The notes below the pieces were generated by a model that did not search any database, had not been told where the DNA came from, and worked only from the letters and a program-made list of their open reading frames with translations. From Candidatus Peregrinibacteria bacterium (lineage in GTDB: Bacteria > Patescibacteriota > Gracilibacteria > Peribacterales > Peribacteraceae), in assembly GCA_043798355.1 (NCBI GenBank), contig JAZDOT010000002.1, positions 1,160 through 65,159 on the forward strand: a stretch of DNA of 64,000 bases, in the 5' to 3' direction. Shown here piece after piece: positions 1 to 64,000 of this stretch. How positions within the stretch are numbered: position 1 is the stretch's first letter; the number at the start of each line of letters is the position of its first letter. The translations under genes were made by a program, and so were the position numbers.

Positions 1-491
1 ACATTTTTGGTCTTTTCTGAGTCTGACAGGCGATTTTGAGAGGGGGATGAATTCTGCACAATTTTGCCTTCATTCCCAAATTCAATACCATTGGATGGAA
101 CTCTGTGTGCGGCTCGTTCCAATTCGTTGGTCGGCTGGTTGCCTTGCATATGGGTTGCCGACGTTTCTACTTTCGATTGGCTGCTGTCTCCCACATTTTC
201 AGTCTTCTGGTTGTTCTTCGTGGTTTCTGAATGAAAAAGTGACTTAAGAAATACTATCAAATCAGAAATCAAAGTCCCAATTCTTGAAGAAAACGAGCCC
301 CCTTTTTTGGACAATGAGTCGGGTTCGTGAGCAGGTGACGTCTGCTTCAGGATATTCACAGCAGAAACCAGTATGGGGATTTCTTTGTCTGCTTTTGAAA
401 TGATAGCTTCCAGAGCCGGAAGGTCATTGCCCTCTATCTTTTGACTCAGTTCCGCTGTTCTGCGATGCACTTCTCTTTTCTGCTCTTCACT
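1..491 (-). CDS. Edge-truncated hypothetical ORF (about 160 N-terminal codons, continues past the left edge)
   Basis: Hand translation of the minus strand gives a stop-free frame from 479 down to base 1 (KREVHRRTAELSQKIEGNDLPALEAIISKADKEIPILVSAV...). There is an in-frame GTG at 491, directly preceded by TAA. It is absent from the ORF track because it has no stop inside the window. GC looks lower than the surroundings and I recognise no family. Confidence 0.3.
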
Positions 492-708
492 TAATGCTTG
501 TGGCTCCTCCTTTTGGGGCGTTGCTTCAGCTAAGTGCTCAGAACGATTGTTCCGCTCAATTTCTTTGGCTGAATTTGGTTTTGGAACTTCAAGCATGGTC
601 TTGTGTATATTATATCATAAGATAACCAAATCACAATGATCTGTGTCCCGATATTTCACGCTCAAAATCTCTTGCAAATCATTAAAACATACTAGACAAT
701 ACTATGCG

Positions 709-1485
709 ATGCGTAGCAAGCTCCAGTCACTCCTCCGCATGGCCGATCTCAAAGAGGAGGAAGTACAGGTGTACCTCTGGCTCCTGAAATTACAGAAGAG
801 CTCCATTCCGGAACTCCGCGCGAAGACGCACCTCCCGAACATCACGGTCTACCGCGCGGTGCAGCGGCTCGTCGGTCGGGAGCTCATCGAGCGCGAGCCG
901 GTCAACCGCAAACAATCGCTCTACAAGCCCCTCACGCTCAAGCGCCTCATTCGCAAAGTCTCCGCAGAGCAGCTGCAGCTCCGCCGCCTGGAACTGGCGC
1001 TGAAGAACCTCGACTCCTACCTTCCGTTCATGGATATGGAGCAGGAGGAGCCAGCGGAAGATATCTCCGTGCGCTTGGGGAAAGACGCCTTCAAGGAAGA
1101 GTACCTGAAGTTCCCCGAAGTGCTCGAGAATGAGTACCTGCACATCGGTAATCTCAGTAACCTCTGGAAGACGCTCGGCTTCACGTACGAGTCGCCGGAG
1201 GAGCGCGGCTTCATCCGGCGCCGCTGCGCGCGCAATCTCTTCGCGCGCGTTCTGGATGTTCCCACAGAGGATTCCCTGAAGGTGCAGGCGAATGATTCCC
1301 GGGAGAAGCGCACGCTCGTTTTCAAGGATCGGATCCCCATCAAGGAGGACTTCCTCCTCATCGGCGAGAAGCAGGTCGGTCACTTCGTCTGCAATTCCGA
1401 TGCTCCGCGCGTGATCATCATGAAGAGTCCCACCCTCCTCGCTCTGCATCATGACTATTTCGAAAAGCTGTGGAAGAGTGCGTAG
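709..1485 (+). CDS. TrmB-like winged-helix transcriptional regulator (paralog 1 of 3)
   Basis: The N-terminus LKEEEVQVYLWLLKLQKSSIPELRAKTHLPNITVYRAVQRLVGRELIERE is a TrmB/MarR-type wHTH. It has the same size and the same C-terminal DYFE.LWK ending as the ORFs at 23694 and 51708. ATG 709 is preferred over GTG 643 by alignment with those paralogs. Confidence 0.75.
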   Translation: MRSKLQSLLRMADLKEEEVQVYLWLLKLQKSSIPELRAKTHLPNITVYRAVQRLVGRELIEREPVNRKQSLYKPLTLKRLIRKVSAEQLQLRRLELALKNLDSYLPFMDMEQEEPAEDISVRLGKDAFKEEYLKFPEVLENEYLHIGNLSNLWKTLGFTYESPEERGFIRRRCARNLFARVLDVPTEDSLKVQANDSREKRTLVFKDRIPIKEDFLLIGEKQVGHFVCNSDAPRVIIMKSPTLLALHHDYFEKLWKSA

Positions 1486-1621
1486 AAAAGATTTTTTCGG
1501 CGTATGAAAAATGCTGATACTCATTTGTGAGCTTCTGGAAGGAAAAAACACCAATTCAATACCCATCATCCGGCATCTCTTTGAGTTCTTCCGTTTCCGT
1601 GCGCACGATAGGGGCAAGGCA

Positions 1622-3298
1622 ATGGACTGCACATGTGCCATGACCGGCCAATCGTTCACCGTCACGGACGAAGAGCTCGCATTCTTGCGACAGGTTTCAC
1701 CGGTGATTGCCGACAAAACGTTTCTGATTCCCCCTCCTCAACTCTGTCCCGATTGCAGACAGCAGAGAAGGCTCACGTACAGGAATGAGCGGACGTTCTA
1801 CCGGCGGACATGCAGTCAGTGCGGCAGGAACATCCTCGCGCTCTATCCGGCGGATGCCCCCTGTCCGGTGTTCTGCGACACCTGCTACTGGGGAGACCGA
1901 TGGGATCCGCTGCAGTACGGTTTTCCATTCGACCCTTCGCAGCCGTTTTTCACGCAGTTCGCCGTTCTCCAGCGTACCGTTCCACACCTCTTCTTCTCCT
2001 CAACGAATTCCGAGAACAGCGAGTACTGCAACCACGTGAGTTTCATGAAGAACTGCTACCTCGTCCACGGGTCCATGCACTCGCAGAACTGCTACTACTC
2101 GACGCGCGCCTTCCGGTGCAGCGATTGCATGGATTGCCTTTTTATCAATGACTGCGAACTCTGCTACGAATGCGTGAATTGCGATGAGTGTTACGACGTG
2201 CGTCACGCTTATCATTGCCAGGGATGTCACACGTCTTGCTGGATTCAACACTGCCACGCGAGCAGGGATCTCCTCTTCTGCGTCAACCGCCGGCAGGCGC
2301 AGTACCAGATTCTCAATCAGCAGAAGACGCGCGGAGAATATGAGCGGATCAAGGGGGAGATCGATGCATCTCCCGAGGCGCAAAAACGCTTCCTCGCGGA
2401 CTTCCAGCATCTTCTGCTCGACTCTCCCATTCCATCGAGGATCGTGGACCTGGCGGAAGCCTGTACGGGAAACTACATCCGGCAGTGTCGCAGTTGCCAT
2501 CACGTCTTCGATGCGCAGAAGTGCCAGAACGTGCGTTTCGGCTTCGATACGGAAGCGATGAACGATTGTCAGGACATCTACTCCGTCTACGGCCCCGGCG
2601 AACTCTGCTACGAACTTTATTCCGCAAATAACGCGCACTCTACGCTCTTCAGCCATGACTGCTGGCCTGCGGAGGATCTCCTGTACTGCGATCACTGCTT
2701 CGGATGCTCGAAGTGTTTCGGATGTCTGGGATTGCACAAAAAATCGTATTGCATCCTGAACAGGCAATACACGAAAGAAGAGTACGAAGCATTGACGCCG
2801 CGCATCATTGAGCACATGCAACATGGGAAGGAATTCGGGGAGTTCTTCCCGGCCAAGCACTCACCATTCGCCTACAACGAGACACCCGCACAGGAATACT
2901 TTCCGATGACGAGGGGGGCGGTCGAACAGCGCGGTTGGGCTTTTCGAGAGCAGAGAGACGAGATGCCGAATGTATCCAGAGTGATCCGGTCCACGCGATT
3001 GCCGGTACAGATCGAGGATGTTCCCGATGACATCCTCAACTGGGCAGTCGAATGCGAAGTGACCAAACGCCCGTTCAAGATCATCAAACAAGAATTGGAT
3101 TTCTACCGGAAGATGCATGTACCCGTTCCGCATGTTCATCCGGATGAACGTCACCGTCGGCGCATGAACCTGCGCAATCCCCGTAAGTTGTGGAATCGCC
3201 AATGTGCCAACTGCCAAAAGCCAATAGCTACGAGCTATTCTCCGGACAGGCCTGAGACGGTGTATTGCGAGGAGTGTTACCTGAAGGAAGTCTACTGA
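1622..3298 (+). CDS. Cysteine-rich double zinc-ribbon protein, paralog P1 (family not recognised)
   Basis: ATG at 1622 aligns with the N-termini of the paralogs (MDCTCAMTGQSFTVTDEELAFL...LCPDCRQQRR...RNERTFYRRTC). The centre is Cys-dense (CELCYECVNCDECY, CDHCFGCSKCFGCLG). The C-terminus is RPFKIIKQELDFYRKM..PHVHPDERHRRR..RNPRKLW.RQC..C...RPETVYCEECYLKEVY. Confidence 0.85.
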   Translation: MDCTCAMTGQSFTVTDEELAFLRQVSPVIADKTFLIPPPQLCPDCRQQRRLTYRNERTFYRRTCSQCGRNILALYPADAPCPVFCDTCYWGDRWDPLQYGFPFDPSQPFFTQFAVLQRTVPHLFFSSTNSENSEYCNHVSFMKNCYLVHGSMHSQNCYYSTRAFRCSDCMDCLFINDCELCYECVNCDECYDVRHAYHCQGCHTSCWIQHCHASRDLLFCVNRRQAQYQILNQQKTRGEYERIKGEIDASPEAQKRFLADFQHLLLDSPIPSRIVDLAEACTGNYIRQCRSCHHVFDAQKCQNVRFGFDTEAMNDCQDIYSVYGPGELCYELYSANNAHSTLFSHDCWPAEDLLYCDHCFGCSKCFGCLGLHKKSYCILNRQYTKEEYEALTPRIIEHMQHGKEFGEFFPAKHSPFAYNETPAQEYFPMTRGAVEQRGWAFREQRDEMPNVSRVIRSTRLPVQIEDVPDDILNWAVECEVTKRPFKIIKQELDFYRKMHVPVPHVHPDERHRRRMNLRNPRKLWNRQCANCQKPIATSYSPDRPETVYCEECYLKEVY

Positions 3299-3304
3299 AG
3301 ATTT

Positions 3305-3635
3305 TTCCTCTCCCCCAGACCCCTCCCCGCCCAACCTACACGCCTACCCGGGGAGGGGAGCACGCTTTCCACATTGCATAGTGCATGTGTAGAACGGTGC
3401 GCATATTTCATGAATGTTGATTCCTTGATACCCTGCGCTTAGCCTGCAGGCGTAGCGCAGGCACCTTGTCGTAGTCGACGTGCAGGGTCGGATGCCCTGC
3501 ACTGTCGAAATCGGATTCACTCACGGTACATGAGCGGATCATCGTATTCTTTCGCGAGAGGTGATCAAGCAGTCTCCCCCTCCCCGTGCGGGCAGCGCCG
3601 CGGGGCGGGGAGGGGGCGCATAGGGGGGAGAGGAA
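3305..3635. mobile_element. MITE-like palindromic element, copy 1 (C-run/G-run terminal inverted repeats)
   Basis: The left end cctctcccccagacccctccccgccc is the inverse complement of the right end ggggcggggagggggcgcataggggggagagg. Each end also carries its own CCCCTCCCC...GGGGAGGGG hairpin. About 70 nt at each end match the copy at 19861-20056. It starts 6 nt after the P1 stop codon. Confidence 0.7.
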
Positions 3636-3707
3636 GATCAAGGGAAGCCCCAAATCAGCCACGGAACCCGTTTACTCAAGACCTAAAATAAGGGATAATA
3701 GCTGGAG

Positions 3708-5948
3708 ATGGCCGGACTGCGTTATCTCCACATCATCGTGCCGCAGGGGACGGCGGGGGAGAAGAAGCTGGAGGTCAAGTTCCAGGATCTTCTCGTGAGC
3801 CTGCGCAATACCGTGACGGGTGTGCGGTTTTCGTTCGAATACCTCGGCTACGAGCAGTACACGTACTTCTACGCGGTCATGGAGGAGAAATATATGGAGA
3901 CGATCGAGGGTCTCATCTATGCGACTTTCCCCGATGCCGAGATCCGCGAAACGAAGGATTATGCCGCCTCCCTCGATCCGGCAAGGCATGCATTTGCCGG
4001 ATGCGAGCTTTATCCCAAGGAGAGTGACGTGTATCCCATCAAGACGTACGACAAATTCGAGGAGGACAGCATGTCGCGGCTCTTCTCGGTCCTCTCCAAA
4101 ATAGACAGCGGCGAGCAGGTGTGGGTGCAGATCATCTCGGAACCCAGAGCGGACAACGCCGCCTACCACTTTTTCCACAACCTACGCTTCCGGATCGCCG
4201 GATTCCTGAAGTTCTTCTCCCCGCGGGATCACTTGCGCAAGGAGGGGTACCGAGGCATCCAGGCCGTCCGCGCGAAGGCGGCGCACGCGAAGGACGAGAC
4301 GAAGCCGTACGAAGTCTCCATCCGCTGCGCGTATCTTTCGAAGAATTTCGAAGAGGCGAAGCGGAAGCTCACGGCGGTACAGAACAGCTTCTACCACTTC
4401 AACGATTCCGATATCAACGGGTTCACCTCCTCACGCTCAACCAATGCGGATTCTTTCCTGAAGAGGTACCGCGCGCGCGGGCACGCGAAGAAATTTGTTC
4501 TGAGTTCGATGGAACTGGCCACAATCTTCCACTTCCCGAATGCTGACTACGTGCATCACATCGTGCACGTCCTCGCGCGCAAGTCCGATCCTCCGCAGGA
4601 CCTCCCGCGGGCCGGTGAGAAGGAAGTGAGCACGTTCGGCATCACCAATTACCACAATAACTTCGTGAAGTTTGGCATCCGCCTCGAGGATCGCCGACGC
4701 CATCTCTACGTCGTCGGAAAATCGGGCGTGGGGAAATCGAAGCTCCTCGAACTCCTCATCCACGAGGATCTCGACCGCGGGCGCGGGGTGGCCGTACTCG
4801 ATCCGCACGGGGACCTCGTTGATAACGTTCTCCGGTTCGTTCCGAAGCACCGCATCGACGACGTCGTCCTCTTCGACCCGTCCGACACGGAGTTCCCCAT
4901 CGCCTTCAACCCGCTCGAGCAGGTGGAGGATGCCTACAAGATGCAGCTCACCATCGGCTTCCTCGACATCTTCAAGAAGCTCTTCGGCGATAACTGGACG
5001 TACCGTCTCGAGCACGTGTTGCGCTATACCACGCTCGCGCTCCTCGACAGCCCGAATACCACGGTGCTCTCGATCCTGAAGATGCTTAATGACAAGAACT
5101 ACCGCCAGAAGATCGTGGCGCGCATCCAGGACAACGTCGTGAAGAGCTTCTGGGTCTCGGAGTTCGCCGCGTGGAGCGAAAAGTTCGATGCCGAGGCCAT
5201 CACGCCGCTCCTCAACAAGGTCGGTCAGTTCGTGGCGACGAACATGATTCGCAACATCATCGGACAGAGTGACACGAAGTTCAAAATCCGCGACATCATG
5301 GACGGGAAGAAGATCCTGCTCATGAAGGTGTCGAAAGGACTCCTGGGAGAGGAGAACTCGTCGCTTCTCGGCTCCATGATCATCACGAAGATGTACCAGG
5401 CGGCCATGAGCCGCGCGGACGTTCTCGAGGAGCAGCGCTCTGACTTCTACTTCTACGTGGATGAGTTCCAGAACTTCGCGACGGATACCTTCTACGAGAT
5501 TCTCTCCGAGGCGCGCAAGTATCACCTCAATCTGACCATCGCCCATCAGTACATGGGGCAACTCTCAAGCAAGATCCGCCAGACGGTCTTCGGCAACGTG
5601 GGGTCCATGATCAGTTTCCGCGTGGGGGCGGAGGATGCGACGGTGCTCGAGAAGGAGTACGAGCCGATCTTCAAGGAACGCGACATCATCAACCTCGGTG
5701 TGCGTGAGTTCTACATCAAGATGTCGGTGAAAGGGGAGAGCCGCGATCCGTTCTCCGGCCGGACGGTGGATGTCCCGAAAGTCACGGCGGATCACTCCAG
5801 CGAGATCCGTGCGCTCTCGCGGGCGAAGTACTGCCAGGCGAAGCAGAAGGTGGAAGAGACCCTGAAGAAGTGGGACGAGGCTGCCAGTGCTCCGCCGAAG
5901 GAGGGTGAAGTGGATACGGAAGAGCAGTTCGACGAACCGATTATCTAG
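3708..5948 (+). CDS. VirD4/TraD (type IV coupling protein)-like HerA/FtsK-superfamily P-loop ATPase
   Basis: Walker A is YVVGKSGVGKSKLLE and Walker B is FYFYVDEFQNFA, followed by AHQYMGQL, as in TraG/TraD/VirD4-type ATPases. An N-terminal domain of about 330 aa has no obvious TM helices. Confidence 0.7.
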   Translation: MAGLRYLHIIVPQGTAGEKKLEVKFQDLLVSLRNTVTGVRFSFEYLGYEQYTYFYAVMEEKYMETIEGLIYATFPDAEIRETKDYAASLDPARHAFAGCELYPKESDVYPIKTYDKFEEDSMSRLFSVLSKIDSGEQVWVQIISEPRADNAAYHFFHNLRFRIAGFLKFFSPRDHLRKEGYRGIQAVRAKAAHAKDETKPYEVSIRCAYLSKNFEEAKRKLTAVQNSFYHFNDSDINGFTSSRSTNADSFLKRYRARGHAKKFVLSSMELATIFHFPNADYVHHIVHVLARKSDPPQDLPRAGEKEVSTFGITNYHNNFVKFGIRLEDRRRHLYVVGKSGVGKSKLLELLIHEDLDRGRGVAVLDPHGDLVDNVLRFVPKHRIDDVVLFDPSDTEFPIAFNPLEQVEDAYKMQLTIGFLDIFKKLFGDNWTYRLEHVLRYTTLALLDSPNTTVLSILKMLNDKNYRQKIVARIQDNVVKSFWVSEFAAWSEKFDAEAITPLLNKVGQFVATNMIRNIIGQSDTKFKIRDIMDGKKILLMKVSKGLLGEENSSLLGSMIITKMYQAAMSRADVLEEQRSDFYFYVDEFQNFATDTFYEILSEARKYHLNLTIAHQYMGQLSSKIRQTVFGNVGSMISFRVGAEDATVLEKEYEPIFKERDIINLGVREFYIKMSVKGESRDPFSGRTVDVPKVTADHSSEIRALSRAKYCQAKQKVEETLKKWDEAASAPPKEGEVDTEEQFDEPII

Positions 5949-5981
5949 GGATTAGGATTAGGATTAGGGTTAGGGTTAGGG
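5949..5981 (+). repeat. Hexamer tandem array (ATTAGG x3, GTTAGG x2; TTAGGG-like)
   Basis: gggattaggattaggattagggttagggttaggg begins at the TAG stop of the preceding gene. Confidence 0.9.
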
Positions 5982-6018
5982 CGAAGAAGAGCCCGAGTGG
6001 ATCATGGAAAATGCAAAA

Positions 6019-6043
6019 ATACCACATACCACATACCACATAC
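6019..6043. repeat. Heptamer tandem array (ATACCAC x3.5)
   Basis: ataccacataccacataccacatac abuts the stop codon (6044-6046) of the convergent minus-strand gene. Confidence 0.9.
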
Positions 6044-6697
6044 TTATTCCGGCTTTCTCAGAAACCAGATTCCCACGTAACTCAAGGGCGTGTAGACGAT
6101 GCCCATGCCGACCTTGAAGAGCCACCACGGGATCATGATGAGGATGATGGTTTTCACGGGGTACACGCCGACGAAAGCAATGGCCATCCAGATGGAAGTA
6201 TCGATGAGCTGTCCCCAGAGGTTCGAGAGGTTGGAGCGTAGCCAGAAGAATCTCCCGCCCAACTTCGCCTTGAGGAAGAAGAACGAGAAGACGTCCTGAT
6301 ACTCTCCGACGATGAAGGCAACCAGCGAGGCGACGGTGAAGCGGAACGAGAGGCTGAAAATCTGGTTGTATGCCTCCGGCATGAGAAAATCTTTCGATGT
6401 GGGCATCACGTTCGAGAGCAGATTGAAGCCGAGGAAGACGACGAGGCTCCAGAAGCCCATTTGGACGAAGAGCCGCGCCATCTTCTTGCCGTAGACTTCG
6501 CCGATGACATCGGTCGTGAGGAAGACGAGCGGGAAGGCGAAGATGGCCGTCGAGAGGTGCGTAGAGAAGAGGAACGGCATCAGCTTGATGCCGACGGTGT
6601 TCGATGCGAAGAGGGACGTGAGGTACAGGGTCAGGACGAGGACCATTTTGTAGTCCATGGGGCGCTGCGGCTCGGAAGGGGAGGGGGGAGTGGGCAT
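6044..6697 (-). CDS. YhhQ/DUF165 (VUT family) queuosine-precursor transporter-like membrane protein
   Basis: Polytopic membrane protein with FPLVFLTTDVIGEVYGKKMARLFV and GEYQDVFSFFFLK motifs typical of YhhQ-like proteins. The start could instead be the Met at 6658. Confidence 0.65.
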   Translation of the reverse strand: MPTPPSPSEPQRPMDYKMVLVLTLYLTSLFASNTVGIKLMPFLFSTHLSTAIFAFPLVFLTTDVIGEVYGKKMARLFVQMGFWSLVVFLGFNLLSNVMPTSKDFLMPEAYNQIFSLSFRFTVASLVAFIVGEYQDVFSFFFLKAKLGGRFFWLRSNLSNLWGQLIDTSIWMAIAFVGVYPVKTIILIMIPWWLFKVGMGIVYTPLSYVGIWFLRKPE

Positions 6698-6786
6698 GGG
6701 GACAGTGTAACGAGTTTCCTGATTCTGAAAAGCACATAAAAAGCGCCCCGTACTACGGAGGCGCTTTCCATTGGACGATCTGAAAA

Positions 6787-6957
6787 CTAAAGATCCTCCG
6801 GGCGGACCGTCTTGCGGCCGTTGGCCTTGGCGCGGGCGACAGCCTTCTTCACGCCCTCCTCGACGACACCGCTCACAGCATCCGCAAGATCACCAGAAGA
6901 CATCATGTTGAGCTTCTTAATGAGCTCCTTCAGCTTCGAAGCAACGACGTAACTCAT
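6787..6957 (-). CDS. Short histone-fold protein (bacterial histone / DUF1931-like), 56 aa
   Basis: Hand translation gives MSYVVASKLKELIKKLNMMSSGDLADAVSGVVEEGVKKAVARAKANGRKTVRPEDL*. The ending A.A...GRKTV...D(L/I) is the L2/alpha3 signature of the histone fold (compare HMfB ARHAGRKTIKAEDI and H4 KRKTVTAMDV). It is below the 60-aa cutoff of the ORF track and sits in an otherwise ORF-free gap. Confidence 0.6.
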   Translation of the reverse strand: MSYVVASKLKELIKKLNMMSSGDLADAVSGVVEEGVKKAVARAKANGRKTVRPEDL

Positions 6958-7282
6958 GGGAGAGTGGGTAAAAAGATAAAAAGCTTCGCGATTCTACGCA
7001 GGCGGGATTGCTCTGCGCAAGTGATTTTGTGAACTTACGGGCGAATCGGGCAAAAATGTGCAATTGACGGATGGCGGTTTCCTATGTGAAGAGCTTTTCT
7101 GCGTGATTGTCAGCGGTGCATGATAAGCCATCAGCCTCCCCACTTTGCGCACTGCGCTCCGCGGGGCATGTCAGCCTTTAGCCATGAGCGACAGGTGAAC
7201 GATAGCGTGTTTCATTGGGTTCTCGCCGATGATCGAAGGGGGATAGAGTATGCTTCACTCGTCACTGTGGCATACTTCCTTC

Positions 7283-8884
7283 ATGGCAGTCGTCCAATGC
7301 GCAGTTTCGGGGGAATCGTTCACCGTTTCCGATGCTGAGCGGGGCCTGCGCGAGAAATTCGGTTTCGGGGACAGCCTGCCTTCGGTGAAGATCAAATACC
7401 GTTTCCGCGAACTGGGGGCATTCTGGCCGCACTGGAACCTCCATCCGCGCACGTGTGACAAGACCGGGAAAACCATCATCTCCATCTTCCGTCCCGATTG
7501 CCCCTATCCCGTCTGGGACAGAGCCGTTTGGGTGAAGGACGCGAATCCGCCGAGTGCGGAATTCTCAAATTCCCGCAGTTTTTTCGAGCAGGCATGGGAC
7601 CTCTTCCGCCGCTGCCCCCTTCCGCACAATTTTCAGAGCCACAATGAGAACAGCGAGTACACCGATGATTTCTATTCCCAGCAGAGTCAGCTCTGCAGCG
7701 ATCTCGTGCACTCCAACAATTGCTACAGTACGATTTACGCTCTGTACTGCCAAAATGTACAGGACTCAGCATTTCTGTACGATTGCCGCAGATGCGCGCA
7801 CTGTCTGTTCTGCACGAATCTGCGGGACAAGCAGTTTTGTTTCGAGAACAAGCAACTCACGCAAGAGGAATACGCGGACAAAATATCGGGATGGAATCTG
7901 CGATCACGCCAGGATTTCAAGCGGGCGAAAGATCACCTCCATGCATTGATACTCGAGCAGGGCTGGCACAGAGCCGTCCACGTTGATCACTGTGAGAACA
8001 CGCAGGGGAACTATCTGATGCACTGCAAGAATTGCGAAGACTGCTTCATTTCACCATGGCATGAGGATTGCGTTCATGATCTCATCTCGGGCCACCATGC
8101 GAAACTCACACTCGATTCGATGGGCACGATTGGCAGCGAACTGTCGTACCATTCCGTGATGGACGTGTACTGCTACGGGATTCGATTTTCTTTCGAGCTC
8201 AACGAATGTAAATCGTGCGATTACTGTGCCTACTGCTTCAACTGCAGAGACTGCTTCGGCTGCTGCGGCCTCTTCGGAAAGCGGTACTGTATCCTCAACA
8301 GACAGTACACGGAACAGGAGTATCGATCCTTGAAAGAGAACGTCATCGCACACATGCAACGCACCCCACTTCGCCCCCCTTCGGGGAGCTACGAGGGGCA
8401 AGCAGTGGAGTGGGGGAGTTTCTTCCCCGGACACTTCGCTCCGAATCCGTACGACGAGAGCTGTTCAGGTTTCAATTTCCCTCTCTCATTACAGGAACAG
8501 AGAACTCTCGGTTTCCGGGCAGCGGAAAAGCTGGAACGAAAGACCGAGAACATGCAGTCCATGGATCGTATTCCCGATTCCGTCGATGCGTTGCGACCTG
8601 CCGATGAATCGTCGATCACCGCCACGGTGTTCTGGGACGATGCATTTGAGAGACCGTTCAAGATCACAAAAGAAGACATCGCGGCTTCCCGGAAGCTCGG
8701 TATCCCGCTCCCCTCCGGGTACTACATCAAGCGCATGCAGGAAAATCTCCGTTGGATGCCGTGTGACGGGGAACTGCGGGAAACTCTATGCGGGAAGTGC
8801 GGTTGCACCGTTCTCACGAGCTGGCCGAGTGCTTTTGACAGCCGGATTCTCTGCGAGGAGGATTACCTGAAGGTGGTGATGTAG
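7283..8884 (+). CDS. Cysteine-rich double zinc-ribbon protein, paralog P2 (most divergent)
   Basis: It shares NENSEYT, the CxxC-rich core (CKSCDYCAYCFNCRDCFGCCGLFGKRYCILNRQYTEQEY) and RPFKITKEDI with the family. Several Cys of the terminal ribbons are lost (SVKIKYRFRE in place of LCPxCRxQRR). ATG at 7283. Confidence 0.8.
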   Translation: MAVVQCAVSGESFTVSDAERGLREKFGFGDSLPSVKIKYRFRELGAFWPHWNLHPRTCDKTGKTIISIFRPDCPYPVWDRAVWVKDANPPSAEFSNSRSFFEQAWDLFRRCPLPHNFQSHNENSEYTDDFYSQQSQLCSDLVHSNNCYSTIYALYCQNVQDSAFLYDCRRCAHCLFCTNLRDKQFCFENKQLTQEEYADKISGWNLRSRQDFKRAKDHLHALILEQGWHRAVHVDHCENTQGNYLMHCKNCEDCFISPWHEDCVHDLISGHHAKLTLDSMGTIGSELSYHSVMDVYCYGIRFSFELNECKSCDYCAYCFNCRDCFGCCGLFGKRYCILNRQYTEQEYRSLKENVIAHMQRTPLRPPSGSYEGQAVEWGSFFPGHFAPNPYDESCSGFNFPLSLQEQRTLGFRAAEKLERKTENMQSMDRIPDSVDALRPADESSITATVFWDDAFERPFKITKEDIAASRKLGIPLPSGYYIKRMQENLRWMPCDGELRETLCGKCGCTVLTSWPSAFDSRILCEEDYLKVVM

Positions 8885-9017
8885 CGGTGTGTTATCAGGG
8901 ATCATTCAGCAGATGCGAAGCGAAGAGCGCCGAGCGGACAGCGGTCAGTCTTCATGAAAGAAAGACTGCCCCATTCACTTATGGCGCACATCCGGTCACT
9001 GCTACAATGCTTTTTAC

Positions 9018-9108
9018 GGAGAGGTGGCCGAGTGGTCGAAGGCGCGCGACTCGAAATCGCGTAGGCTCCAAAAGGGTCTCGAGGGTTCGAATCCCTCCCT
9101 CTCCGCCA
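9018..9108 (+). tRNA. tRNA-Ser (anticodon CGA), CCA encoded
   Basis: GGAGAGGTGGCCGAGTGGTCGAAGGCG... The anticodon stem CGCGA/TCGCG carries the loop CTCGAAA (anticodon CGA). There is a long variable arm (class II), a T-arm GGGTTCGAATCCC, and the acceptor end CTCTCCGCCA. Confidence 0.9.
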
Positions 9109-9135
9109 TCCGGCTTCGTCTGCAATCCTCATCTC

Positions 9136-9987
9136 TCAAGTTCGCTGATCAACTCCAAAGCGGGCTTCAGCGAATTGTCGGAGTGTCTTCGTCCCTCCAC
9201 TCATGTAGTAACTACGCAGGGTTTCCGCGGCTCCATTCTTATCTTCGAATGACCACCCGCCCTGTCTCTTTCCGATCTCGTTATAGTATTGCGTGAATTT
9301 GTTAAAGTCCCACTCTTCTCTTTCGTGTGTCTCAGAACTTGCCGGATCGGATGGAGCACTGAGGGGCATGGCAGGGGAGGGATCGGGCTCACTATAGGGT
9401 TGTTTGATCGTATCGAGAAGCATTTTTCGTGCATCACCCGCCCTCCTGGTCAATATCTCTGCAGCACGAGGATAACGGTTGAATTGCGTAGAAGTGACTT
9501 GTGCATACATCGGTTCCACAATAGGCAGAAACCAGCCTTCGATCCACTCTTTCCCCAGTTCCTTTCGGTTCTTCGCTACACTGCTGTAGTTGTGCCAGAG
9601 ATCAGCCAGTTTAATGAGCCTGTCCTCTTCAGGGGCGGAGTGCATATGCTCAACGTACGAACCAACATCGGTATCACCTTTCTCGTTTGTCAAGCCACGA
9701 ATGCGCTCATGCACGTCCATCCCGTATTGTGCGATGACCTGTTCCGGACGTATCGTGGTGTCCTCATACAGATCATGCCCCAAGGCACCCAACACGAATT
9801 CCCGTCGTTTTTTCTGCGGAAGATCAGTCTCTGAGTCGAGCGCATTTTCCAGTTCCTGTGCAACGGAAAGACAGTGTTCCCATTGATGCTGGCCGCCAGC
9901 CCGCATCTGTCCTTCATGTTCCTTCTTCACAAGAAGAAGAAACTGCTTTGTTTCATCGTTCCATTGATGTTCATTAAGGTGCGGCAT
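9136..9987 (-). CDS. HD-domain hydrolase of the RelA/SpoT (small alarmone hydrolase, Mesh1-like) type
   Basis: HCLSVAQEL...GALGHDLYEDTTIRPEQV...GMDVHERIRGLT...RLIKLADLWHNYS matches the H..HD..ED...KLAD..HN pattern of SpoT-type HD hydrolases. The Met at 9987 overlaps the end of the giant gene by 14 nt. The longer track ORF (to 10251) would run inside the giant gene. Confidence 0.65.
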   Translation of the reverse strand: MPHLNEHQWNDETKQFLLLVKKEHEGQMRAGGQHQWEHCLSVAQELENALDSETDLPQKKRREFVLGALGHDLYEDTTIRPEQVIAQYGMDVHERIRGLTNEKGDTDVGSYVEHMHSAPEEDRLIKLADLWHNYSSVAKNRKELGKEWIEGWFLPIVEPMYAQVTSTQFNRYPRAAEILTRRAGDARKMLLDTIKQPYSEPDPSPAMPLSAPSDPASSETHEREEWDFNKFTQYYNEIGKRQGGWSFEDKNGAAETLRSYYMSGGTKTLRQFAEARFGVDQRT

Positions 9988-12900
9988 GAAAAAGAGATGA
10001 GTAATATAAATACCATTCTTTGAATTGCCCCTCCCGTTCCCGAGGAGTATCCGATGGTGACCTTTTGGGTGCATGTCCGTAGTACTCTTCTCTTCCCCGA
10101 TAGACTGGTAGTTCCGTTCCCGCTCTCGCAAGAACCCAGGCACTGAGAGCCTTGGCAGCCTTTCCGCAGCCATCCTCGAAGAAGTGGTGGGTGAGATCGA
10201 CATTGAATTCCACCCACGCAGCGAGCTCTCGAGGATTTTGGTGCGGATCATTCAATCGGCGCAAGAATTCCTGCGAGAAATTTTCAAATGATCGCGGAAG
10301 ATCGCTGATACGGGTATACGGGAACTTATCCGAATCAGCCCGCCGGAGCAGCATTCTCTCTTTGAGGATGCCTTTATTGACATCGAGGGCTATTTGTTCA
10401 ATGAAATTTCCCAGTTCACGGGGGGAACTGAATTGGCGGCTGCGCTCTCCATGTAGGCGCCTCATGACCGACTCGAAATTTTCATTCGCCTTCCTTGCGG
10501 CGTCGTGACCGGATGCAGCCATTGAGTCGGCTTTGATCTTCGTTGCCGATGTGTCGACCACCCCCCCGCTCGTACGACTCGTGTTCCGCAGGTTCTGCAT
10601 CGATCGGTCCACGAACTGTTGTTCCTGACGGATATCCCTCGTCACATGTTTGAAGATCTGAGGCTCGTGTACTGTCATACCTTTACCTTGGTGTTCTGCT
10701 ACCATGATAGTGTCCGGACCTGCATCTGTTTTGAACAAGTAATACTCATCCACGATTTTCATCACTTCCTGACGATATTGCACGACATCTTGGTATCCAC
10801 CCTCAATTCTATCGGTGGAGACAATGGGGTCGTCCCCTTCCGGAGAGCGACCCGGGTATTTCTTCCCTTGTGCTTCGCCCCCGTGAACACGTGCGATAGA
10901 AGTGGCCAATTCCGCATCGACATCCACCATGATAACTTTGTAATCGTTCTTTCGTGCCATTTCCGTCACTTCACGGACGTCCTCGGGTGTCGCAAACCGC
11001 TTGTCTATGACAATCAAATTTAATTTCTCTTTGAGTGCCTGATCGATTGTCCGTTCTGCCATCATCGCTCCTTCGCTGTGGGCCTGATCGTGCGAGATCT
11101 GATGGGTGCCTCCTCTTTTTTCGCGGACACGGACTTTGGCTTTGAGACCATCGGGATTGATTGCCGTGTCGGGATTTGCGTTGAGTTCTCGTAATCGGGG
11201 AGCGCTTGCCATGCGCAAGCAACTGCTCTTCCCTGCCGCGGTATTTCCACGCAACATCACGATCACTCTCTGCGCACCCACTGCTTCAGGTTTCATGGCC
11301 ATCGATCCCTTGCGAAGTGCCACCATTGTTTCCGAGAAAATTCGTTCATGGAATACGCTTATCTCCGGAATCCAATGGCTCGGATCGGCGATGTATGCCT
11401 TCATGGCCACTTTTCCCTTTGGAAGTTCTCCCACGGTATAGGCAACGTGTGATGCGATTTCGGGATTTCTTCGCAGACACTCCTGTCGTACTTCAAACCC
11501 GGAATGAGCGGGATTTCTTTCTGTCTGCGCCTTCACGCGACTCAGAACATCGCGGGCATTGGCGGCGTTGATCTCTATGAACTCCGCATGCCCCGCCTCG
11601 TTGATGGCCACGATGCCTTTCTCCGTGCTTCGAAGCACTTTAAATGACTGCTCAGGCATGCCTTGAGGTTGTTCTCGATTGAAGCGTTCGATCTTCTCCA
11701 GCAATTGATGCTCCTGCGCTTCTGCAATTTGCTTGGACATAATTTCCCACTTTTCTTGCGTTTTCGCCTCTGTCCGTTCATGCGGAGCAGTTTCCTTTTC
11801 CATGTTCGGTTTTTGTCCGACCTGTTCTTGCTTGGCAGCTTGCCGTTCTGTGCCACGGAGTTCTCCTTCAGGTTTCGACGGAGTTTCTGCGGGTGCCTTC
11901 GCCGCGCGGCCCTCGGCGGCTGCGTGCAATGATTGCTCGGGAGAGCCGGCACGTTGCGTCGGTACGGCATCCGGATGGTCCGGCGTCTTCACTGGTTCTT
12001 CCGTGAAGCGGACAATGGACTCATTCCCAGCCCTGTCCCGCAATCTCGGCACTCCGGATTCATCCACGATCACTGTGAGTCCCCGCTTCGCTCCGAAGGA
12101 CAAGAGATCACAACCTTTCGGCGCAGAAAGTTCGCCCATCATTTTGCCGCCAGGCTGCGTGTGCACAGCCACGGGATGGAGAAATCCTCCCAGACATGCG
12201 AGCGCGAACGTGGATGCCGCCCCGAGTCGATGATCGATGTTGTTCAAACCGGCACCGACAGCGGATTCTTTGACTGTCCATTCCATTTGGTCTGTGACCC
12301 CTTTGAAAAATTCCTTGAGGAACATCTTCCCCGCGCCGCTCTCCGCCGTAATGTTCGCGAGACGCTGCTCTATGAGTCGTGCGAGACTGGCATACTTGGA
12401 AAAAGCGACGATCCACTTTGGATTGCCAGCGGCAGAACGAAGAGCTTCACCAAGTTTCGCTCCGAGTCCCATCGTCACGAACATCACACCCACCCCCTCG
12501 GCAAATTCCAGCGCGAGCGGACCCGCCACGTCTGTCAGGAACTTCGGCGACACTTCCCTGCCGGTCTCGGGGTCGATGACGGTTCCCCCCGTCACCCAGG
12601 CCATCAATGCTGGACGATCGGTGTAGGTCGCTTTCCCGCTTCGAACATCTTCATCGAAATGCTGATGCCACTGGTACTGGATTTCCCGCACGCCTCCGTA
12701 TGTAGCCATACCCGCTGCCGTTGCGGTACTCGCTGAAGCGAGCATGACCAACATGGGTGCCATGGCTGCGCCGCACGTGGCGACAACGAGAGCTGCTGCT
12801 GCGGCTGCGACGGCAATGGATGCGGCGATCCTGGGCCCCTCGTGCTCGAGCCACGACACCCAGCCATCGTCCGTGAACCGGGATTTGTCGACGATCGTTT

Positions 12901-15076
12901 CGAGCATCCTTCGCACCTCCCCTCCGGTTTTCAGAAGATCGATCATGCCGTCGATCGCGCGAATGCGTTCAGAGATCTTCTGGTCCCAATCGTTCCCGGC
13001 GAGAGGGTTGCCGGTTTTTCTCAACTGATACAGGCGGTTTCGGGCTTGTTCCAGTTGCTGAGGGAGCTGCCGGTCATCCAATACTTTCTTGACGGCATCC
13101 AGCGGCCCATTCGCGCGTTCACGGAGGAAGGAGATGAATTCCGGAGATTTGCTTGCCTTCGGATTCATGGCATCGGAGAAGAGCGACTGCACCTCTCCCA
13201 GCCCACCGCTCATTGCCGTTGCCTGTTTCGAGACGTACTGGATGGACGGTTCGCGGTCCACTGCTCGGAACACATCGCGCCCCGTCTCCTCATCTTCCCG
13301 CTCGAGCGAAGGAATATCATGCGACGACAGCGGTCTCCTCTCCCCATCGCGGACGACGAGCGTTCTCCCCTCCCGTTTCGCATAGCCGAGATCCCGACTC
13401 GTCACTGTACGGTACATCATGTCATTGCCGTCTCCGTGGATGAGCAGTGGCGGTCTGCGCAGGATGACACGCTGATCCGAGGGAACTTCGGTGATGATGC
13501 GGGATGCTTCCGCTGAGAGGAACACCGAATATTCCTGTCCGCTCGCAGCTTGTATCGTTGTCGGACGGAGAGGGGAGCGTGCATCGGCCAGGGAGCCGTC
13601 GGGGAGCCGAATACGGCCATCCTGTTCCTGGTAGCCGACGAGAAATCCGCCTTTCGTTTCCACAAGCATCGGGGGCTCATGGAATCTCAGGCCGGATGAT
13701 CTGATGTCATTGTTGACTGAAAAGCGCGGAGCAAGGAGGGGGTGGGGAGAGAATGATCGGAACACATCTGCCGGTCGCTGCCCGGTTTCCGCATGAACGG
13801 TGATCGTTCTGGATTTCACGCGCACATCTCTCCATCCACGCAACTGATGGAGAATGGAGCGCCCGTCGGCGTCTCCCTCTTTGCGCTGGCGAACCGCCGC
13901 ATCGATCGCCTCTCCATCCAGGTTTTCCCCGAAGAGCGAGTGCTCGAAGGAACGCAGGAGCCCCTGTTGTTTCATTTCCATGGATGCAGTTTGCCCATCG
14001 TGGAAGAGGGCGGCATTCACAGTCTCCAATTGGGGACCGAACCGCTCGAACGCCCGCAGGCTGATTCTCTGCGCCAGGGCTTCTCCCCCTTCCGTTCTCG
14101 CCGTCACGGCATCGAACCGTGCGAATGCGATGTCCAATTGTTGCACCTGTGCCTGCAATGCGTTGCGCTGGCCTTTTCGCTCTCCCAGTTCTTTCTGCAG
14201 AACCTTCAGTGATTCGATTTCCTTTCCTTGTCCTTTCCAATCCTTCTGCTTGAGAAGATCAGAGAGATGTTTCAGCATCTCCCCCTCTTTTTCCTGAAGC
14301 TGATCCACTTCTTTTTGTGACGTCTCCACATCATTCGCCAGCCGCCCCCTCAATCCCTCTGCCGCTTCGACAGGCGACTCAAGAAGCGTCTGGAGAGGAC
14401 GGAGGACGGGGTCAGTATCTCTCTTCATCTTCTCTCGAGGTTCGCACACTAACTGAGAGACTATCAATGTCGTATCAACAGGCGACTGTGATCCCAGAAC
14501 GGCTTTGTGTTGCGAAGGAGTCAAACTCTCCATGAGTGCGATCCGGGCATGGAGTGACCGCAGCGTTCCATCGTCGTACCCGTTTTCGCGGATCTTCCCT
14601 GCAAGGGAAGGAATTTGTTCTTTGACAATACCCCATTGCTCGAGAAGCGCTTCAACCGGGGTCGGCGGTTTCTCCGGACGCCCGGACAGTTCCTCCGTTG
14701 TCCGGAAGGATTGGAGGATTTCCGCAATCGCATTGTTGAAATCCGCCATTCCCTGGAAGAGCGTCGGGCGATCAACCTTCTCGATGCGGCTGAGAAGTTT
14801 CTGCTCTGCATCTCTGCAGAGCGTTTCCATCTCTTGCCATCCCGGTTTCCTCTGATCCCGAAGGAGCGCAGCTCGTTCGTGCATTCGTGCGATTTTTCCC
14901 TGCACCTGATCCACCCGATGGATGTATGTCTCGGTAGGATTCCCGTTTGCGGCTTCCCGGGCATTCGGTTTCATGTCAATCTGGCGGTCTTCTTTGGCAT
15001 CCAGTCGGTCGAGTCGCTGCTGTTCACGACCGATCTGTCCGGCTGCCGGATCATGGTTGGGTGTTTCAGAACTCAT
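9974..15076 (-). CDS. Giant multidomain protein (1700 aa): coiled-coil N-terminal half, hydrophobic segment, zeta-toxin-like P-loop kinase, C-terminal Fic/Doc-like domain
   Basis: Single uninterrupted ORF. The Ala/Val-rich hydrophobic stretch IAASIAVAAAAAALVVATCGAAMAPMLVMLA lies near aa 749-795. Walker A is VIVMLRGNTAAGKSS and NLIVIDKRF follows it. The Fic-like motif HFFEDGCGKAAK is near the C-terminus. Confidence 0.85.
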   Translation of the reverse strand: MSSETPNHDPAAGQIGREQQRLDRLDAKEDRQIDMKPNAREAANGNPTETYIHRVDQVQGKIARMHERAALLRDQRKPGWQEMETLCRDAEQKLLSRIEKVDRPTLFQGMADFNNAIAEILQSFRTTEELSGRPEKPPTPVEALLEQWGIVKEQIPSLAGKIRENGYDDGTLRSLHARIALMESLTPSQHKAVLGSQSPVDTTLIVSQLVCEPREKMKRDTDPVLRPLQTLLESPVEAAEGLRGRLANDVETSQKEVDQLQEKEGEMLKHLSDLLKQKDWKGQGKEIESLKVLQKELGERKGQRNALQAQVQQLDIAFARFDAVTARTEGGEALAQRISLRAFERFGPQLETVNAALFHDGQTASMEMKQQGLLRSFEHSLFGENLDGEAIDAAVRQRKEGDADGRSILHQLRGWRDVRVKSRTITVHAETGQRPADVFRSFSPHPLLAPRFSVNNDIRSSGLRFHEPPMLVETKGGFLVGYQEQDGRIRLPDGSLADARSPLRPTTIQAASGQEYSVFLSAEASRIITEVPSDQRVILRRPPLLIHGDGNDMMYRTVTSRDLGYAKREGRTLVVRDGERRPLSSHDIPSLEREDEETGRDVFRAVDREPSIQYVSKQATAMSGGLGEVQSLFSDAMNPKASKSPEFISFLRERANGPLDAVKKVLDDRQLPQQLEQARNRLYQLRKTGNPLAGNDWDQKISERIRAIDGMIDLLKTGGEVRRMLETIVDKSRFTDDGWVSWLEHEGPRIAASIAVAAAAAALVVATCGAAMAPMLVMLASASTATAAGMATYGGVREIQYQWHQHFDEDVRSGKATYTDRPALMAWVTGGTVIDPETGREVSPKFLTDVAGPLALEFAEGVGVMFVTMGLGAKLGEALRSAAGNPKWIVAFSKYASLARLIEQRLANITAESGAGKMFLKEFFKGVTDQMEWTVKESAVGAGLNNIDHRLGAASTFALACLGGFLHPVAVHTQPGGKMMGELSAPKGCDLLSFGAKRGLTVIVDESGVPRLRDRAGNESIVRFTEEPVKTPDHPDAVPTQRAGSPEQSLHAAAEGRAAKAPAETPSKPEGELRGTERQAAKQEQVGQKPNMEKETAPHERTEAKTQEKWEIMSKQIAEAQEHQLLEKIERFNREQPQGMPEQSFKVLRSTEKGIVAINEAGHAEFIEINAANARDVLSRVKAQTERNPAHSGFEVRQECLRRNPEIASHVAYTVGELPKGKVAMKAYIADPSHWIPEISVFHERIFSETMVALRKGSMAMKPEAVGAQRVIVMLRGNTAAGKSSCLRMASAPRLRELNANPDTAINPDGLKAKVRVREKRGGTHQISHDQAHSEGAMMAERTIDQALKEKLNLIVIDKRFATPEDVREVTEMARKNDYKVIMVDVDAELATSIARVHGGEAQGKKYPGRSPEGDDPIVSTDRIEGGYQDVVQYRQEVMKIVDEYYLFKTDAGPDTIMVAEHQGKGMTVHEPQIFKHVTRDIRQEQQFVDRSMQNLRNTSRTSGGVVDTSATKIKADSMAASGHDAARKANENFESVMRRLHGERSRQFSSPRELGNFIEQIALDVNKGILKERMLLRRADSDKFPYTRISDLPRSFENFSQEFLRRLNDPHQNPRELAAWVEFNVDLTHHFFEDGCGKAAKALSAWVLARAGTELPVYRGREEYYGHAPKRSPSDTPREREGQFKEWYLYYSSLFHAAP
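10151..10186 (-). other. Variant Fic/Doc core motif HFFEDGCGKAAK
   Basis: The reverse complement reads CAC TTC TTC GAG GAT GGC TGC GGA AAG GCT GCC AAG. It aligns to HxFx(D/E)GNGRxxR with the substitutions N to C, R to K and R to K. Confidence 0.6.
11225..11248 (-). other. Walker A (GNTAAGKS) of the zeta-toxin-like kinase domain (domain about 10697-11266)
   Basis: The reverse complement reads GGA AAT ACC GCG GCA GGG AAG AGC. Confidence 0.7.
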
Positions 15077-15414
15077 GGCAGAGTATCGAAGAGGCTCTCT
15101 GTGTTTTTTTGTTCCTCCTTCGTCTCCTCCCGTTCTATTCCCTGATTGAGAGTCCTGTTCACCGTCTGGAGATCGCGATCCATATACGCAAGGGAAACGG
15201 CGTTACCGGAGGAAACAACGGTGCGAATGGATTCGCCGAGCATCTCCCCGATCACCTTGCCCTCGCCGAGAAGCATGTTTTTGAGCGTTGCCAGTTGGTC
15301 GGCGCCGAGTGAGTCCAGTTTCTCCGTCAGGGTCTTTTTCAACTCGCGGGAAAGCAGATTGCTCCGTTCGATGAGCAGGAGGACAGCGCTGTTGGTTTGT
15401 GTCGGGAGAGGCAT
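15073..15414 (-). CDS. Small helical hypothetical protein, translationally coupled to the giant gene
   Basis: 113-aa ORF. Its TGA overlaps the ATG of the giant gene (ATGA at 15073-15076). No family recognised. Confidence 0.6.
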   Translation of the reverse strand: MPLPTQTNSAVLLLIERSNLLSRELKKTLTEKLDSLGADQLATLKNMLLGEGKVIGEMLGESIRTVVSSGNAVSLAYMDRDLQTVNRTLNQGIEREETKEEQKNTESLFDTLP

Positions 15415-15687
15415 ATCAAAATATTATAGCGGAATGCGACTTTCTTGGCTATAGACAAGGTTTTCCGTCTCCTCATGATCGCCATTCCGGAATTTGATAT
15501 TCTATTGCTATATCCATTGATCCTTTCGAGCTTCCAGGAACGGCATTCCAGCGCTCTGTGTGGTCTGAGATCGCGAAGATTCCGTTCGGACGGAACATTG
15601 GGCGGGTATTCGGGACGGGGGGTACGGAGGAAGAGGACGCTTCTCAAACAGGAGGGGGTGTCTATCCAAACGCCTGCCACAGAAGTT

Positions 15688-16795
15688 TCAGTGCGGATGC
15701 GAGGGCGACCACGATGAGGAGGAGCGCTTCAGCATCGCATCGATGAACTGCTGAATATCCCCATCCAGCACTGCTGTTGTATTACTCGTCTCCACCTCGG
15801 TCCTCAGGTCCTTCACCATCTGGTATGGGTGCAGGACGTAACTTCTGATCTGCTGGCCGAAGTCGGCACTCTCCTTCGCGCCTTTCAGTTCCGACTTCGT
15901 TTCGCTCCGCTCGCGCTGTTCCTTCTCGAGCAGTTTTGCCCTCAGCATGTTCATGGCCTGCTCGCGGTTCTGGAGTTGGCTCCTCTCGTTCTGGCACGCG
16001 ACCACGATCCCAGTCGGCATATGCGTGATGCGGATGGCGCTCTCGACCTTATTCACATTCTGACCTCCCGCGCCGCCGCTCCTATAGGTATCGACTCTCA
16101 GATCCGAAGGATTGATATCCACGGCGGCGGATGCCGGGAGTTCGGGTAAGACCTCCACGAGCGCGAAGCTGGTCTGGCGGAGATTTTTCGCATTGAACGG
16201 CGAGAGGCGCACGAGTCGGTGCGTGCCCTTCTCGCACTTGAGATAGCCGTACGCCAGTTCGCCTTTCACGTGGATGGCGGCCGACTTGATGCCGGCTTCC
16301 TGTCCGTCCGTTTTTTCGATGATGTCCGTCTTCCAGCCTTTCCGCTCGCAGTAGCGTAGATACATCCTGAGCAGCATGGCGGCCCAGTCCTGCGCTTCGG
16401 TGCCTCCCGCCCCGCCGCTCACGGTGAGGTAGCAGTTGAGCGCATCGAATTCGCCGCTCAGGTAGAGCTGCAACTCGATCGTGTTCCAGAGCTCCACGAA
16501 TTTTCCATAGTCCTCCTCGAGCATCGGAACATCGGAAGGATCCGCATGCTCCGCCATTTCCAGGAGCGCCGAGACATCACTCAGCATCTTCGAGACGGGC
16601 TCCCACTGTTTCTTCAGGAGCTTCAGTTCCGTGAAGAGCATGTTGGCCGAGCGTTGGTCGTCCCAGAGGTGCGGGTCGGCAGTCTGCTCTTCGAGCTTCC
16701 GAATGCGCTGGGGTATATTTTTTTTCTCAAAGAGAGTCCTTTCCCGTGTTGATGGCGGACCGGAGTTCACAGAGTTTTTGCAGGAGATCCTCCAC
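15688..16795 (-). CDS. prfB: Peptide chain release factor 2, with programmed +1 frameshift
   Basis: The RF2 body includes [20 protein letters not shown] (the GGQ motif). Frame 0 runs from GTG 16795 as (M)[21 protein letters not shown], then CTT TGA at 16732-16727. A +1 shift continues as [24 protein letters not shown]. The 5' part of the track ORF (16796-16935) is read-through of a repeat array and is not coding. Confidence 0.9.
16727..16732 (-). promoter_or_regulatory. prfB: prfB +1 frameshift site CTT TGA G
   Basis: The minus strand reads GGAAAGGAC TCT CTT TGA GAA. This is the same CUU UGA slippery/stop arrangement as in E. coli prfB, with a purine-rich SD-like tract upstream. Confidence 0.85.
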
Positions 16796-16865
16796 GGGGA
16801 AGGGGGGATGAGGTACGTGCTTAAGCGTAGCCGTGTCTTTCCCGAAGCGGAAGGGGAGGCGGAAA

Positions 16866-16900
16866 GGCTAAGGCTAAGGTTAAGGCTAGGGTTAGGATTA
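16866..16900 (+). repeat. Hexamer tandem array (GGCTAA/GGTTAA/GGCTAG/GGTTAG)
   Basis: ggctaaggctaaggttaaggctagggttaggatta lies between the divergent prfB and the gene at 16977. Confidence 0.9.
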
Positions 16901-16976
16901 CATACTAATAAGAAATTCATGCAATTATTGGCCATGGCTCGGAGGCCGAAAATCCGCTACAATGAGAGGAAAACAC

Positions 16977-17579
16977 ATGGCTGAACTCACACAAACCCAA
17001 CCGGCGAATAGAGGGCAGAAGAGCCTGCTTCAGGTCATCGCCGTTCCGATGTTTCTCTTCGGTTGTACCCTCGCTCTCTTTCTCCTCCTCTCTCTCTGGC
17101 TCCTCCTCCCGCGATTCACGAGTGTGCAGGCGGACGGACGGCAACTCAGTCAGAGTGAATTGGCGACATTCGTCCATGATTTGCAGGCGAAGATCACGGC
17201 AGCCGAGACGAAGAGGGACGCACTCGTGACGCCCGGGCGGGAGGGGGTGCATGCGGCGCTCGTCCGCAGGAAGACCGGAACGGTCACTGCGCTCCGTGCC
17301 CGTGCCGAGATCGAGGCGGTCGCGGCCCGGATGGTTCTACAGACTCCCGACGCCGTTCATCTTTCCTCACTGCATTTCTTCCCGCTCACGCGCTGCGTCG
17401 AACTGGCCGGAAGCGTCCACAGCGTCGGACCGCGCAGCATGACGGTGCTGGCGCAGTTCGTGGAAACGCTTCGTTCCCTGCCGTGGGTTTCCTCCGTCAC
17501 GCTGCCGCGTTTTGCCCGTGAGGAAGATCCCGAGCACGGAACGTTCTCTCCATTCGTTTTCCAGCTCACAGTGTTATGA
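16977..17579 (+). CDS. Hypothetical membrane-anchored protein
   Basis: MAELTQTQPANRGQKSLLQVIAVPMFLFGCTLALFLLLSLWLLLP has a single N-terminal TM helix. It overlaps the next gene by ATGA. Confidence 0.55.
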   Translation: MAELTQTQPANRGQKSLLQVIAVPMFLFGCTLALFLLLSLWLLLPRFTSVQADGRQLSQSELATFVHDLQAKITAAETKRDALVTPGREGVHAALVRRKTGTVTALRARAEIEAVAARMVLQTPDAVHLSSLHFFPLTRCVELAGSVHSVGPRSMTVLAQFVETLRSLPWVSSVTLPRFAREEDPEHGTFSPFVFQLTVL

Positions 17580-18460
17580 CGTGCGCCTCTCCCACGCGCC
17601 GACTCACACAGTGGCTCTTCGCCGTCGCAGGCGTCGTATGCCTGTCTCTTTCCATGCAACTCCTCTTCGTGCACATCCATGCCGTGCAGAACGTCCGAGC
17701 CGCCATCGTGCCTCTCCTCGCGAAATTACCGCTCCTCGAAGAACGGTTGGCGGTTCTCACGGAACAGGTGGAGATTTCCGAACGAAGTTTCGAGTGGTTG
17801 GGTGGGTCCGCACAGGAGCGGATCGCTGCGTTCGCTCTCCCGGAGCAGACGGAGGTGACGCGCCTGGTTGCCTCCTTCGATGCGCTTGCGCTCTCTCTCA
17901 AGAAAGAACTTCACCTCGCCGAGATGTCTGGTGTGCAGATCGGTGAAGCGGCGCCGTTTGATGCGGAGAGCGGTGTACGTGCCCGCCCCCTCACAGTCCG
18001 TTTCACCGTGGATGAGGAGGGGTTGCATCGGGTCCTGTCATTCGTGCATCTCTCCGGCCTCCTCACCGTCGCCGATGCGCTCACGGACGAAGAAATCCGG
18101 CGTCTCGAAGATCTGACGGAGAAGGAGAACCCCGTCGGGATCGTCTCCCTTGAACAGTTCTTCTCGCAGGACATCCTGCGCTATGCGCGCGACGCGAAGG
18201 CGGCGGAAGATCAGCTGCTGCGGTCCTTCGCCAGCCCGACGTTCACTTCCGTTCTGCAGACCGTGCTCAGGACGTCCGCGCTCGCCGATGCGGAGCGCCT
18301 CTTTATGGGGAATCTGGGGAAGGACTACGACGAGCGAAGACTCTGGCCGGTGCAGTTCCTCTTCCCGAACGAGATCATGATCGAAGAGGGGGGGGCGGAG
18401 GGGTGGTACACACTGGATCTGGAGCTGCTGGTTCTGGAGCGAAAAGTTATTGGTTTTTAG
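17576..18460 (+). CDS. Hypothetical membrane-anchored coiled-coil protein
   Basis: N-terminal TM helix (WLFAVAGVVCLSLSMQLLFV) followed by a helical region. Translationally coupled to the upstream ORF. Confidence 0.55.
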   Translation: MTCASPTRRLTQWLFAVAGVVCLSLSMQLLFVHIHAVQNVRAAIVPLLAKLPLLEERLAVLTEQVEISERSFEWLGGSAQERIAAFALPEQTEVTRLVASFDALALSLKKELHLAEMSGVQIGEAAPFDAESGVRARPLTVRFTVDEEGLHRVLSFVHLSGLLTVADALTDEEIRRLEDLTEKENPVGIVSLEQFFSQDILRYARDAKAAEDQLLRSFASPTFTSVLQTVLRTSALADAERLFMGNLGKDYDERRLWPVQFLFPNEIMIEEGGAEGWYTLDLELLVLERKVIGF

Positions 18461-18536
18461 TTTATGGTTATTGGTTCTGCGTACTATACGAAAGACACTG
18501 CAAGGAAGAACTAATAACTAATAACCAATCAACCAG
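18447..18536. repeat. Two heptamer arrays in inverted orientation (TTATTGG-type / AACTAAT-type) around a 30-nt core
   Basis: ttattggtttttagtttatggttattggtt ... aactaataactaataaccaatcaaccag. The first array contains the stop codon of the upstream gene (18458-18460). Confidence 0.75.
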
Positions 18537-18650
18537 TGAACTTTTTGGAGAGGAAGTGCCTTGTTTCTTCAAGTCGATGCACTCTATGATAGTCACGTTC
18601 CCTTCGTTCCCCCCTTTCTTCTGTACCGACGATCGCATCACGGTTCGATA

Positions 18651-19157
18651 ATGAATGAAAAGCGTCCGCGCACCAATGAACAGATCCGCGTGCCGGAGGT
18701 GCTCCTCGTTTCCGATGACGGTGCGGAGAAAGTTTTGATCGCCGACGCGCTGGCACGGGCGAAAGCTCTGGAGCTGGACCTCATCGAGATCGCTCCGAAG
18801 GGGGTTCCGCCCGTCGTGAAGATCGGCGATATCGGCCAGTACATGTATCAGGTGAAGAAGAAGGAACGCAAGCAGCGAGCGCACAGCAAGCAGACGGAGG
18901 TGAAGACGCTCCGGTTCGGGTTCCGCACGGACCGCCACGATCTCGACCGCCTCACGGATCGCGCGCGGGAGTTCTTCGCCGAACGGCACCTCGTGAAGTT
19001 CGTCGTGCGTCTGCGGGGACGGGAACTGACGAATAAGTCGTACGCCAAACAGAAATTGGAGTCCCTTGTCACCAGTCTTGCGAACGAAGCGGAGATCGAA
19101 TCGGAGGTGAAGCAGCAGGGGACGCAGTACATTGTCGTTCTTAGAGGTAAAAGGTAA
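18651..19157 (+). CDS. infC: Translation initiation factor IF-3
   Basis: MNEKRPRTNEQIRVPEVLLVSDDGAEKVLIADALARAKALELDLIEIAP... It lies upstream of rpmI-rplT in the conserved operon order. Confidence 0.9.
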   Translation: MNEKRPRTNEQIRVPEVLLVSDDGAEKVLIADALARAKALELDLIEIAPKGVPPVVKIGDIGQYMYQVKKKERKQRAHSKQTEVKTLRFGFRTDRHDLDRLTDRAREFFAERHLVKFVVRLRGRELTNKSYAKQKLESLVTSLANEAEIESEVKQQGTQYIVVLRGKR

Positions 19158-19255
19158 TTCAGTTGTGGTGAGGGTATTGAGAAATCACGTTTTTCATTTG
19201 CTTCCTCTTTCCGCCTCTCTATACTGCGCCCATTCCGTGCGGAATTTTGTTTTCT

Positions 19256-19450
19256 ATGCCAAAGCTCAAGTCCCACAGCGGCACGAAGAAGCGCGTCCGG
19301 CGCACAGGGAGTGGGAAACTCGCGGTGCAGCGGCATAGCCGCAATCACCTCCTCATGCAGAAGAACAAGCGCCAGAAGCGCCTCAACCGCACGGTCATCG
19401 TCGAACTGACCGAGCGGCGCACACTCCAGAATCTCGTTCCCTATCTCTAG
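19256..19450 (+). CDS. rpmI: 50S ribosomal protein L35
   Basis: MPKLKSHSGTKKRVRRTGSGKLAVQRHSRNHLL... Confidence 0.9.
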   Translation: MPKLKSHSGTKKRVRRTGSGKLAVQRHSRNHLLMQKNKRQKRLNRTVIVELTERRTLQNLVPYL

Positions 19451-19514
19451 AACATGCGCGTGATGGTTCGGCTTCGCTCACCATGACACGCCCCCTCCTC
19501 TTCCTCTCCACTTC

Positions 19515-19856
19515 ATGCGTGTCAAACGTGGCATCGTCCGGCATCGTCGTCATACGAAAATCCGCGCCATGGCGAAGGGGTACCGCGGCATGCGGCACTC
19601 CACCTTCAAGAAGGCCAAGGAAGCCGTGTACCGCGCCGGGCAGAATGCATACCGCGATCGCAAGAAGAAGAAGCGGGTCTTCCGCGGTCTCTGGATCGTC
19701 CGTTTGAGTGCGGCGCTCAAGGAGCGCGGTCTCTCCTATGCCCCGTTCATCAAGGCGCTCACCGTGAAAAAGATCCTCCTCAACCGCAAGGTCCTGAGCG
19801 AGCTGGCTATTCACGAGCCGGCGGCGTTCGATGCCGTTGTGAAGGCGACGCGGTAA
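19515..19856 (+). CDS. rplT: 50S ribosomal protein L20
   Basis: MRVKRGIVRHRRHTKIRAMAKGYRG...RDRKKKKRVFRGLWIVRLSAA... Confidence 0.92.
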   Translation: MRVKRGIVRHRRHTKIRAMAKGYRGMRHSTFKKAKEAVYRAGQNAYRDRKKKKRVFRGLWIVRLSAALKERGLSYAPFIKALTVKKILLNRKVLSELAIHEPAAFDAVVKATR

Positions 19857-19860
19857 TTAT

Positions 19861-20056
19861 CCTCTCCTTTTAGACCCCTCCCCGCCCAACCCGTTTTCCC
19901 GCACGGGGAGGGGAGCACGTTTTCAAGATTGCATTGATGATTTCGGGTCATGCAGGGAGTACTCCATGCTTTTGCTAACGGAGGTTCATGCAGTCTCCCC
20001 CTCCCCTGGAAGGCTGGTGGGTGGGGAGGGGAGGGGGCGCAGAGGGGGGAGAGGAA
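19861..20056. mobile_element. MITE-like palindromic element, copy 2 (shorter core)
   Basis: cctctccttttagacccctccccgcccaacc...ggggaggggagcacgttttcaagattgcat ... gcagtctccccctcccc...ggggaggggagggggcgcagaggggggagagg. Both ends match copy 1. It ends 2 nt from the stop codon of a paralog stub. Confidence 0.7.
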
Positions 20057-20058
20057 AA

Positions 20059-20118
20059 TTAATAGACTTCTTTAAGATAACACTCCTCGCACAGCACTCT
20101 CTCCGGCCTCTCGGGAGC
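20059..20118 (-). pseudogene. 3'-terminal stub of a further Cys-rich paralog
   Basis: The minus strand reads ...A P E R P E R V L C E E C Y L K E V Y TAA. This is nearly identical to the C-termini of P1 (RPETVYCEECYLKEVY) and P4 (APERPEIVHCEQCYLKEVY). There is no upstream coding continuity, and it lies directly 3' of the P3 stop. Confidence 0.75.
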
Positions 20119-20147
20119 GCCTGCCGGCCGTAGCGGCCAATCGATGA

Positions 20148-21815
20148 TCAATAAACAAGAGAGAGATAGCAGGATTCACAGTAAACGATTTCAGGCCGCG
20201 AAGGCTGGAATGTGGATTCCACCTCTTTGCTACACCGAGAGCACAGTCTTCTCCAGAGTCTGCGGGGCGGACGTCTCTTCAGACGCTCCTCGTGGCGTTC
20301 CTCCGGGTGGAGGTGTGGTGGGGGGAGGGCGTACGTCCGGTAGAACTGGAGTTCCTGTTTGGTGATGCGGAAGGGGCGTCCTGTCCGAGCGGAGGTCACG
20401 GCCCAGTTTAGGACATCGTCGGGGATCTCCGTGATTGAATCTGGCAATTGGGCAGCCGGGATGATTTTTTTTACATCCAACGGTTCATCCGTTTCGTCAT
20501 GCCACTTATATCCGCGTTTGATTGCTTCCTCCTTCGCGAGCGGGAAGTACTCCATGGCAATCGTTTCGTTGTAGGCGTAGGGGCACACATCCTTCGGAAA
20601 GAATTGTCCCCATTCACCTGTACGCTGCATGTGAGCAACAAGCGCTTCATGCAGCTTCTCATATTCTTTTTCTGAATATTGCTTGTTCAAAATACAGTGC
20701 TGTTTTTTCTTCAGTCCCACGCAGCCGAAACAATCCTTGCATCCCGTGCAACCGTCGCAGTAGAGAAGATCGGAATTGTTGGTCGTGCAGGTGGTGCAGA
20801 ACTTGAGCTGGAACGCGTTATTGCCGCATGCCGCGCACTGGTACAGCTGCTCGGCTTTGTCGCCCCAAGAGGTGTAATCCCTGCTCGATTTCACCCCCAT
20901 GGCCACCTTTTCGCAGTGTGCGCAGTCCTCCAGATCCTTGCAGTCCATGCAGGAGAAGGAGTTCTTGGAGTCGTATAAATGATCTCCCGTGCAGTTTTCG
21001 TTGCGTTCCGCCTGAACGAAGCGTTGCGGTTGCCTCTGGAAGAAGGCTTCTGCTTGTGTGCGAAACATTTCAATGCCTTTCGCCGATTCCAGATGCAGCG
21101 TCGCTTTGCGTTTCAGATATTCCTCCTCCGTCAGTTGTTCGTTTCGGATCATGTGCCGTTTCTGACGCTGGTTGATGCACCCGATGCACTCCCGGCACCC
21201 GATGCAGTTCTTCAGGAAATAACTCTCGGAGCAGTTCTGGCAATCCTGCGAGAAGAACAGGCTGTGACTTCCGGTACAGTCTGTGCACTCGTAACAAATT
21301 TCGGAGTCGTAACAATTGCTGCAGTCCACTACATTTTTGCAGTGGTAGATGCGGTTGCAGTAGTAGCAATCCTCGTTGTAATCCACTTCGAAACACAAGT
21401 AGCAATTCTTCATGAATCCCGCGCAATTGGTGTAATCACTGTTCTCCATCGAGCCCTGGATGACGAACCGTGCCTGATGGGGGACGACATTCTTGAGTGC
21501 AAGGAATTGCGGGAAAAACGGTTTGTCGAGGTCAACATTCCTTCCGGCATCCAGACCGTCCCACACATCACTCCACCACACTTCCGGTGCGAAGACCGGA
21601 AAGGGATGCTCGGCGTGGTACTGCGAGAGAATGCGTTTCCCCGTGCGTGAGCATGTTCGCCAGTAGAGTTTGCGGGCATTGCGTTCATTCATGCGACGCA
21701 TGAGGCGGCACTCCGGACAGGAGAGCGGCGGCGGCACGTCGAAGTCGCGCAGAAATTTCTGATCGTCATCCGTGATCTCGAAGGATGTGCCGCATTCGGA
21801 GCAGGTGCGCTGCAT
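20148..21815 (-). CDS. Cysteine-rich double zinc-ribbon protein, paralog P3
   Basis: MQRTCSECGTSFEITDDDQKFL...SCPECRLMRR..RNARKLYWRTC...WWSDVWD; CIGCRECIGCINQRQKRHMIRNEQLTEEEY; CDGCTGCKDCFGCVGLKKKQHCILNKQYSEKEY; RPFRITKQELQFYR...RPEIVYCESCYLSLVY. Confidence 0.88.
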   Translation of the reverse strand: MQRTCSECGTSFEITDDDQKFLRDFDVPPPLSCPECRLMRRMNERNARKLYWRTCSRTGKRILSQYHAEHPFPVFAPEVWWSDVWDGLDAGRNVDLDKPFFPQFLALKNVVPHQARFVIQGSMENSDYTNCAGFMKNCYLCFEVDYNEDCYYCNRIYHCKNVVDCSNCYDSEICYECTDCTGSHSLFFSQDCQNCSESYFLKNCIGCRECIGCINQRQKRHMIRNEQLTEEEYLKRKATLHLESAKGIEMFRTQAEAFFQRQPQRFVQAERNENCTGDHLYDSKNSFSCMDCKDLEDCAHCEKVAMGVKSSRDYTSWGDKAEQLYQCAACGNNAFQLKFCTTCTTNNSDLLYCDGCTGCKDCFGCVGLKKKQHCILNKQYSEKEYEKLHEALVAHMQRTGEWGQFFPKDVCPYAYNETIAMEYFPLAKEEAIKRGYKWHDETDEPLDVKKIIPAAQLPDSITEIPDDVLNWAVTSARTGRPFRITKQELQFYRTYALPPPHLHPEERHEERLKRRPPRRLWRRLCSRCSKEVESTFQPSRPEIVYCESCYLSLVY

Positions 21816-21818
21816 TGC

Positions 21819-23600
21819 TCAATATACTTCCTTCAAGTAACACTGTTCGCAATGGACGATCTCAGGCCGCTCAGGTGCGTACGTTGTTTCAATGGTTTTC
21901 TGACACTCCGCACACTTCCGGCTCCAGAGCTTCCTTGGATTCCGAAGCGTCATACGCAGGCGATGCCGCTCGTCGGGATGGCGGTGTGGAACCGGAAGCT
22001 TCATCTGACGGTAAAGATCCAATTCCTGCTTGATGATCCTGAAGGGGCGCTTGGTTTTCTCGCAGGTCACAGCCCAATTGAGGATATCGTCAGGAACGTC
22101 GGCGATGGTGTTTGGCAACCGGGCACCAGGGATGGTTTTCACGACCTTCGGCATGTCATCGCTCTCGTCTCTCCACTTCCAGCCTACGCGCAGCGGAGGC
22201 TGCCCACCGTAGCCTTGGCATAGGTGGGCATTCGAAGATTGCGCAGAGGCTGCGCTACGGCCGGCAGGCCAGCCACCATTCAGGACTTCCTCCTTTGTGA
22301 GAGGGAAGTACGTTTGCGCCTGCGTCGTGTTGTACGGGAAGCAGGCGTACTGGATCGGGAAGTATTCTCCCCACTCTCCTGACTTCTGCATGTGCTCGAT
22401 GATCCGGCCTGCGAGTTTCTCGTACTCCTCCTTTTGGTACTGCTTGTTGAAGATGCAATACTGGTTCCGTTTCATGCCCACGCAGCCGAAGAGGTCGCTG
22501 CAGTTCATGCAGTATGTGCAGTACGTGAGGCGCACGTTGCTGAAGCAGTGCGAGGTGAAGAGGAGGTTTCTGGTCTTGAGTCCTCCGAACGCGCTCTCAT
22601 AGCACAGTTCTGCGTCGCCGATCTCCTGCAGGTCGAGGGAATCCTTCACCGGCTCCCAGATCTGGTAGCAGTACGTGCAGTCCCACATGTCGGAGGAGTC
22701 GAAGCAGTGGTACGCGTGCTTGCTCCCCGTGATGTAGTCGCCGAGAACGTCTTCGTTCTGCACGCCGTGCATGTACTTCTGCGGGAACCGCAGGCGGAAC
22801 GCCTCGAATTCCTTGTCGAAGGCCTGGAGCGCGGCGAACGATTGAAGCTCGGCCACCGTGCGCTCGAACTCCTGGCGGGAGACCTTCACATTCCGGATGC
22901 AGTACTCCTTGTTCTGCTGGTTGGCACACAGGATGCAGTGCTTGCAGCCGATGCAGTTACTGAGGAACAGGGAATCATGGCAGTTTTGGCAGTCGCGCAC
23001 GTATTTGCAGTTGTAGCATTCCACGCAGTCCACACACTCGTAGCAGAGCTCACCCTTGCGCAGGCGGAAGCAATCCATGCAGCTTTCGCAGTGGTTCAAG
23101 CTGTAACTGTAGAAGCAATCGCGGTTGTAGTCAGAGTCGAAGATGAGGTAACAGTTCTTGTTATTCGTCGCGTAGTTCGTGTAGTCCGCGTTCTCATCGA
23201 ACTCGTAGGCAGTGTTGACGTTGTGCCGGGGAACGGAGAGGAGCAACTCGTTGTACTGCTCAAAGAACGGGCGCGAGAAGTCGAAGTCCCGTCCGTACTT
23301 CAGCGGATCGTAGCGGTCCGACCACCAAACCTTCTGCTTGTAGACGGGATAGGGATCTGCGGGATGGTAATTCGACACCATTTCCTCTCCCGTGAGATCG
23401 CACTTGCGCTTGTAGAGGTGCATCTGGTTCGCCTGTGCCACTCTGCGCTGCTGGCGGCACTCGGGGCAGTGGGTCGGCCGGGGGATGTCGTACTTCTTCC
23501 CGGCGAACACGGGCGCGATCTTCGCGCGGAAGGCGTCTTCTTCCGGAGAGACCGCATATGCATTGCCGCAGTGGATACAGGTGTGTGCAGAACTTGCCAT
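21819..23600 (-). CDS. Cysteine-rich double zinc-ribbon protein, paralog P4
   Basis: The Met at 23600 (MASSAHTCIHCGNAYAVSPEEDAF...HCPECRQQRR) aligns with the paralogs. The stop lies 3 nt upstream of the P3 start, so the two form a tandem pair. It has an extra insert of about 30 aa (PAGRSAASAQSSNAHLCQGYGGQPPLRV) relative to the others. The track ORF extension to 23894 is not supported. Confidence 0.85.
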   Translation of the reverse strand: MASSAHTCIHCGNAYAVSPEEDAFRAKIAPVFAGKKYDIPRPTHCPECRQQRRVAQANQMHLYKRKCDLTGEEMVSNYHPADPYPVYKQKVWWSDRYDPLKYGRDFDFSRPFFEQYNELLLSVPRHNVNTAYEFDENADYTNYATNNKNCYLIFDSDYNRDCFYSYSLNHCESCMDCFRLRKGELCYECVDCVECYNCKYVRDCQNCHDSLFLSNCIGCKHCILCANQQNKEYCIRNVKVSRQEFERTVAELQSFAALQAFDKEFEAFRLRFPQKYMHGVQNEDVLGDYITGSKHAYHCFDSSDMWDCTYCYQIWEPVKDSLDLQEIGDAELCYESAFGGLKTRNLLFTSHCFSNVRLTYCTYCMNCSDLFGCVGMKRNQYCIFNKQYQKEEYEKLAGRIIEHMQKSGEWGEYFPIQYACFPYNTTQAQTYFPLTKEEVLNGGWPAGRSAASAQSSNAHLCQGYGGQPPLRVGWKWRDESDDMPKVVKTIPGARLPNTIADVPDDILNWAVTCEKTKRPFRIIKQELDLYRQMKLPVPHRHPDERHRLRMTLRNPRKLWSRKCAECQKTIETTYAPERPEIVHCEQCYLKEVY

Positions 23601-23641
23601 ATACCCGGAAATGTATATTGGATATTTGTGTATGTCAATAC

Positions 23642-23662
23642 TTTCACAAATAATATGTGAAA
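23642..23662. promoter_or_regulatory. Perfect 7-7-7 palindrome TTTCACA-aataata-TGTGAAA in the divergent P4/TrmB-2 promoter region
   Basis: Seen directly. TACAAT at 23679-23684 lies only about 10 nt before the TrmB-2 ATG. This is a candidate operator and -10 box. Confidence 0.4.
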
Positions 23663-23693
23663 CTGTGAAGAGCCATGGTACAATACTTCTTGG

Positions 23694-24428
23694 ATGCCCA
23701 TCGACATTCTCCAATCGTTCGGCCTTTCCAAAGCGGAAGCCGAACTCTACGAGTTGCTCCTGCCGCTCGGCGATGTTCCCATGGCGGCGGTGACGCGCGT
23801 CACCGGGAGACATCCACAGAGCATCTACCGTCTCGTGGATCAGCTGGTTGCCAAGGGGCTCGTGATTTCCGAGGTCCGCCAGCATCGCCGGCACATCCGT
23901 GCGGAAGATCCACGTGTGTTCGAGCAGAAGCAGGCGGAGCGATTACGCCGTCTCCGTGAGTCCCTGCCGGCCCTCCGGGCACTCCAGGAGAGGCCGCAGG
24001 AGGCTGTCGTGCGCATCGAACGGGGGCCCGAAGCGGTCCGCAATCTGCGACGGCGCGCATTTTCCGCGCTCGGGGCGGGGGAGACGTACTACATCCTCAG
24101 CGCGTCCGGCAGCCGTTTCTACGAGATCATGGGGGACGCGATGGAGAAGACCGAGCGCCTGCGCATCAGGCGGAAAGTCCGCAAGAAGATGCTCGCGTTC
24201 GAGAGCCAGCGCGCGCTCCTCACGCAGAACGAGGTCTTCCGGACGTACGTAGAGATGCGCTACCTGCCGGAGACGTTTCCGGTTCCATCCAGTACCAATA
24301 TCTACGGGAATGTCACCGCCATCCAGATCTGGTCGGAGGATCCCATTGTCATTCTCATGGAGAGCAGGGAAGTCGCTCAGAGTTACAAGGACTACTTCGA
24401 GACGCTGTGGAAGATGGGAAGGGGGTAG
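23694..24428 (+). CDS. TrmB-like winged-helix transcriptional regulator (paralog 2 of 3)
   Basis: MPIDILQSFGLSKAEAELYELLLPLGDVPMAAVTRVTGRHPQSIYRLVDQLVAKGLVISE... The C-terminus is SYKDYFETLWKMGRG. Divergent from P4. Confidence 0.78.
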   Translation: MPIDILQSFGLSKAEAELYELLLPLGDVPMAAVTRVTGRHPQSIYRLVDQLVAKGLVISEVRQHRRHIRAEDPRVFEQKQAERLRRLRESLPALRALQERPQEAVVRIERGPEAVRNLRRRAFSALGAGETYYILSASGSRFYEIMGDAMEKTERLRIRRKVRKKMLAFESQRALLTQNEVFRTYVEMRYLPETFPVPSSTNIYGNVTAIQIWSEDPIVILMESREVAQSYKDYFETLWKMGRG

Positions 24429-24448
24429 GGTCGATCTCCACGGCAGGG

Positions 24449-24712
24449 TTACCGGTAGATCTCGCGGCGGTGCCCTACTTTCAGAACGAGGAACATCCCG
24501 TCATTCTCGTCTCGCAGAAGCAGCCGATAATCGCCGATACGCAGGCGATGGGTGGCGGGGTCCATATCGATCATTGGTTCGAGTACGGAGAAGATAGCAG
24601 GATGTTTCTTGAGCTCCTGCAGTTTTTCACGGATTCTCTGCTGCGTTGCAGCATCCCATTTCAGGAAGAGCCTCTTCGCCTTTTTGGTAAAGCAGAAGGT
24701 GTTCATCCTCAA
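24449..24712 (-). CDS. RelE/ParE-family type II toxin
   Basis: ...ATHRLRIGDYRLLLRDENDGMFLVLKVGHRREIYR is the typical RelE/ParE C-terminal signature. It overlaps the upstream antitoxin gene by 4 nt. Confidence 0.8.
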   Translation of the reverse strand: MRMNTFCFTKKAKRLFLKWDAATQQRIREKLQELKKHPAIFSVLEPMIDMDPATHRLRIGDYRLLLRDENDGMFLVLKVGHRREIYR

Positions 24713-24957
24713 ATAGCGAGATTCGAACGGCCGCTTTCCTGAGATGTGCGCAGTTCTGTCTTCAGTGCGGCGGCATTCCGGTACATCTCGTAATCTTCCA
24801 TGTACTGTGCAACCGCTTCGTCATTCTCACTGAAGTAGGGCAACACCACGGCACTCGCCTTGCCGCGATTCGTAATGATAACGCTCGCACGGCCCAGCCA
24901 CAGGAGCAGCTTCCCGATATTTTTCTGGAGCTCGGAGGTGGTGACGATTTTCGGCAT
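24709..24957 (-). CDS. Phd/YefM-family type II antitoxin
   Basis: MPKIVTTSELQKNIGKLLLWLGRASVIITNRGKASAVVLPYFSENDE... is a Phd/YefM-type N-terminus. It lies immediately upstream of the toxin. Confidence 0.75.
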   Translation of the reverse strand: MPKIVTTSELQKNIGKLLLWLGRASVIITNRGKASAVVLPYFSENDEAVAQYMEDYEMYRNAAALKTELRTSQESGRSNLAI

Positions 24958-25014
24958 ATATCACTGACTATATTATCAACGATATATCTAAAGTCAAGGA
25001 CTTTCTGTGCTCAG

Positions 25015-25101
25015 GATCCCATTGTCATCATCGAGAGCACGGAGGCGGCACAGAGCTACAAGGATTACTTCGAGATGCTGTGGAAGATGGGGCGATCTTA
25101 A
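25015..25101 (+). pseudogene. 3'-terminal stub of a TrmB-like regulator gene
   Basis: It reads D P I V I I E S T E A A Q S Y K D Y F E M L W K M G R S TAA, versus DPIVILMESREVAQSYKDYFETLWKMGRG* at the end of TrmB-2 (24339-24428). There is no upstream reading frame. Confidence 0.75.
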
Positions 25102-25240
25102 GAAATTGCTTTCACCATGCCCTTCGTGTGCACGACAAAATCTTTGTTCATGCCTTTTCTTAGGTATCTCACAACCAATAGCCACATGCTTCGATATTTG
25201 CTTTTCATGAGCGGGAAAGTGGAGGAGAAAGGACGCTGAA

Positions 25241-25320
25241 CTAATAGACGGCTTTCAAATAGCATTCCTCACCCATTCGACTCGTCGCCTCTGGGCGAAC
25301 TTCGCTCAGGGCGAATCTTG
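25241..25320 (-). pseudogene. Degenerate 3'-terminal stub of a further Cys-rich paralog
   Basis: The minus strand reads ...E V R P E A T S R M G E E C Y L K A V Y TAG (compare RPETVYCEECYLKEVY). It lies directly 3' of the P5 stop. Confidence 0.6.
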
Positions 25321-25352
25321 CATGGCCGCTGATGATTGAACGGAGTGACATT

Positions 25353-27068
25353 TCAGTAAACGGAAGATAGATAGCAAGATTCGCAGTACACGATCTCCGG
25401 TTTTTCCGGCGCGTACGTCGTCTCCATCTTCTGCCCGCACTTGGCGCATGGACGTCGGTAGAGCCGGCATCGGTGACGGAGGAGCATGCGTCGGCGGTGG
25501 CGCTCGTCGGGGTGAAGATGGGGAACAGGGAGACGCATGTTCCGGTAGAACGCGAGTTCCTGTCTGATGATTTTGAATGGCCGCTTCGTTGCGTCGCACC
25601 GGATGGCCCAGTTCAGGATATCGTCCGGAATGTCGTCGATGGCGTCCGGCAATTGATCCGCAGGGATGATCCGTGTGACCTTCGGCATGTCATCCGCTTC
25701 CTCTTTCCATTCCCAGCCCCTTTCCAGAACCTGTTCTTTCGTGAGCGGGAAGTATTCTTGCGCCGTCGTTTCGTTGTAGGCGAACGGCGAGAGGGACATC
25801 GGAAAGAATTCCCCGTACTCATACCCCGCGGAGCTCCCATCTGGGGAGCGAAGTGGGGTCTTCCGCATATGGTCGATGATCTTCGCTCCGAGTGATTCAT
25901 ATTCCTCCTTCGTGTACTGCCGGTTCAGGATGCAGTACTGATGGTGGCGCAGGCCGACGCACCCGAAGAGGTTCTTGCTGTTGTGGCAGATGTCGCAGTA
26001 CGCGACATCGCTTACATCGTAGCTGATGGCACAGGAGAGGATGCGCTTCCCGCGGTTGCAGGCGTAGCCTTCATACTGCAGTTCGCAGTCGAATGCCGAT
26101 TCGTACGTGTCATAGCAGTCTTGCAGGCCGTCACTCAGGTAGCAGTGCGCGCAGTCCCGCGCGTTACCGACGTCGTAGGAGTCGGTGACGCTTTTGCAAT
26201 GATGGAGGGCTGCGCCGGAACTGTCCTCGCAGTGGACGAGGAGGGAGGGCTGATGGATGGCCCGGAGGATGACCTCTTCGAAGCGGCGGCGCGTCCGCTC
26301 GAAGCCGGAGAACGAGTCGAGACGCAGCGCGCGGACGCGTTCTCCATACTCTGCCTCCGTGTACTGGACGTTTTCGATGCAGTAACTCTTTCCGCGAAGG
26401 TTCCACGAGAGGCAGCAGTGATGGCACGATTTGCAGTCGTACAAGAACGTGGAATCCGACACCTCCTCGCACTGCCGCGTAGCGATGCAGCGGTACCCTT
26501 CCGTGTAGAGCGTTTCGTAGCAGAGTTCCGAGTTATTCGTCATGTAGCAATCCATGCAGTCTTTCGCGCGGATGACGTACTTCGAGAAGAAGATGTCCTC
26601 GCCGAATCCGACGTCGGCGCAGAGGTAGCAGTTCTTCGCGTGGTCGCAGTGGTTCGTGTACGGACTGTTCTCATTGGCTTTCGCGAACAGAGCCGGCCGC
26701 GGGACCCTGGAGCGCAGCGTCTGCAGCTGTTCGAAGAAGGAACGGGACGGGTCGAACGGTTGTCCGAAGGAGAGGGGATCCCACCGATCGCTCCACCACG
26801 CGTCGACGCCGTACACCGTGTACGGACTCTCGGGGGCATACATGGTGATGAGCGGTTCTCCGGTGAGCGCGCAGGTGCGGTGGTAGAACGTGCGTTCGTT
26901 GCGGAAGGCCGCTCGCCGCTGCTGCCGGCACTCCGGGCAGAGGGTCGGTGGCGGGATCAGCTCCTTTTTCCCGTTGAAGATCGGGGAAACTTTCTCATAG
27001 AGCGCGAGATCGGACGGGGTGATCTCGAAGGATTGTTGACACCATTGGTTGCGGCAGGTGCATTGCAT
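25353..27068 (-). CDS. Cysteine-rich double zinc-ribbon protein, paralog P5
   Basis: The Met at 27068 gives MQCTCRNQWCQQSFEITPSDLALYEKVSP...LCPECRQQRRAAFRNERTFYHRTC...WWSDRWDP. The C-terminus is RPFKIIRQELAFYRNMRLPVPHLHPDERHRRR...KPEIVYCESCYLSSVY. Confidence 0.88.
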   Translation of the reverse strand: MQCTCRNQWCQQSFEITPSDLALYEKVSPIFNGKKELIPPPTLCPECRQQRRAAFRNERTFYHRTCALTGEPLITMYAPESPYTVYGVDAWWSDRWDPLSFGQPFDPSRSFFEQLQTLRSRVPRPALFAKANENSPYTNHCDHAKNCYLCADVGFGEDIFFSKYVIRAKDCMDCYMTNNSELCYETLYTEGYRCIATRQCEEVSDSTFLYDCKSCHHCCLSWNLRGKSYCIENVQYTEAEYGERVRALRLDSFSGFERTRRRFEEVILRAIHQPSLLVHCEDSSGAALHHCKSVTDSYDVGNARDCAHCYLSDGLQDCYDTYESAFDCELQYEGYACNRGKRILSCAISYDVSDVAYCDICHNSKNLFGCVGLRHHQYCILNRQYTKEEYESLGAKIIDHMRKTPLRSPDGSSAGYEYGEFFPMSLSPFAYNETTAQEYFPLTKEQVLERGWEWKEEADDMPKVTRIIPADQLPDAIDDIPDDILNWAIRCDATKRPFKIIRQELAFYRNMRLPVPHLHPDERHRRRMLLRHRCRLYRRPCAKCGQKMETTYAPEKPEIVYCESCYLSSVY

Positions 27069-27260
27069 CGCAGGGAGAATATCAGAACGAAGACCGATAC
27101 TCCCGTATTCCCATACACCCATAACCGTTCTGTCCCCTCATGGAACGTCTTTCTGTTCATCCTGAAGAGCAAAAGAAGCTTACCCCCTTGTGAAGTTTCA
27201 TTGGGTGATTGGATCAGGCCAGACCGGTGCTACACTGACGCTCCTGTGGCACGAAAACGC

Positions 27261-27509
27261 ATGTCCTGCGCAGGCATTACCAATGCAGTTCTCCTGCAGC
27301 ATATGCAGGCGATGCGTTCTTCGCTCGAGGGACGCATTGATCGGATGGAGTGTCGGATGGGAAGGCTCGAGCGCAGGATGGAGGACGGATTTACTGATGC
27401 ACAAGGCCAATTCAAGAAGATCAACGATGCGCTTCGGCGTCTCTACGCGCATCGTGTCAACATGCTCGGACGCATTGAGCGGTTGGAAGAAACCGTGGGG
27501 ATCGCGTAG
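27261..27509 (+). CDS. Possible small coiled-coil protein
   Basis: This is the in-frame tail of the antisense track ORF 25941-27509, taken from ATG 27261: MSCAGITNAVLLQHMQAMRSSLEGRIDRMECRMGRLERRMEDGF...RIERLEETVGIA. It has heptad-like character and lies in a gap between genes. Confidence 0.35.
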   Translation: MSCAGITNAVLLQHMQAMRSSLEGRIDRMECRMGRLERRMEDGFTDAQGQFKKINDALRRLYAHRVNMLGRIERLEETVGIA

Positions 27510-27525
27510 GTGGAGAGCCGTCGCC

Positions 27526-28281
27526 CTACACACTCCCGACCGGGTGCTTCTTCAGTTCCCCATACAATGCGACCATCGTGAGGAGGAAGAGCACGCAGGG
27601 AACGGTGAAGAGTGCTGCGGACACGAGGGGGGTGAAGGCAGCGAGGGCGGGGTGGAGGAGGGTCGCCGCCGTTTCGATGATTCCTGCGATCACCAGTGTC
27701 GGGAGGAAGAACATAAGTGCGACGAGGGCGAGGAGGACGAAGACCGTCGTCGTCCGTCCCTTCACAACTTCTCTGCTAGATTTGAGCGCCCTGCGCGGAG
27801 ACCCTCCTTCGATGACGGTTACGGGGTAGAGTACGGTGCGGATGGAGTAGACGATGCCGGGGACAATGAAGAGGATTCCCCAGAGGATGGTGAAACAGCT
27901 GCGCAGCACGCTCGTGAAAATGAGTGGGAGAACGAAGCGACCCGCTTCGGTGCGGACCGCATGGAAGGATGTTTTTGTTCTTCCCGCGCGGTTCCCGATC
28001 ATGCGTTTCCCAACGAGCAAAACGCAGGAGATCCCCCAGACGATGAGGAGAGAGAGGATGATTTCGGCGAGGAGAACGAGGGAGACCAGCCGAAGGTCAG
28101 TAGCAGGACCGATGCCGTTCTCCGTGACGGCGCGCAGGACGGGGTTCTCGGACTCAAACCAGGCGAGGCCCATGAGGCCGGCGATCGGAAGGGTGAAGAA
28201 CCACACGGCAACGGGGACCAGGACCGGTTGTTTTCGGGCGAAGTCCCACGAGAGACCGATGAGAGTGAAAATATTTCGCAT
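27526..28281 (-). CDS. Polytopic membrane protein, unknown function
   Basis: Several hydrophobic helices (VLVPVAVWFFTLPIAGLMGLAWF, LVSLVLLAEIILSLLIVWGISCVLLV, FVLLALVALMFFLPTLVIAGII). The Met at 28281 is preferred. Confidence 0.6.
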   Translation of the reverse strand: MRNIFTLIGLSWDFARKQPVLVPVAVWFFTLPIAGLMGLAWFESENPVLRAVTENGIGPATDLRLVSLVLLAEIILSLLIVWGISCVLLVGKRMIGNRAGRTKTSFHAVRTEAGRFVLPLIFTSVLRSCFTILWGILFIVPGIVYSIRTVLYPVTVIEGGSPRRALKSSREVVKGRTTTVFVLLALVALMFFLPTLVIAGIIETAATLLHPALAAFTPLVSAALFTVPCVLFLLTMVALYGELKKHPVGSV

Positions 28282-28381
28282 GAGGAGCAATGAAGTTCGG
28301 ATGATGCAAATGTACGTAAATCTGCAGAGAAGACAAGACATTGAATGAATTTCTATTATGTGATATAATCATCTTAAATCT

Positions 28382-31210
28382 ATGCCAAAGAATAACTCCA
28401 ACAGTCCGCCGGAAGGTGTTCCTGCCGAACTCGATCAGAAGATGCGTGAAGAGCGGGAGAAGAAAGTGAAGCAGCCTTTGGATCAGGCAGAGGCCAAAGG
28501 CAAGCCCATTCGTAAGCCTGCACAGCCGCCCGCTCCCTCTCCCGAAAAGAGAGAGTGGTTTGAAACGATGACGAGAGGTCTTCTGGCATTCGATGCGAAG
28601 TCGAAAGACGAACTGGCGAAGCTTGATATACAATCCGAGGAACTCCGCCTCATTCTCTACCATGAGAATCCGGAGATCCGCCTCAGGGCTGTTGAATCGC
28701 TTCTTCAAAAATCAGAGAAGACTGAGGATATTCTTGTGGAACTCGCAGGAATGCTCTCGGATGAGAGCGGGGAGATCCGTCACATGACCGGCACTTTTCT
28801 CCGCGAGAGAGAAGGGGATCTCCGCGCGGTTGTTCCCTCTGTGGTCGAAGCCGTCCACAACGACTCTACGTCCGGCGATCAGAAGATCCGTTATGTGTCC
28901 TTCCTTGCGGAAGCCGGAGAGAGCGCGGCGAAAACTTCCCCCGAACTTGCGGAGCTTCTTCATACCATCGTTTTGCATGAACAGTCGCGGGAGCAGGGGG
29001 GAGAGGGTCTCCGAGTAGCGGCAGTCGATGCTGCCCGACGGGTGCTTCCGGGCGAGAGTATCCGGTATAACGATCTCCTGAAAGTTTACCAGGAGAACGT
29101 GCCGGAGAGCCCGCTTGCGGTGGCCATCGCCGTGACCGTCCTCACGGAGAGAGCCGGAAAGGTCGGGGAACAGATACCCCCTGAACTCTTCGGTTCCCTT
29201 GCGGTGTCGGCGCTTCATCATGAACAGGCCGCCGTCCGTTTCGGCGTGCTCACGCAGATCTTCCGGGGTTCTCATCTCGAGAAACCTATCGCTCCGCTCC
29301 TCTCCATCCTGGTCGATACGCTCGGGCGTTCCGACGAGAGCGATGATAACCGCTGCATGGCGGCGGAAGCCCTCTCCGTCGTGGCGCGGCGTCAACCCGA
29401 AGCGCTCAGAGGAAATGCAAAGGCAATTTCGGCGCTCAAGAAAGGACTGGAGGATTCGTCATTGATCGTTCGTTTCCATGCGGCCATTGGACTTGGTGCT
29501 GTGAAACCGGATGAGCTCAATGGGACGCGGGCCAGTCCCGAGCTCGTCGAAAAGATTCTCCACCCCAAAGAAGATGCTCCGGAGAGGGATCGTACGAGAG
29601 ACGAGCAGAAGCTGCTCCGGAAGCTCTTCGATAAAAACGTGAAGGTTCCCGGTGGCGCCATGGATGTCCCTCCGCTCGAACAACCCCCCGACAAATTTTT
29701 TGCATCGTGTACGGCGGACTTCGATGCAACAGAGGAGATCATCCGGAGAGAGCGGGGGCAAAGACGGGACCCCATTCAAAAACTCACGGAGTACCACGAG
29801 GCAAAGATCACTGTGCTGCAGGAACAGAAAATTTCCATGATCATCGAGAAGGTATTCGGCGGAGATGCGCCGCAAGCCCCAAAGGAGCGTGAGAACTTTT
29901 TGAAGGAAAAACAGCAGATCCTCTCCGTGGTTCTTGAGAAAGCGCTCGGAAAGGAGTGGGATGATGAATTGCTCCTGCCGCTCACGCCGGAGGAGGAGGC
30001 GAATCTCCGCATGGAGCTGGCCGTGCAGTTCCGCGACGGGGAAGGCCGCATAGGCGAAACGATTTTCCAGGAACTGTTACAACACGATGAAATCGCTCTG
30101 CGTGCCAGCACGCACCGGCATGCGCTCGCATTCCTCTCTCTGCAGGATCTGTCCGTCTACGAAGAATTTTCATCCATCATCCGCCGTCAGGGTGACGATA
30201 TGGGGAAGATGACGGACATCCGTCTGCTCTTCTGGCAGTGCGCCTCGGCCCAGTACGGGATGGAGCTGCGCGCCCTGCAGGCGATGAGCCGGGCACAGGG
30301 AATTCCTGTGGATGTGCTCCTCCTCAGGCGGCAGCAGGGATTGGACCAGAATCCGTTCCTCCAGAGGCTCGGGCAAATGGCCTCTACGGTCGAAGCGAAA
30401 CAGACCGTGCAGGCACTCGGACAAGTCTTGCCGGCCATCATCGCCACGGTGCAGTCTCCTCCTCTCGCATGGTCTCCTCTGCAGACCATGCAGACCATGG
30501 GGGTCACCGCCTTCGCTCATGAAATGCAGGGTTCCTCTCAGAGCGCACAGAAAGCCATTGCCATCGAGACGCTGAGAAAAACCGGAGGAGGGGATCTGGC
30601 GCCTGCCATCGCAGAGTCATCCTCCATTCACGTCCGGGAAAACGGCTCTTCGGTCTTCATCGAATCGCGGGTGTACGACGCACCGCTGGTGATCGAAATG
30701 GGGAAATCCGGAACGGTATCGACCTACTTCAGGGCCGAGGAGAACCGGAGAGTCTTCCTGCCGGTTCACACTATTCCGGCGCTCCTCAATGCGCGGTTGG
30801 GTGTTTCGGAGGTCACGGGAAAACTGCCACGGGGGATGATGTCGCAGAATAAAAAAATGCAGCAGTACTTTCTCGGATTGCATCCGGACGAGCCGGCGCT
30901 GCTGCGTCCGCGGGATGTGCAGCGCTTCGAGATCATGCTCTCGGTTCTCGGACGCACGCGGGAGGAGCCGTGGTGTCTTCTCAAGGAGCTCGGCGTCATC
31001 GATGCCACACGTGCCGTGCAGGAAGGGCGGGCGAGGCAATTTGAAACGTGGTTTGAGCGCCTGCAGCCGCGTTTACCTGCGATGCATGTGACGGTGCAGG
31101 ATCTGCGGACACTCACGCAACTGTGGGATCGTTATCCGGAGAGGACAGACTTGCTTTCGGTGTCCCCCCTGGAGGCGCGACGGCTCCTGAAGGAAGGGAT
31201 CACCGCTTGA
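28382..31210 (+). CDS. Large (942 aa) HEAT/ARM-like repeat protein, unknown function
   Basis: The N-terminal third has HEAT-like units (LILYHENPEIRLRAVESLLQ, LAGMLSDESGEIRHMTGTFL, DSSLIVRFHAAIGLGAV). The remainder is unassigned. Confidence 0.6.
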   Translation: MPKNNSNSPPEGVPAELDQKMREEREKKVKQPLDQAEAKGKPIRKPAQPPAPSPEKREWFETMTRGLLAFDAKSKDELAKLDIQSEELRLILYHENPEIRLRAVESLLQKSEKTEDILVELAGMLSDESGEIRHMTGTFLREREGDLRAVVPSVVEAVHNDSTSGDQKIRYVSFLAEAGESAAKTSPELAELLHTIVLHEQSREQGGEGLRVAAVDAARRVLPGESIRYNDLLKVYQENVPESPLAVAIAVTVLTERAGKVGEQIPPELFGSLAVSALHHEQAAVRFGVLTQIFRGSHLEKPIAPLLSILVDTLGRSDESDDNRCMAAEALSVVARRQPEALRGNAKAISALKKGLEDSSLIVRFHAAIGLGAVKPDELNGTRASPELVEKILHPKEDAPERDRTRDEQKLLRKLFDKNVKVPGGAMDVPPLEQPPDKFFASCTADFDATEEIIRRERGQRRDPIQKLTEYHEAKITVLQEQKISMIIEKVFGGDAPQAPKERENFLKEKQQILSVVLEKALGKEWDDELLLPLTPEEEANLRMELAVQFRDGEGRIGETIFQELLQHDEIALRASTHRHALAFLSLQDLSVYEEFSSIIRRQGDDMGKMTDIRLLFWQCASAQYGMELRALQAMSRAQGIPVDVLLLRRQQGLDQNPFLQRLGQMASTVEAKQTVQALGQVLPAIIATVQSPPLAWSPLQTMQTMGVTAFAHEMQGSSQSAQKAIAIETLRKTGGGDLAPAIAESSSIHVRENGSSVFIESRVYDAPLVIEMGKSGTVSTYFRAEENRRVFLPVHTIPALLNARLGVSEVTGKLPRGMMSQNKKMQQYFLGLHPDEPALLRPRDVQRFEIMLSVLGRTREEPWCLLKELGVIDATRAVQEGRARQFETWFERLQPRLPAMHVTVQDLRTLTQLWDRYPERTDLLSVSPLEARRLLKEGITA

Positions 31211-32159
31211 TCCGCACGAAGCCGGAGACCGGGAACACGCTCAGCTTCTTCTCCGCTTTGGTGAGGACATCGAGCATCAGGTTCACGCCGATGGCATCGG
31301 ACGCCATGTGGCTGCACTGGATCATGTTCACGTGATGCTCTTTCGCTTTCTCCAGAGATTTTTCCGTGGCGTGCATGGTGAGGATGGTGCCGACTCCGGC
31401 GTGTGCCTGCGCGAGGATGAATTCCTCGGGACCGTTCGTCCCGCCGGTGAATTCCGTCGCGACTACTTTGCCCGGACGGTTGCTCTTCTCCCCGTGGGCG
31501 ATGATGGGGGGGTTGCCTTTTTTCGCATAGTATTTGTACTCCGGGATGTCCGTGAGGGCGCGGATGATGTCATCCAGCTCATCCCACTCCTTCGCGCAGA
31601 TCTGCTTCATCACGAATTGCCAGACGAGGTTGTCCGCGGCGGTGTGGCAGGTGAACATGGGAAAACCGAGGAGCTCGGCGGCGCGCTCCGCACGGAAGAG
31701 ATTGTCCGGATGAATGGCGCGCCAGATGCGTTCGATGCGCGGTCGCAAGAAGGCTTCGCTCTGATTCACCGGCACACCGGCCCCCGCGAGGAGATCCACC
31801 TGCAGTCCCATGACTTTGTCGAGGTCTGCGAGTGCCCGGCCTTCCGGATGATGTGTGAAGACGGCGTCGATCTTCTCACCCTTTTCCCGCAGACGGTCGG
31901 CGAGGAGGATCTCGGGCGTTTCCATATCGATGCCGACGAGGAGACGCGTGATGTCCTCTTCCCCCGTTCCATTGATGATACGGGTATCCGGGAACGGGTT
32001 CCACGTGCGCTCACTGTCGAAGAGCTCCTTCTCGAGACCTTCCGCTTTCTCCATCTGTTCCTTTTTCTTTTTGAGCATCTTCTCGATTTGTTTCCTGCCG
32101 CGCGGGTCGGCCTTGATCCCCGTTTCGACGACTACCTGGAAGAGTTTTTTGAGCTTCAT
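31200..32159 (-). CDS. NIF3-family (GTP cyclohydrolase 1 type 2 homolog) dinuclear-metal protein
   Basis: IDAVFTHHPEG, FTCHTAADN and MIQCSHMASDAIGVN match conserved NIF3/YbgI metal-ligand regions. Confidence 0.65.
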   Translation of the reverse strand: MKLKKLFQVVVETGIKADPRGRKQIEKMLKKKKEQMEKAEGLEKELFDSERTWNPFPDTRIINGTGEEDITRLLVGIDMETPEILLADRLREKGEKIDAVFTHHPEGRALADLDKVMGLQVDLLAGAGVPVNQSEAFLRPRIERIWRAIHPDNLFRAERAAELLGFPMFTCHTAADNLVWQFVMKQICAKEWDELDDIIRALTDIPEYKYYAKKGNPPIIAHGEKSNRPGKVVATEFTGGTNGPEEFILAQAHAGVGTILTMHATEKSLEKAKEHHVNMIQCSHMASDAIGVNLMLDVLTKAEKKLSVFPVSGFVRIKR

Positions 32160-32281
32160 GCATTCCAGCCTACAGCGCGCATCCGCTTTGCTGCAAATGT
32201 TTGCATGTTTTGATAGCGCCGCTTTTACTCTTCTTTTGACTTACGAAGCGCTATTCTCTTGCGTGCCTTGCACGGTTTTCC

Positions 32282-32974
32282 ATGCGCATCGATATTCTCA
32301 CGTTATTTCCGGCCATGTTCACGGGTCCTCTCACGGAGAGCATCCTCAAGCGTGCTCAAGATACCGGAGTGATCGATCTGCACTTGCACGATGTGCGCTC
32401 GTTCGGTCTCGGGAAATATCATCAGGTGGATGATGCTCCGTATGGAGGAGGGGCGGGGATGGTGATGAGAGCCGATGTACTGGTGAAAGCGATGGAGGAT
32501 GTTTGTGCGAAGGGGGTGGAAGGAAGCCGAGGAATCCGAAGAAGCCGAGGAGACCGAGGAAAACCGTTTCGGGTGTATCTTTCCCCGAGAGGAAAGAAAC
32601 TCACACAGAGCAGGGTTGAACAATTGGCGAAGAAGCCATGGATCGTGCTGCTCTGCGGGCATTACGAAGGCATCGACCAGCGGGTCATCGACGGCGGATG
32701 GATCGACGAGGAAATTTCCATCGGAGATTACGTCCTCACCGGCGGCGAGCTTCCCGCGATGGTCGTCATCGATGCGGTTGCCCGTCAGATTCCGGGGGTG
32801 CTCGGGAAAGATGAGTCCGCGCTGGAGGAGAGCTTCTCCAGGGTTCTCAAACGAAAAAAAGAATATCCGCACTACACGCGGCCGGAGGAATTTTGCGGGA
32901 GGAAAGTTCCGGATGTTCTCCTCTCGGGGCATCACAGAGAGATCGGGAAGTGGAGGCATTCGAAACTGCAATGA
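32282..32974 (+). CDS. trmD: tRNA (guanine37-N1)-methyltransferase
   Basis: [13 protein letters not shown]...[13 protein letters not shown]...[13 protein letters not shown]...[21 protein letters not shown]...YPHYTRP...VLLSGHH. Confidence 0.92.
32523..32567 (+). repeat. 9-nt tandem array (GAAGCCGAG-type, x5) inside trmD
   Basis: gaagccgag gaatccgaa gaagccgag gagaccgag gaaaaccgt is translated as part of [15 protein letters not shown], in a loop that is shorter in E. coli TrmD. Confidence 0.85.
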
Positions 32975-32992
32975 GATTTTTTCTTTGTATTC

Positions 32993-33397
32993 ATGCTGGA
33001 TTTTTTCCGTGACCGGGTGCAGAAGAACGGGGAGATGATGTTTTCCGTCCGTGTCCGTCCCGGTTCGCCGAAATCGAAGATCAGAGGAGTGATGGCGGAT
33101 GGGACCTTGAAGATCGACATTGCCGCTCCCGCTGACAAAGGGAAGGCGAATGAGGAACTCATTCGTTTCCTTGCCGGGGAGTCGGGCACCCTGTCGGCGC
33201 ACGTGGAAATTCTTCGCGGGAAGACGGGGAGACAGAAGACCGTGAAGATCAGTGTGCTTCCCTCAGTTTCTCCCCGATCATCCCCCTCAGATCCGCCTCG
33301 TCCGGCAGGCCGATCGTCTTCTCGCCACTCAGGAAGAACGTCGGGACGAGGGAGACTGCGAGCGAGCGGGCGAGAGAGGCGTGCTGGGCGAGGATGA
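32993..33397 (+). CDS. DUF167 (YggU-like) protein with an unusual C-terminal tail
   Basis: FSVRVRPGSPKSKIRGVMADGTLKIDIAAPADKGKANEELIRFLA...VEILRGKTGRQKTVKI matches the YggU family. The ORF runs on for about 50 low-complexity codons into the convergent gene. Confidence 0.6.
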   Translation: MLDFFRDRVQKNGEMMFSVRVRPGSPKSKIRGVMADGTLKIDIAAPADKGKANEELIRFLAGESGTLSAHVEILRGKTGRQKTVKISVLPSVSPRSSPSDPPRPAGRSSSRHSGRTSGRGRLRASGRERRAGRG

Positions 33398-33965
33398 CTG
33401 CCGTGCTTCCGTCCTCCATGCAGGATTTGAATTTCTTCGGATCGAGACCCGCATCTTCGGCGTAGGCGGCGGGGGTCGGCCGCGCTTTCGTGAATCCGCG
33501 GAAGAGGAGACCGTGCATGGGAAGGCCTTTCCCCTCCATGGCAGCGCACAGAAGCGCCGCGGCGCTCTCCTTCGAGTACTCGTACTTCTGTAGCGGGAAG
33601 ATCACGATGTCGATTTTCAACCGGCCCTGCTTCACGAAGTCCTCCGTGAGGCCGGGCAGCATCGTGCGTTCGAAGTCCCTGCAGTAGCGGCAGTGTGGTT
33701 CGGTGAAGACGAGGAGGGTCACGGGAGCGGTCGCTTCGCCCAGTTCCAGGATGCTGGTCGGGAGCAGGTGTTCCCTCACTCCTCCCGAACCCGAGAGAAT
33801 GAGCGCGGGAGATCTTTGCTCCGATGACCCTGCTTCAGCCCGTTCTTCCGGTGGGGAAGAGGGGGAAGGCGGAGGTATTCCGGAGGATGGCTGCGGCAGC
33901 GTGCAGCCGGCGAGGAGGAAGGTTACCGCGAGGAGAAAGCCGGTGGGAATCATGTTTCTGCGCAC
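33249..33965 (-). CDS. DsbA-like thioredoxin-fold lipoprotein
   Basis: The lipobox is FLLAGC. The redox motif is CRYC in TLLVFTEPHCRYCRDFE. The rest is DsbA-like. Confidence 0.7.
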   Translation of the reverse strand: MRRNMIPTGFLLAVTFLLAGCTLPQPSSGIPPPSPSSPPEERAEAGSSEQRSPALILSGSGGVREHLLPTSILELGEATAPVTLLVFTEPHCRYCRDFERTMLPGLTEDFVKQGRLKIDIVIFPLQKYEYSKESAAALLCAAMEGKGLPMHGLLFRGFTKARPTPAAYAEDAGLDPKKFKSCMEDGSTAVILAQHASLARSLAVSLVPTFFLSGEKTIGLPDEADLRGMIGEKLREAH

Positions 33966-34020
33966 GGAAGAACTATAAACGATGCTGTGTGGGGAGCGAT
34001 AGGGCTGCTAGGATTCTTCG

Positions 34021-34767
34021 GTGCCTCCTTCCCGCGTCCATCTCCTTGGCGTACCGATCGATGCCGTCACCTTTCCTGCGGCCATCGCCGCCATTCGCGG
34101 ATTTCTGGAGAATTCCCGCCAGCATCATGTCATGACGCCCAACAGCGAGATGCTCGTCGAAGCGACGAAGAATTCCGATTTTCTTTCAGTGCTCCGCGCA
34201 ACCAGTCTGAATCTGCCCGACAGTTTCGGTATCGTCCTGATGTCCCGTCTTCGCGGTCAGCCTCTTCCCGGGCGCGTTTCCGGTGTCGATGTTTCCTCTG
34301 AGCTTCTGCGATCGCTCACACGAGAACATCCGGTTTTCCTCCTCGGTGCGGCACCGGGTATTGCCGAGAAGGTTGCGCTTCGCATGCAGCAGGAAAATCC
34401 AAACTTAAAGATCGTCGGAGTGTACGCTGGGTCGCCCCGCGAGGAAGACAGTCAAGTTATTCTCGCGATGATCCGCGCCTCTGCTCCGCACTTGCTCCTC
34501 GTGGCCTTCGGTGCGCCTCTGCAGGATCTCTGGATCAGTCGTCACATCAAAGAAATGCCGAGCGTGCGTATCGCGATGGGGGTGGGCGGTACGTTCGATT
34601 TCCTTGCCGGCGTGCGGAAGCGTGCGCCTGCATGGATGCAGAAGAGCGGGCTGGAGTGGCTTTTCCGGCTTCTCAGAGAGCCGCGGAGGATTAGAAGGAT
34701 TTTCAATGCAGTGGTGGTGTTTCCATTGCTCGTACTTTTTCGGGGTGGAACAGGAGCGAATAATTGA
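34021..34767 (+). CDS. WecG/TagA/CpsF-family glycosyltransferase
   Basis: VHLLGVPIDAVTFPAAIAAI...HHVMTPNSEMLVEA...LLVAFGAPLQDLWI...MGVGGTFDFLAG..KRAP.WMQKSGLEWLFRL. GTG start. Confidence 0.8.
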   Translation: MPPSRVHLLGVPIDAVTFPAAIAAIRGFLENSRQHHVMTPNSEMLVEATKNSDFLSVLRATSLNLPDSFGIVLMSRLRGQPLPGRVSGVDVSSELLRSLTREHPVFLLGAAPGIAEKVALRMQQENPNLKIVGVYAGSPREEDSQVILAMIRASAPHLLLVAFGAPLQDLWISRHIKEMPSVRIAMGVGGTFDFLAGVRKRAPAWMQKSGLEWLFRLLREPRRIRRIFNAVVVFPLLVLFRGGTGANN

Positions 34768-34789
34768 TAATTGAAAATTGAAAATTGAA
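34762..34789. repeat. Heptamer tandem array (AATTGAT/AATTGAA x4)
   Basis: aattgataattgaaaattgaaaattgaa contains the stop codon of the WecG-like gene. Confidence 0.9.
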
Positions 34790-34823
34790 CCTTCGCGCAC
34801 CTGATGATTTGGTGCAGGGTATT

Positions 34824-35141
34824 TTACTGGTGTAGCTGTTCCATCTCCGACACATACCATTCCTTTTCGCCTTTCTTCAGGATGATCAGCTTGGGTCCGT
34901 CTTTGGTCTCGGCGATGTACTGGCGTTCCTCGGTGCGTTCGCGCACGAGGGACGAGGTCGTGATCTCCTCGTCCGGGAGGAGCAGGTAGAGGGCGATGTC
35001 GGGCTTGTCCGTGAGGGCGGCATTCAGATTGAGGGTCGCCCGCGCGAGGAACGACGCCACGATGACAATGAGGCAGCTCACCAGAACCGCCCAGAAGGTT
35101 GTCTGGAGGAAGCGCGGCCGGGAGAGACGGTGGATGTCCAT
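34824..35141 (-). CDS. Small membrane-anchored hypothetical protein
   Basis: 105-aa ORF with one TM helix (TTFWAVLVSCLIVIVASFLA). Confidence 0.5.
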   Translation of the reverse strand: MDIHRLSRPRFLQTTFWAVLVSCLIVIVASFLARATLNLNAALTDKPDIALYLLLPDEEITTSSLVRERTEERQYIAETKDGPKLIILKKGEKEWYVSEMEQLHQ

Positions 35142-35192
35142 TTCGTTCCATTATAGCATCAGTTCGTTTCTCGTGGTAGCGTGCAGAGCGAA

Positions 35193-36695
35193 ATGCGACG
35201 ACTCTGCCTCATCATCCTCGACGGGTTCGGCGTCGCCCCACCCGGCCCCGGGAATGCCCGCACACTTTCGAAGATGCCGACGGTGAAGCATCTCGAACAA
35301 GAAGTTCCGAATGTCATCATGCAGGCCGCGGGCAATGCGGTCGGCCTTCCCGAGGGGCAGCAGGGGGCCAGCGAGCCCGGTCACCTCACCATCGGTGCGG
35401 GGCGGATCGTCTGGCAGCCGCTCGAGGAGATCAACCAATCCATCAGGAGCGGTGCCTTCTTCGAAAATCCCGTCCTCACGGCCGCCTGCGACCGCGCGAA
35501 GGCGAAGAACGGCCCCCTCCATCTGGAGGTGATTTTCTCATACGGCGGCGTCCACGGGCACATCGATCACCTGTTCGCCATGATCCGCATGGCCAAAGAG
35601 CGCTCTGTACCACGTGTCATTCTTCATCTCGTGGGAGACGGCAGGGATGTCCCCGAACAGCAGTTCACGATCGACTACGATCTCTTCCGGAAGAAGATCG
35701 ATCGCGAGACATTCGTGAAGATCGCTTCCCTCGTCGGTCGCTACTACGCCATGGACCGCGACCGGCAATATGCCACCCGGACCAAGGTCGCCTATGACCT
35801 CTTCACGCTCGGGAAAGGCGAAGAGTGCCCCGATCTCTCCATCGGGGCGAAGGAGTGGTACGCGAAAGCCCCCGACAAGGAGAAGACCGACTACTACATT
35901 CATCCGCTCAAGACGAAGGATTTCCAGCCGATCCGTGCGGAGGATACGGTGGTCATCGTGAACTTCCGCTCCGATCGGGAGATCCAGATCGTCCGCGCGC
36001 TCGAGGACGAGCACTTCACCGAATTCCTCCGCCCCGTCCGTGTCACGGACGTGACCTGCATGGGGCCGTACTCCGATCATCTGCCCGTCGCCTTCCCCGC
36101 CGTAGAAGTGAAGAACACCTTGGGCGAAGTGATTTCCAGAGCTGGTCTCAAGCAGCTTCGTGTCGGGGAAACCGACAAGTTCGCGCACATCACCTTCTTC
36201 TTCAACGCCCAGCGCCACGAGCCGTATCCCGGCGAGGAGCGCATCCTCATCGAATCCCCCAAGGTGCCGAACTTCGCCGATGCGCCGGAGATGAGTGCGG
36301 ACGGGGTGACGAAAACGGTCGTCGAACATCTGGGGAAGTACGACCTCATCATCATGAACTACGCCAACCCCGACCTCGTGGGGCACGGAGGCAAACTGGA
36401 TGCGGCGATCATTGCATGTGAGACGGTGGACCGTAATTTGGCTGTGCTCCTCCCGCAGCTGGAGGCAGCAGGTTACGATTGGATCATCACGGCGGACCAC
36501 GGCAATGCCGAGATCATGCTCCTTCCGGACGGCGTCACTGCGAATCCCAGCCACACCGCGAGTCCCGTACAGACGTTCGTGCACTCCTCCCTCATTCAGT
36601 CATCCAAAGATCTCAAAGGCATGAAGGGTCTCAAGGACATTGCCCCGCTGTGCCTGAAGATCATGGGGATCGAAGTTCCTGAGGAGATGCAATAA
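35193..36695 (+). CDS. gpmI: 2,3-bisphosphoglycerate-independent phosphoglycerate mutase
   Basis: MRRLCLIILDGFGV...GASEPGHLTIGAGRIV...HLVGDGRDV...ETDKFAHITFFFN...NYANPDLVGH...ITADHGNAE. Confidence 0.88.
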   Translation: MRRLCLIILDGFGVAPPGPGNARTLSKMPTVKHLEQEVPNVIMQAAGNAVGLPEGQQGASEPGHLTIGAGRIVWQPLEEINQSIRSGAFFENPVLTAACDRAKAKNGPLHLEVIFSYGGVHGHIDHLFAMIRMAKERSVPRVILHLVGDGRDVPEQQFTIDYDLFRKKIDRETFVKIASLVGRYYAMDRDRQYATRTKVAYDLFTLGKGEECPDLSIGAKEWYAKAPDKEKTDYYIHPLKTKDFQPIRAEDTVVIVNFRSDREIQIVRALEDEHFTEFLRPVRVTDVTCMGPYSDHLPVAFPAVEVKNTLGEVISRAGLKQLRVGETDKFAHITFFFNAQRHEPYPGEERILIESPKVPNFADAPEMSADGVTKTVVEHLGKYDLIIMNYANPDLVGHGGKLDAAIIACETVDRNLAVLLPQLEAAGYDWIITADHGNAEIMLLPDGVTANPSHTASPVQTFVHSSLIQSSKDLKGMKGLKDIAPLCLKIMGIEVPEEMQ

Positions 36696-36956
36696 GCAGC
36701 CTCAGCCAGCCGTTTCGCTGGTCGGATCGGCAGGCTTTTCTTGAGCCTGTGCGACTTTCGGTTCCTGCGGTTTGCCGGGAATTGCTGCGATCTTGCTTCG
36801 AGTATCTATCTCTAGTGCAGGCAGGTCGGTGCCGGTTCGTACAACTTTACACAATTGCGCATCCTCCGGACGTTCCCAAGGTTTTAATCCCATAGTTGGG
36901 TGGGGAAAAAAAGTGGCAGTAAGATAATTCCCTCTTTCTGGAATGCAAGCTAATCT

Positions 36957-38345
36957 ATGAGAAATCTCATGGAAGAGATCACCACCCGTTCGGCGCGCTT
37001 CTACGATGACCTTGCCGGCCACCCGGATCGTCATGTGCATCTCATTCTGATCGCGACGAAGCCGGACATCATCAAGCAGGTGCCTCTCTACCTGGAATTG
37101 AAGCGGCGCGGGCACCTGGTCCTCCTGGGGCATACCGGCCAGCACTACGACGAGAACCTGAGCGGCGGGATGCTGAAGGAGTTCGGCGTCGAACCGGATT
37201 TCAACCTGAATGTCCGCGGCAGTCTGTATGAGGTCGTTGCTCAGATCATCGGGAGGCTGGGATATGTGATCGGAGAACTCAAGTCGCGCGGGAAAATTGT
37301 GATTCCGTACGTGCACGGCGACACGACGACGGCGATGGCGGCATCGAATGCAGGATTTTGTCATGGGTTTGCGGCGGTGCATGTGGAGGCAGGGATACGG
37401 ACATTGACACCGCGGTATAGGGATTGGGGATTGGGGATTGGGGATTGGGACGGGCAGAAAGGACTAAGGACTAAGGACAAAGGACAAAGGATACAGATTA
37501 ATAATGTATCAGTGTGGAGGAAGTTTCTGATGGATCGAAAGAACTGGGAGCGGGGGAGCCTGGAGCCGTATCCGGAGCAGTTCAATACGCGCTGCTCTGA
37601 GGCGGCAACAGGAATTCATCTTGCTCCCGTTGAGCTCGATCGTGAGTTTATGCTCAGTGAAGGATTCCCCGCAGACAGGATCTTTGTCACGGGAAACTCC
37701 GTTGCGGACGCAACGCGTGAGGCGCAGGCTCGTGCGAAACATTCAGCGATCTTCGAGAGGTTCCCCTTACTCGCGAAGGGGGATTTCGTGCGTTTCTGCA
37801 TCCATCGCAGGGAGAACTGCGCATCGGACAAGCGGTTTATGGCCATCTATGAAGCGATGAAATCCCTGATTCTTTCCGGGCGAACGGTGCTCCTTATCTC
37901 CATGTTCCAGACGGAAGCTGCATTTGTGCGGTTGGGATTGAAAAACGAAGTGGATGCTCTCGTAAAATCACACAAAAATTTCATCTACTCTCCGGTGTGG
38001 AGCGAGTACGGCGACGTCATCGCCGCCATGGAGCGCGCAGCCGTCTGCGCCACGGACAGCGGATCCATGCAGGAGGAGATGAACGTGCTCGGTATACCGT
38101 GTGTGACGCTCCGGTTCGGTTCCGATCGCAGTGAATCCGTAATGAACGGCGGGAACATTATCGCGCCGCCGGTGGATGCGTCCGTCATTCAAACTATCAT
38201 CGAGTATGCGTGGAATCATGCGGAGATGAAGAAGGCGCCGAAGCTCTACGGCGAGAATGTCAGCGCGCGATCGATCGACGCAGTTGAGAGTGTGCTCAAA
38301 ACAGGAGACGTATTTCGGGACGAAGAGAAGAGACTCGGGTTTTGA
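36957..38345 (+). CDS. UDP-N-acetylglucosamine 2-epimerase-like protein (WecB family) with a repeat-derived insert
   Basis: KPDIIKQVPLY..., HTGQHYDENLS, YVHGDTTTAMA, VHVEAGIRT ... PEQFNTR ... IFVTGNSVADA ... DSGSMQEEMNVLGIPCVTLR. An extra segment of about 50 aa lies between IRT and PEQFNTR. Confidence 0.8.
   Translation: MRNLMEEITTRSARFYDDLAGHPDRHVHLILIATKPDIIKQVPLYLELKRRGHLVLLGHTGQHYDENLSGGMLKEFGVEPDFNLNVRGSLYEVVAQIIGRLGYVIGELKSRGKIVIPYVHGDTTTAMAASNAGFCHGFAAVHVEAGIRTLTPRYRDWGLGIGDWDGQKGLRTKDKGQRIQINNVSVWRKFLMDRKNWERGSLEPYPEQFNTRCSEAATGIHLAPVELDREFMLSEGFPADRIFVTGNSVADATREAQARAKHSAIFERFPLLAKGDFVRFCIHRRENCASDKRFMAIYEAMKSLILSGRTVLLISMFQTEAAFVRLGLKNEVDALVKSHKNFIYSPVWSEYGDVIAAMERAAVCATDSGSMQEEMNVLGIPCVTLRFGSDRSESVMNGGNIIAPPVDASVIQTIIEYAWNHAEMKKAPKLYGENVSARSIDAVESVLKTGDVFRDEEKRLGF
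37420..37490 (+). repeat. Two heptamer arrays (GGGATTG x4; GGACTAA/GGACAAA x4) inside the epimerase ORF
   Basis: gggattggggattggggattggggattggga cgggcagaaa ggactaaggactaaggacaaaggacaaagg is followed by the palindrome gatacagattaataatgtatc (37490-37510). Confidence 0.9.
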
Positions 38346-38348
38346 CGG

Positions 38349-38369
38349 AGCTTTGAGCTTTGAGCGATC
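38349..38369. repeat. Heptamer array (AGCTTTG x2.5)
   Basis: agctttgagctttgagcgatc starts 4 nt after the epimerase stop. Confidence 0.8.
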
Positions 38370-38541
38370 AGTCTTCAGGGAGATATTGAAGAGCCCTCGC
38401 ACACGCTCTTCGGTCGGCCTATTTACTACTCTTCAACCGATGGGGCGCGAGGGCTCTTAATTTGGCTCATCCAACTGGACAAGTTGGATGAATTTTATGC
38501 TTGTGTGTTTCAGGCACAAGGGAAAAGGCAGGATTTTTGCT

Positions 38542-40026
38542 ATGCTCCTTTCCATGCTCCAGGTCACCCGCGAACGCCTCACGCTCATTCTTCTCACTCT
38601 CCTCCCGTTCCACGCGTTCCTGGTGACGGTTCTGACGAAGGTTGTCGTAGGTCCGGGACATGCGCCGCTGACGGTCCTTGCTCTCTGGAAGGAGATTCTC
38701 CTTGGCATAGTGTTTCTGGTGTCATGTTTGGAGCTCAGTTGTGAGTTTGGGCGGAAGGACTTAGGACTTAGGACGAAGGACTTAGGACGAAGAGTTGATG
38801 CTATCGACTGGTGCATCATTGCTTTGTTGCTCCTTGCCGTTCTCGTCAGTGCTTACAGCTTACAGCTTACAGCTTACAGCTTCGCTCTCGGCTTCAAATA
38901 CGACTTTCTCCCCCTCGTCGCATTCCTCGTCCTGCGTCGCATTCCGTGGTCGGAGAAATTCATCGGGAATGTTCTTCGTGTCATTCCGATCATCGCCATC
39001 ATCATTGTCGCGTATGGATTGGCCTCGCTGTTCCTTCCCGCATCCTTCTTCACGCGGCTCGGATACAGTGATCTCCATTCCCTCTATGTTCCGAGCGGGC
39101 CGCTGGCTGCCTTCCAGTACATCTCTGAGCTCGGGATTCGCCGCATGCAGAGTGTCATGAGCGGGCCGAATCAACTGGGGATGTGGATGCTCACTCCCTT
39201 GAGTTTCGCCGTTGTCACATGGGTACGGGAGAGAGCGATGAGCGGACAGCGCACAGCGATCAGTACGATCGTTATTCTCGGTGTGGCGCTTTTTCTGACA
39301 TTCTCGCGGGCGGCGTGGGTCGCAGCTACGGCGATCCTGATTACATTCGCCGCGTTTCATTGGCGTGAGCCGCTCGTGCGGCGCATTTCCATGATCGCAG
39401 TCGCTCTGGGCATTCTTGTTTTCTCTGCATTGATGATCGTTGCACCGGGGATATGGCTTCGGTCCGTGTCCAATAGCGGGCATCTGCAGAGGCCGATGGT
39501 CGCTCTGCAAACGATGCTCGCTCACCCCTTCGGCCTCGGCCTCGGCGCTGCCGGTCCGGCATCGAATGCCGTGAGTGATGTGTGCGTGGAACTTCCCGCG
39601 GGGTCGGATGCTTCGTGGGCGAACGACCGGCCGGAGCTCTGCGTCTTCGTCGGGGATATGCAAGTTCAACCCATCGGCAAGATTTGCCGTTGCCCCATGC
39701 TCACGGAGAACTGGTACCTCCAAGTCGGCGTAGAACTTGGGTTTCTCGGTTTTGGGTTATTTGTCGTTCTCATACTGTTGGTTCTGCGCCGACTTGGAAT
39801 GAAAAATGGAAAATGGAACATGGAAGATTTCAGATCGGATGATCGGATTCATTCCGAAGAATTTTCAATTTTCAATTTTCAATTTTCAATTTTCCTCGTT
39901 TTCCTCGGCATCAGCATTGCGGCGCTCTTTTTGCATGCGTGGGAAGACAGTGCCGTCGCGTATACGGCGTGGATCGTTGTGGCCATAAGTTTGCATTCAC
40001 CGAAAGCGTCTTTGCATGGGCATTAA
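38542..40026 (+). CDS. O-antigen ligase (Wzy_C)-like polytopic membrane protein
   Basis: About 10 or more TM helices, with the FLTFSRAAWVA motif typical of O-antigen ligase-like proteins. It carries four tandem arrays. The start is uncertain (38488, 38542 or 38554). Confidence 0.65.
   Translation: MLLSMLQVTRERLTLILLTLLPFHAFLVTVLTKVVVGPGHAPLTVLALWKEILLGIVFLVSCLELSCEFGRKDLGLRTKDLGRRVDAIDWCIIALLLLAVLVSAYSLQLTAYSFALGFKYDFLPLVAFLVLRRIPWSEKFIGNVLRVIPIIAIIIVAYGLASLFLPASFFTRLGYSDLHSLYVPSGPLAAFQYISELGIRRMQSVMSGPNQLGMWMLTPLSFAVVTWVRERAMSGQRTAISTIVILGVALFLTFSRAAWVAATAILITFAAFHWREPLVRRISMIAVALGILVFSALMIVAPGIWLRSVSNSGHLQRPMVALQTMLAHPFGLGLGAAGPASNAVSDVCVELPAGSDASWANDRPELCVFVGDMQVQPIGKICRCPMLTENWYLQVGVELGFLGFGLFVVLILLVLRRLGMKNGKWNMEDFRSDDRIHSEEFSIFNFQFSIFLVFLGISIAALFLHAWEDSAVAYTAWIVVAISLHSPKASLHGH
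38756..38792 (+). repeat. Heptamer array (AGGACTT/AGGACGA x5) inside the ligase-like ORF
   Basis: aggacttaggacttaggacgaaggacttaggacgaag is translated as KDLGLRTKDLGRR. Confidence 0.9.
38851..38885 (+). repeat. Heptamer array (GCTTACA x4) inside the ligase-like ORF
   Basis: gcttacagcttacagcttacagcttacagcttcgc is translated as AYSLQLTAYSFA. Confidence 0.9.
39803..39830 (+). repeat. Heptamer array (AAAATGG x2, AACATGG, AAGATTT) inside the ligase-like ORF
   Basis: aaaatggaaaatggaacatggaagattt is translated as KNGKWNMEDF. Confidence 0.8.
39863..39890 (+). repeat. Heptamer array (TTTTCAA x4) inside the ligase-like ORF
   Basis: ttttcaattttcaattttcaattttcaa is translated as FSIFNFQFSIF. Confidence 0.9.
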
Positions 40027-40031
40027 GTCGC

Positions 40032-40436
40032 TCAAGTTTCCATATCCTGTTCGGCTATGAATGCCCAAAAGGCATCATCCGCCAGTACCGTACCCAGTTT
40101 CCCGAAGAGACGTATATGCTGTGTGATAGCCTGTACGACAGTATCTTTATGCTGTTCTGCGACATGCACGCCGGGACCAACGCGAGCCGTCACTGCATCA
40201 TGCCGTTCGATTCGGTCTCCCGCGTTCTTGCATGCTGTCTCAACCTGTGTTGCTGCATCGTGTGGTAATGCTGCCAGCATCTGTTTTTGACGTCTGAAAA
40301 AATCGTTCACGGTATCGACAATCGTCTTTGCTGCCCCCCTTTCTGTCGTGTCGGCTAAGCGCAATAACTCTGTGGTAGCCGTTTCGGCTTCTTCACAGAG
40401 CGTACGGAGGGATTGCCGATTGTTATCAATTGTCAT
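40032..40436 (-). CDS. Hypothetical helical protein
   Basis: 134-aa ORF filling the gap between convergent and divergent neighbours. No family recognised. Confidence 0.45.
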   Translation of the reverse strand: MTIDNNRQSLRTLCEEAETATTELLRLADTTERGAAKTIVDTVNDFFRRQKQMLAALPHDAATQVETACKNAGDRIERHDAVTARVGPGVHVAEQHKDTVVQAITQHIRLFGKLGTVLADDAFWAFIAEQDMET

Positions 40437-40513
40437 AGAGCAGGTATGCTGCCTACATTTATTAGTTTGTCAACTGTCTCGTAGTTCTTTCTTGCAATCG
40501 TTATGCTGTCTCC

Positions 40514-42304
40514 ATGTCGGATTCCCATCCCATCGTCGTCTTGGATTGCGGCGGACAGTACGCGCACCTGATCGCGCGGAGGGTCCGGAGCCTCGGCGCA
40601 TGTTCGGTCATTCGCATCGCGGAAACGAGCGCGGCAGACTTGCGTGATGCCGCCGGGATCATCCTCTCGGGCGGACCGCAGAGCGTGTACGAAGAGGGGA
40701 GCCCGCAGGCGGATCCGGGGATTTTCACGTTAGGGGTCCCCGTGCTCGGGATCTGTTACGGCCTGCACTGGATGGCGCACGCGCTCGGGGGGACGGTCAC
40801 GCCCGGCAATGTGAAGGAGTACGGTCACACGGATATCCGTACCGTTACGGGCGGAGGGATGCTTCTCAGAGATTGTGGGCAGGAATTCGTTGCCTGGATG
40901 TCGCATGGGGACGAGGCGCAGAAACTCCCGCCGGGCTTCACCCTGACCGCAACCTCCGATGCCTGCCGGAATGTCGCTTTCGAGGATGCCGCACGGAAGC
41001 TCTTCGCCGTGCAGTTCCACCCGGAAGTGACGCACACAGAGCACGGTACGGACATACTCCGCCGCTTCGTCGCTCTCTGTGGCGCCACGCCCTGGACGAT
41101 GCACGGCTATGCGGAGCGCATCGCCGGAGAGATTCGCCGACAGACGGGGGACAGGAAAGTCTTCATGCTCGTCTCGGGCGGCGTGGATTCCACTGTCGCC
41201 TTCACCCTGCTCAATCAGGTTCTGGGGACCGGCCGCGTGCAGGGGCTCCTGGTGGATACCGGGCTCATGCGCAAGAACGAGATCGCGGAAATCCGTGCCG
41301 CCTTCGATCGATTGCATGTTTCTAACCTGAAGATTGAAGATGCCTCGGATGAGTTCTTCCGGAATTTAAAAGGTGTCTACGATCCCGAAGCGAAGCGACG
41401 CATCATCGGGGATACGTTCCTCGCGGTGCAGGCGCGGGTGAGCGAAGGGCTGGGTTTGACGGCGGGCAAAGGGTGGATGCTCGGTCAGGGGACGATCTAC
41501 CCCGATACCATCGAGACCAAGGGGACGAAGCATGCCGACCACATCAAGACGCACCACAACCGTGTGGCTGCCGTGCAGGAGTTGATTGCCAAGGGGCTCG
41601 TGATCGAACCGCTGCGAGAACTCTACAAAGACGAGGTGCGCATGCTCGGCGAGGAATTGGGATTGCCGCACGAGCTCGTCTGGCGTCACCCGTTCCCGGG
41701 GCCGGGACTGGGAGTGAGGATCCTGTGTGCAGAGAATGCCGATCTTGCGGAGGCTCAAAGCTCAAAGCTCAACGCTCAAAGCTTCACCGTTCTTCCCGTG
41801 AAGTCCGTGGGCGTTCAGGGAGACGGACGCACCTACCGGCATGCGGTGGCCGTGTTCAAAGATGATCCCTGTGTCGTCACTGACGAACTGTGGGAGATCG
41901 CAAAAAGTGTTCCCAATACATACCGGGAATTCAACCGGGTTCTCCTCTGTACGTCTTCTTCGGTGCCCCCATCGTTCACCTTCATGCCGGGATTCCTCAC
42001 GCGGGAGCGGGCCGATCTCCTGCGCGAAGCGGATGCCATCGTGGCGGAAGAGATCGGGAGAAGTCACCTCACGGAAGCCATTTGGCAATTTCCGGTGGTA
42101 CTCCTCCCCTTCGGTACATGCATAGGAGGGCAATCCATCGTGCTGCGTCCGGTCGCATCGCAGGAGGCCATGACGGCGAGCGCGTTCCCTCTGCCGGAGG
42201 ACGTCGTGCAACGCATGACGGAGCGTATTCTTCGGCTCCCGGGAATTGATTGTGTGTTCTACGATCTGACCAGTAAGCCGCCGGGGACGATTGAGTGGGA
42301 GTGA
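40514..42304 (+). CDS. guaA: GMP synthase (glutamine-hydrolysing)
   Basis: GATase N-terminus IVVLDCGGQYAHLIARRVR...CYG...FAVQFHPEV. PP-loop VSGGVDSTV. ...HHNRV...HPFPGPGLGVRI...SVGVQGDGRTY...KPPGTIEWE. Confidence 0.9.
   Translation: MSDSHPIVVLDCGGQYAHLIARRVRSLGACSVIRIAETSAADLRDAAGIILSGGPQSVYEEGSPQADPGIFTLGVPVLGICYGLHWMAHALGGTVTPGNVKEYGHTDIRTVTGGGMLLRDCGQEFVAWMSHGDEAQKLPPGFTLTATSDACRNVAFEDAARKLFAVQFHPEVTHTEHGTDILRRFVALCGATPWTMHGYAERIAGEIRRQTGDRKVFMLVSGGVDSTVAFTLLNQVLGTGRVQGLLVDTGLMRKNEIAEIRAAFDRLHVSNLKIEDASDEFFRNLKGVYDPEAKRRIIGDTFLAVQARVSEGLGLTAGKGWMLGQGTIYPDTIETKGTKHADHIKTHHNRVAAVQELIAKGLVIEPLRELYKDEVRMLGEELGLPHELVWRHPFPGPGLGVRILCAENADLAEAQSSKLNAQSFTVLPVKSVGVQGDGRTYRHAVAVFKDDPCVVTDELWEIAKSVPNTYREFNRVLLCTSSSVPPSFTFMPGFLTRERADLLREADAIVAEEIGRSHLTEAIWQFPVVLLPFGTCIGGQSIVLRPVASQEAMTASAFPLPEDVVQRMTERILRLPGIDCVFYDLTSKPPGTIEWE
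41753..41787 (+). repeat. Heptamer array (GCTCAAA x3, GCTCAAC, GCTTCAC) inside guaA
   Basis: gctcaaagctcaaagctcaacgctcaaagcttcac is translated as AQSSKLNAQSFT. Confidence 0.9.
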
Positions 42305-42342
42305 AGGACGAGGACGAAGGACAGAGGACGAAGGACGAAGGG
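42303..42342. repeat. About 7-nt array (GAAGGAC-type x6) starting at the guaA stop codon
   Basis: gaaggacgaggacgaaggacagaggacgaaggacgaaggg. Confidence 0.85.
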
Positions 42343-42394
42343 CCGCGCGAAAGAATGGGAGTCAACAATATGGTCATTCAGCAAGAGAACGCTT

Positions 42395-42982
42395 ATGCTT
42401 GGTCTCTCCATGGCAGATGCTGCCGCTCTCACCGAGCCCGAAATTCTTGCCCTTGTCCGAAAGGCCAAGGACGGCGATACCGATGCGTTCGAGCAGATCT
42501 ATCGGCACTTCTTCACGCCCGTGTACCGGTTCGCGGCCATCCGCGTGCCGGAAGCGGTTGCCGAGGATGTCGTTGCCGATGTGTTCGTGAAAGTGTGGGA
42601 GAAGCTCCACAAGTACACGGAACGCAAGGGGATTCCCTTCGGGGCGTGGGTGTTTCGCATCGCCAGAAACGTCGTCGTGGACAGCTACCGTACTTCGAAA
42701 TCATGGGAGGAGATGCCTGAGGACGTGCGCGATCCGGACGAGTGGAACAAGGCGGATACCGGCATCCGTCGCGCGCTTCTCCTTAAAACCGTCCGCTCCG
42801 CGTTCGATCATTTGCCACGGCGTTACCGCGATGTCCTCACACTCTCGTTCATGGCGGATCTCTCCCATGCGGAAGTGGCGAAGACGCTGCGCATTTCCGA
42901 AGGGACGGTCCGGATACGCAAGTTCCGCGCTCTCAAGAAGCTCGAAGACCTCCTTCCGCCAGAAAGCAAGGAACATCTGTAA
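42395..42982 (+). CDS. ECF-type RNA polymerase sigma-70 family factor
   Basis: Region 2 is DAFEQIYRHFFTPVYRFAAIRV...EDVVADVFVKVWEKL. Region 4 is LPRRYRDVLTLSFMADLSHAEVAKTLRISEGTVRIRKFRALKKL. Confidence 0.85.
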   Translation: MLGLSMADAAALTEPEILALVRKAKDGDTDAFEQIYRHFFTPVYRFAAIRVPEAVAEDVVADVFVKVWEKLHKYTERKGIPFGAWVFRIARNVVVDSYRTSKSWEEMPEDVRDPDEWNKADTGIRRALLLKTVRSAFDHLPRRYRDVLTLSFMADLSHAEVAKTLRISEGTVRIRKFRALKKLEDLLPPESKEHL

Positions 42983-43019
42983 CAGAAGCCACTTTTTTCC
43001 GTTTTAACTCTTGCAATAC

Positions 43020-44951
43020 ATGCCCGCTCCGGATGTCCTCACACGGCTCGCAGAAGACCTCACCCCATCACGGGAGGTGCAGATGCGCGCGTTTCGGAAG
43101 ATCAAGCGCAGGATCGAAGGGAGCGGTGTCTTGGAGGAAGTGAAGGGGGTCCTCACTCCCGATGAAGCGCTCAGGCAGAGCATTTGGGTACGCATCCTCC
43201 GTTCGATTTCCGCACCCGAAGCATCGGCTCTCCTTGACCGCGTACGGGGGGCGCTCACTCCGCCGGCAGCACTCCTCTCCGGTTTGGGGAGTCATCTTGC
43301 CCTGCGGCTCTCTCCTGTGGCAGTCGTTCCTGTGCGGCGCCGTGCGCTCCAGTGGGTCGCGGCGTTTGCCCTCTTCGTTCTCCTTGTGCAGCTCACCCCG
43401 CAATATCTTTTGACTCCGCGCACCAAAGCGGAGAGCAAGGTGACCCTCATCGCCTTGAACGGCGAAGTCGCGGTTTCCCTCGGCGGGCTCTGGCAGCCGG
43501 TGACGCAGGAGATCGCTCTCGAGCCGGGGATGGTGCTCCGGACACGTTCCGGGCAGGCGAGCATCGTTCTTCGGGATGACGGCGTCATCCGTCTGGACCG
43601 TGCGACGACGGTCGAGATGACGGATACGTCCGATCGTGCGGACCTCTCCTCTTCCGCGCCCGAGACGCTGCGCCTCATCACGGGGCGCGTCTGGGTTCAG
43701 GGATTGATCCCGTCCCACCTGCGCAGCATCGATATCCACACCGACAACGGATCCGTTTCGATCAACGAAGGGAGTGCCTCTATCAGTGAAGGGGAGGAGG
43801 GGACCGATGTCGAGCTCTGGGATCACCGTGCGCGCATCCTGGCATCCGGAGAGGAGAAACTCCTGGTCGCGGGCGAACGCGTCCGTCTTCCGGAGAACTC
43901 TCCGTCAGTCGTGAAGAGGATTTCCGAAGAGTCGTACGAAGATCCGTGGATCACCCAGAACCTCGAGCGGGATGCGGTCCACCGTCGCACGATCGCGCAG
44001 ATGCAGCAGGAACGCCGCGCAGCCCGCGCCGGGATTCTCCCCACTTCCACGCTCTATCCGGTGAAGAGGATTGCCGAGAAGGTCGATGTCCTCCTGACGT
44101 TCGACTCGGGCGCGCGCACCCAGAAGCTCCTCGATCAGGCGAACGGCCGTCTCGATGAAGCTGCCGCCCTCCTGCAGGAGGGGGAAGTCGATGCTGTTTC
44201 CGTGACGCTCGCGGATTACCAGGATTCGCTCGTCGCTCTCGCCACCGGTTCCGGCGATGATCTTGTTCGTGCACTCGTAGAGCAGTCGATTGCCGAGGCC
44301 AGCGGCGACAGCGCGGCGCTCCTGCCGGGCGACAGCGGGTACCTCATCAAGGAGGCGGTGCTCGCCGCAGGGGCATCCGTTCCTGACGGCGCCGTGACGA
44401 CGGGGGATGTCCAGGGCGTGCTTCTGCTCGATGCCATCTCTTCCCTCATTCGCTCGATCGATGAAGGAGCCATCGCCGATGTGTCGCGGATTTGGGGTCA
44501 ATTATCCGGATCCGGTTCCCTTACCCTCCTCAATGATGCGGATTCCCCGCTCAAGCCGGAGGTCCGGAAAGAGGCGACGATGCTTCTCTCCGAATTGGCC
44601 TTTGCGGTATCGGAGCTCTCTTCACGCGGGAATGATGCAATTGATCCCGCGTTCGAAAAGGACGTCGCCGCCTACATGCCCCCCCCTCTCGATTCGGTCG
44701 TACCGGCGCTCTCCGAAGAAGAAATCATGGGGATCGTGAAGGCCATCCGCGAGAGGATCTTCATCTACAACATGCCGAACTCGCGTATTAATCAACTCAT
44801 CGCCGAGTTCCGCGCGCTCGAGGGACATCCGGATCAGGGGAGTATTCTGCGCAGACTGTACTTCAATCTTCCGGACGGCCAAGAGCACTTCCCGGAGCGG
44901 GTGCGCAAAGAGATCATCCGGTTGCAGTGGCAGAAAGCGGCTCAATTGTGA
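43020..44951 (+). CDS. FecR-domain / anti-sigma-like membrane protein
   Basis: It lies directly downstream of the sigma factor gene. One TM helix (WVAAFALFVLLVQL). The FecR-like segment is GEVAVSLGGLWQPVTQEIALEPGMVLRTRSGQASIVLRDDGVIRLDRATTVEM. A long helical C-terminal region follows. Confidence 0.6.
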   Translation: MPAPDVLTRLAEDLTPSREVQMRAFRKIKRRIEGSGVLEEVKGVLTPDEALRQSIWVRILRSISAPEASALLDRVRGALTPPAALLSGLGSHLALRLSPVAVVPVRRRALQWVAAFALFVLLVQLTPQYLLTPRTKAESKVTLIALNGEVAVSLGGLWQPVTQEIALEPGMVLRTRSGQASIVLRDDGVIRLDRATTVEMTDTSDRADLSSSAPETLRLITGRVWVQGLIPSHLRSIDIHTDNGSVSINEGSASISEGEEGTDVELWDHRARILASGEEKLLVAGERVRLPENSPSVVKRISEESYEDPWITQNLERDAVHRRTIAQMQQERRAARAGILPTSTLYPVKRIAEKVDVLLTFDSGARTQKLLDQANGRLDEAAALLQEGEVDAVSVTLADYQDSLVALATGSGDDLVRALVEQSIAEASGDSAALLPGDSGYLIKEAVLAAGASVPDGAVTTGDVQGVLLLDAISSLIRSIDEGAIADVSRIWGQLSGSGSLTLLNDADSPLKPEVRKEATMLLSELAFAVSELSSRGNDAIDPAFEKDVAAYMPPPLDSVVPALSEEEIMGIVKAIRERIFIYNMPNSRINQLIAEFRALEGHPDQGSILRRLYFNLPDGQEHFPERVRKEIIRLQWQKAAQL

Positions 44952-45044
44952 TGCGGGAAGATCTGTGCGCAGTGTGGTTGTGCGGTTTATTCTCTTCTCC
45001 TTCCTTGACGACTTCACGCTTCATCGGACACACTACGCCTCACG

Positions 45045-45602
45045 ATGTACGAAATTACCGATCTCAAACCCGGCAGAGCCATCCAGATCGACGGGATCCC
45101 TTACCTCATTATCTCCTCGCAGTTCGGCCGCAAGAGCCAGAGCAAGGCGAACATGCAGTGCAAGATCAAGAACCTCAAGACCGGAGCGGTCATTCCGAAG
45201 AACTTCCAGGGGAGCGAGCAGATCGAGCAGGCGGACATCGGGTACCGGCACGTGCAGTTCCTCTACTCTGACGGAGAGTCTTTCACCTTCATGGATCTCA
45301 GCAGTTACGATCAGTTTGCGTTGCCGAAAGACGTTGTCGGCGAAGCGGCGAATTACCTCTTCGAGGGGTTGGAACTGGATGCGCTCCTGTTCGAGGAGAA
45401 CCCGATCGGCATCACGCTTCCCTCCACGGTGGACATCAAGGTCATCGAGACGTCTCCGGGCGTCCGCGGAGATACGGCGACGGGCGGGACGAAGCCGGCA
45501 AAGCTCATAAGCGGCTTCTCCGTGGCCGTTCCGCTCTTCATTAGCGAGGGGGACACGGTCAAAGTGAATACGGAGACGGGGGAGTATATGCGCAAGGCGT
45601 AG
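45045..45602 (+). CDS. efp: Elongation factor P
   Basis: MYEITDLKPGRAIQIDGIPYLII...KNLKTGAV...VIETSPGVRGDTATGGTKPAKL..G..V.VPLFI.EGD.VKV.T.TGEY. Confidence 0.92.
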   Translation: MYEITDLKPGRAIQIDGIPYLIISSQFGRKSQSKANMQCKIKNLKTGAVIPKNFQGSEQIEQADIGYRHVQFLYSDGESFTFMDLSSYDQFALPKDVVGEAANYLFEGLELDALLFEENPIGITLPSTVDIKVIETSPGVRGDTATGGTKPAKLISGFSVAVPLFISEGDTVKVNTETGEYMRKA

Positions 45603-45636
45603 GGATTAGGGTTAGGATTAGGGTTAGAGTTAGGGC
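45603..45636 (+). repeat. Hexamer array (GATTAG/GGTTAG x5.5, TTAGGG-like) starting at the efp stop
   Basis: ggattagggttaggattagggttagagttagggc. Confidence 0.9.
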
Positions 45637-45645
45637 GAAGCAATG

Positions 45646-45676
45646 AGCCTCCAGCCGTTAGCCTTTAGCTTTCAGC
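45646..45676. repeat. Heptamer array (AGCCTCC/AGCCGTT/AGCCTTT/AGCTTTC)
   Basis: agcctccagccgttagcctttagctttcagc. Confidence 0.75.
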
Positions 45677-45727
45677 AATAAGGATAGCGCGTACCATCGG
45701 CGGGACGCCGGTGGGTAAAGGTTCCTA

Positions 45728-46465
45728 CTATGGCAATAATTTTTCTGCGCTTTCGCGTTCCGTGCGCTCGGCCGTCTCTTTCGCTTTCGTTATGGCATCA
45801 TGCAAAGCCTTACCCAGCCGTACGAGTGATTCTTCTTCCAGTTCCAGTTCCTGCAATCGCTTCCCCGTTCGCTCTATCAGACCTGTGTCTTGCTGGTCAC
45901 CGCCTTTCACCCTCTCGTAGCGCAGTATAGTTTGGAGAATGCGTTTTTCCGTGAGAAGGAAAGGTTTGAGAGCCGTCGAATATTGTGCAGATATGTTCCT
46001 TTTCAATTCCTCCAGTTCTTTCAGTGGTTGATTCTGCAGGTTCCGTTCCGCAAGGATACTTTTGAAATCTGAAAATCTATTGTCATTGTGGCCTCTCAAG
46101 CGATCCATTGCTTCTCTGAACACGATCATTTCCCGATGATCAATATCATCGAGAATCTTTTGCTGCGTTCGAATTTGACCATTGATACTATCAGGCTTTG
46201 ATGCAGTGGTTCCGCCGGATTTCAGAGCTTTCTTGAGAAGTTCAAGCGTTGTTTCTTGCGGGCTTCTTTCCTTAAAGAAAGCATCAATCTTGTGCTGCAT
46301 TGCTTGTAATCTGCATTGTTGTGGAAGGGGCGTATCGGGGAATACTTGGTTCACGTTCTGATATACCCACATCATCCCTATTTGATCTGGTAGACTATCA
46401 ATAGTTTTTATCTCTTCCTGAGTGAGGGGCTCTTTGGAATTGTCGGGGGTATTTATTTGTGCCAT
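45728..46465 (-). CDS. Hypothetical protein (visibly AT-richer gene)
   Basis: ORF starting at ATG 46465 (MAQINTPDNSKEPLTQEEIK...). No family recognised. Composition differs from its neighbours. Confidence 0.55.
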   Translation of the reverse strand: MAQINTPDNSKEPLTQEEIKTIDSLPDQIGMMWVYQNVNQVFPDTPLPQQCRLQAMQHKIDAFFKERSPQETTLELLKKALKSGGTTASKPDSINGQIRTQQKILDDIDHREMIVFREAMDRLRGHNDNRFSDFKSILAERNLQNQPLKELEELKRNISAQYSTALKPFLLTEKRILQTILRYERVKGGDQQDTGLIERTGKRLQELELEEESLVRLGKALHDAITKAKETAERTERESAEKLLP

Positions 46466-46585
46466 ATAGATATTATACAACTATTTATACATATTTTCAA
46501 ATTCTAGTCTTTCCCTACACTGTAGCGTTTTCCCGAGCCCCACTTCCACCTCTGCCACTGTGAGAGTGGTAGAGGTTCTTCGTGG

Positions 46586-48031
46586 TCATGCAATCTTCTT
46601 CAAAAGGATCGCGTTCACTTTTCCAGGATCGGCTTGTCCGCGTGTCTCCTTCATGACCCACCCGACGATGGCGCCGAGGGCCTGAGCTTTGCCTGCGCGG
46701 TAGGACTCGACTGTCTTCGGGTTCGCTTCGATCGCCTTCAGGACGATCTGCTCGATCTCTGCGTCATCGGAAATCTGCTGCGAGCCGGATTCAGAGATGA
46801 TTTCTTTTGCCGATTTTCCTGAATCCACCATCATTTCCAATATTTCCTTCCCCTTGTTTGCGGAAATAGTTTTCTTGTCGATGGCCCCGATGAGTTCGAT
46901 GATTCTATCGGCAGTCGGCGCTTGTGCGATGGTTTTATTCCCCGCTTTGAGGAATCCGACGAGTTGTGTCAGAACGATGCTCCCCGCGCGTCGCGGATCG
47001 TTGGTGTGCGCATGGATTGCGTCGAACAGGGAGCGGAGGTCCGCATCATCAGAGAGCTGGATCACCTGGGCGGGGTCGAGAGCGAGGGAACGGTAGTGCT
47101 TGCGGAGTGCAGAGGGAAGAGTGGGGAGGGAGAGGTGGACTCGTTCGATCTCCTCTTCCTTGAATGTGAGGGGCGGGATATCCGGCTCGGGAAAGTAGCG
47201 GTAGTCGTCCGCGGTCTCTTTGTCGCGCAGCAGGCGCGTTTTCTCCTCATCATCAAGCCATCCGACGGTGATGTCGTTCTTGAGGGGGCCCTTGTCCTCC
47301 TCCCATAATCTTCTGAGGCGTTTTTCTTCGTACAGGAGCGCCCTCTCGAGTGATTTGAACGAGTTGAGATTTTTGATTTCACTCCGCGGATTGAGCTTTG
47401 CCGATCCTCTCTCCCGGAGCGAAATGGAGGCGTCGAAGCGCATCATCCCTTTGAACATGTCGGCTTCGGAGGCACCTACGACGATGAGAATCCGCCGCAG
47501 TTCCTGCGCGAAGGCGACGGCATCTTGGGCGGACCGGAGGTCCGGTTCCGTCACGATCTCCATGAGAGGCGTTCCTGCGCGGTTGAAGTCGCAGAGGGTC
47601 TTTGTGCCACGATGCGAGAGTTTGCCTGCATCGTTCTCCATGTGGAGGCGAGTGATGCGGCAGGTGCGCTCCAAAGTTTTCCCGTCCGGTCCCGAACGAT
47701 CGAAGGATACCGCTCCTCCTTTCGCGAGAGGGAAGTCGTACTGGGAGATCTGGAATCCCGCCGGGAGGTCGGGATAGAAGTAGTGCTTGCGGTCGAAGTG
47801 GCAGGAAGGCGCTACCGTAGAGCCGATGGCAAGAGAAGCGCGAACGGCTTTTGCGACAGCCTCTTTATTCGGTACGGGGAGCGTGCCGGGGTGGCCCATG
47901 CAGACGGGGCAGACGGTGACGTTCGGCGGCTTGCCGAAGGCGTCGTTATCGCAGGAGCAGAACATCTTCGTCTTCGTGCTCATCTGGGCGTGGACTTCGA
48001 GGCCGATGATTACTTCGAGGGATAGGGTCAT
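46586..48031 (-). CDS. gatB: Asp-tRNA(Asn)/Glu-tRNA(Gln) amidotransferase subunit B
   Basis: VIIGLEVHAQMSTKTKMFCSC...CPVCMGHPGTLP...FDRKHYFYPDLP..FQISQ...TRLHMENDAGK... with the C-terminal GatB/YqeY domain. The Met at 48031 is preferred. Confidence 0.92.
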   Translation of the reverse strand: MTLSLEVIIGLEVHAQMSTKTKMFCSCDNDAFGKPPNVTVCPVCMGHPGTLPVPNKEAVAKAVRASLAIGSTVAPSCHFDRKHYFYPDLPAGFQISQYDFPLAKGGAVSFDRSGPDGKTLERTCRITRLHMENDAGKLSHRGTKTLCDFNRAGTPLMEIVTEPDLRSAQDAVAFAQELRRILIVVGASEADMFKGMMRFDASISLRERGSAKLNPRSEIKNLNSFKSLERALLYEEKRLRRLWEEDKGPLKNDITVGWLDDEEKTRLLRDKETADDYRYFPEPDIPPLTFKEEEIERVHLSLPTLPSALRKHYRSLALDPAQVIQLSDDADLRSLFDAIHAHTNDPRRAGSIVLTQLVGFLKAGNKTIAQAPTADRIIELIGAIDKKTISANKGKEILEMMVDSGKSAKEIISESGSQQISDDAEIEQIVLKAIEANPKTVESYRAGKAQALGAIVGWVMKETRGQADPGKVNAILLKKIA

Positions 48032-48060
48032 CAGTTCGTATGGAGTACCTGGTAAGAAAG

Positions 48061-48358
48061 ATACAAGATCCAAGATCCAAGATACAGGATCTTGGAGGAG
48101 GCATTATGGTGTAGACCGGTCGGATTTTTGTCTCTGGTTTCGTTCGAAGGTCAGGATTATGGCGCTAAAAATTCGCACAAGTTCCTGTGCTTCCCCGAGG
48201 AATTTTTTGTCTTTTGCGAATCTCATTGTTCTTTTGGAGAGGTCATACACACGTTGCGGGTTTGCCGATGGTTCATTTGCAGTCATAAGATCAAGGAAAG
48301 ATGGCCGTTTTCCTGCTCTTAGAGGTTGTTGTCTACTTGGATCCTGGATCTTGTATCC
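48061..48358. mobile_element. Inverted heptamer arrays flanking an AT-rich core that holds a decayed four-helix-bundle gene
   Basis: The left array is atacaagatccaagatccaagatacaggatcttgg (48061-48095). The right array cttggatcctggatcttgtatcc (48336-48358) is its inverse complement. The core looks AT-richer than the flanks. Confidence 0.65.
48104..48247 (-). pseudogene. Remnant of a four-helix-bundle (23S rRNA-intervening-sequence type) protein gene
   Basis: YDLSKRTMRFAKDKKFL resembles the N-terminus of such proteins (DLxERTxxFA) and EAQELVRIFSAIILTFERN resembles their C-terminus. The middle is missing. Confidence 0.4.
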
Positions 48359-48800
48359 TTTGCTGATAATCCACAATCAACTTCGCGTCCAGGTGGTCCA
48401 TCTCATGCTGCGTAACGCGTGCGTCGAAGCCTGAGAGTTTGCGTTCCTGAGGTTTGCCCTTTCCATCGGTGTACTTCACGACGATCTCCGTCGGGCGGGT
48501 GACGGAAACGGTGAGATCGGGGAGGCTGAGGCACCCCTCCTCCGCAGAGTCCGTCTCAGAGCCGTACCACGTGATTTCCGGATCGATCATCGGGTGGAGC
48601 TTGCCGTTGAAGGTGGCCAGACACACACGGAGCGATACGCTCACCTGCGGGGCGGCGAGGCCGAGACCGCCAACATTTTCGAGGGTATCCGCGAGATCCC
48701 TCAGGAGTTTCAGGACTTCTTTCGTGGCTCCTCTGGTTCTGGCCGCCTTCGTGCGCAGGATGGGGTTGTCTTTGCCGGTCTGGATGGGGAGGACGGCCAA
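48333..48800 (-). CDS. def: Peptide deformylase
   Basis: The motifs GLGLAAPQV, EEGCLSLP and QHEMDHL are present. TTG start. The last 8 codons and the stop (QQRIQDPGSK*) are encoded by the heptamer array at 48336-48358. Confidence 0.9.
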   Translation of the reverse strand: MAVLPIQTGKDNPILRTKAARTRGATKEVLKLLRDLADTLENVGGLGLAAPQVSVSLRVCLATFNGKLHPMIDPEITWYGSETDSAEEGCLSLPDLTVSVTRPTEIVVKYTDGKGKPQERKLSGFDARVTQHEMDHLDAKLIVDYQQRIQDPGSK

Positions 48801-48805
48801 GGGAA

Positions 48806-48843
48806 ATGAATAATTGATAATTGATAATTAATAATTAAAAATT
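48806..48843. repeat. Heptamer array (AATAATT/GATAATT x5)
   Basis: atgaataattgataattgataattaataattaaaaatt is the same family and orientation as 34762-34789. Confidence 0.85.
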
Positions 48844-48902
48844 GGAATCAGGAGAGATATCTGTTTTGAGTATAGCGAGGTTCGTTTGGATCTGCATACG
48901 AA

Positions 48903-49478
48903 TCAGGCCACCATTTGGCGGATGCCGGCCATCCTGCGGAGGTCCTCCATTCTCTCGATTTTTCCGGCGGAGAGCATTTTTACGAATGCCTGTGCCGTGA
49001 GGAGGACATCCGGGAGCGCGCGGTGGAGGGCTGTTGGCAGGGTGATACCGAGACGTGCGCCGACGATGTCCAGGCTGTGGCGGTATTCGTGCGGGTAGAG
49101 CGTGCGGCTGAGCTTGAGCGTGCAGAGGCACTCGGGGAGATCGATATAACCCCAGCAACATTCCTTCTCGGTTTCGAGGAATCCCATGTCAAATTCCGCG
49201 TTGTGGGCGATGAGAACGGACTCTTTCGAAAAAGAAAGAAACCGCGGGAGCACCTGATCGATGGTCGGGGAATCCCGCACGTCCTGATCGCGTATTTTAT
49301 TGATTCTGCCCGCTTCCGGAGGAATGGGGCGTTCGGGGTTCACCAGCTCGACGAACGTGCGGTCTGCGATGACGTGCCCCGCTTCGATGCGCACGGCGGC
49401 GATCTCGATGATGCGGTGTCCGCGCTTGGGGTCGAGGCCGGTTGTTTCCACGTCGAAGACAGTGAATGCGGGTAACAT
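48903..49478 (-). CDS. DnaQ-like 3'-5' exonuclease (DNA polymerase III epsilon family)
   Basis: MLPAFTVFDVETTGLDPKRGHRIIEIAAV (Exo I), LIAHNAEFDMGFL (Exo II), HRALPDVLLTA (Exo III). The Met at 49478 is preferred over the track start 49715, which reads through repeat arrays. Confidence 0.82.
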   Translation of the reverse strand: MLPAFTVFDVETTGLDPKRGHRIIEIAAVRIEAGHVIADRTFVELVNPERPIPPEAGRINKIRDQDVRDSPTIDQVLPRFLSFSKESVLIAHNAEFDMGFLETEKECCWGYIDLPECLCTLKLSRTLYPHEYRHSLDIVGARLGITLPTALHRALPDVLLTAQAFVKMLSAGKIERMEDLRRMAGIRQMVA

Positions 49479-49532
49479 TGGAGAGCGACTATAGCTGATG
49501 TGAGCGCGTGAGCCAGAGAGTGATCTTGACGA

Positions 49533-49661
49533 AAGATCCAAGACGCAAGATACAAGATGCAAACCTTCGTTAGGCACTTCGATATTCCTCTGAAGCAAAC
49601 TTGGATCTTGTATCTTGTTTCTTGCATCTTCCTTGAGTCCTGTATCTTGTACCTTGTGTCC
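49533..49661. repeat. Hairpin element built from heptamer arrays (AAGATNC x4; inverse CTTGNAT x8)
   Basis: aagatccaagacgcaagatacaagatgcaa (49533-49562), then a 37-nt loop, then cttggatcttgtatcttgtttcttgcatctt (49600-49630), continuing as ccttgagtcctgtatcttgtaccttgtgtcc. Confidence 0.85.
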
Positions 49662-50318
49662 TCCCTCGGTATTCCTCCAGGCACTGTCCTTCGTGTTTTC
49701 AGACACCTCTATCACCCTCCGCCTTCATTCTTGAGGTGGGAGACTCCCCTCGATCTGATCGTCGCCACCATCCTGAGTGCGCAGTGCACGGATGTGCGGG
49801 TGAATATCGTGACGCCGCCATTATTCGCACGCTGCCGCACGCCAGAGGATTACCTGAAGATGCCGCGGAAACGTCTGGAGACGATGATCCACTCCTGCGG
49901 GACTTTTCGCAGCAAGGCGAAGTACATCCACGGGCTCTGCCGCATGCTCGTGCGGAAATTCGATGGCAAAGTTCCGCAGACGATGCAAGAACTCGTGCGT
50001 CTCCCCGGAGTCGGCAGGAAAACCGCTGCCATCGTTCTTTTCGCGGCATTCGGGAAGAATGAGGGGATCGCTGTCGATACGCATGTTCTGAGGCTCGCGC
50101 GGCGCATGGGGCTCAGCCGCGGAAAAACGCCCGAGAACGTGGAGAAAGACCTTATGAAGAAGTTTTCACGGAAGGAATGGGGGCTTCTCAACACGCTGAT
50201 GATCAGTCACGGCAGAGCGGTCTGCACGGCGCGCAGCAGGGAGTGTGAGAAGTGCGTGTTTCGGAAGAAGTGTCCATCGTCGCTTGCGATGACGAAGAGG
50301 GATTTGGCAAAGAATTAG
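49557..50318 (+). CDS. nth: Endonuclease III
   Basis: PLDLIVATILSAQCTDVRVN...LPGVGRKTAAIVL...AVDTHV.RL..R.GL... with the C-terminal 4Fe-4S cluster C..R..C..C....C. The start is uncertain. ATG 49557 would translate the repeat hairpin. The in-frame GTG at 49656 gives a conventional N-terminus. Confidence 0.85.
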   Translation: MQTFVRHFDIPLKQTWILYLVSCIFLESCILYLVSSLGIPPGTVLRVFRHLYHPPPSFLRWETPLDLIVATILSAQCTDVRVNIVTPPLFARCRTPEDYLKMPRKRLETMIHSCGTFRSKAKYIHGLCRMLVRKFDGKVPQTMQELVRLPGVGRKTAAIVLFAAFGKNEGIAVDTHVLRLARRMGLSRGKTPENVEKDLMKKFSRKEWGLLNTLMISHGRAVCTARSRECEKCVFRKKCPSSLAMTKRDLAKN

Positions 50319-50363
50319 TCGAACATTGTTGACTTGTATCCTGTTTATCGGAATAAATGCGAT

Positions 50364-50972
50364 ATGGAGTCATCTGAACTTCGGTCTCGCCTATTGAAGC
50401 AATTGAACGAATTCCCCGTCGGGAAGCCCGCTTTCTTCATGCACGAGGACTGGATGGATGGGCGTCCTACCGTGCGTCAGGCGGTGTGGACATACTTGGA
50501 ATTGTTCCATAACGGTTTGCCGCATCAGCGCTTTTTGCATGGAACGGTGGACGATCACTTGGGGGGCGAGCATCACGTGTGGTTGTATGACACTCCGGAC
50601 GAGGCGCGTGGTTCGTACATCACCCATGCCCGGTGGTGTTTGGAGCATCTCTTCAAAGATCCCAATCGTCCTGGCGATCGTATTGGTATCGAATCCGTAC
50701 AAAGAAATGCGAACATTCTCCTGCGGACGAGGTGGAGCGAGGCAGTCAATCTGGCCCAGGCTCGCTTACGGGAGCAGTTGCAGGAGGCAGGATTGCTCGA
50801 TCTGCCCTTACCGCGGCAGGAGTATCCCATTGGTGGTTCGTTGACTGCACAAGACGGAGCTCAGGTCATCGTGGGGAGCGCCAGTTGGAGCAGGGAGTTC
50901 CAAGAAGGCGCAGGTTGGCAGCCGCCACTCATGGGGTATCGCGACGAGTTTGGGCAGCCGATTAGATTGTAA
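50364..50972 (+). CDS. Hypothetical protein
   Basis: ORF starting at ATG 50364 (MESSELRSRLLKQLNEFPV...). No family recognised. Confidence 0.5.
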   Translation: MESSELRSRLLKQLNEFPVGKPAFFMHEDWMDGRPTVRQAVWTYLELFHNGLPHQRFLHGTVDDHLGGEHHVWLYDTPDEARGSYITHARWCLEHLFKDPNRPGDRIGIESVQRNANILLRTRWSEAVNLAQARLREQLQEAGLLDLPLPRQEYPIGGSLTAQDGAQVIVGSASWSREFQEGAGWQPPLMGYRDEFGQPIRL

Positions 50973-51058
50973 GCAGATAGGATCGTGCGGGATGGTCTTG
51001 CCTATGAAGGGGCGTAAGGAGTATGATATTATCATATGATATTTTCACATCCTTCTCC

Positions 51059-51265
51059 ATGACGACCGTATCCGTTCCGCTCCCCTCCGATCTCCTCGAT
51101 GCGCTCGAGAAGCTCATCGCGCGCGGAAGCGCTTCCAACAAAGCCGATGTCATTCGCAGAGCACTCCGTTGCTATCTGGAGCAGCAGGCTGTTGAGGATG
51201 TTCTCAGGGCGAGTGAAGAGCCGCGTCTGAGGGGGAAACTCCGCAATCTTGCAAGGAAGTTATGA
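51059..51265 (+). CDS. Ribbon-helix-helix (CopG/ParD-like) antitoxin
   Basis: MTTVSVPLPSDLLDALEKLIARGSASNKADVIRRALRCYLEQ is an RHH motif. It overlaps the toxin gene by ATGA. Confidence 0.7.
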   Translation: MTTVSVPLPSDLLDALEKLIARGSASNKADVIRRALRCYLEQQAVEDVLRASEEPRLRGKLRNLARKL

Positions 51266-51522
51266 CGCAGATTCTCTTCACGCCCAGTTTTCTCCGGCAG
51301 TTCAACAAGCTTCCTCCGGAGTTGCAGGACGAAGTCGATGCGGCCGTCCTCCGTTTCCAGTCTCATCCCCGCGATCGTTCACTGAAGTTGCATCGGCTGA
51401 AGGGCAAGCTGCGGCGCTTCTTCAGCTTTTCCGTGAATTACCGTTACAGAATCGTTTGTCAGAACGATGCCCACGATGTCTGGGCACTTCTTTCTGTGGG
51501 GGATCACGATGTATATCGCTAA
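51262..51522 (+). CDS. RelE/ParE-superfamily type II toxin
   Basis: ...LKLHRLKGKLRRFFSFSVNYRYRIVCQNDAHDVWALLSVGDHDVYR. Confidence 0.7.
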   Translation: MTQILFTPSFLRQFNKLPPELQDEVDAAVLRFQSHPRDRSLKLHRLKGKLRRFFSFSVNYRYRIVCQNDAHDVWALLSVGDHDVYR

Positions 51523-51707
51523 TCGTGAGCGTGTGCAGCGGAGATGTGTCGAGTGAACCGAGACGCACCCACGGTGCGTCTTTACAGTGGATTGTATGTT
51601 GTATTTTCCGACAACATTGATACCCTTTTGCTTTGTGGGATTCATGCATGCGTGCATACACGATTTTGTTTCGCAATCCTAAGAAGCTACCACCTAAGAA
51701 GCTATCC

Positions 51708-52454
51708 ATGTCCAGCGATCATCTCCACATCCTCCGCTCGGTCGGGCTCGATCCCAAAGAGGCGGCCCTGTACCTCGCCGGGCTGGAACTACACTCGGCT
51801 CCGGCGTCGGAGTATGCCAAAGCGGCGGGCATGAACCGCATCACCGCCTACAACACGCTCGAAGGGTTGGCGCGCAGGGGAACGGTGACGGTTACCAAGA
51901 AGGCGAGGGCGAAGTGGTACAGTCCCGTTCTTCCGGAACAGCTGGCGATCGAGGCGCGCAAGAATGCCGATGCTCTTGCGCGGGTCCTTCCGGAACTGCG
52001 GTCGATGCAGGGGGGCGGGGGACGACGGCCGGTCGTGCGGTTCTTCGAGGGGTGGGAGGGGCTCAGGAGCGTCTACGAAGACACGCTGACGGCCAAAAGC
52101 GAACTTCTCAATTTCGCGAATTCCGCGGTGGTGCGTCGCTTCTGGCCCGATTATGACGGGGAATACGTTGTCGAGCGCGTACGAAGGGGGATTTATCTTC
52201 GTGGCATAGCACCGGACGATGAGGCCGGGCGGAAGGTCCATGGTGAAGATCGGAAACGCAAGCGTGAAATCCGGCTTGTTCCAGTCAAAGACTTCGATTT
52301 CGGCAATGAGATCAACATCTACGACCACAAGGTCGCTATCTGCTCGTTCGGGTCTCCCGAAAAGATGTTCGCGGTCATCATTGAGAGTAAGGAGGTCGCC
52401 GAGACGCAGAGGCAAATTTTTGAGATGGCGTGGAGGTTTGCCAAAAGCTTGTAG
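51708..52454 (+). CDS. TrmB-like winged-helix transcriptional regulator (paralog 3 of 3)
   Basis: MSSDHLHILRSVGLDPKEAALYLAGLELHSAPASEYAKAAGMNRITAYNTLEGLARRGTVTV... Confidence 0.75.
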   Translation: MSSDHLHILRSVGLDPKEAALYLAGLELHSAPASEYAKAAGMNRITAYNTLEGLARRGTVTVTKKARAKWYSPVLPEQLAIEARKNADALARVLPELRSMQGGGGRRPVVRFFEGWEGLRSVYEDTLTAKSELLNFANSAVVRRFWPDYDGEYVVERVRRGIYLRGIAPDDEAGRKVHGEDRKRKREIRLVPVKDFDFGNEINIYDHKVAICSFGSPEKMFAVIIESKEVAETQRQIFEMAWRFAKSL

Positions 52455-52481
52455 CTTGTAGCTGGTAGCTGGTAGCTTGGG
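52452..52481. repeat. Heptamer array (TAGCTTG/TAGCTGG x4)
   Basis: tagcttgtagctggtagctggtagcttggg. The first unit is the TrmB-3 stop codon, and the array ends 5 nt before the thyA ATG. Confidence 0.9.
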
Positions 52482-52486
52482 GGTCA

Positions 52487-53305
52487 ATGAGACAGTACCT
52501 CTCTCTTCTCGGCCATGTACTCGAAAACGGAGTAAAAAAGAAGGATCGGACCGGTACGGGCACGCTCTCGGTTTTCGGCGCGCAGATGCGCTTCGATCTC
52601 TCTCAGGGCTTCCCGCTCCTCACGACGAAAAAGCTCCACACGCGGTCCATTTTCCATGAGCTCCTGTGGTTCCTGCGCGGTGAGACGAACACGCGCTCGC
52701 TTGCGGAACAGGGGGTTTCCATCTGGGACGAGTGGGCGGATGCAAACGGGGATCTGGGACCGCTCTACGGCAAACAGTGGCGGGATTTCAACGGGGTCGA
52801 TCAGATTGCCTCAGTGGTCGAACAGATCCGTCTGCGGCCGCACTCGCGTCGAATGGTCGTGTCGGCGTGGAATCCGGCTTCTCTCCCGGATGAATCCGTC
52901 TCTCCGCAGGAGAACGTGCGGCAGGGGCGCATGGCGCTCGCTCCCTGTCATTGCCTCTTTCAGTTCTACGTCGCGGATGGGAAATTGAGTTGTCAGCTCT
53001 ACCAGCGCAGTGCCGACCTCTTCCTCGGTGTTCCCTTCAACATTGCCAGTTACAGCCTTCTCACACACATGATCGCGCAGGTGACAGGACTCTCCGTCGG
53101 GGATTTCGTCCATACGTTCGGGGATCTGCATTTGTACTCGAATCACCTGGATCAGGCCCGCGAGCAACTCTCGCGCACGCCTCGTGCCTTGCCGCAGCTC
53201 CGGCTCAATCCTGCGGTCCGGTCGATCTTCTCTTTCACATTCGCGGATTTTGAAGTCCTGAATTACGATCCGCTGTCGGCGATTAAGGCGCCGATAGCCG
53301 TGTAA
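52487..53305 (+). CDS. thyA: Thymidylate synthase (ThyA type)
   Basis: [46 protein letters not shown]...[11 protein letters not shown]...[12 protein letters not shown]...[18 protein letters not shown]. Confidence 0.93.
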
Positions 53306-53339
53306 GGGATAAGGCTAAGGCTAAGGTTAGGGTTAGGGC
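53306..53339 (+). repeat. Hexamer array (GATAAG/GCTAAG/GTTAGG, TTAGGG-like) directly after the thyA stop
   Basis: gggataaggctaaggctaaggttagggttagggc. Confidence 0.9.
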
Positions 53340-53343
53340 AGGG

Positions 53344-53378
53344 AGAGCTTTGAGCTTTGAGCTTTAAGCTTTAAGCTA
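53344..53378. repeat. Heptamer array (GAGCTTT x3, AAGCTTT, AAGCTAT) ending 5 nt before the folA ATG
   Basis: gagctttgagctttgagctttaagctttaagctat. Confidence 0.9.
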
Positions 53379-53383
53379 TTGGC

Positions 53384-53899
53384 ATGATTGTCTCACTGAT
53401 TGTCGCAGCGTCGGAAAACAACGTCATCGGCCGCGAAAACGATCTCCCGTGGAGCTTGCCGGATGACTTGAAATTCTTCCGGGAAAAGACGCGCGGAGCA
53501 CCCGTGATCATGGGGCGGAAAAATTTCGAATCCATCATCCGGCGCAACGGAAGGGCTCTGCCTGGGAGGACCAACATCGTCGTCACACGACAGGCGGATT
53601 GGAAGCACGAGGGGTGCGTCGCTGTACGTTCCATCGAAGAGGCGATCGAGCGGGCTCGGCAGGAGACGCGTGAGGAGATTTTCATTATCGGTGGAGGGGA
53701 GATCTATCGCCTCGCGATGTCGATTGCCAACCGCATCTATCTCACACGCGTGCATGCCGAGGTACCGGGAGACGTGTTCTTTCCGGAGATTTCCTCTGAC
53801 GAGTGGAAGGAAGTCAGCCGACAAGATCATGCCAAAGACGACCGGCACCCGTACCCGTTCACGTTCCTCACCTACGAGCGGCGCAGGAAGAAGCAGTGA
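53384..53899 (+). CDS. folA: Dihydrofolate reductase
   Basis: MIVSLIVAASENNVIGRENDLPWSLPDDLKFFREKT...VIMGRKNFESI...GRTNIVVTR...IFIIGGGEIY. Confidence 0.9.
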   Translation: MIVSLIVAASENNVIGRENDLPWSLPDDLKFFREKTRGAPVIMGRKNFESIIRRNGRALPGRTNIVVTRQADWKHEGCVAVRSIEEAIERARQETREEIFIIGGGEIYRLAMSIANRIYLTRVHAEVPGDVFFPEISSDEWKEVSRQDHAKDDRHPYPFTFLTYERRRKKQ

Positions 53900-53916
53900 C
53901 GGCCGAAAGAGAGGCA

Positions 53917-56373
53917 TCAGATGTTGTCAGGATCACTCGAGGCCGCAGCCTGCTCCTTCACTCCGAAGAGCCAGAGGTGTCGGCCCAGGCGGGTCGTGAT
54001 GACGCGCTCCACCAGCCAGCGGGTGACGATGATGGCGGTGAACATGGAGATGAGCACGCCCATGCCGAGCGTGATGGCGAAGCCGCGCACGATGGAGGTT
54101 CCGATGATGAAGAGGATGGCGCAGGTCATCAGTGTGGACACGTTGCCGTCCCGGATGCTCGGCCACGCACGTTGGAAGCCGAGTGCCACGGAGGTCTTCA
54201 GGAGCTTGCCTTTGCGCAGCTCCTCCTTTGTTCGTTCGAAGATGAGGATATTCGCATCCACCGCCATGCCGATGGAGAGGAGGATGCCGGCCACGCCCGC
54301 GAGCGTGAGGACGATATACTGGCTGGAGAAGAAGAGGAGGGGGAGCTTCGTGACGGCGATGAGGATGAGGGCATAGACGAAGAGGGCGACGTTCGCGAGA
54401 AGGCCGAGGAGTCGGTAGAGGATCACCATGTACAGGAAGACGAAGACGATGCCGATGAGGGCTGCCCGCGTGGACGTGCGCACGGCCTCGGCGCCGAGAG
54501 TGGGCTCGATCGTCCGTTGCCCCACGAGGTAGATGGGGGCGGGAATCGCTCCGGTATTCAGATCGGTGGCGAGGCGCTGCGCCTCTTCGAAGGTTTGGCT
54601 TCCCGTGATGACGGCGATGCCACCGCTGATCTCGGTCTGCACGGTCGGCGCGGAGACGATTTCCCCTCCGACGAAAATGGCGATGCGCTTAGAGATGTTC
54701 TTCTTCGTGAGTTCCTGGAAGAGCTGGCCCCCCTCCGTATCGAAAGAGATCTGTACAATAGGGAGATTGCTCATCTGATCCGTCGTGACGGCGGCGGCGC
54801 GGAAGTGCTTTCCGTTGAGATCCGTATCCTTCCAGCCGGTTGGCAGGAGCGAGAAGAAGAGGAGGCGGATGAATGTGACTTCTTCCATGCGGACGACCTT
54901 TCCCGATTTCAGGAGCTCTGCCGCCGCGGAGGCATCCGCAGCCGCATTCTTTCCGGTGAATCGGATCTCCTCGACGGTGACGCGGTCAGGGGGAGTCCAC
55001 GGAGCGCGATCGGACCGGATAATGTGGAAACCGAACTGGGTTTCAACCGGATCGCTGATCTGTCCCTGCGGGAGGGAGAACGCCGCATCTTCGAAGGCCG
55101 GAACCATGGTTCCTCTTCCGAAGACGCCGAGGTTGCCACCTTTCTTCGCGGACGGGCCCTCCGAGTACGTGGCCGCGAGCGATTCGAATTTTTCCCCCTT
55201 CAGGAGGCGTGCATGGATATCCTGGGCGAGGGCGAGAGCTTCCTCTTTCGTCCGTTCGGAAGACTTTTCCCCCATGACGGCGCCGGAGAGCGTTCCCTGG
55301 TAGGAGATGAGAATGTGGCTGGCTTCCATCTGCTCCGTGCCTTTCTTGAGTGCCCGCATGGCGATGACCAGCGCGGATCCGTCTGGGAGCGTGACATCTT
55401 TGAACTGCCCTTCCGTCATGGTTCGGAGAGCGACAGTGACCGGAGCGGGGAAAGAATCAACGGAGACATCGGTGGACTTCGAAACGCGAATGTTTTGCTG
55501 CAAAGCGAGCTCGTTGAGCGCCTCGGAGATATCCCCGATGGTCCGGCCGGACTGTGTTTTGGGGCGTATCACCTGTGCGAGGAAAATGCCAGGGATTTCC
55601 TGCATGGAGACCTGCCCGTCCTGTCCCTGTGACGGGAGACGCAAGATCCCCTCCTTCTCCATGACCGTCGGTCCGGGTTTCGTGTTCCAGAGGGGCTCCA
55701 AACCTTCGGGGAGCTGGCCGCGGAAATACGGCCGCTCATCGGAGTAGGCAACCCCCAACTGGCCGCTCATATCCTGGCCCACCGTTGCGAGCGAAGTGCC
55801 GCTCTCCGTAATGCGTTTCAGCGCGGAGTCGGCACGGGCACGGACAGTCGCCTCGTACTCCGCCGTCGGTTCGGTGAACTCTTCCTTGAATTCCAGCTGG
55901 ATGGTTTTTCCGACGGTTGCGATGCAGGTCTGCGTGTCCACGACGCCGGGGCAGTCGACGAGAAGATGTTTCTCGTTGGCGATGAAGGACGGGGTGATGA
56001 CGGCTTCGCTCACGCCCATTGCATTGATACGGCGCTCCAGCACGGTACGGATGGCTTCAACGATGGTGGTCTGCTGTTCCACAGTTGCCATTCGTTGCCC
56101 ACGGAGGGGATCAATCTCATTCGCGCTCTTTCCCTGTGCCTCCAACTCGGCAATCTTCTGGTCGATCTGGGTGATCTGATCCTGCATTTCCACTTCCGAG
56201 ATCCGGAAATCCAGTTGCGTGCCTCCCACAAGATCGAGACCATAGTGAATTTTCGGAGACTGGAGGAAGGACGGCGCCCACTTCCGCGCAGACTGCGGGA
56301 GGGTGATCGTGACGATCAGGAACGCAAGGACGACGGTGACGATAGGCCAGAATTTCGGTCGGTGGGCAGCCAT
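53917..56373 (-). CDS. secD: Protein translocase subunit SecD with an embedded parvulin-type PPIase domain
   Basis: N-terminal TM helix, YGLDLVGGTQL, the P1 region, then IAIFVGGEIVSAPTVQTEISGGIAVITG and five C-terminal TM helices (LAGVAGILLSIGMAVDANILIFER). There is no SecF-like second half and no adjacent secF. Confidence 0.85.
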   Translation of the reverse strand: MAAHRPKFWPIVTVVLAFLIVTITLPQSARKWAPSFLQSPKIHYGLDLVGGTQLDFRISEVEMQDQITQIDQKIAELEAQGKSANEIDPLRGQRMATVEQQTTIVEAIRTVLERRINAMGVSEAVITPSFIANEKHLLVDCPGVVDTQTCIATVGKTIQLEFKEEFTEPTAEYEATVRARADSALKRITESGTSLATVGQDMSGQLGVAYSDERPYFRGQLPEGLEPLWNTKPGPTVMEKEGILRLPSQGQDGQVSMQEIPGIFLAQVIRPKTQSGRTIGDISEALNELALQQNIRVSKSTDVSVDSFPAPVTVALRTMTEGQFKDVTLPDGSALVIAMRALKKGTEQMEASHILISYQGTLSGAVMGEKSSERTKEEALALAQDIHARLLKGEKFESLAATYSEGPSAKKGGNLGVFGRGTMVPAFEDAAFSLPQGQISDPVETQFGFHIIRSDRAPWTPPDRVTVEEIRFTGKNAAADASAAAELLKSGKVVRMEEVTFIRLLFFSLLPTGWKDTDLNGKHFRAAAVTTDQMSNLPIVQISFDTEGGQLFQELTKKNISKRIAIFVGGEIVSAPTVQTEISGGIAVITGSQTFEEAQRLATDLNTGAIPAPIYLVGQRTIEPTLGAEAVRTSTRAALIGIVFVFLYMVILYRLLGLLANVALFVYALILIAVTKLPLLFFSSQYIVLTLAGVAGILLSIGMAVDANILIFERTKEELRKGKLLKTSVALGFQRAWPSIRDGNVSTLMTCAILFIIGTSIVRGFAITLGMGVLISMFTAIIVTRWLVERVITTRLGRHLWLFGVKEQAAASSDPDNI
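55006..55341 (-). other. Parvulin (PpiC/PrsA-type rotamase) domain inserted in the SecD periplasmic region (about aa 345-456)
   Basis: MEASHILISYQG...EEALALAQDIHARLLKGEKFESLAATYSEGPSAKKGGNLGVFGRGTMVPAFEDAAFSLPQGQISDPVETQFGFHIIRSD matches the parvulin consensus (HIL..., GG.LG.F..G.M...F, FG.HII). Confidence 0.75.
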
Positions 56374-56386
56374 AGAGAGCGGATCG

Positions 56387-57046
56387 TTAGCGGGAGCGGA
56401 AGGTGACGTGCGCTCCGGTATTCACGTCGTCGGCGAACGCCTGTGCGAGAGCAAAACTGGGGATGCCTCCGATGACGATATTATCTTTCAGACCTTTCTC
56501 CTGCGCCTGATAGGATGACACCAGTCCGCCGCGCACGAAGAGGCCGATCATGGATCCCTTGTTCTCTTCGAAGGTCTTCTGGAGGAGCTTTTGCCCTTCT
56601 TTGGTGAAGGTGATGGTGACCCTTCCCTTCTGCCCCGGTTCCTCTTCTGCTTGCACCCAGTCCAGCATGGCATCGGTGATGCCGCCGTCCACAAACGACC
56701 CCCGCTGTTCCAGCGTGATCGTGGGGGTTTCCCCCTTCTTTGCCTCACGCATGATGCGGAAATCGAGGGGGGACGAGAGTTGCTGCGTCAGGAGGGCGGC
56801 GGTCTCCGCCTGATTCACACGGAAGGTGAGGCGGACGGTCTCACCGCTCGTGCGGGCAGTGACAACCGGCTTCGCGCCTTCGAGCGTTTCGACTCTCCGT
56901 TCAATGACATGCTGGCTGGCCGTCACGAGGAGCGCCTTGCGTTCCGGGGAATCGGCATGAACGGAGAGCGTCAAGGATACGGGGGTCGTGCGCGTGCAGC
57001 CGATGAGGGCAGCGATGAAGAGGAACGGGAGGATGGAACGTTTCAT
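56387..57046 (-). CDS. Lipoprotein with a SecD-P1-head-like domain
   Basis: MKRSILPFLFIAALIGC is a lipobox. GLFVRGGLVSS...IGGIPSFALAQAFADDVNTGA parallels SecD IAIFVGGEIVSA...ITGSQTFEEAQRLATDLNTGA. It lies immediately upstream of secD. Confidence 0.55.
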   Translation of the reverse strand: MKRSILPFLFIAALIGCTRTTPVSLTLSVHADSPERKALLVTASQHVIERRVETLEGAKPVVTARTSGETVRLTFRVNQAETAALLTQQLSSPLDFRIMREAKKGETPTITLEQRGSFVDGGITDAMLDWVQAEEEPGQKGRVTITFTKEGQKLLQKTFEENKGSMIGLFVRGGLVSSYQAQEKGLKDNIVIGGIPSFALAQAFADDVNTGAHVTFRSR

Positions 57047-57140
57047 GCGGTTTATTGAAAGCGCCGAAAGTGTAGGGAAGATCATGGGAGGGTGCAACGA
57101 CATCGCGCCGGATTTTGAGGTGATTGGTGGTGAATGAAGG

Positions 57141-57185
57141 GCAAAGAGGTGAAAGAGGGCAAAGATGGCAAAGAGGTTAAGGTTC
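57141..57185. repeat. 9-nt tandem array (GGCAAAGAG-type x5)
   Basis: ggcaaagag gtgaaagag ggcaaagat ggcaaagag gttaaggtt. Confidence 0.85.
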
Positions 57186-57230
57186 ACCAGCAGCAGCCGT
57201 TCCCGGCTGCGGTCTTGCGAGAGGCGGTTG

Positions 57231-58184
57231 TTACAATCGCCGCAGAACCGTCCCCGCCCGCAGCATTTTTCCAGTGAGATCGATTCCTTTGAGCGCGCAC
57301 CGGTCGTCGATAACGCAGTGATCGATGACGCAATCTTCGACGGTACATCCCTCGAAGAGGACGGTGTTCCTCAGGGTGCTGTTCTCCACCCTGCAGGCCG
57401 GTCCGATGACGACGCTCCCCTCGGTCTGATTCTGCGTGAAGAGAGAGGACGGATCTCTGAGGATGCGGTCTCCCACGAGAGCTTTCGTGGCTTCGAGGTA
57501 GGAGGCGAAGGATCCGATGTCGAACCACGGTTCTCTGAAGCGGAAACACTCGACGGGGACGGAGCGGCGGATCAGTTCCTCAAAAATGCCGCCGACGTTG
57601 TCAGGATGATGCTTCGCATATGCCACGAGAACAGGAAGGACGGAAGCGGGGAGGAGCGAGCACCCTGTCGAGACGAGCGTCGATTGCGGTTCAGGCGGTT
57701 TCTCTTCGAATGCCGTGATCGTTTTCCCGTCGGGTCCGAGGATCACCGTGCCGAAGGATTTCGCCCGCTCGCGGTCACGGATGTCGTGAGCGGCGAGGAG
57801 CGGAACATCGTGTGCAGCGGCAGCCAGGAAGTCTGAGAGCGAAAAGCCGAAGTAGTTGTCTCCCGTGAGGAGCAGGACATCGTCATGGATACCCGCCCGT
57901 TCGATCCACTGGGACACCGCCCCGAGCGCTCCCAGCTTGTGATCGTCGTGCCGCGTCTCCTCGACGAGGATCTCGACGGGGCGATCGATCGTCTTCGCCC
58001 AGCCGAAGAGCCCCTCTGCGACTGCTGCATTAGTGCTCACCGTGATGGGGATGCCTTCCGGGACACGTTCGACGACAGAACTGAGGATGGGCTTGCCAGC
58101 GAGTGGCAGGAGCGGTTTTGCCCGCGTTTCCGTGAGGGGCCACAGTCTCGTCGCGAAGCCGCCAGCCAGAATGAATGCATGCAT
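57231..58184 (-). CDS. Sugar-1-phosphate nucleotidyltransferase with a C-terminal left-handed beta-helix
   Basis: MHAFILAGGFATRLWPLTETRAKPLLPLAGKPIL is the G.G.RL motif. The C-terminus has hexapeptide-like repeats (VLFEGCTVEDCVIDHCVIDDRCAL). Confidence 0.8.
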   Translation of the reverse strand: MHAFILAGGFATRLWPLTETRAKPLLPLAGKPILSSVVERVPEGIPITVSTNAAVAEGLFGWAKTIDRPVEILVEETRHDDHKLGALGAVSQWIERAGIHDDVLLLTGDNYFGFSLSDFLAAAAHDVPLLAAHDIRDRERAKSFGTVILGPDGKTITAFEEKPPEPQSTLVSTGCSLLPASVLPVLVAYAKHHPDNVGGIFEELIRRSVPVECFRFREPWFDIGSFASYLEATKALVGDRILRDPSSLFTQNQTEGSVVIGPACRVENSTLRNTVLFEGCTVEDCVIDHCVIDDRCALKGIDLTGKMLRAGTVLRRL

Positions 58185-58188
58185 GAGA

Positions 58189-58325
58189 GGACTCCGAAGA
58201 CTCCGAGGAAACCGAAGACTCCGAGGAGCAGCATAACCTTCTTGTCGCTCTGGGCGAAGAAGGAAAAGAACAAATCCTTATCCTCTTCGGCATCTTTGGA
58301 GTCCTCAGCATCCTCGGTTTCTTCC
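58189..58325. repeat. Inverted 9-nt arrays flanking a 53-nt core
   Basis: The left array is ggactccgaagactccgaggaaaccgaagactccgaggag (58189-58227). The right array tcctcttcggcatctttggagtcctcagcatcctcggtttcttcc (58281-58325) is its approximate inverse complement. Together they fill the whole spacer between two minus-strand genes. Confidence 0.8.
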
Positions 58326-59105
58326 CTACTCCGGCCTCACCACAGTCACCGGATACCCTTCGAGCGACTCCACTCTTTCATCGCGCTCGACAATGCCCAA
58401 GACCGAGGGGAGGAGCATGTAGGTGATGCCGCGTTTCCGACAGGCACTCAGGAGATTGATGGATTGCTCCAGATCGCTTGCCTGGATGAGGTGCGTGATC
58501 GCAAAGTGCTCGAGCGTCTCCTCCAGCTTATTTAATTTTCCGATATTGGGAATTCCACCCACCTCGCACTCGCTCCACCCGCGACCATCGAGGATTGCGA
58601 CGGGCTTCAGAGGATTCTTCTTCTTCTGCAGTGCTTCGATGAGCGCGCGCGATTCCCGTGTGACGCCGACAATGAGGGTGGGAAAGGTCGGCGGGTCACG
58701 GCGGAGCATGTGTCGCAGGAAGGATTGGAACAGGAGGTGCCAGATCCATGTTCCGGTTGCCGAGAGGACAAATGCCTCAATGAGGAGCTTCCGGCTGAAG
58801 AGTTCGCTGTAGCGGAAGTAGTACGTGAGGGCGTAGAAGGCCGTGCCCACGAGCGCGGCATAGGCGATGTAGGCGACATTGCGCAGCGTCCTCTGATCGC
58901 GCAGGGGATGGAACGTACGCGTCGTCGCGAGGACGAGGAGCCATAACGGGGAGGCGATCGCGGCCGAAGTGATGTGCGGGAGGAAGGGGAAGTCTGTCGA
59001 GAAGATCCATCCGACCCGGACGACGTACGCGAGAGCGTAGAGGGCGACGAAGAGGAGGAGGTCGGTGACGAGCCAGAGGGTCAGGAGGAGGCGGAAGCGC
59101 TGCAC
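58326..59105 (-). CDS. N-terminal (TM plus Rossmann-like) portion of a WbaP-type polyprenyl glycosylphosphotransferase; catalytic domain absent
   Basis: Four TM helices are followed by TLIVGVTRESRALIEAL...VAILD...IGKL..L...L....I..LI, as in EPS sugar transferases. The ORF stops before any Bac_transf-type catalytic region and is followed by a repeat element. Confidence 0.5.
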   Translation of the reverse strand: MQRFRLLLTLWLVTDLLLFVALYALAYVVRVGWIFSTDFPFLPHITSAAIASPLWLLVLATTRTFHPLRDQRTLRNVAYIAYAALVGTAFYALTYYFRYSELFSRKLLIEAFVLSATGTWIWHLLFQSFLRHMLRRDPPTFPTLIVGVTRESRALIEALQKKKNPLKPVAILDGRGWSECEVGGIPNIGKLNKLEETLEHFAITHLIQASDLEQSINLLSACRKRGITYMLLPSVLGIVERDERVESLEGYPVTVVRPE

Positions 59106-59146
59106 GGGAATAGAGTAGGGGAAAGAGGGAAAATGTGCAGCAAAAA

Positions 59147-59179
59147 GAAGCAGAGGAACGAAGAGGAAACAGAGGAGGA
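59147..59179. repeat. Purine-rich imperfect 9-10-nt repeats
   Basis: agaagcagaggaacgaagaggaaacagaggagg. Confidence 0.6.
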
Positions 59180-59539
59180 TTAGCGCGGTTTGGGTTTACC
59201 TTGCTTTCTTACTCTCCCTTCCCATTTCTGTTCTACCCAACCTAGCGTCCGCATTACTTTCTCTCGCGCAAATATGTGCGGGGCACGAGCAGCAAGAGCA
59301 TTCAATTCTGTTTCTATCTGTTCCGGAGTGGTGCCTGATGAGAATAGTGCCTCCAATGCATTTTCTTGGACTTCCTGACCCAAGCCATTGACCAGTATGC
59401 GTATATCGATGCCTCGCATGAGTGATGCGATCACGTCACCGAAAGATCTCTCGCCTCCACGGGAGCATTCACGTTCCCTAAAGTCAGGTCCGCGATGTGC
59501 CAATGGTTCCCCTGAGAATGGAAAAATTCTTTGGTACAT
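59180..59539 (-). CDS. Hypothetical protein
   Basis: 119-aa ORF in a visibly AT-richer patch. No family recognised. Confidence 0.4.
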   Translation of the reverse strand: MYQRIFPFSGEPLAHRGPDFRERECSRGGERSFGDVIASLMRGIDIRILVNGLGQEVQENALEALFSSGTTPEQIETELNALAARAPHIFAREKVMRTLGWVEQKWEGRVRKQGKPKPR

Positions 59540-59554
59540 GAGGAGGGTGAACTA

Positions 59555-60490
59555 TTACTGCTGCGCAAGAACGTTTGAGCCCAGCCAGACGTAGGGCAGC
59601 TTCGTCACGTCCCATGGTATATCGCCGCGCCACCGGAAAGAACCGGAGGCAATCGTGCGGGCGGGGATGTGGTCTTCCATCCACCGCAGTTTCATGGCCA
59701 GCGCGCGGTTGCTCTGTGCGCGTTGCACGAAGCTCTCGCGCTGGAGCAGGAAGAACGCGTACGTTTCGGCGAAGTCCTCGAAGGCATCGGAGGCGGAGTA
59801 GCCCGAGACGAAATCTTCCGCGCGCGCTTCGGGATGCTTCTCCTTCGCGCTCTTCCAGGAGATGGCATAGAAGCTCACGCTCGGATCGTCATTCCAGATG
59901 ATCTCGTTCCCGTCACGAAAAGCACTCGCGCCCATTGCGGATGTGCCTGTGAGGCAGCCGAGATCCGTCACATGTCCGAACTCGTGGACGAGGAGTGAGC
60001 GGAATTCATTCTCCTCTACAGAGCCGTCGATGACGATGGAGCTCTTTCCGGCGAGTCCCCGCTGGTTCGGTCTGTCATAGCGCACGACGAATCGTTTGAG
60101 GAAGGGGAGGCATTCGCCCGGGAGAGCGCGCAGGACTTCGCTCGCGAGCAGTTTATCTTCGAAGGTGATGTCGGGTTGGTTCACGATGGGGACGAAGGGC
60201 TGGACCCGCTCCTCTTCCGTGTCATTGGTAATGAGGTGGATCTGAGGGTTAAGGCTAGGGTTAAGGCTAAGGCTAGGGTTAAGGTTAGGGGCGGTTTTGG
60301 CGATCCAGTAGTAACTTCCGGGGTGTTCGGTCTGCGTGCGAGGTCTCGGGCTGACGGAGCGGATGGCCGCTTTATTTGCAGGGGCGATCTCCTGTGCTAT
60401 GCTCCCGCTCGAGAGTACGGTCGAGCTTCCGCCGGTCAGGCAGCAGAGAAGTCCTGTGAGGAAGAGGACATGTGCTCTCATTGGATGCAA
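59555..60490 (-). CDS. Secreted putative zinc metalloprotease (HExxH)
   Basis: It has a signal-peptide-like N-terminus (AHVLFLTGLLCCLTGG) and LLVHEFGHVTD. A hexamer array is translated as NLNPSLSLNPSLNPQ near the N-terminus. Confidence 0.6.
   Translation of the reverse strand: MHPMRAHVLFLTGLLCCLTGGSSTVLSSGSIAQEIAPANKAAIRSVSPRPRTQTEHPGSYYWIAKTAPNLNPSLSLNPSLNPQIHLITNDTEEERVQPFVPIVNQPDITFEDKLLASEVLRALPGECLPFLKRFVVRYDRPNQRGLAGKSSIVIDGSVEENEFRSLLVHEFGHVTDLGCLTGTSAMGASAFRDGNEIIWNDDPSVSFYAISWKSAKEKHPEARAEDFVSGYSASDAFEDFAETYAFFLLQRESFVQRAQSNRALAMKLRWMEDHIPARTIASGSFRWRGDIPWDVTKLPYVWLGSNVLAQQ
60245..60289 (+). repeat. Hexamer array (GGTTAA/GGCTAG/GGCTAA x7, TTAGGG-like) inside the metalloprotease ORF
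   Basis: gggttaaggctagggttaaggctaaggctagggttaaggttagggg. The G-rich strand is on the + strand and the gene is on the - strand. Confidence 0.9.
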
Positions 60491-60521
60491 AAGTGTTAAT
60501 TTATAGTACTTTTATCTTTAA

Positions 60522-61982
60522 ATGTCAACTATTTCCGAGCCTTCCCCAGTGCCGGTTCACCCCGGGGAGAAGCACATTCTGAGCGTCGAAAAGCTCACGC
60601 AGGGGGGATCCGGCTTGGCACACATCGGCGCAGTCCCCGTCTTCATTCCGGGAACTCTTCCAGGGCAATCCGTTTCGGTCACCATCACGAAGAACCGCGG
60701 GTCATTCTATGAGGCTCGCGTGGAGAGCGTGAAGAGGAAGGCCAAGGATGAGATCCCCGCACGCTGCCCGCACTTCCACGAGTGCGGCGGGTGCGTGTGG
60801 CAGAATCTTCCGTACAACAAGCAGATCGCCTACAAGGAAGATATCGTCCGCGAAACGCTCGAATATCTCACTCCTGCGGAGTCGGCCGTGCGCGCGCGCC
60901 TGCCGGGTCGTGTCCTCAAGATCATCCCCAGTCCGCAGGTGTTTCACTACCGGAACAAACTGGAGCTCACCTTCGGTTTCGAGTCTACGCGGGTGGAGGA
61001 GATCGCCGGGCGCAAAGTATTCCACGATGAGAATCCCAGTATCGGGTTCCACAGTCCCGGACAGTGGTCGACGATCATCCCCATTGCCGAGTGTCACCTT
61101 TACGACGAGCAGATCGCATCACTCCTTTCCGACATACGCCGGTTCATCGTGGACTCGCGCATCCCCGTCTACAACCCGAAGACGCATCGCGGGGTGCTCA
61201 GGACGCTGCTGCTCAGGCGCGGCATCAATACGGGGGAGCAGATGATCGCCTTCATCGTGAAGGCGAGGAAGAAGGAACTGGAGCCCCTCTTCCAGCACTT
61301 CATGCGCTTCGCCGGCCGCTCGGGCCTGAAATCTCTCCTCGTCATTGAAAATATGTCCCTGAATGACAAGCCGGAGAACCCGAAAGTGCACCCGCTCGTC
61401 GGCAAGCCGTTCATCACCGAGCGGCTGTTCGATCTCTCGTTCGACATTTCACCCTTCTCTTTCTTCCAGACGAATACGCTGGGGGCCGAGAAGCTCTACC
61501 AATCGATCGCGCAGGCGGCGGATCTCACGGAGCGCGATATCCTGCTGGATGCGTACTGCGGCATGGGGACCATCGGCCAGTACCTCGCGCGTTACTGTCA
61601 GCGGGTCGTGGGCATCGAGAGTCATCCGACTGCGGTTGAAGATGCACTCAAGAGCGCAGGCAAGAACCGCATCGCGAACATCAGCTTCTACAAAGGCCGC
61701 ACAGAACAGGTGCTCCCCGATCAGCTGAAACCGGACGGCAAATATCACTTCAGCGTTGTTGTTTTAGATCCTCCCCGTGCGGGGCTCCATCCGGATGCGC
61801 GGGATGCCGTGCTCGCCCACGCGCCGAAGAGAATCGTATACGTCTCCTGCAACATTGCCACCTTCGCGCGCGACCTCGGGGATTTCCTGAAGGCCGACTA
61901 CGATCTTCGTTCCGTGCAGCCGGTGGATATGTTTCCGCATACGGCGCATATCGAGACAGTCGCTGTATTACAGAAGAAATAG
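60522..61982 (+). CDS. rlmD: 23S rRNA (uracil-C5)-methyltransferase RlmD/RumA family
   Basis: TRAM-like N-terminus. The Fe-S Cys cluster is CPHFHECGGCVWQ. The SAM-binding motif is LLDAYCGMGTIG. The catalytic region is VVVLDPPRAGL...YVSCN..T.ARD. Confidence 0.85.
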   Translation: MSTISEPSPVPVHPGEKHILSVEKLTQGGSGLAHIGAVPVFIPGTLPGQSVSVTITKNRGSFYEARVESVKRKAKDEIPARCPHFHECGGCVWQNLPYNKQIAYKEDIVRETLEYLTPAESAVRARLPGRVLKIIPSPQVFHYRNKLELTFGFESTRVEEIAGRKVFHDENPSIGFHSPGQWSTIIPIAECHLYDEQIASLLSDIRRFIVDSRIPVYNPKTHRGVLRTLLLRRGINTGEQMIAFIVKARKKELEPLFQHFMRFAGRSGLKSLLVIENMSLNDKPENPKVHPLVGKPFITERLFDLSFDISPFSFFQTNTLGAEKLYQSIAQAADLTERDILLDAYCGMGTIGQYLARYCQRVVGIESHPTAVEDALKSAGKNRIANISFYKGRTEQVLPDQLKPDGKYHFSVVVLDPPRAGLHPDARDAVLAHAPKRIVYVSCNIATFARDLGDFLKADYDLRSVQPVDMFPHTAHIETVAVLQKK

Positions 61983-62001
61983 AGGATCGGTTTAGTACGA
62001 A

Positions 62002-62021
62002 GGGTTAGGGTTAGGGTTAGG
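62002..62021 (+). repeat. Hexamer array (GGGTTA x3)
   Basis: gggttagggttagggttagg starts 20 nt after the rlmD stop. Confidence 0.85.
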
Positions 62022-62045
62022 AAACTGGAAATTTGGAACGCGAAA

Positions 62046-62073
62046 CCCGGCACTCCCATACGGGAGCACCGGG
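62046..62073. terminator. GC-rich hairpin between convergent genes (repeated module, copy 1)
   Basis: cccggcactccc atac gggagcaccggg lies 34 nt 3' of the minus-strand gene stop. TTTCG follows it on the minus strand and TCTCTCTTT on the plus strand. Confidence 0.55.
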
Positions 62074-62106
62074 TCTCTCTTTGGCGTTGGTTGACACGAA
62101 TAGTCC

Positions 62107-63195
62107 CTACTTCGCTTGGGCCTTTTCGTCGAAGGCCGCGTCGAATGCCACGGTGCTGGGGGCGAAGTCGATGCGACGAACGTAGTCGCAGGCTTCCTTG
62201 GCTCCCTGCTCGCGGTTCATTCCCTTGTCTTCCCACTCCACCGACAATGGACCGTTGTAGCCCACGTCGTTCAGGGCACGGATGATCTCCTCGAAGTTGA
62301 CGTCGCCGCGCCCGAGGGACCGGAAGTCCCAGCCACGGCGCGGATCGCCGAAGTCGAGGTGACTCGAGAGGATGCCCCGTCGGCCATCCAGCTTCACAAT
62401 GGCATCCTTCATGTGCACGTGGTAGATCCGGTCCGAGAACGTGCGCACGAATTCGGCAGGGTCGAGGCCCTGCCAGATCAGGTGGCTGGGGTCGAAGTTG
62501 AAACCGAATTCCAGGCGGTCATCCAGCACATCGAGGGCGCGTTCGGCCGTGTACCAGTCGAACGCGATTTCGGTGGGGTGCACCTCCAGTGCGAAGCGCA
62601 CCTCGTGCTCGCCGAACACCTCCAGAATCGGATTGAACCGATCGGCCAACAGTTGGAAACCCGCATCGATCTCCGCCGGCGGCACCGGCGGGAACGAGTA
62701 GAATTTCCCCCAGATGGACGATCCGGTGAAGCCGTTCGCGACAATGCGGGGCTTACCGTTGGCCCACTTCGGCCACTTCTCCTTGACGACGGCAGGCGCG
62801 GCATCGTAGAACCGTCGGGCCGCGATCGCCAGCTTCTTCATCCACTCCACTGCGCGTAGGTTCACGCCGGCCGGATCTCCGTCGCCCCAGACGTCACCGA
62901 GAATCGCTTTATGTCGCGGTTCGATGATGTCCAACACAGCCTGACCGACCAAGTGGCCCGAGATGGCGAACGAATCGAGGCCAATCTCCTGCAACAGATC
63001 CCACTTCGTTTTGCAGTACGAGGGCCCATCGGTTCCGGCCGCTTGGGGCACGTCGAAGTGGTCTCCCCAGCAAGCCAATTCGAGGCCGTCGTAGCCCATG
63101 CGCTTCGCCATTGGGCCGAGTTTGGCCAGTGGGAGGTCCGCCCACTGACCAGTAAACAACGTCACAGCTCGCGTCATCACAGTACTCCTAAACAT
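62107..63195 (-). CDS. Xylose-isomerase-like TIM-barrel sugar phosphate isomerase/epimerase
   Basis: [16 protein letters not shown]...[12 protein letters not shown]...[12 protein letters not shown]...HVHMKD...LSVEWED is the typical AP_endonuc_2 / TIM-barrel pattern. Confidence 0.75.
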
Positions 63196-63258
63196 GCATG
63201 TTGCCTCCGTCCCAGATAAAGAATGTCAGCCGCACATGCGACTACTTCCATTCAGTTC

Positions 63259-63314
63259 CTGACGATGGCAGCCTGTCTCCGCTCTATTCTATAGAGACAC
63301 GATGCCATCGTCAG
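63259..63314. promoter_or_regulatory. Nested inverted repeat in the upstream region of the TIM-barrel gene
   Basis: ctgacgatggc (63259-63269) pairs with gccatcgtcag (63304-63314). Inside it, gtctc pairs with gagac. It lies 64-119 nt upstream of the ATG at 63195. Confidence 0.35.
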
Positions 63315-63468
63315 AGAAATACTCATGCCAATAGTGCCAAAGAGCTTCCCGGTTCTTCTTGTTTTGGATTGTCCAAAACGAACTGAAGAGCCAGGGGCGC
63401 TATTGTGCATTTCCCTTTACTTTCGTCAATGTATTTCCGGTTCGTTTGGTGATTTCCCGCATGCGAAA

Positions 63469-63497
63469 CCCGGCACTCCCGCAAGAGGAGCACCGGG
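63469..63497. terminator. GC-rich hairpin (repeated module, copy 2)
   Basis: gcgaaacccggcactccc ... ggagcaccgggtctct is identical in both arms to the copy at 62046-62073. It lies 35 nt 3' of the stop of the minus-strand gene ending at 63532. Confidence 0.5.
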
Positions 63498-63531
63498 TCT
63501 CTTCAACAGCTTTCTGCGATGGAAAGGCCGA

Positions 63532-64000
63532 CTAGACGTCCAGGAAATTCACCCACCGCCCGCGCGAGTGATGTGCGAGGTGGATGAGCTGCATGCCCGC
63601 CACCCCGTCATCGCCGTCCGAGTACTCCGCACGCATCTGGAATCTCCCGCCCTGCTGTACGAGTGCGACGTCGTTCAGAATTTCCCCGTACATCCGTTCC
63701 CACGCCCGGCCGAGGCCGCCGTTCCAGTGCCCGCCGGGTCCGTGACAGGCGGCGACGAACTTGGGGTACTTGCTCGCCCAGCCCGCATTGGGATCGTCCC
63801 GATACGTCTGGTCGGCTTGGCCGTGCCTGCGCACGGTCAGTTCGTTGGCCGTTCGCAGCTTCCACTCGGCCGAGGCGTCCCGGAAGTCCAACTCGACTTC
63901 GACATCGTTCGCACGGCTGGTGGTCACCTGACTCGCGGTAAGGGTCACCAACGCGTTTCCTTCGCACCGGAGCAGGGTGACGCTGTAGTCGTCATTCCCG
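63532..64000 (-). CDS. C-terminal part of an edge-truncated ORF, possibly a Gfo/Idh/MocA-type oxidoreductase
   Basis: The frame stays open to the right window edge (...GNDDYSVTLLRCEGNALVTLTASQVTT...), so the TTG start at 63951 in the track is not the real start. The family assignment is only by general resemblance to the C-terminal domain of such oxidoreductases. Confidence 0.45.
   Translation of the reverse strand, partial: GNDDYSVTLLRCEGNALVTLTASQVTTSRANDVEVELDFRDASAEWKLRTANELTVRRHGQADQTYRDDPNAGWASKYPKFVAACHGPGGHWNGGLGRAWERMYGEILNDVALVQQGGRFQMRAEYSDGDDGVAGMQLIHLAHHSRGRWVNFLDV

Follow-up and report, generated by a model that had tools for sequence, protein, structure and literature searches.

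The window, a 64-kb stretch of the chromosome of an uncultured Candidatus Peribacteria (CPR) bacterium, is dense in short tandem arrays, typically of four to five copies of a 7-base unit. The reading we favour, with a probability of roughly 0.55, is that these arrays are locally generated long-unit simple-sequence repeats, which persist where the sequence is free to vary; if so, they would be without a required function of their own. On our best reading, neither phase variation nor mobile elements nor artefacts account for them. They belong to the known class of bacterial heptamer repeats and are not a new system.

Census of the arrays in the window

In all, 33 arrays were identified with TRF (period 5-9, at least 2.8 copies, merged). 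Compared with 100 local dinucleotide-preserving shuffles, 19 period-7 arrays were observed where 0.19 were expected, seven of period 6 (0.17 expected) and six of period 9 (0.20 expected), while period 8 and periods of 10 or more yielded none in the window. Exact period-7 runs form a heavy tail, which is absent for periods 4-6. An earlier, sequence-only reading had listed arrays at many gene junctions: essentially all of its coordinates were recovered by TRF, and their density far exceeds that of shuffled sequence. Its AGCCNNN array at 45646 is visible in the sequence as a degenerate four-copy array, but falls below the TRF threshold, and its supposed direct array of GACTCCGAG at 58281 is actually the reverse-complement arm of a hairpin. 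The arrays are listed below, with the strand where one was assigned.

5946..5981, TTAGGG-type hexamers (TAGGGT/GGATTA), 5.3-5.8 copies (TRF); its first TAG terminates a VirD4/TraG-like gene (3708-5948)
6019..6043, ATACCAC × 3.6 (TRF); abuts the stop codon of a minus-strand gene (6044-6697)
16864..16894, AAGGCT/AAGGTT hexamers, 4.2 copies (TRF); divergent spacer
18446..18476, GTTATTG × 4.4 (TRF); spans the end of gene 17576-18460, stop codon included, and forms the first arm of a long imperfect hairpin
18509..18529, AACTAAT × 3.0 (TRF); arm 2 of the 18446 hairpin, its reverse complement except at 1/7 positions
32521..32561, + strand, 9-mer AGGAAGCCG × 4.6 (TRF); 3-aa repeat within ORF 32282-32974; a borderline member of the phenomenon
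34762..34789, AATTGAA × 4.0 (TRF); includes the stop codon of a WecG/TagA-family gene (34021-34767)
37420..37449, + strand, GGGATTG (=GGGGATT) × 4.3, 100% match; in frame in a wecB-like epimerase gene, coding for RDWGLGIGDWD in the loop that follows HVEAGIRTLTP
37458..37491, + strand, AAAGGAC × 4.9; second in-frame array of the same wecB loop (KGLRTKDKGQR)
38348..38365, GAGCTTT × 2.6 (TRF); immediately past the wecB stop codon
38756..38792, + strand, AGGACTT × 4.7; in frame in an O-antigen-ligase-family gene, loop between TM helices 2 and 3
38851..38882, + strand, GCTTACA × 4.6; in frame in the O-antigen-ligase-family gene (AYSLQLTAYS), helix end and short loop
39798..39825, + strand, AATGGAA × 4.0; in the reading frame of the O-antigen-ligase-family gene (GMKNGKWNME), first arm of an inverted pair
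39860..39894, + strand, AATTTTC × 5.0; in frame (FSIFNFQFSIF), arm 2, complementary to the 39798 arm at 6/7 positions
41753..41783, + strand, GCTCAAA × 4.4; in-frame array of the variable guaA linker (AEAQSSKLNAQS)
42303..42341, GAAGGAC × 5.7; begins inside the stop codon of guaA, which follows a conserved TIEWE
45600..45635, TAGGGT × 5.8; its first TAG terminates efp (45045-45602)
45640..45672, degenerate AGCCNNN × ~4 (sequence and fold); partly complementary to the TTAGGG array at 45600
48058..48091, AAGATCC/AAGATAC × 4.9; upstream of gatB (46586-48031, minus strand), self-folding
48338..48359, TGGATCC × 3.1; 3′ end of ORF 48333-48800 (minus strand)
48805..48844, ATAATTG/AATTGAT × 5.0 (TRF); spacer separating two minus-strand genes
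49528..49562, AAGATGC/AAGATAC × 4.3 (TRF); first arm of a hairpin of about 35 bp
49600..49630, CTTGTAT × 4.4 (TRF); arm 2, reverse complement of the 49528 arm (alignment score 40)
52446..52479, AGCTTGT × 4.9; includes the stop codon of a TrmB-like gene (51708-52454)
53310..53340, TAAGGC/TTAGGG hexamers; 5 nt past the thyA stop codon (53305)
53345..53377, GAGCTTT × 4.7; start codon of the next gene 7 nt downstream
57129..57176, 9-mer AGGGCAAAG × 4.3 (TRF); in a spacer, with a separate GC-rich hairpin after it
58190..58224, 9-mer GACTCCGAA × 3.9 (TRF); arm 1 of a hairpin filling a 141-nt spacer
58281..58324, reverse-complement arm of the 58190 array
60247..60287, − strand, GGTTAA/GGCTAA hexamers × 6.8 (TRF); in frame in ORF 59555-60481 (LNPSLSLNPSLNP)
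62001..62021, AGGGTT × 3.5 (TRF); past the stop codon at 61982, preceding a separate GC-rich bidirectional hairpin near 62040-62080

The 53345, 38348 and (as reverse complement) 41753 arrays have a unit family in common. The 9-mer “arrays” at 8251, 21174 and 22499 were rejected as members, being low-identity CxxC amino-acid repeats of Cys-rich proteins, as was TCGGCC at 39530, which codes for a conserved GLGLG motif.

The likeness to cyanobacterial STRR repeats proposed in the sequence-only reading is apt: these too are dispersed short arrays of mainly 7-nt units, in several families and without an established function, and (GGGATTG)n of the window, i.e., (GGGGATT)n, shares its unit with a described Nostoc repeat (PMC4692102). 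STRR is nevertheless not the only comparable system, since in many bacteria heptamers make up the commonest class of long simple-sequence repeats, for which polymerase slippage has been suggested as a cause (Mrazek 2007, via the summaries in PMC4679880 and PMC4692102). Relatives within the class include STRR, Mrazek's LSSR 5-11 and the GGGAATC pairs of Xanthomonas. The presence of several families does not set the window apart, three different heptanucleotide repeats being already described in Calothrix, and use inside ORFs has a precedent in Nostoc, where some 32% of the repeats are intragenic (PMC4692102). Stop-codon overlap likewise has precedent, and inverted repeat pairs number 70-75 per Xanthomonas genome (PMC4692102).

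Placement, units and mirrored pairs

By our own gene model, 14 of the 33 window arrays are intergenic and five overlap a stop codon, in keeping with the earlier description “at gene boundaries”, but the other 14 lie wholly inside ORFs. Arrays are a clade-wide feature (1.9 heptamer arrays per 10 kb over 69 Peribacteria loci), and Acidobacteria loci also carry them. In the wider clade, most (60%) lie inside ORFs and not at junctions, a point that the sequence-only reading did not make; the density outside ORFs is about seven-fold higher. Along ORFs, their placement is uniform, without 5′ bias. At gene ends, overlap is commoner at the 3′ side (39 arrays) than at the 5′ side (14), a comparison already suggested from the sequence; many arrays begin exactly at or in the stop codon, and several sit between it and a separate GC-rich hairpin.

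The 226 heptamer arrays fall into 128 distinct unit classes and thus share no common motif. Exact unit matches amount to 4.5% within a genome versus 0.8% between genomes; with up to one mismatch, the figures are 12% and 5%, as compared to 3% for composition-matched shuffled units. For both 7- and 8-nt periods, array lengths peak at 30-34 nt, in ORFs and non-coding DNA alike.

Most arrays are unpaired, but 118 of 362 have a reverse-complement partner within 150 nt (0-14 in controls). The resulting inverted-repeat architecture spans 60-120 nt, and the arms of a hairpin copy each other's unit variants. This mirrored pairing had been overlooked in the sequence-only reading, as had the occurrence of arrays at the same protein loop in many species, with differing, internally uniform units. 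Hairpin pairs are enriched in convergent spacers (12/31 versus a background of 19%). Their stability is equal on either strand and U-tracts follow them without bias (4/36 sense, 5/36 antisense), which points to a symmetry at the DNA level.

These observations bear on an explanation that we regard as unlikely, namely that the arrays are functional RNA or DNA cis-elements: 3′-end stabilisers or terminators, G-quadruplexes (with units of the TTAGGG and GGGGATT types), or multi-site platforms to which a single-strand-binding protein, e.g., a cold-shock or CsrA-like protein, would attach. The 3′ excess, the frequent starts at the stop codon, the hairpin enrichment in convergent spacers, the conservation of positions across species and the genome-specific unit families are all compatible with such a role, as are the four or more G3 tracts at 5946, 37420 and 45600. 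G-quadruplex and translational-regulator roles have been proposed for heptamers of Xanthomonas/Nostoc and Beggiatoaceae, and CspB is reported to bind with one protein per heptamer (PMC4692102, PMC4679880). Conversely, the diversity of units, the 60% share inside ORFs, and the lack of both strand asymmetry in hairpin stability and a downstream U-tract argue against it; the number of terminator-like sites does not exceed that of shuffled sequence (21 versus 20.1), and separate GC-rich hairpins stand downstream of several 3′ arrays.

Arrays within conserved proteins and their origin

The arrays in wecB-like, O-antigen-ligase-like and guaA genes are always in frame, lie only in variable loops or linkers and leave the ORFs open. 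An array occupies the wecB loop in 17 of 28 species (about 60%), with units that vary by species (GGGATTG, GGGCGTA, GGGAATC, AAGTTCC, 8-mers and others). Each is internally homogeneous, with decayed or contracted versions in some species; the array at the orthologous site of L006 is identical to the 37420 array. Such different but uniform units at one loop indicate concerted evolution. The units continue into conserved flanking codons (CGG-TAT-T in L083; GAT-TGG-GG in the window and L006), which argues for local seeding and not for inserted foreign DNA.

In orthologues of the ligase family, the TM2-TM3 loop holds GAAGGAC, AAAGGAC, GGACTAA or GGACTTC arrays. Two of the four arrays of the ligase-like protein fall in the lowest-confidence loops of its structure model. 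The mean pLDDT is 66 for residues 71-80 in the loop of the 38756 array, and pLDDT is below 50 in the C-terminal loop that holds the inverted pair beginning with the 39798 array; the loop orthologous to the latter carries arrays of the same family as 39798 in L002, L010, L012 and L029. At least eight species have a heptamer array at the window's offset in the guaA linker, with differing units. Some species are without the array-bearing loop segment altogether. The guaA gene of L048 contains three copies of a different, GC-rich 43-nt palindrome.

Under the slippage reading, the arrays would arise as a side effect of replicating or repairing DNA. A 7-nt (sometimes 6-, 8- or 9-nt) seed from local sequence would be duplicated in tandem and expanded by strand slippage to a focal four to five units (30-34 nt). 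Repeated contraction and re-expansion, perhaps helped by conversion among arrays of one family, would homogenise the array while its unit drifts, in concerted evolution. Intrastrand template switching could write the mirrored partner, giving a hairpin with tandem-array arms. Purifying selection would then clear arrays except from 3′ UTRs (including positions that touch or span the stop codon), the remaining spacers and variable protein loops or linkers; in proteins, only frame-preserving, stop-free arrays would survive, translated as low-complexity peptides. Several points count against this reading. It gives no account of the 7-nt preference, simple slippage does not predict a length mode, purely local seeding does not explain the likeness of units within a genome, and some protein loops, such as that of wecB, are more occupied than the average spacer.

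The sharp length mode common to both periods, non-coding DNA included, would also suit a dedicated enzyme-driven or templated process that writes 7-8-nt repeats, in stretches of some 30 nt, and their mirrors into unconstrained DNA, be it by a slippage-prone repair polymerase or primase, another repeat-adding activity, or frequent ectopic conversion between arrays. We think this quite unlikely. The unit variants shared by mirrored arms, the genome-specific families, the wholesale replacement between species of arrays stable in close strains, and the occurrence in distant phyla (our Acidobacteria loci; cyanobacteria, Xanthomonas and Beggiatoaceae in the literature) speak for it. The anchoring of units in local conserved codons and their very large diversity speak against it, and no candidate enzyme was identified. 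Moreover, in microsatellite models, a length-dependent slippage bias can produce a focal length as well.

Selection at the protein level appears improbable; arrays would then serve to generate and diversify loops or disordered segments, a role proposed for the tandem repeats of Borg elements. Such selection would fit the in-frame confinement to loops and linkers, the coincidence with low-pLDDT loops of the model and the retention of arrays in the same loops across many species. However, a 7- or 8-nt period is not codon-compatible, non-coding DNA holds the same arrays at a seven-fold higher density, cytoplasmic housekeeping enzymes (guaA, wecB) are affected, and the loop segment is dispensed with in some species.

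Very little likelihood attaches to miniature mobile elements (MITE-, REP- or RPE-like palindromes) inserted not just in spacers but also, with the frame preserved, within genes. The 60-120 nt architecture, the recurrence of families within a genome and the precedent of in-frame palindromes, including the different one in L048 guaA, are reminiscent of them, but same-family copies share the unit and not loops, flanks or arm composition, the majority of arrays are unpaired, units merge with conserved flanking codons, and neither target-site duplications nor shared termini were seen.

Stability among strains

The length polymorphism that the sequence-only reading had named as a sign of slippage or phase variation was not found among closely related strains: copy number differed in none of the 11, 13 and 12-16 arrays compared in three strain sets of at most 1.8% divergence (98.2-100% identity). 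Slippage must therefore be slow relative to point substitution at this range, and nonetheless rapid enough that arrays stay 80-100% uniform between species, where they are replaced wholesale. That one-unit slips toggle genes, notably those for surface polysaccharides, as at contingency loci, is hardly credible in the light of this result, even though the wecB-like and O-antigen-ligase-like genes contain six heptamer arrays and a 7-nt change shifts the reading frame. Full-length members of 90% protein clusters are equal in length except in two clusters, where they differ by 3-4 residues, 25 contigs carry an identical P. riflensis ortholog, and the arrays show no 5′ bias along ORFs and occur in guaA and 3′ UTRs as well.

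Assembly or sequencing artefacts have next to no probability. The collections contain just one contig of the window organism, but for its relatives such a reading is refuted: where a species was assembled independently, from different samples and with different assemblers, identical arrays recur (L144-L148, L149-L151 and L152-L154), ORFs run open through the arrays, and orthologous arrays are present in dozens of MAGs.

Short tandem arrays in the window and across Peribacteria

With TRF, we recovered the short tandem arrays that a sequence-only reading had listed in the window. Merging overlapping TRF rows and keeping arrays of at least 2.8 copies with a period of 5–9 nt yielded 33 arrays, of which 19 have period 7, seven period 6 and six period 9. 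In 100 local dinucleotide-preserving shuffles of the window, only 0.19, 0.17 and 0.20 arrays of these respective periods are expected by chance. The observation is confirmed. A few items fall outside the phenomenon: the 9-mers at 8251, 21174 and 22499, where the 9-nt periodicity reflects CxxC amino-acid repeats of Cys-rich proteins (8251 lying in a different ORF from the other two), and TCGGCC at 39530, which encodes GLGLG.

Heptamer arrays are a property of the whole Peribacteria clade, not local to the window. Period 7 predominates across 84 Peribacteria loci (283 of 448 arrays), and the 69 guaA neighbourhoods scanned contain 1.9 heptamer arrays per 10 kb, with a wide spread among genomes, from 0 to 18 per 21 kb. 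Over 1.17 Mb of Peribacteria DNA, exact period-7 runs have a heavy tail of up to 37 nt; exact runs of period 4 to period 6 fall off as chance predicts. The units are highly diverse (128 canonical classes among 226 heptamer arrays) and AT-rich, with a mean GC content of 37% against 57% for the genome; exact unit matches amount to 4.5% within one genome and 0.8% between genomes. The typical copy number is 3–5 (mode 4–5), and a length mode of 30–34 nt is common to periods 7 and 8 and is found also in non-coding DNA. Control loci outside Peribacteria, i.e., L071, L078 and L079 (Acidobacteria/Terriglobia) and L072, each carry 3–6 heptamer arrays of 3–7.6 copies, and some include complementary pairs (e.g., CGGGACA at 14884 and TCCCGTG at 15051 in L078); the phenomenon thus extends to further phyla.

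The hexamer arrays include units resembling TTAGGG, the vertebrate telomere unit. In the window, they occur at 5946, 45600, 53310, 60247 and 62001, and four window arrays of this type, on the sense strand, begin at a stop codon or right behind one. Similar arrays exist in distant Peribacteria: at 3439–3477 in L112 (Candidatus Peribacter riflensis) and at 4798–4824 and 9032–9067 in L152, a marine species in which a TTAGGG-type array lies within the loop of the wecB-like epimerase.

The window, with a GC content of ~57% and ordinary housekeeping genes, is part of the chromosome of a Peribacteria species not otherwise sampled. The best relatives of its guaA (40514–42304) are exclusively Candidatus Peregrinibacteria/Peribacteria MAGs with at most 76% amino-acid identity, amongst them Ca. 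P. riflensis (genome of 1.248 Mb), while its O-antigen-ligase-family protein is found on one 81-kb contig only, the nearest other relative being 53% identical. No closer relative of the organism was found in genome, metagenome and protein collections. The genome of a described CPR relative measures about 1.25 Mb (PMC4736985); the Peribacter genome paper makes no mention of such arrays. Other features of the window are as follows:

1–15100: possible integrated mobile or conjugative region
3708–5948: VirD4/TraG-like coupling ATPase, within that region
9018–9108: tRNA-Ser(CGA), within that region
9974–15076 (−): 1700-aa protein with a zeta-toxin/AAA_33 P-loop domain, within that region
1511–3298 (+) and 20148–21815 (−): paralogous proteins of about 555–595 aa with a C-terminal treble-clef zinc finger (PF23477, under the Pfam cutoff)
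53917–56373 (−): 818-aa SecD/SecF-like protein in which a PPIC-type rotamase domain sits between the SecD P1 subdomains

Arrays at gene ends and within conserved proteins

The arrays had been described as lying at gene boundaries. This holds for 14 intergenic arrays in the window and for five that include a stop codon, but not for the 14 others of the 33, which are located inside ORFs. The arrays at 5946, 18446, 34762, 42303, 45600 and 52446 contain a stop codon or have one at their first unit. Of the 387 arrays with period 6–8 in the 84 non-redundant loci, 231 lie within ORFs, along which their positions are uniform, although array density is still about seven-fold higher outside. A difference between gene ends, which the sequence-only reading had proposed to look for, is evident: 39 arrays overlap 3′ ends against 14 at 5′ ends. 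Several 3′ arrays have the stop codon on one side and a distinct GC-rich hairpin on the other. Reading frames remain open across the arrays.

Three features had escaped the sequence-only reading: the frequency of arrays in genes, their presence at orthologous variable loops, and mirrored pairs, in which an array has a reverse-complement partner nearby. In the wecB-like epimerase, an array is found in the loop after HVEAGIRTLTP in 17 of 28 species and is essentially absent from the rest of the gene. The units are uniform inside each array and different between species, and they run on into the conserved flanking codons. Differences in loop length as clean multiples of 7 aa were not observed.

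Arrays in the wecB loop, by unit or state and locus
GGGATTG: window, L006
GGGCGTA: L004, L007, L086
GGGAATC: L112 (P. riflensis)
8-mers: L082, L085
Mirrored pairs: L002, L083, L048
Decayed or contracted arrays: other species

In the O-antigen-ligase-family gene, the arrays are restricted to three or four inter-helix loops, and the weakest segments of the AlphaFold model of the protein (mean pLDDT 84.8) are two of the four array-encoded stretches. In guaA, at least eight species have an array at one shared linker, with differing units. The Peribacteria guaA proteins (about 596 aa) also comprise a clade-specific segment of ~80 aa, missing from the aligned Acidobacteria and Gammaproteobacteria sequences, and those of individual species have additional lineage-specific inserts.

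Mirrored pairs and stability among strains

A reverse-complement partner occurs within 150 nt for 118 of 362 arrays, as compared with 0–14 in reversed or complemented controls. The paired arms share each other's unit variants and form hairpins of 60–120 nt. The mirrored pairs in the window lie at:

18446 and 18509
39798 and 39860
49533 and 49600
58190 and 58281

The long hairpin of the first pair (18446–18529) falls within the region of about 16000–20000 where the cumulative GC skew of the window reaches its minimum, followed by a steady rise to 60 kb; this region may mark the origin or the terminus of replication.

A role of the arrays as functional cis-elements is unlikely. Convergent spacers are moderately enriched in hairpin pairs. 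Promoter and terminator sites were no commoner than in shuffles, and an Rfam scan of the window returned tRNA only, with no match at the arrays. Sense and antisense folding energies of 76 hairpins showed no asymmetry; a G·U bias suggested by single hairpins (18446/18509; the AAGACAT/CTTACAT pairs) vanished in aggregate. Downstream T-runs follow 4 of 36 hairpins on the sense strand and 5 of 36 on the antisense strand, i.e., there is no U-tract bias. The hairpins do not have the make-up of intrinsic terminators, given their AT-rich stems, the lack of a sense-strand T-run excess and the lack of strand asymmetry.

Since the window organism has no close relatives in the collections, strain polymorphism was assessed in three other Peribacteria species, each represented by a set of genomes of at least 98% nucleotide identity.

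Array copy number in three strain sets
L144–L148: 98.2–99.9% nucleotide identity; 11 arrays; 0 copy-number changes
L149–L151: 99.96–100% nucleotide identity; 13 arrays; 0 copy-number changes
L152–L154: 99.1–99.7% nucleotide identity; 12–16 arrays; 0 copy-number changes

The variation between strains that had been envisaged is thus not seen, nor are there any indels inside the arrays of these sets. The recurrence of unchanged arrays in independent assemblies rules out an assembly artefact. Two assemblies, L145 and L147, have a gap (100 N each) just 3′ of guaA, matching L144 14139–14786 and continuous in a third assembly; that L144 interval showed no tandem array. In protein clusters at 90%, full-length members are equal in length, except for differences of 3–4 residues in two clusters, and the P. 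riflensis orthologue is identical on 25 contigs. The arrays therefore do not behave as phase-variable contingency loci: their copy number is stable among strains and protein lengths are equal, there is no 5′ bias, and they are present in guaA and in 3′ UTRs. They combine stability at strain level with wholesale unit replacement between species: unit-step variants are absent among strains at 98.2–100% identity, and species differ by replacement of the unit throughout the array and by loop length.

Origin of the arrays and comparison with known repeats

The best-supported reading is that the arrays are slippage repeats, seeded locally, homogenised in concert, sometimes mirrored, and filtered by selection to harmless places. 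Local seeding and concerted evolution are observed, as are the mirrored arms and the selective filter; slippage and template switching are the probable molecular steps. Seeds of 7 nt would arise from local sequence and be repeated by slippage, after which the array would be homogenised in concert; in some cases, template switching would generate the mirrored partner array, and selection would leave arrays only where they are harmless.

Somewhat less probable than even a cis-regulatory role is a specific DNA-level process, such as an activity that writes repeats or a particular enzyme of replication or repair, that would turn unconstrained tracts of ~30 nt into 4–5 copies of a 7–8-nt unit, often add a mirror, homogenise arrays genome-wide, continually rewrite spacers and protein loops, and be common to CPR, Acidobacteria, cyanobacteria, Xanthomonas and Beggiatoaceae. 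If such a dedicated process did exist, the compact Peribacteria, dozens of whose species have arrays at orthologous loops, would offer the best comparative system in which to find it, and could help settle the nature of bacterial heptamer repeats, a question as old as the description of STRR. Frame constraint (1 + 3 units) cannot be the sole cause of the four-copy mode, because non-coding arrays have the same mode. Telomerase-like templated addition of the TTAGGG-type arrays is unsupported, since the units blend into the local codons and differ from one orthologue to another. Mobile palindromes of the MITE, REP or RPE type do not fit the arrays: the copies share the unit only, loops and flanks differ, and units continue into conserved codons.

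Knowledge of heptamer repeats in bacteria dates back to the first STRR reports, and the likeness to STRR drawn from the sequence is partly justified. As in Calothrix, which has three heptanucleotide repeat families, and Nostoc/Anabaena, the window has dispersed arrays of 7-nt units belonging to several families and located mostly outside genes (PMC4692102). The host is not a heterocystous cyanobacterium but a member of the CPR, and its units mostly differ from those of STRR, save for (GGGATTG)n, equal to the Nostoc GGGGATT unit and the only window unit to coincide with one from Nostoc (PMC4692102). The Peribacteria arrays are, moreover, short (mode of 4–5 copies), with far more unit classes per kb, frequent mirrored pairs and many arrays translated in conserved proteins. 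The density and the diversity of units, noted as unusual from the sequence, are new; use inside ORFs, also thought unusual, has precedent, 32% of the Nostoc GGGGATT repeats being intragenic (PMC4692102).

In Xanthomonas (GGGAATC) and Nostoc (GGGGA(T/C)T), arrays of at least four G-rich 7-nt units cluster 0–50 bp from stop codons, some overlapping them, and stay in place from species to species while length and sequence vary; Xanthomonas genomes have 70–75 convergent (inverted) pairs each (Rehm et al. 2015, PMC4692102). Peribacteria share the frequent convergent pairs and the placement at or across stop codons, and the wecB loop of P. riflensis even bears the Xanthomonas unit. However, one G-rich unit dominates each Xanthomonas or Nostoc genome, whereas Peribacteria have dozens, mostly AT-rich, and only 7–11% of the Xanthomonas repeats are intragenic (PMC4692102). 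At least four G3+ tracts, the criterion for a G-quadruplex, are present in only a few window arrays (5946, 37420, 45600), most units having no G-tract. The TAACTGA direct repeats of marine Beggiatoaceae, in 2–6 copies at many intergenic sites (MacGregor 2015, PMC4679880), differ in having a single unit, located mostly a few nt 5′ of start codons, with almost no inverted copies.

Among the long SSRs of many bacteria, heptamers are the commonest, and polymerase slippage is the proposed cause; the class LSSR 5–11, over-represented tandem repeats of 5–11-nt units, was read as a product of slippage, not of selection (Mrazek, Guo and Shah 2007, as cited in PMC4679880 and PMC4692102). The Peribacteria arrays resemble LSSR 5–11 in their head-to-tail 5–11-nt units beyond chance length, the abundance of heptamers and the occurrence at the level of a lineage (69 loci scanned), but LSSR 5–11 are reported there mainly from non-pathogens with large, often GC-rich genomes. 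Their abundance in a CPR lineage with reduced genomes runs contrary to that association. Contingency SSRs of Haemophilus and Neisseria (PMC2651432) likewise consist of short tandem units in or beside genes, and a 7-nt unit would shift the frame; unlike them, the Peribacteria arrays lack strain length polymorphism and 5′ bias, and occur in housekeeping genes.

Each single feature of the Peribacteria arrays has precedent. The novelty lies in the reduced CPR host, in how dense and how diverse the units are, and in the clarity with which arrays can be seen to evolve as segments of protein loops: since such loops are shared across species, concerted evolution, local seeding and strain-level stability can be observed directly. 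Those annotating CPR MAGs should be prepared for low-complexity inserts that heptamers encode in otherwise conserved proteins, and for stop codons that come from repeats; neither is to be taken for an assembly error or a phase-variation switch.

Rickettsia palindromic elements (RPE), dispersed copies of defined elements of 100–150 bp, are another example of hairpin-forming DNA that conserved genes tolerate in frame and that is translated into surface loops. The Peribacteria arrays share this tolerance and differ in being locally seeded tandem arrays. The guaA gene of locus L048, from another Peribacteria MAG, contains three in-frame copies (10615–10657, 11650–11692 and 11742–11784) of a 43-nt GC-rich palindromic element (CCAGCCTTCGTCCGCCTCAGGCGGACTACGGCCGGCAGGC), which encode repeated QPSSASGGLRPAG peptides; this element is REP/RPE-like and belongs to a class distinct from the heptamer arrays.

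Follow-up and report, generated by a model that had tools for sequence, protein, structure and literature searches.

Six short G-rich hexamer arrays are found in the window, by which we mean the whole 64,000-nt stretch of DNA that was analysed. The original prediction had placed six such arrays here, all with the G-rich strand on the + strand, and both claims proved correct. The consensus it proposed, GG[GCAT]TTA[GA], did not: it is seven letters long and has no tandem match. The true unit is the 6-mer [T/C/A]TA[A/G][G/A][G/A], mainly TTAGGG, TTAAGG, CTAAGG and TTAGGA. The pattern (HTARRR)x3 had 18 overlapping matches in the window, every one on the + strand, and none in 100 dinucleotide-preserving shuffles of the window.

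Four of the arrays are located at stop codons of + strand genes (TAG 5946-5948, TAG 45600-45602, TAA 53303-53305 and TAG 61980-61982), as had been predicted. The first TAG of array 1 (5946..5981, +; about six TTAGGA/TTAGGG units) is the stop of the + strand ORF 3708-5948, which encodes a TraG/VirD4-like ATPase. The same spacer contains a heptamer array (ATACCAC x3.6, 6019..6043, +) that adjoins the stop of the convergent - strand ORF 6044-6697; this array is part of the local context and lies outside the hexamer family. Array 3 (45600..45636, +) begins with the native TAG stop of efp (45045-45602), and array 4 (53303..53339, +) with the TAA stop of thyA (52487-53305). Between thyA and folA lies a spacer of 78 nt; array 4 takes up its first half, and the remainder, up to the folA start at 53384, is filled by a heptamer array of about five GAGCTTT/AAGCTTT units (53345..53377, +). 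Array 6 (62002..62022, +; 3.5 units) lies 20 nt 3' of the TAG stop of a + strand RNA methyltransferase gene (60522-61982).

Array 2 (16866..16900, +), with the units CTAAGG/TTAAGG/CTAGGG/TTAGGA, is located in a divergent spacer. The leader region that contains it belongs to a - strand gene for an RF2-type release factor, in whose sense the array is C-rich, and the longest ORF of this gene (15688-16935, -) over-extends across it. Array 5 (60245..60290, +; seven units) lies within the - strand ORF 59555-60490, a putative secreted Zn-peptidase. Its C-rich strand is translated in frame as NLNPSLSLNPSLNP, which comes after a signal-peptide-like N-terminus, in a linker. Two further arrays are present on the same contig just outside the window, both of them +, which brings the count to 8/8 +.

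Genome-wide census

The host is a tiny groundwater bacterium of the Peribacteraceae (CPR), with an assembly of 1.38 Mb in 48 contigs, rated 99.4 % complete. In comparisons with other genomes it is called G000 below; G023, G095 and G096 are array-bearing relatives and G080 represents a sister genus. A regular expression found 71 TTAGGG-like arrays in the genome, about one per 19 kb, distributed over 26 contigs (37 + and 34 -). They hold 3-11 units and are 18-66 nt long, and every one is internal, between or inside genes. The units were TTAGGG (141), TTAAGG (57), CTAAGG (55), TTAGGA (52), CTAGGG (11) and ATAGGG (8). The hexamers are one family among many: Tandem Repeats Finder gave 302 period-7 and 133 period-6 rows for the whole genome, merging of the repeats gave 324 arrays with at least three copies, and about 250 other arrays of 6-7-nt units coexist with the 71 hexamer arrays. 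A small repertoire of units recurs, and AACCCT/AGGGTT is the largest hexamer family of the genome. MutS, MutL and Rho were not detectable in the genome. Loci with (TTAGGG)4 in MAGs of Candidatus Peribacteria/Peribacteraceae showed 55-70 % amino-acid identity and local synteny with this genome.

Arrays at gene boundaries

Gene calls were made with a crude dicodon model of our own (1101 genes, 84 % of the genome) and are approximate. With these calls, 45 arrays were assigned to tandem spacers (29 with the C-rich and 16 with the G-rich strand in the sense of the genes), 15 to convergent and 11 to divergent contexts. In the 53 clean spacer arrays the gene-proximal end was the 5' end of the G-rich strand 36 times and the 3' end 17 times (p = 0.013), and the median distance to the ORF was 8 nt at the 5' end compared to 64 nt at the 3' end. 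The original prediction had set aside a link with transcription. The data favour one with gene boundaries, and hence with transcription and translation: the nearest ORF lies on the 5' side of the G-rich strand at this ratio of 36:17, G-sense arrays merge with stop codons, and C-sense arrays abut verified start codons.

For the 25 genes that end at an array on the same strand, the stop codon was TAG in 15, TAA in 6 and TGA in 4 cases, whereas genome-wide usage is 23 % TAG, 24 % TAA and 52 % TGA. Only one case of an ORF reading through the array was seen among the same-strand gene ends checked. These figures indicate that in most cases the stop is supplied by a TAG or TAA of the array itself. 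At the other side, 21 arrays lie within 30 nt of an opposite-strand start codon, with the C-rich repeat 2-20 nt from the start, which leaves no space for a Shine-Dalgarno site. The start was confirmed for 8 of the 11 array-adjoining genes that have an ortholog in G023, as the alignment begins at residue 1. According to our gene calls, leaders are G-poor and pyrimidine-rich throughout the genome. With the 5' end of the G-rich strand toward the nearest ORF, an mRNA carries the G-rich copy after its stop codon and the C-rich copy shortly before its start codon. Gene-boundary geometry is best regarded as a stronger determinant of array orientation than the replication strand.

Age and turnover of the arrays

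The sister genus G080 is syntenic with the window from 44 to 63 kb. The stop codons of efp, thyA and the methyltransferase gene are at the same position in G080 and G000, the TAG of efp being common to both, and the hexamer arrays are present in G000 only. As the sister genus has the same stops without the arrays, the arrays are recent. The linker that contains array 5 in the Zn-peptidase ORF is not conserved in G080. The heptamers of this region differ as well: G080 has a related (TAGCTTT)4 in the thyA-folA spacer, where G000 has its GAGCTTT/AAGCTTT array, and an AGCTTGT heptamer upstream of thyA occurs as scattered single units in G080 and in tandem in G000. In a set of 30 genera, thyA and folA frequently overlap or are separated by 0-20 nt, and several genera have filled the junction independently, either with different units or with inverted arrays of a purine arm and a pyrimidine arm.

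Positional conservation with G023 was considered and rejected: an array was present at 6 of 43 orthologous G023 gene ends compared to 47 of 611 background ends, which is not significant (p = 0.15). In a tree of ThyA from the 30 genera, a single-gene tree, the genomes with arrays were scattered. Six changes are needed, at least four of them forced by well-supported branches, and the distribution of arrays on the tree was no better than that of shuffled labels. G080, without hexamer arrays, is the well-supported sister of G000 in this tree. The array-free stops in G080, the step from scattered to tandem AGCTTGT units and the weak positional conservation agree with the rapid turnover, and the growth of seeds in place, expected of a slippage microsatellite.

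Another possibility is that the arrays are functional punctuation in RNA or DNA. C-rich, G-free leaders would then promote Shine-Dalgarno-independent initiation, and G-rich tails or G/C hairpins would terminate, stabilise mRNA or provide coupling in a genome without Rho. The position of the C-rich arrays 2-20 nt from verified starts, without space for a Shine-Dalgarno site, suits this explanation, as do the G-poor leaders genome-wide and the TAACTGA repeats of Beggiatoaceae, which hold the same pre-start position (PMC4679880). No Rho was found, canonical intrinsic terminators were fewer than in shuffles, terminator-like sites were not enriched in the window, and in G023 a G-rich arm after a stop would pair with the C-rich arm before the next start. 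However, the same genes do without arrays in the sister genus, thyA and folA directly overlap in many genera, and array positions are not conserved. Furthermore, the six window regions folded no better than shuffles (z +0.2 to -1.5), and the inverted pairs described below occur in every gene context, beyond operons. We therefore consider a punctuation function unlikely.

Inverted pairs in related genomes

The relatives were sampled around their arrays only, and the coverage of G023 was 670 kb. With 41 relatives compared, exact (TTAGGG)3 was common only in G000 and G023. When 80 other genera of the family were compared, a degenerate four-unit pattern was present in 21, and about ten of these had at least five matches; a reversed-pattern control was near zero. 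Many of the arrays in G023, G095 and G096 are inverted pairs, in which a G-rich arm is followed by a C-rich arm 17-110 nt further on. In the 670 kb of G023 there were 19 pairs in this order and none in the opposite order; nearly all arrays were paired, in every gene context. At least 16 of the G023 loci have a common core of approximately 30 nt between the arms, in either orientation, and this core is found almost only between arms. G000 has a single inverted pair within 200 nt. The G023 core was not found in G000 by BLAST and profile searches, nor in the fetched parts of G095 and G096.

A small non-autonomous mobile hairpin (G-rich arm, core, C-rich arm) that spreads among gene junctions might have left the arrays as its arms or footprints. 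The arrays of G000 would then be single-arm products, and their orientation bias would come from strand-specific insertion at replication; taken jointly, these proposals appear improbable to us. The nearly complete and uniformly ordered pairing in G023 and the common core argue for such an element, and unit specificity and patchy phylogeny suit dispersal better than independent birth. The G023 arms and core also resemble REP, BIME or MITE elements as dispersed intergenic hairpins in at least 16 copies. They differ from these in that the arms are slippage-prone tandem hexamers and no fixed palindrome, and that neither RAYT/Y1 nor any other transposase was correlated with them. Y1 transposases were present in 8 of 11 array-bearing genomes compared to 57 of 81 overall, and in neither G023 nor G095. 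Reverse transcriptases do not track the arrays either (4 of 11 compared to 22 of 81). A search for IS91-type Y2 transposases in five genomes gave no match, the positive control being silent too. The G000 arrays do not show the combination that marks MITE or REP elements, i.e. inverted arms with a core, dispersed copies and a cognate transposase. There is one pair and no core copy, and neither conserved unique flanks nor target duplications were found around the G000 arrays, the flanks containing only decayed units.

A related possibility, which we regard as quite unlikely, is that Peribacteraceae have an undescribed kind of xTAGGG seeding and spreading, in which a composite hairpin settles at gene junctions and moves between genera without a recognisable transposase and the 71 arrays of G000 are its single-arm products. 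If that were true, the residual leading-strand bias described in the next section would reflect strand-specific insertion or retention during replication.

Strand polarity

The original prediction took the uniform orientation in the window as a sign of a process linked to replication or strand rather than to transcription. A map of array orientation against GC skew shows that orientation is not random in this genome, and to that extent the strand link stands; the bias is weak and absent in three relatives. The replichore proxy was the sign of the strand-balanced GC skew on a fragmented MAG and is approximate. With 30-kb windows, the G-rich strand of 49 of the 71 arrays coincided with the strand favoured by the skew, which is presumed to be leading (one-sided p = 0.014 when contigs were flipped as units in a permutation, and 0.026 with the discovery contig left out). 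The figures for the locally G-skewed strand were 51/71 with raw skew and 47/70 after the skew had been balanced for + and - genes. Arrays on one contig tend to share their orientation (C36 8/8 +, C21 6/6 -, C14 5/5 +, C24 4/4 -), and adjacent arrays were co-oriented in 31 of 45 pairs compared to a permutation mean of 22.3 (p = 0.005). This within-contig coherence is somewhat above that predicted from a 69 % preference for the skewed strand. Whole contigs (C30, C25 and C39) run against the skew.

Genes are placed on the G-rich strand in 51 % of cases. In tandem spacers, the arrays at lagging-strand genes were C-rich in the sense of the gene 21 times and G-rich 6 times, the respective numbers at leading-strand genes being 8 and 10. 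In convergent and divergent spacers 18 arrays agreed and 8 disagreed with the skew, and as the bias is kept there, gene sense is not its cause. An unbiased octamer scan put TTAGGG-derived words at about 31:14 (69 %), the average of all octamers with G-C of at least 3 being 58.7 %; the most polar octamers were those of the GAGGGGAG/AGGGGAGG family (107:20, 84 %). Other repeat families with G/C asymmetry ignore the skew (117/209 overall; AGGGGG 1/9, GGTTTTT 3/14), and an account of the polarity by generic composition is therefore incomplete. Differential decay by cytosine deamination was also tried and rejected: unit purity was equal in concordant and discordant arrays (Fisher p = 0.50), and polarity was independent of the unit type.

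In G023 the GC skew switches near 215-220 kb of contig C6, and the dominant arms flip there, while the arrays of contig C5 run opposite to the skew. At 64 loci of G023, G095 and G096 taken together, agreement with the skew was 25:20 for the dominant arm and 11:11 for the unpaired arrays. Polarity thus does not belong to the repeat family as such. That the window arrays are all + probably reflects a local run within a weak preference, specific to this genome, for G-rich sequence on the G-skewed strand, and the strand bias of the arrays seems to be little above that of any G-rich word.

These results make it very unlikely that the arrays are replication-oriented polar signals, comparable to KOPS/AIMS or Chi, or the product of a replication-strand-specific process. 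They are G-rich like KOPS/AIMS and commoner on the G-skewed strand, an FtsK with a gamma domain is encoded, and the 49/71 concordance, the 18:8 ratio in symmetric spacers and the flip on G023 contig C6 would fit. KOPS/AIMS would, however, be expected to have more than about 80 % leading-strand polarity with a switch at ori/ter, and the arrays reach 69 %, between at least 84 % for the GAGGGGAG family and 59 % for any G-rich octamer. The arrays also differ from KOPS/AIMS in being tandem and confined to gene boundaries, and their density of one per 19 kb is low. The polarity is contradicted by three contigs of this genome and by C5 of G023, and was not reproduced in the three relatives.

Telomere-like features

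The original prediction had also pointed to weak G-quadruplex potential, and this agrees with the sequence motif (four GGG runs, loops of at most 7 nt), which none of the six window arrays and 15 of the 71 arrays genome-wide contain. Judged by this motif, a G-quadruplex is unlikely to be a general property of the arrays, as only these 15 qualify. The genome encodes three reverse transcriptases, which match group II intron/DGR-type models best, with the group II score below the cut-off. They do not adjoin arrays. A Myb/SANT domain, for which a search had been suggested, was not found in the genome.

A relation to telomeres (a telomerase-like reverse transcriptase, Myb/TRF binding or relics of linear ends), or an origin by eukaryotic contamination or assembly artefact, is close to refuted: the unit matches the vertebrate telomere repeat exactly, three reverse transcriptases are present and the relatives have head-to-head G-rich and C-rich arms as in interstitial (TTAGGG)n, but the arrays are short (3-11 units) and embedded among bacterial genes at 71 internal sites rather than long and at the ends of linear replicons, the variants CTAAGG and TTAAGG were counted as common as TTAGGG and dominate many arrays, the group II/DGR-like enzymes lie apart from the arrays and do not co-occur with them across genomes, and neither a telomerase-type reverse transcriptase nor a Myb/TRF protein was found in this genome. 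Many (TTAGGG)4 matches in other bacterial assemblies resemble contig-end contaminants, unlike the arrays described here.

Discussion

The arrays are real, numerous, young, anchored at gene boundaries and weakly strand-biased. They probably represent a dispersed family of G-rich hexanucleotide simple sequence repeats, ([T/C]TA[A/G]G[G/A])n, of the same class as the heptamer repeats of Xanthomonas and Nostoc, and the similarity to the vertebrate telomere repeat is then probably a coincidence. In a lineage that lacks mismatch repair, arrays of this kind would start and lengthen by replication slippage or by small tandem duplication, for which TAG-GG-type sequence may be the seed. Selection could act as a filter: an array that enters the end of a gene would survive only with an in-frame TAG or TAA, and G-rich, Shine-Dalgarno-like repeats would not be tolerated directly upstream of starts, presumably because the genome uses G-poor leaders. 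The recurrence of one unit family at 71 sites and in about ten scattered genera is not accounted for by slippage alone, as chance 12-nt seeds are far too rare.

Rehm et al. (2015) described G-rich heptamer repeats, GGGAATC in Xanthomonas and GGGGA(C/T)T in Nostoc/Anabaena, which are 68-93 % intergenic (PMC4692102). An ORF is found about 28 nt from the 5' side and about 160 nt from the 3' side of the G-rich repeat, whatever the orientation of the ORF; the coding strand carries the G-rich version after stops and the C-rich version before starts (PMC4692102). These repeats are single or form convergent inverted pairs, with 70-75 pairs per Xanthomonas genome and few in Nostoc; they have no preference for the leading or lagging strand and no established function, and two Xanthomonas species share 83 % of the positions (PMC4692102).

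The arrays studied here share with this class the short G-rich unit, the dispersed arrays of a few to about ten units and the mostly intergenic location. The ORF is likewise nearer to the G-rich strand on its 5' side (8 compared to 64 nt here, 28 compared to 160 nt there), and the G-rich strand is again coding after stops and non-coding before starts. Convergent pairs are present in the relative G023 (19 in 670 kb), and G095 and G096 have paired arrays too. The arrays differ from the class in that frequent inverted pairs are not seen in G000 (one pair), that the unit has 6 instead of 7 nt and equals the vertebrate telomere repeat, that the motif for a three-tetrad G-quadruplex is present in only 15 of the 71 arrays, and that the host, a CPR bacterium, has a genome of 1.4 Mb. 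Unlike in Xanthomonas, there is a weak leading-strand bias, and positions are not conserved between genera.

A second group for comparison are the TAACTGA repeats of Beggiatoaceae, cyanobacteria and Bacteroidetes, which have a patchy distribution and end just before starts without a Shine-Dalgarno site (MacGregor 2015; PMC4679880). The hexamer arrays resemble these repeats, as well as the cyanobacterial STRR/heptanucleotide LSSR, in that many arrays of a short unit fill spacers and contain stops. Like TAACTGA repeats, they often end a few nucleotides before starts lacking a Shine-Dalgarno site, are phylogenetically patchy and have no known dispersal mechanism. TAACTGA, however, points forward to the start and has stops in all three frames, whereas the hexamer keeps one frame and can therefore be read through, as in the peptidase ORF. 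Our literature searches returned no description of bacterial TTAGGG-type arrays, nor of Peribacteria tandem repeats.

What appeared to be a bacterial telomere repeat is thus a look-alike, which behaves as the G-rich heptamers of Xanthomonas and Nostoc do. For annotation of such genomes it has to be considered that the arrays may supply stop codons, occupy the expected ribosome-binding sites or be translated in frame as part of an ORF, and that they break assemblies. The same rule for the 5' end of the G-rich strand, found in a CPR host and with another unit length, suggests that it is general for G-rich bacterial microsatellites and that it is linked with gene boundaries and not with replication.

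Results and discussion

The thyA-folA junction, which lies at window 53303-53384 in the source genome (1.38 Mb), was compared with its orthologues in 30 genera, and in many of these the two genes overlap (ATGA) or are spaced by 0-20 nt. In other genera lineage-specific arrays occupy the junction: (TAGCTTT)4 in the sister genus G080, (TAAGCTG)4 in G021, and inverted arrays with a purine arm and a pyrimidine arm in G095 and G079. Arrays have repeatedly colonised this one junction. Upstream of thyA the heptamer AGCTTGT forms a 5-unit tandem in the source genome (window 52446-52479), whereas in G080 the same heptamer occurs as 2 or 3 lone scattered units, and this difference is a visible example of in-situ expansion from seeds.

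Two genes of the window, both on the minus strand, carry translated repeats. The longest ORF of an RF2-type release factor gene (15688-16935) begins with approximately 70 residues that are not release factor-like and include the translated repeat; thus, what lies further in is probably either the real start codon or, as is usual for prfB, a site of programmed +1 frameshifting. The gene at 59555-60490 encodes a putative secreted zinc metallopeptidase (weak Peptidase_Mx matches), in which a linker comes after the signal-peptide-like N-terminus; this linker is encoded in part by the C-rich strand of a hexamer array and is not conserved in G080.

In the related genome G023 the TTAGGG-like repeats are part of a composite intergenic hairpin, consisting of a G-rich arm, a conserved core of ~30 nt (AAAyyGyTyTGATyGTCC..GCrAy) and a C-rich arm. 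At least 16 copies, with the core in both orientations, were present in the sequence examined (contigs C5 and C6), e.g. at C5:45295-45365, 51345-51428 and 280118-280217. No such element was found in the source genome or in the examined parts of G095 and G096. A Y1 transposase was not found in G023, and a Y2 transposase search gave no match there, its control being likewise silent.

Small GC-rich hairpins of three types recur in the spacers of the source genome, with 15-25 copies of GC[AG]GCCGTTCCTGGC[CT]GCGG, 8 of GCCCTGAGCGRAGCCGAAGGG and 5 of GATAGCGCGTRCCAT, the last of which has a stem after it. Examples are C14:71063-71082, C14:57174-57193, C18:26734-26753 and window 45683-45697 (C36:46842-46856). 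About one third have a TTAGGG-like array within 60 nt, with the hairpin on the gene-distal side of the array. These hairpins could be of a REP-like or a terminator-like kind.

Three reverse transcriptase genes were found in the 1.38 Mb (C47:11721-12860, C18:6556-8334 and C14:40819-41889). Their top match, a group II intron RT/maturase model, scored below its cut-off, and they may therefore be of the DGR type. Reverse transcriptases were present in 22 of the 81 family genomes.

When contigs from other bacterial phyla were scanned, many (TTAGGG)4 matches were long runs that lay at the end of a contig or on a short one. They have the appearance of eukaryotic telomere DNA that contaminates MAGs and draft genomes.

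The most strand-polarised words across the source genome were octamers of the GAGGGGAG / AGAGGGGA / AGGGGAGG family, with counts on the G-skewed versus the other strand of 107:20, 108:27 and 74:15 over oriented blocks of about 1.0 Mb. Given the FtsK gamma domain encoded at C32:22133-22312, these octamers are candidate KOPS-like signals of this lineage.

In genomes 97-99 % complete, MutS was absent from the matches in the source genome, the only one searched for it, and the MutL C-terminal domain was not found in any of five (the source genome, G023, G095, G096 and G049). The source genome also gave no Rho RNA-binding domain. The lack of a MutS or MutL match agrees with how abundant 6-7-nt arrays are, and the lack of a Rho match with non-Rho termination.

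What the first reader, a model, noticed from the sequence alone, without database searches (positions are those of the whole stretch)
9136..15414. Three-gene coupled operon: small helical protein, 1700-aa zeta-kinase/Fic-like giant, SpoT-type HD hydrolase
**Operon structure.** The three minus-strand ORFs overlap. The small gene and the giant gene share ATGA at 15073-15076. The giant gene and the HD gene overlap by 14 nt at 9974-9987. One transcription and translation unit is therefore likely.

**Domains of the giant protein.**
- A long coiled-coil N-terminal half.
- An Ala/Val-rich hydrophobic segment near aa 749-795.
- A P-loop domain with the zeta-toxin-type Walker A (VIVMLRGNTAAGKSS).
- A C-terminal Fic/Doc-like motif.

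**Interpretation.** Zeta toxins (UDP-GlcNAc kinases) and Fic/Doc enzymes (AMPylation or phosphorylation) are both classical toxin or effector modules. SpoT-type small alarmone hydrolases are known antitoxins of toxSAS systems. Placing such a hydrolase as the last, overlapping gene after a double-toxin-domain giant suggests an effector with a cognate neutraliser, or a nucleotide-signalling circuit. I do not know this combination as a described system. The operon sits right next to tRNA-Ser, and the HD gene looks AT-richer, which is consistent with an acquired island.
Basis: partly seen in the sequence, partly recalled or inferred. Interest (0 to 1): 0.75.

Follow-up and report, generated by a model that had tools for sequence, protein, structure and literature searches.

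The report
Double-toxin giant with fused double antidote
A three-gene operon encodes a 1700-residue membrane-associated protein that ends in two toxin-type enzymes (an AvrRxo1-like NAD kinase and an unusual Fic-fold enzyme), followed by one small protein that fuses a SpoT/Mesh1-type hydrolase to the known AvrRxo1 antitoxin Arc1; the Fic-with-hydrolase pairing was not found in the literature searched.

Summary

**What the parts are**
- The giant's P-loop domain is specifically AvrRxo1-like (NCBIfam E=1e-44; PDB 4z8v E=3e-17). Its Walker A motif and catalytic Asp are conserved.
- The giant's C-terminal domain has a true Fic fold. It carries a family-invariant variant motif, HxFxDGCGKxxK.
- The "HD" gene is a fusion. 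An SAH/Mesh1-type hydrolase with all catalytic residues intact is joined by a disordered linker to an Arc1-like antitoxin domain.

**Conservation**
- The module recurs in dozens of mostly candidate-phyla-radiation (CPR) contigs, with its domains fused or split.
- In 96 non-redundant loci, the HD gene accompanies the Fic-like domain: 29 of 38 well-flanked loci, against 0 of 26 kinase-only loci.
- Arc1 accompanies the kinase.
- Split loci show two separate pairs, fic→hd and kin→arc.

**Best reading (confidence 0.5)**
This is a two-toxin effector with a two-part antidote. Arc1 blocks the kinase. The hydrolase enzymatically erases what the Fic-like domain writes, and perhaps also the kinase product 3'-NADP.

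**Not established**
The chemistry, the delivery route and the host taxon were not determined.

**Verdict**
New variant of known kinds. Interest is moderately high.

The parts
15423..15451 (-). Promoter-like site (TAGCCA-17-TATAAT) just upstream of the small gene. The -10 element ends 9 nt before the ATG.
   Evidence: Consensus scan, 10 of 12 matches; sequence read. This is a consensus match only, and the count of such sites is no higher than in shuffles.
15073..15414 (-). Small 113-aa protein of unknown function. Its stop overlaps the giant's start (ATGA).
   Evidence: ORF; junction. No Pfam, NCBIfam, PADLOC or PHROG family. The only homologue found is the 112-aa gene at the same position in L004. 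The exact product is on record.
9974..15076 (-). Giant 1700-aa gene. Domain order: N-terminal region, hydrophobic hairpin, pre-kinase region, AvrRxo1-like kinase, Fic-like domain.
12842..15076 (-). N-terminal region of the giant (aa 1-745), charged and of unknown fold.
   Evidence: Homologous only to the L004 giant (26% identity over aa 3-1023). No PDB or Pfam match. Composition.
12713..12841 (-). Hydrophobic segment of about 40 aa (aa 746-788), long enough for a two-helix membrane hairpin. Weaker hydrophobic segments lie at aa 850-872 (12461-12529) and aa 951-971 (12164-12226).
   Evidence: Kyte-Doolittle scan. A similar single ~40-aa hydrophobic segment occurs in other giant forms (L004, L015, L098, L041) and in none of the 700-830-aa forms.
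11450..11740 (-). Conserved pre-kinase region (aa 1113-1209), shared with the 720-830-aa CPR homologues.
   Evidence: BLASTP alignments begin at aa 1111-1113 in L004 and L013; consensus in alignment A1.
10637..11449 (-). AvrRxo1/XopAJ-type zeta-family P-loop kinase domain (aa 1210-1480). Walker A RGNTAAGKS at 11225-11251; catalytic-Asp motif INPD at 11150-11161.
   Evidence: NCBIfam NF041405 E=1e-44. PDB 4z8v AvrRxo1-ORF1 E=3e-17, with VNPD aligned to INPD. Pfam Zeta_toxin 32.2 bits against a cut-off of 22.3. These residues are invariant in 17 homologues. Roles of T167 and D193 are from PMC5491322 and PMC5087710.
9977..10636 (-). Fic-fold domain (aa 1481-1700) with variant motif HFFEDGCGKAAK (10151-10186) and an N-terminal invariant SRT..G motif (10562-10582).
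   Evidence: AF2 model has pLDDT 92.9. All top Foldseek PDB hits are Fic proteins (3cuc E=1.7e-5, FICD, IbpA). The family profile hits FICD at E=2e-7 with HfFaDGCgktak aligned to HPFIDGNGRTSR. H, D, G and C are invariant in 26 stand-alone relatives.
9388..9987 (-). SAH/Mesh1-type HD hydrolase domain (aa 1-200 of the 283-aa protein). Its start overlaps the giant's stop by 14 nt. Motifs GHDLYEDT at 9757-9780 and KLADLWHN at 9589-9612.
   Evidence: Profile against PDB: Lmo0812 1e-16, Mesh1 6e-14, PaSAH 1e-12, human MESH1 4e-11. Foldseek: PaSAH TMt 0.78; also MESH1-NADPH and MESH1-PAPS complexes. Catalytic residues are invariant in 35 toxin-linked HDs.
9331..9387 (-). Disordered linker (aa 201-219) between the HD and Arc1-like domains.
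   Evidence: pLDDT below 50 in the AF2 model. The region is absent or variable in homologues.
9139..9330 (-). Arc1 (AvrRxo1-ORF2)-like antitoxin domain (aa 220-283), fused to the HD. Stop codon at 9136-9138.
   Evidence: A profile built from this segment plus the small downstream ORFs of related loci hits only AvrRxo1-ORF2 (4z8q_B, E=2.5e-6; next hit E=0.7). In L005, L006, L008, L010 and L011 the same domain is a separate 75-117-aa gene.
9018..9108 (+). tRNA-Ser(CGA), convergent with the operon's end. It is a flanking landmark, and no evidence was found that it served as an integration site.
   Evidence: ARAGORN and Rfam. No direct repeat of the tRNA end within 8800-16000.

Best explanation
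The operon is an effector/toxin-immunity module in which two toxin-antidote pairs have been welded into two genes.

**The giant protein**
- It carries two enzymatic toxin domains in tandem at its C-terminus. One is an AvrRxo1-type kinase, inferred to phosphorylate the adenosine 3'-OH of NAD to give 3'-NADP. The other is a Fic-fold enzyme of a distinct, uncharacterised subfamily with the motif HxFxDGCGKxxK.
- Ahead of these lie about 1100 residues that include a ~40-residue hydrophobic hairpin. By inference this region anchors the protein in a membrane or helps move the enzymatic end across one.

**The downstream gene**
- It is translationally coupled to the giant and supplies both antidotes in one chain.
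- The Arc1-like C-terminal domain binds and blocks the kinase. This mechanism is known for AvrRxo1:Arc1.
- The N-terminal SpoT/Mesh1-type HD hydrolase is catalytically intact. By inference it works enzymatically, removing the ribose-O-phosphoryl or nucleotidyl modification written by the Fic-like domain, and possibly also the 3'-phosphate of 3'-NADP.

**The small upstream protein**
- It is an accessory factor of unknown role. A chaperone or adaptor function is a guess.

**Shown versus inferred**
- Shown: domain identities, intact catalytic residues, the fusions and fissions, and the co-occurrence pattern.
- Inferred: toxicity, substrates, the antidote role of the HD, and delivery to another cell.
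For: **Domain identities**
- Kinase.
- Fic fold, with the motif in register against FICD.
- HD similar to SAH/Mesh1. All catalytic residues are kept in 35 of 35 toxin-linked HDs.
- Arc1-like domain.

**Pairing logic from 96 non-redundant loci**
- The HD lies within 3 kb in 29 of 38 well-flanked loci that carry the Fic-like domain, and in 0 of 26 kinase-only loci (Fisher p=1e-10).
- Arc1-like ORFs follow kinases: 20 of 34 kinase-only loci and most kin-fic loci. They are essentially absent from fic-only loci.

**Split loci show the pairs directly**
- L016 has the order kin-arc-fic-hd.
- L014 has fic→hd converging on a separate kin→arc unit.
- L020 and L022-L024 have fic-hd-kin-arc.
- L017, L019, L027, L073 and L091 have fic+hd with no kinase.

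**Rosetta-stone fusions**
- kin-fic fusions are common.
- HD::Arc1 fusions occur in the window, L004, L001 and L067. In L005, a close relative, the HD and the Arc1-like protein are separate genes.

**Precedents from the literature**
- AvrRxo1 is toxic and is neutralised by Arc1 (PMC4938570).
- AvrRxo1 makes 3'-NADP (PMC5087710 and PMC5491322).
- SAH hydrolases serve as antitoxins of toxSAS systems (PMC7229694).
- Mesh1-type enzymes remove 2'- or 3'-monophosphates from NADPH and CoA (PMC13221220; MESH1-NADPH and MESH1-PAPS structures).

**Weapon-like context**
- The Fic-like domain also sits inside giant multi-toxin proteins together with ART-PolyVal and Zeta_toxin domains.
- The operon's GC3 is lower than that of its neighbours.
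Against: - No activity was measured for any domain.
- About a quarter of well-flanked Fic-like loci lack an HD. These include kin-fic+arc loci in high-GC, non-CPR contigs: L065, L069, L076 and L025/L047.
- Five of 143 representative proteins carry the HD in the same polypeptide as the Fic-like domain: P0164, P0148, P0071, P0053 and P0070. This is unusual for a secreted toxin and its immunity protein.
- No secretion signal or known trafficking domain was found. A T4SS coupling-protein gene lies nearby in only 2 loci.
- The co-occurrence statistic is not corrected for phylogeny. Kinase-only loci are mostly non-CPR, and loci were gathered by motif patterns.
- More distant HD homologues (37-43% identity) occur without any toxin partner.
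Confidence: 0.5

Rival explanations
1. The HD is the antidote for the kinase rather than for the Fic-like domain. It would be a 3'-NADP 3'-phosphatase that regenerates NAD, working beside Arc1. The Fic-like domain would have an unrelated role.
For: - The chemistry fits. AvrRxo1 writes a 3'-phosphate on adenosine ribose.
- Mesh1-type HDs remove 2'- or 3'-phosphates from NADPH and CoA and bind PAPS.
- The HD is fused to the kinase's own antitoxin, Arc1.
Against: - 0 of 34 kinase-only loci have an HD.
- fic+hd pairs exist without any kinase within 5-6 kb (L017, L019, L027, L073, L091).
- In split loci the HD always sits next to fic, not next to kin.
Confidence: 0.15
2. The HD is a co-enzyme of the effector, not an antidote. 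The kinase, the Fic-like domain and the HD would act in sequence on one nucleotide or cofactor to build or trim a toxic or signalling product. The Arc1 domain would merely tether the HD to the giant.
For: - Same-chain HD-Fic fusions occur in both orders, and one kinase-Fic-HD chain exists.
- The Fic-like domain is also fused to NAD-epimerase, Pyr_redox_2, CTP_transf_like and radical-SAM domains, which suggests a dinucleotide-cofactor theme.
- The HD is dispensable in about 24% of Fic-like loci.
Against: - In most loci the HD is a separate small gene placed like an immunity gene, directly after the toxin.
- It is fused to a proven antitoxin.
- Giant multi-toxin proteins with the Fic-like domain almost never include the HD (5 of 143).
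- SAH enzymes are known as erasers.
Confidence: 0.15
3. The module is an endogenous writer/eraser circuit for a modified nucleotide or cofactor, comparable to a stringent-response system. It would be used by the bacterium on itself for growth control or dormancy, not delivered to other cells.
For: - HD-Fic single-chain proteins mimic the hydrolase-plus-synthetase layout of Rel/SpoT.
- Some relatives carry cyclic-nucleotide-binding sensor domains (P0028; P0070).
- No secretion signal was found.
- AvrRxo1:Arc1 also behaves as a classical TA pair.
Against: - The giant forms have a hydrophobic hairpin and long variable N-termini.
- The Fic-like domain occurs in polyvalent or polymorphic-toxin-like giants.
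- The operon is compositionally atypical within a housekeeping neighbourhood.
Confidence: 0.12
4. The giant is a polyvalent protein of a phage or conjugative element. It would be injected with DNA to disarm the recipient, and the operon would belong to an integrated mobile element at tRNA-Ser.
For: - Some Fic-like representatives are fused to Portal_Mu or ART-PolyVal domains.
- A T4SS coupling-protein-like gene lies at 3708-5948, and a homologue lies beside the module in L010.
- A tRNA gene is adjacent, and GC3 is lower than in the neighbours.
Against: - No relative was found in 2.9 million viral contigs, and there is no close match in BFVD.
- There is no integrase and no att-like repeat.
- The operon is bounded by prfB and the tRNA, with no other mobile-element genes between them.
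- The T4CP gene is nearby in only 2 of about 96 loci.
Confidence: 0.05

Closest known systems
AvrRxo1:Arc1 (XopAJ) toxin-antitoxin / type III effector-chaperone pair of Xanthomonas, Acidovorax and Burkholderia
   Same: - The kinase domain is homologous, with the Walker A motif and catalytic Asp conserved.
- An Arc1-like antitoxin domain is encoded immediately downstream.
- GC content is lower than in the host genome, as reported for avrRxo1 (PMC4938570).
   Different: - AvrRxo1 is 421 aa with a T3SS signal. Here the kinase is buried at aa 1210-1480 of a 1700-aa protein, followed by a Fic-like domain.
- Arc1 is fused to an HD hydrolase.
- No T3SS is present.
- The NCBIfam score of 153 bits is below the family cut-off of 300.
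toxSAS-SAH toxin-antitoxin systems (FaRel/PhRel with small alarmone hydrolase antitoxins; Jimmy et al. 2020, PMC7229694)
   Same: A SpoT/Mesh1-type single-domain HD hydrolase is encoded next to a nucleotide-modifying toxin and is proposed to detoxify by enzymatic reversal.
   Different: - The toxin partner is not a RelA/SpoT-type synthetase. It is a Fic-fold enzyme, together with a zeta-type kinase.
- No RSH synthetase domain is present in the operon.
Fic/Doc toxin modules (FicT-FicA, VbhT-VbhA, Doc-Phd) and FICD/HYPE
   Same: - The fold is Fic.
- The catalytic His and the D-G-x-G core align in register with FICD.
- The domain is used as a toxin or effector module.
   Different: - The motif is HxFxDGCGKxxK: an invariant Cys replaces Asn, and Lys replaces both Arg residues.
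- The position of the inhibitory Glu within the (S/T)xxxE(G/N)-like SRTxxG stretch is variable.
- The partner is an HD hydrolase, not an alpha-inh helix antitoxin or Phd.
- Pfam Fic does not detect the window domain.
Bifunctional Rel/SpoT (hydrolase plus synthetase) and Mesh1
   Same: - The HD domain is of the same family.
- In some relatives (P0164, P0148, P0071) the HD sits N-terminal to the presumed writer domain in one chain, as in Rel.
- Mesh1 acts on the ribose 2'- or 3'-phosphates of NADPH and CoA.
   Different: - The writer domain has a Fic fold, not a nucleotidyltransferase fold.
- In the window the two are separate proteins.
- The substrate is unknown.
Polymorphic toxin systems and polyvalent proteins (Iyer et al. 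2017, PMC5512222)
   Same: - A very large protein has variable N-terminal parts and C-terminal toxin domains, followed by an immunity gene.
- Zeta-like kinases are reported in polyvalent proteins.
- The Fic-like domain co-occurs with ART-PolyVal and Portal_Mu domains in some giants.
   Different: - No recognised trafficking domain (RHS, LXG, PAAR, TPS, MuF) was found in the window protein.
- No mobile-element genes lie between the operon's flanking tRNA-Ser and prfB.

Membership tests
Zeta-toxin / AvrRxo1 (XopAJ) kinases | P-loop Walker A GxxxxGK[ST] | tested here: met
   RGNTAAGKS at aa 1276-1284, invariant in 17 homologues.
Zeta-toxin / AvrRxo1 (XopAJ) kinases | Catalytic Asp equivalent to AvrRxo1 D193 | tested here: met
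   INPD (D1309) aligns with VNPD of 4z8v. D193N/T variants are inactive (PMC5087710, PMC5491322).
Zeta-toxin / AvrRxo1 (XopAJ) kinases | Pfam Zeta_toxin (PF06414) gathering score | tested here: met
   32.2 bits against a cut-off of 22.3.
Zeta-toxin / AvrRxo1 (XopAJ) kinases | NCBIfam NF041405 XopAJ/AvrRxo1 curated cut-off | tested here: not met
   153 bits (E=1e-44) against a cut-off of 300. AvrRxo1 is the closest family, but the window protein is not a member of the T3SS-effector subfamily as curated.
Zeta-toxin / AvrRxo1 (XopAJ) kinases | NAD 3'-kinase activity (3'-NADP formation) | not testable with these tools
   Inferred from homology only.
Arc1 (AvrRxo1-ORF2) antitoxin | Sequence similarity to AvrRxo1-ORF2 | tested here: met
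   Profile A4 against PDB: 4z8q_B at E=2.5e-6 is the only significant hit.
Arc1 (AvrRxo1-ORF2) antitoxin | Motif KExFD(x25-27)(Y/L)ExxYY (Triplett 2016) | tested here: inconclusive
   The window has REEWD, then 28 residues, then TLRSYY (aa 223-261). Relatives have KEPFD...LExxYY.
Arc1 (AvrRxo1-ORF2) antitoxin | Small stand-alone protein encoded after the kinase gene | tested here: not met
   In the window it is the C-terminal domain of the HD protein. It is stand-alone (75-117 aa) in L005, L006, L008, L010 and L011.
Fic/Fido | Fic fold | tested here: met
   The AF2 model has pLDDT 92.9. The top 46 Foldseek PDB hits are all Fic proteins (probability 0.99-1.0, TMq about 0.6).
Fic/Fido | Canonical motif HxFx(D/E)GNGRxxR | tested here: not met
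   The window has HFFEDGCGKAAK. H, F, D and G-x-G are kept, N is replaced by C, and both R are replaced by K. Across relatives H, D, G and C are invariant and K is nearly so.
Fic/Fido | Pfam Fic (PF02661) gathering score | tested here: not met
   No hit for the window domain. 7 of 26 stand-alone relatives hit at E<=0.01, and P0164 scores 28.6 against a cut-off of 24.
Fic/Fido | AMPylation or another phosphotransfer activity on a target hydroxyl | not testable with these tools
   Neither the donor nor the target is known.
Small alarmone hydrolase / Mesh1 (RSH HD hydrolases) | HD-fold similarity to SAH/Mesh1 | tested here: met
   Profile against PDB gives 1e-16 to 4e-11 for Lmo0812, Mesh1, PaSAH and MESH1. 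Foldseek gives PaSAH TMt 0.78.
Small alarmone hydrolase / Mesh1 (RSH HD hydrolases) | Metal and catalytic residues (H, HD, ED, D...N, R, K) | tested here: met
   R29, H38, H71, D72, E75, D76, N101, K126, D129 and N133 are invariant in 35 toxin-linked HDs.
Small alarmone hydrolase / Mesh1 (RSH HD hydrolases) | Pfam HD_4 gathering score | tested here: not met
   13.8 bits against 27.2 for the window protein. Close homologues carry precomputed HD_4 hits.
Small alarmone hydrolase / Mesh1 (RSH HD hydrolases) | Hydrolysis of (p)ppGpp or (p)ppApp | not testable with these tools
   The substrate is unknown. 3'-NADP or a product of the Fic-like domain is proposed.
toxSAS-SAH toxin-antitoxin | The toxin is a RelA/SpoT-type small alarmone synthetase | tested here: not met
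   No RSH synthetase domain was found in any of the three proteins.
Polymorphic toxin systems | Recognised N-terminal trafficking or secretion domain | tested here: not met
   No Pfam, NCBIfam or PDB match for aa 1-1100.
Polymorphic toxin systems | C-terminal toxin domain(s) followed by a cognate immunity gene | tested here: met
   The kinase and Fic-like domains sit at the C-terminus, and the HD::Arc1 gene overlaps the stop codon. The immunity function itself is inferred.

The most novel reading that the evidence does not exclude
The DGCGK Fic-like family would be a previously unrecognised class of writer enzyme. Its product would carry a ribose-O-phosphoryl or nucleotidyl linkage on a nucleotide, a dinucleotide cofactor or an RNA 3' end. 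SpoT/Mesh1-type HD hydrolases would erase that linkage. This would give small alarmone hydrolases a second synthetase partner that is not of the RelA/SpoT type, and it would define a new Fic-HD toxin-antidote (or alarmone-like) system. CPR bacteria would deploy it fused to an NAD 3'-kinase on a membrane-inserting giant protein.
Probability: 0.3. Interest if true: 0.85.

Novelty: new variant of a known kind. Interest (0 to 1): 0.62.

Why it matters
**New questions for known enzyme families**
- SAH/Mesh1 hydrolases are mostly orphan enzymes, and their physiological substrates are debated: (p)ppGpp, (p)ppApp, NADPH, CoA.
- Fic enzymes are known as protein AMPylators or kinases.
- A conserved pairing of a variant Fic domain with an SAH hydrolase, sometimes fused, points to a Fic-catalysed modification that an HD can erase. 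That gives both families a concrete, testable new chemistry.

**An internal control**
- The HD::Arc1 fusion ties a hydrolase of unknown role to a proven antitoxin. The kin-fic fusion ties the unknown Fic-like enzyme to a proven toxin. Together these make the hypothesis easy to test in E. coli.

**Relevance to CPR biology**
- Most related loci found here come from candidate-phyla-radiation (CPR) MAGs: Saccharibacteria, Berkelbacteria, Daviesbacteria and Parcubacteria.
- Cultivated CPR bacteria live as epibionts on other microbes.
- Two enzymes aimed at central nucleotides, carried on a membrane-associated giant, are plausible tools for manipulating or killing the host cell.

Tried and rejected
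1. Searching with the full 1700-aa protein returned only itself, because of the word-candidate cap. Searching with the C-terminal 501 aa worked.
2. My first hypothesis was that the HD erases the kinase's 3'-NADP. It was downgraded after the locus census showed 0 of 34 kinase-only loci with an HD, and fic+hd pairs that lack a kinase.
3. The taxonomy of the window could not be established.
   - The giant is not in the gene-position index.
   - The window's proteins are singleton, unnamed clusters from an 81-kb NCBI contig.
   - "CPR/Patescibacteria" is inferred only from relatives and from gene content such as DUF5667.
4. The mobile-element reading found little support.
   - No att-like repeat of tRNA-Ser.
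   - No relative in viral contigs.
   - Only generic Fic hits in BFVD.
   - No PADLOC defence family.
5. The N-terminal 745 aa gave nothing in PDB at E<=10 and nothing in Pfam or NCBIfam.
6. The small 113-aa protein does not match the 57-70-aa upstream-ORF family found in the shorter CPR loci. Homology between the two could not be shown.
7. I asked whether Fic-like domains in HD-less loci have a degenerate motif. They do not.
8. Literature searches returned no paper holding both terms for zeta toxin with alarmone hydrolase, or for Fic domain with small alarmone hydrolase. Among the listed papers that hold AvrRxo1 together with SpoT, HD-domain or alarmone-hydrolase terms, none links them. The library is limited to open-access papers and bioRxiv.

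Full report
**Observation**

The three minus-strand ORFs are present as described: 15073-15414 (113 aa), 9974-15076 (1700 aa) and 9136-9987 (283 aa). The longest HD ORF extends to 10251. The ATG at 9987 is supported by homologue alignment. The 283-aa and 113-aa products are also exactly the sequences on record for the 81-kb NCBI contig.

The ATGA overlap at 15073-15076 and the 14-nt overlap at 9974-9987 were read directly. A promoter-like TAGCCA-17-TATAAT lies just upstream of the small gene. tRNA-Ser(CGA) at 9018-9108 converges on the operon's end. An independent contig, L004, has the same three-gene layout with the same overlaps: 112 aa, 1840 aa and 275 aa.

**The kinase**

- Pfam gives Zeta_toxin above threshold.
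- The specific relative is AvrRxo1/XopAJ: NCBIfam NF041405 E=1e-44, though below the curated cut-off, and PDB 4z8v AvrRxo1-ORF1 E=3e-17 over aa 1212-1480.
- Walker A (RGNTAAGKS, aa 1276-1284) and the INPD motif, which aligns with AvrRxo1's catalytic D193, are invariant across 17 homologues.
- AvrRxo1 phosphorylates the adenosine 3'-OH of NAD, and D193 and T167 are required for this (PMC5087710, PMC5491322).

**The C-terminal domain**

- An AF2 model of aa 1480-1700 has pLDDT 92.9 and pTM 0.91. Its PDB matches are Fic proteins throughout: BT_2513, FICD/HYPE, IbpA-Fic2 and others.
- A profile of 26 relatives hits FICD at E=2e-7, with HfFaDGCgktak aligned to HPFIDGNGRTSR.
- The family signature is N..SRT..G..D.S.S..K together with H-x-x-x-D-G-C-G-K. 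S, R, T, H, D, G and C are invariant.
- It is therefore a Fic-fold enzyme that keeps the catalytic His, has Cys in place of the motif Asn, and has Lys in place of both Arg residues.
- Pfam and NCBIfam have no model that detects it.
- An exhaustive search found 420 representative clusters. They range from stand-alone 210-260-aa proteins to internal domains of giants of up to 6100 aa. Some giants combine it with Zeta_toxin, ART-PolyVal or Portal_Mu domains.

**The third gene**

- The N-terminal 200 aa are an SAH/Mesh1-type HD. Profile against PDB gives Lmo0812 1e-16, Drosophila Mesh1 6e-14, PaSAH 1e-12 and human MESH1 4e-11. Foldseek gives PaSAH TMt 0.78, and also the MESH1-NADPH and MESH1-PAPS complexes.
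- All metal-binding and catalytic residues are present.
- After a disordered linker (aa 201-219), the last ~65 aa align with small ORFs that follow the HD gene in related loci. The joint profile hits only AvrRxo1-ORF2 (Arc1, 4z8q_B, E=2.5e-6) in the PDB.
- The gene is therefore an HD::Arc1 fusion. In L005, a close relative, the two parts are separate genes.

**Conservation and pairing**

Homologues of the kinase-plus-Fic part are mostly 720-830-aa proteins from CPR MAGs: Saccharibacteria, Berkelbacteria, Peregrinibacteria, Daviesbacteria and Parcubacteria. I scanned 119 fetched loci plus the window with four HMMs (kin, fic, hd, arc) and reduced them to 96 non-redundant loci.

- An HD gene lies within 3 kb in 37 of 62 Fic-containing loci, and in 29 of 38 with at least 1.5 kb of flank on both sides.
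- It lies near 0 of 34 kinase-only loci (0 of 26 with good flanks). These are mostly myxobacterial, Kofleriaceae, Burkholderiales and Deinococcales loci. Fisher p is about 1e-10, uncorrected for phylogeny.
- Arc1-like ORFs follow kinases and are essentially absent from fic-only loci.
- Split arrangements show the pairs directly. L016 has kin-arc-fic-hd. L014 has fic→hd converging on a separate kin→arc unit. L020 and L022-L024 have fic-hd-kin-arc. L017, L019, L027, L073 and L091 have fic+hd with no kinase.
- HD::Arc1 fusions occur in the window, L004, L001 and L067.
- All 35 distinct toxin-linked HDs keep every catalytic residue, so they are enzymes and not mere binders.

**Interpretation**

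The most economical reading is two toxin-antidote pairs. Kinase with Arc1 is a known pair. Fic-like with HD was not found in the literature searched. In this lineage the pairs have fused into one toxin gene and one antidote gene.

- The HD family's chemistry is to cleave phosphoryl groups esterified to ribose 3' or 2' hydroxyls: ppGpp and ppApp, NADPH 2'-phosphate, and CoA 3'-phosphate (PMC13221220).
- That suggests the Fic-like domain writes such a linkage. It also leaves open that the HD removes the kinase's 3'-phosphate from 3'-NADP.
- SAH antitoxins of toxSAS systems are the functional precedent (PMC7229694).

**Caveats**

- About a quarter of well-flanked Fic-like loci lack an HD. These include high-GC, non-CPR kin-fic+arc loci. 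Their Fic motif is intact.
- Five of 143 representatives carry the HD and the Fic-like domain in one chain: P0164, P0148, P0071, P0053 and P0070. This resembles the Rel hydrolase-synthetase layout. It fits a writer/eraser relationship but sits less well with a secreted toxin and its immunity protein.
- More distant HD homologues occur without toxin partners, overlapping a GTP cyclohydrolase II gene.

**Delivery and context**

- The N-terminal ~1100 aa are homologous only to the L004 giant and match nothing known.
- A ~40-aa hydrophobic hairpin (aa 746-788) is shared in kind by giant forms from several lineages. It is absent from the short forms.
- No secretion signal or trafficking domain was identified.
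- A T4SS coupling-protein-like gene lies 4 kb away. A homologue abuts the module in L010, but in no other locus.
- The operon's GC3 (0.52-0.68) is below that of neighbouring housekeeping genes (0.70-0.83). Its closest relatives come from contigs with about 49% GC. This is consistent with horizontal acquisition, but there is no integrase and no att repeat. No viral relatives were found.

**Literature**

- Triplett et al. 2016 listed CPR avrRxo1/arc1-like pairs. They noted an unexplained intervening ORF in Ca. S. aalborgensis but do not mention a hydrolase or phosphatase.
- No paper in the searchable library combined the terms for zeta toxin with alarmone hydrolase, or for Fic domain with small alarmone hydrolase. 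None of the listed papers on SpoT or alarmone hydrolases mentions AvrRxo1.
- Iyer et al. 2017 mention zeta-like kinases in polyvalent proteins but do not mention Fic.

**Verdict**

The module is a new variant built from known kinds, with one pairing (variant Fic with SAH-type HD) that was not found in the literature searched and that carries a testable biochemical prediction.

Noticed in passing
window 3708-5948 (+); L010 5807-8398: A T4SS coupling-protein-like ATPase (T4SS-DNA_transf, DUF87 and TrwB domains) lies about 4 kb from the operon. Its only homologue among the fetched loci (33% identity over 675 aa) sits directly after the toxin module in L010.
   Followed up: partly
window 1511-3298 (+), 20148-21815 (-), 25353-27122 (-), 7250-8884 (+): Three 555-595-aa proteins end in a probable treble-clef zinc finger (zf_Tbcl_2). 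A Cys-rich 544-aa protein sits beside tRNA-Ser. Two of these four proteins weakly match phrog_15341. Their function is unknown, and they may form a paralogous family.
   Followed up: no
P0164, P0148, P0071, P0053, P0070 (representative proteins): These are single-chain fusions of an SAH-type HD with the DGCGK Fic-like domain. One carries an added NAD-dependent epimerase, and one has the order cNMP-binding, kinase, Fic, HD. The layout resembles the Rel hydrolase-synthetase arrangement.
   Followed up: partly
P0052, P0059, P0099, P0062, P0073, P0094: The Fic-like domain is also fused to radical-SAM, cytidylyltransferase-like, pyridine-nucleotide oxidoreductase, Portal_Mu and ART-PolyVal domains, often together with a zeta-type kinase. 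Among representatives that also carry a kinase matching my AvrRxo1-like HMM, the kinase comes first in 21 and the Fic-like domain first in 15.
   Followed up: partly
L120-L123 (Binatia and Eisenbacteria MAGs): The nearest non-toxin-linked HD homologues (37-43% identity) overlap the start of a GTP cyclohydrolase II gene. This HD_4 plus RibA-like pair is conserved in two phyla.
   Followed up: no
L046 6956-8219: Four tandem Arc1-like ORFs follow a >2100-aa kinase-bearing giant in a Deinococcales MAG. The pattern resembles the immunity-gene arrays of polymorphic toxin loci.
   Followed up: no
L015, L098, L086: These are giant (1770-1885 aa) forms with a weak kinase match plus the Fic-like domain, followed by an HD, in contigs of 0.60-0.69 GC. 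L015 is a 316-kb contig labelled Actinomycetota. Either the module occurs outside CPR, possibly in host lineages of Saccharibacteria, or the contig was mis-binned.
   Followed up: no
L006 5801-5974, L008 5783-5995, L011 5822-6004 and 9469-9651: A family of 57-70-aa helical ORFs ending in KK(I/M)RK(D/E)LG precedes the short-form toxin genes. A second copy in L011 precedes an unrelated 477-aa gene. The window's 113-aa protein does not match this family.
   Followed up: partly
window 10568-10700 (giant aa ~1460-1503): The window protein lacks a linker segment of about 70 aa between the kinase and Fic-like domains. Nearly all 720-830-aa homologues have it (alignment A1, columns about 620-695).
   Followed up: no
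window 15688-16935 (-): In the prfB ORF, the PCRF domain starts only at residue 76. The first ~75 codons match no family. No canonical CTTTGAC frameshift site is present, so the true start is probably internal.
   Followed up: partly
window 53917-56373 (-): A SecD/SecF-type protein carries a PPIC-type peptidyl-prolyl isomerase domain inserted at residues 342-454.
   Followed up: no
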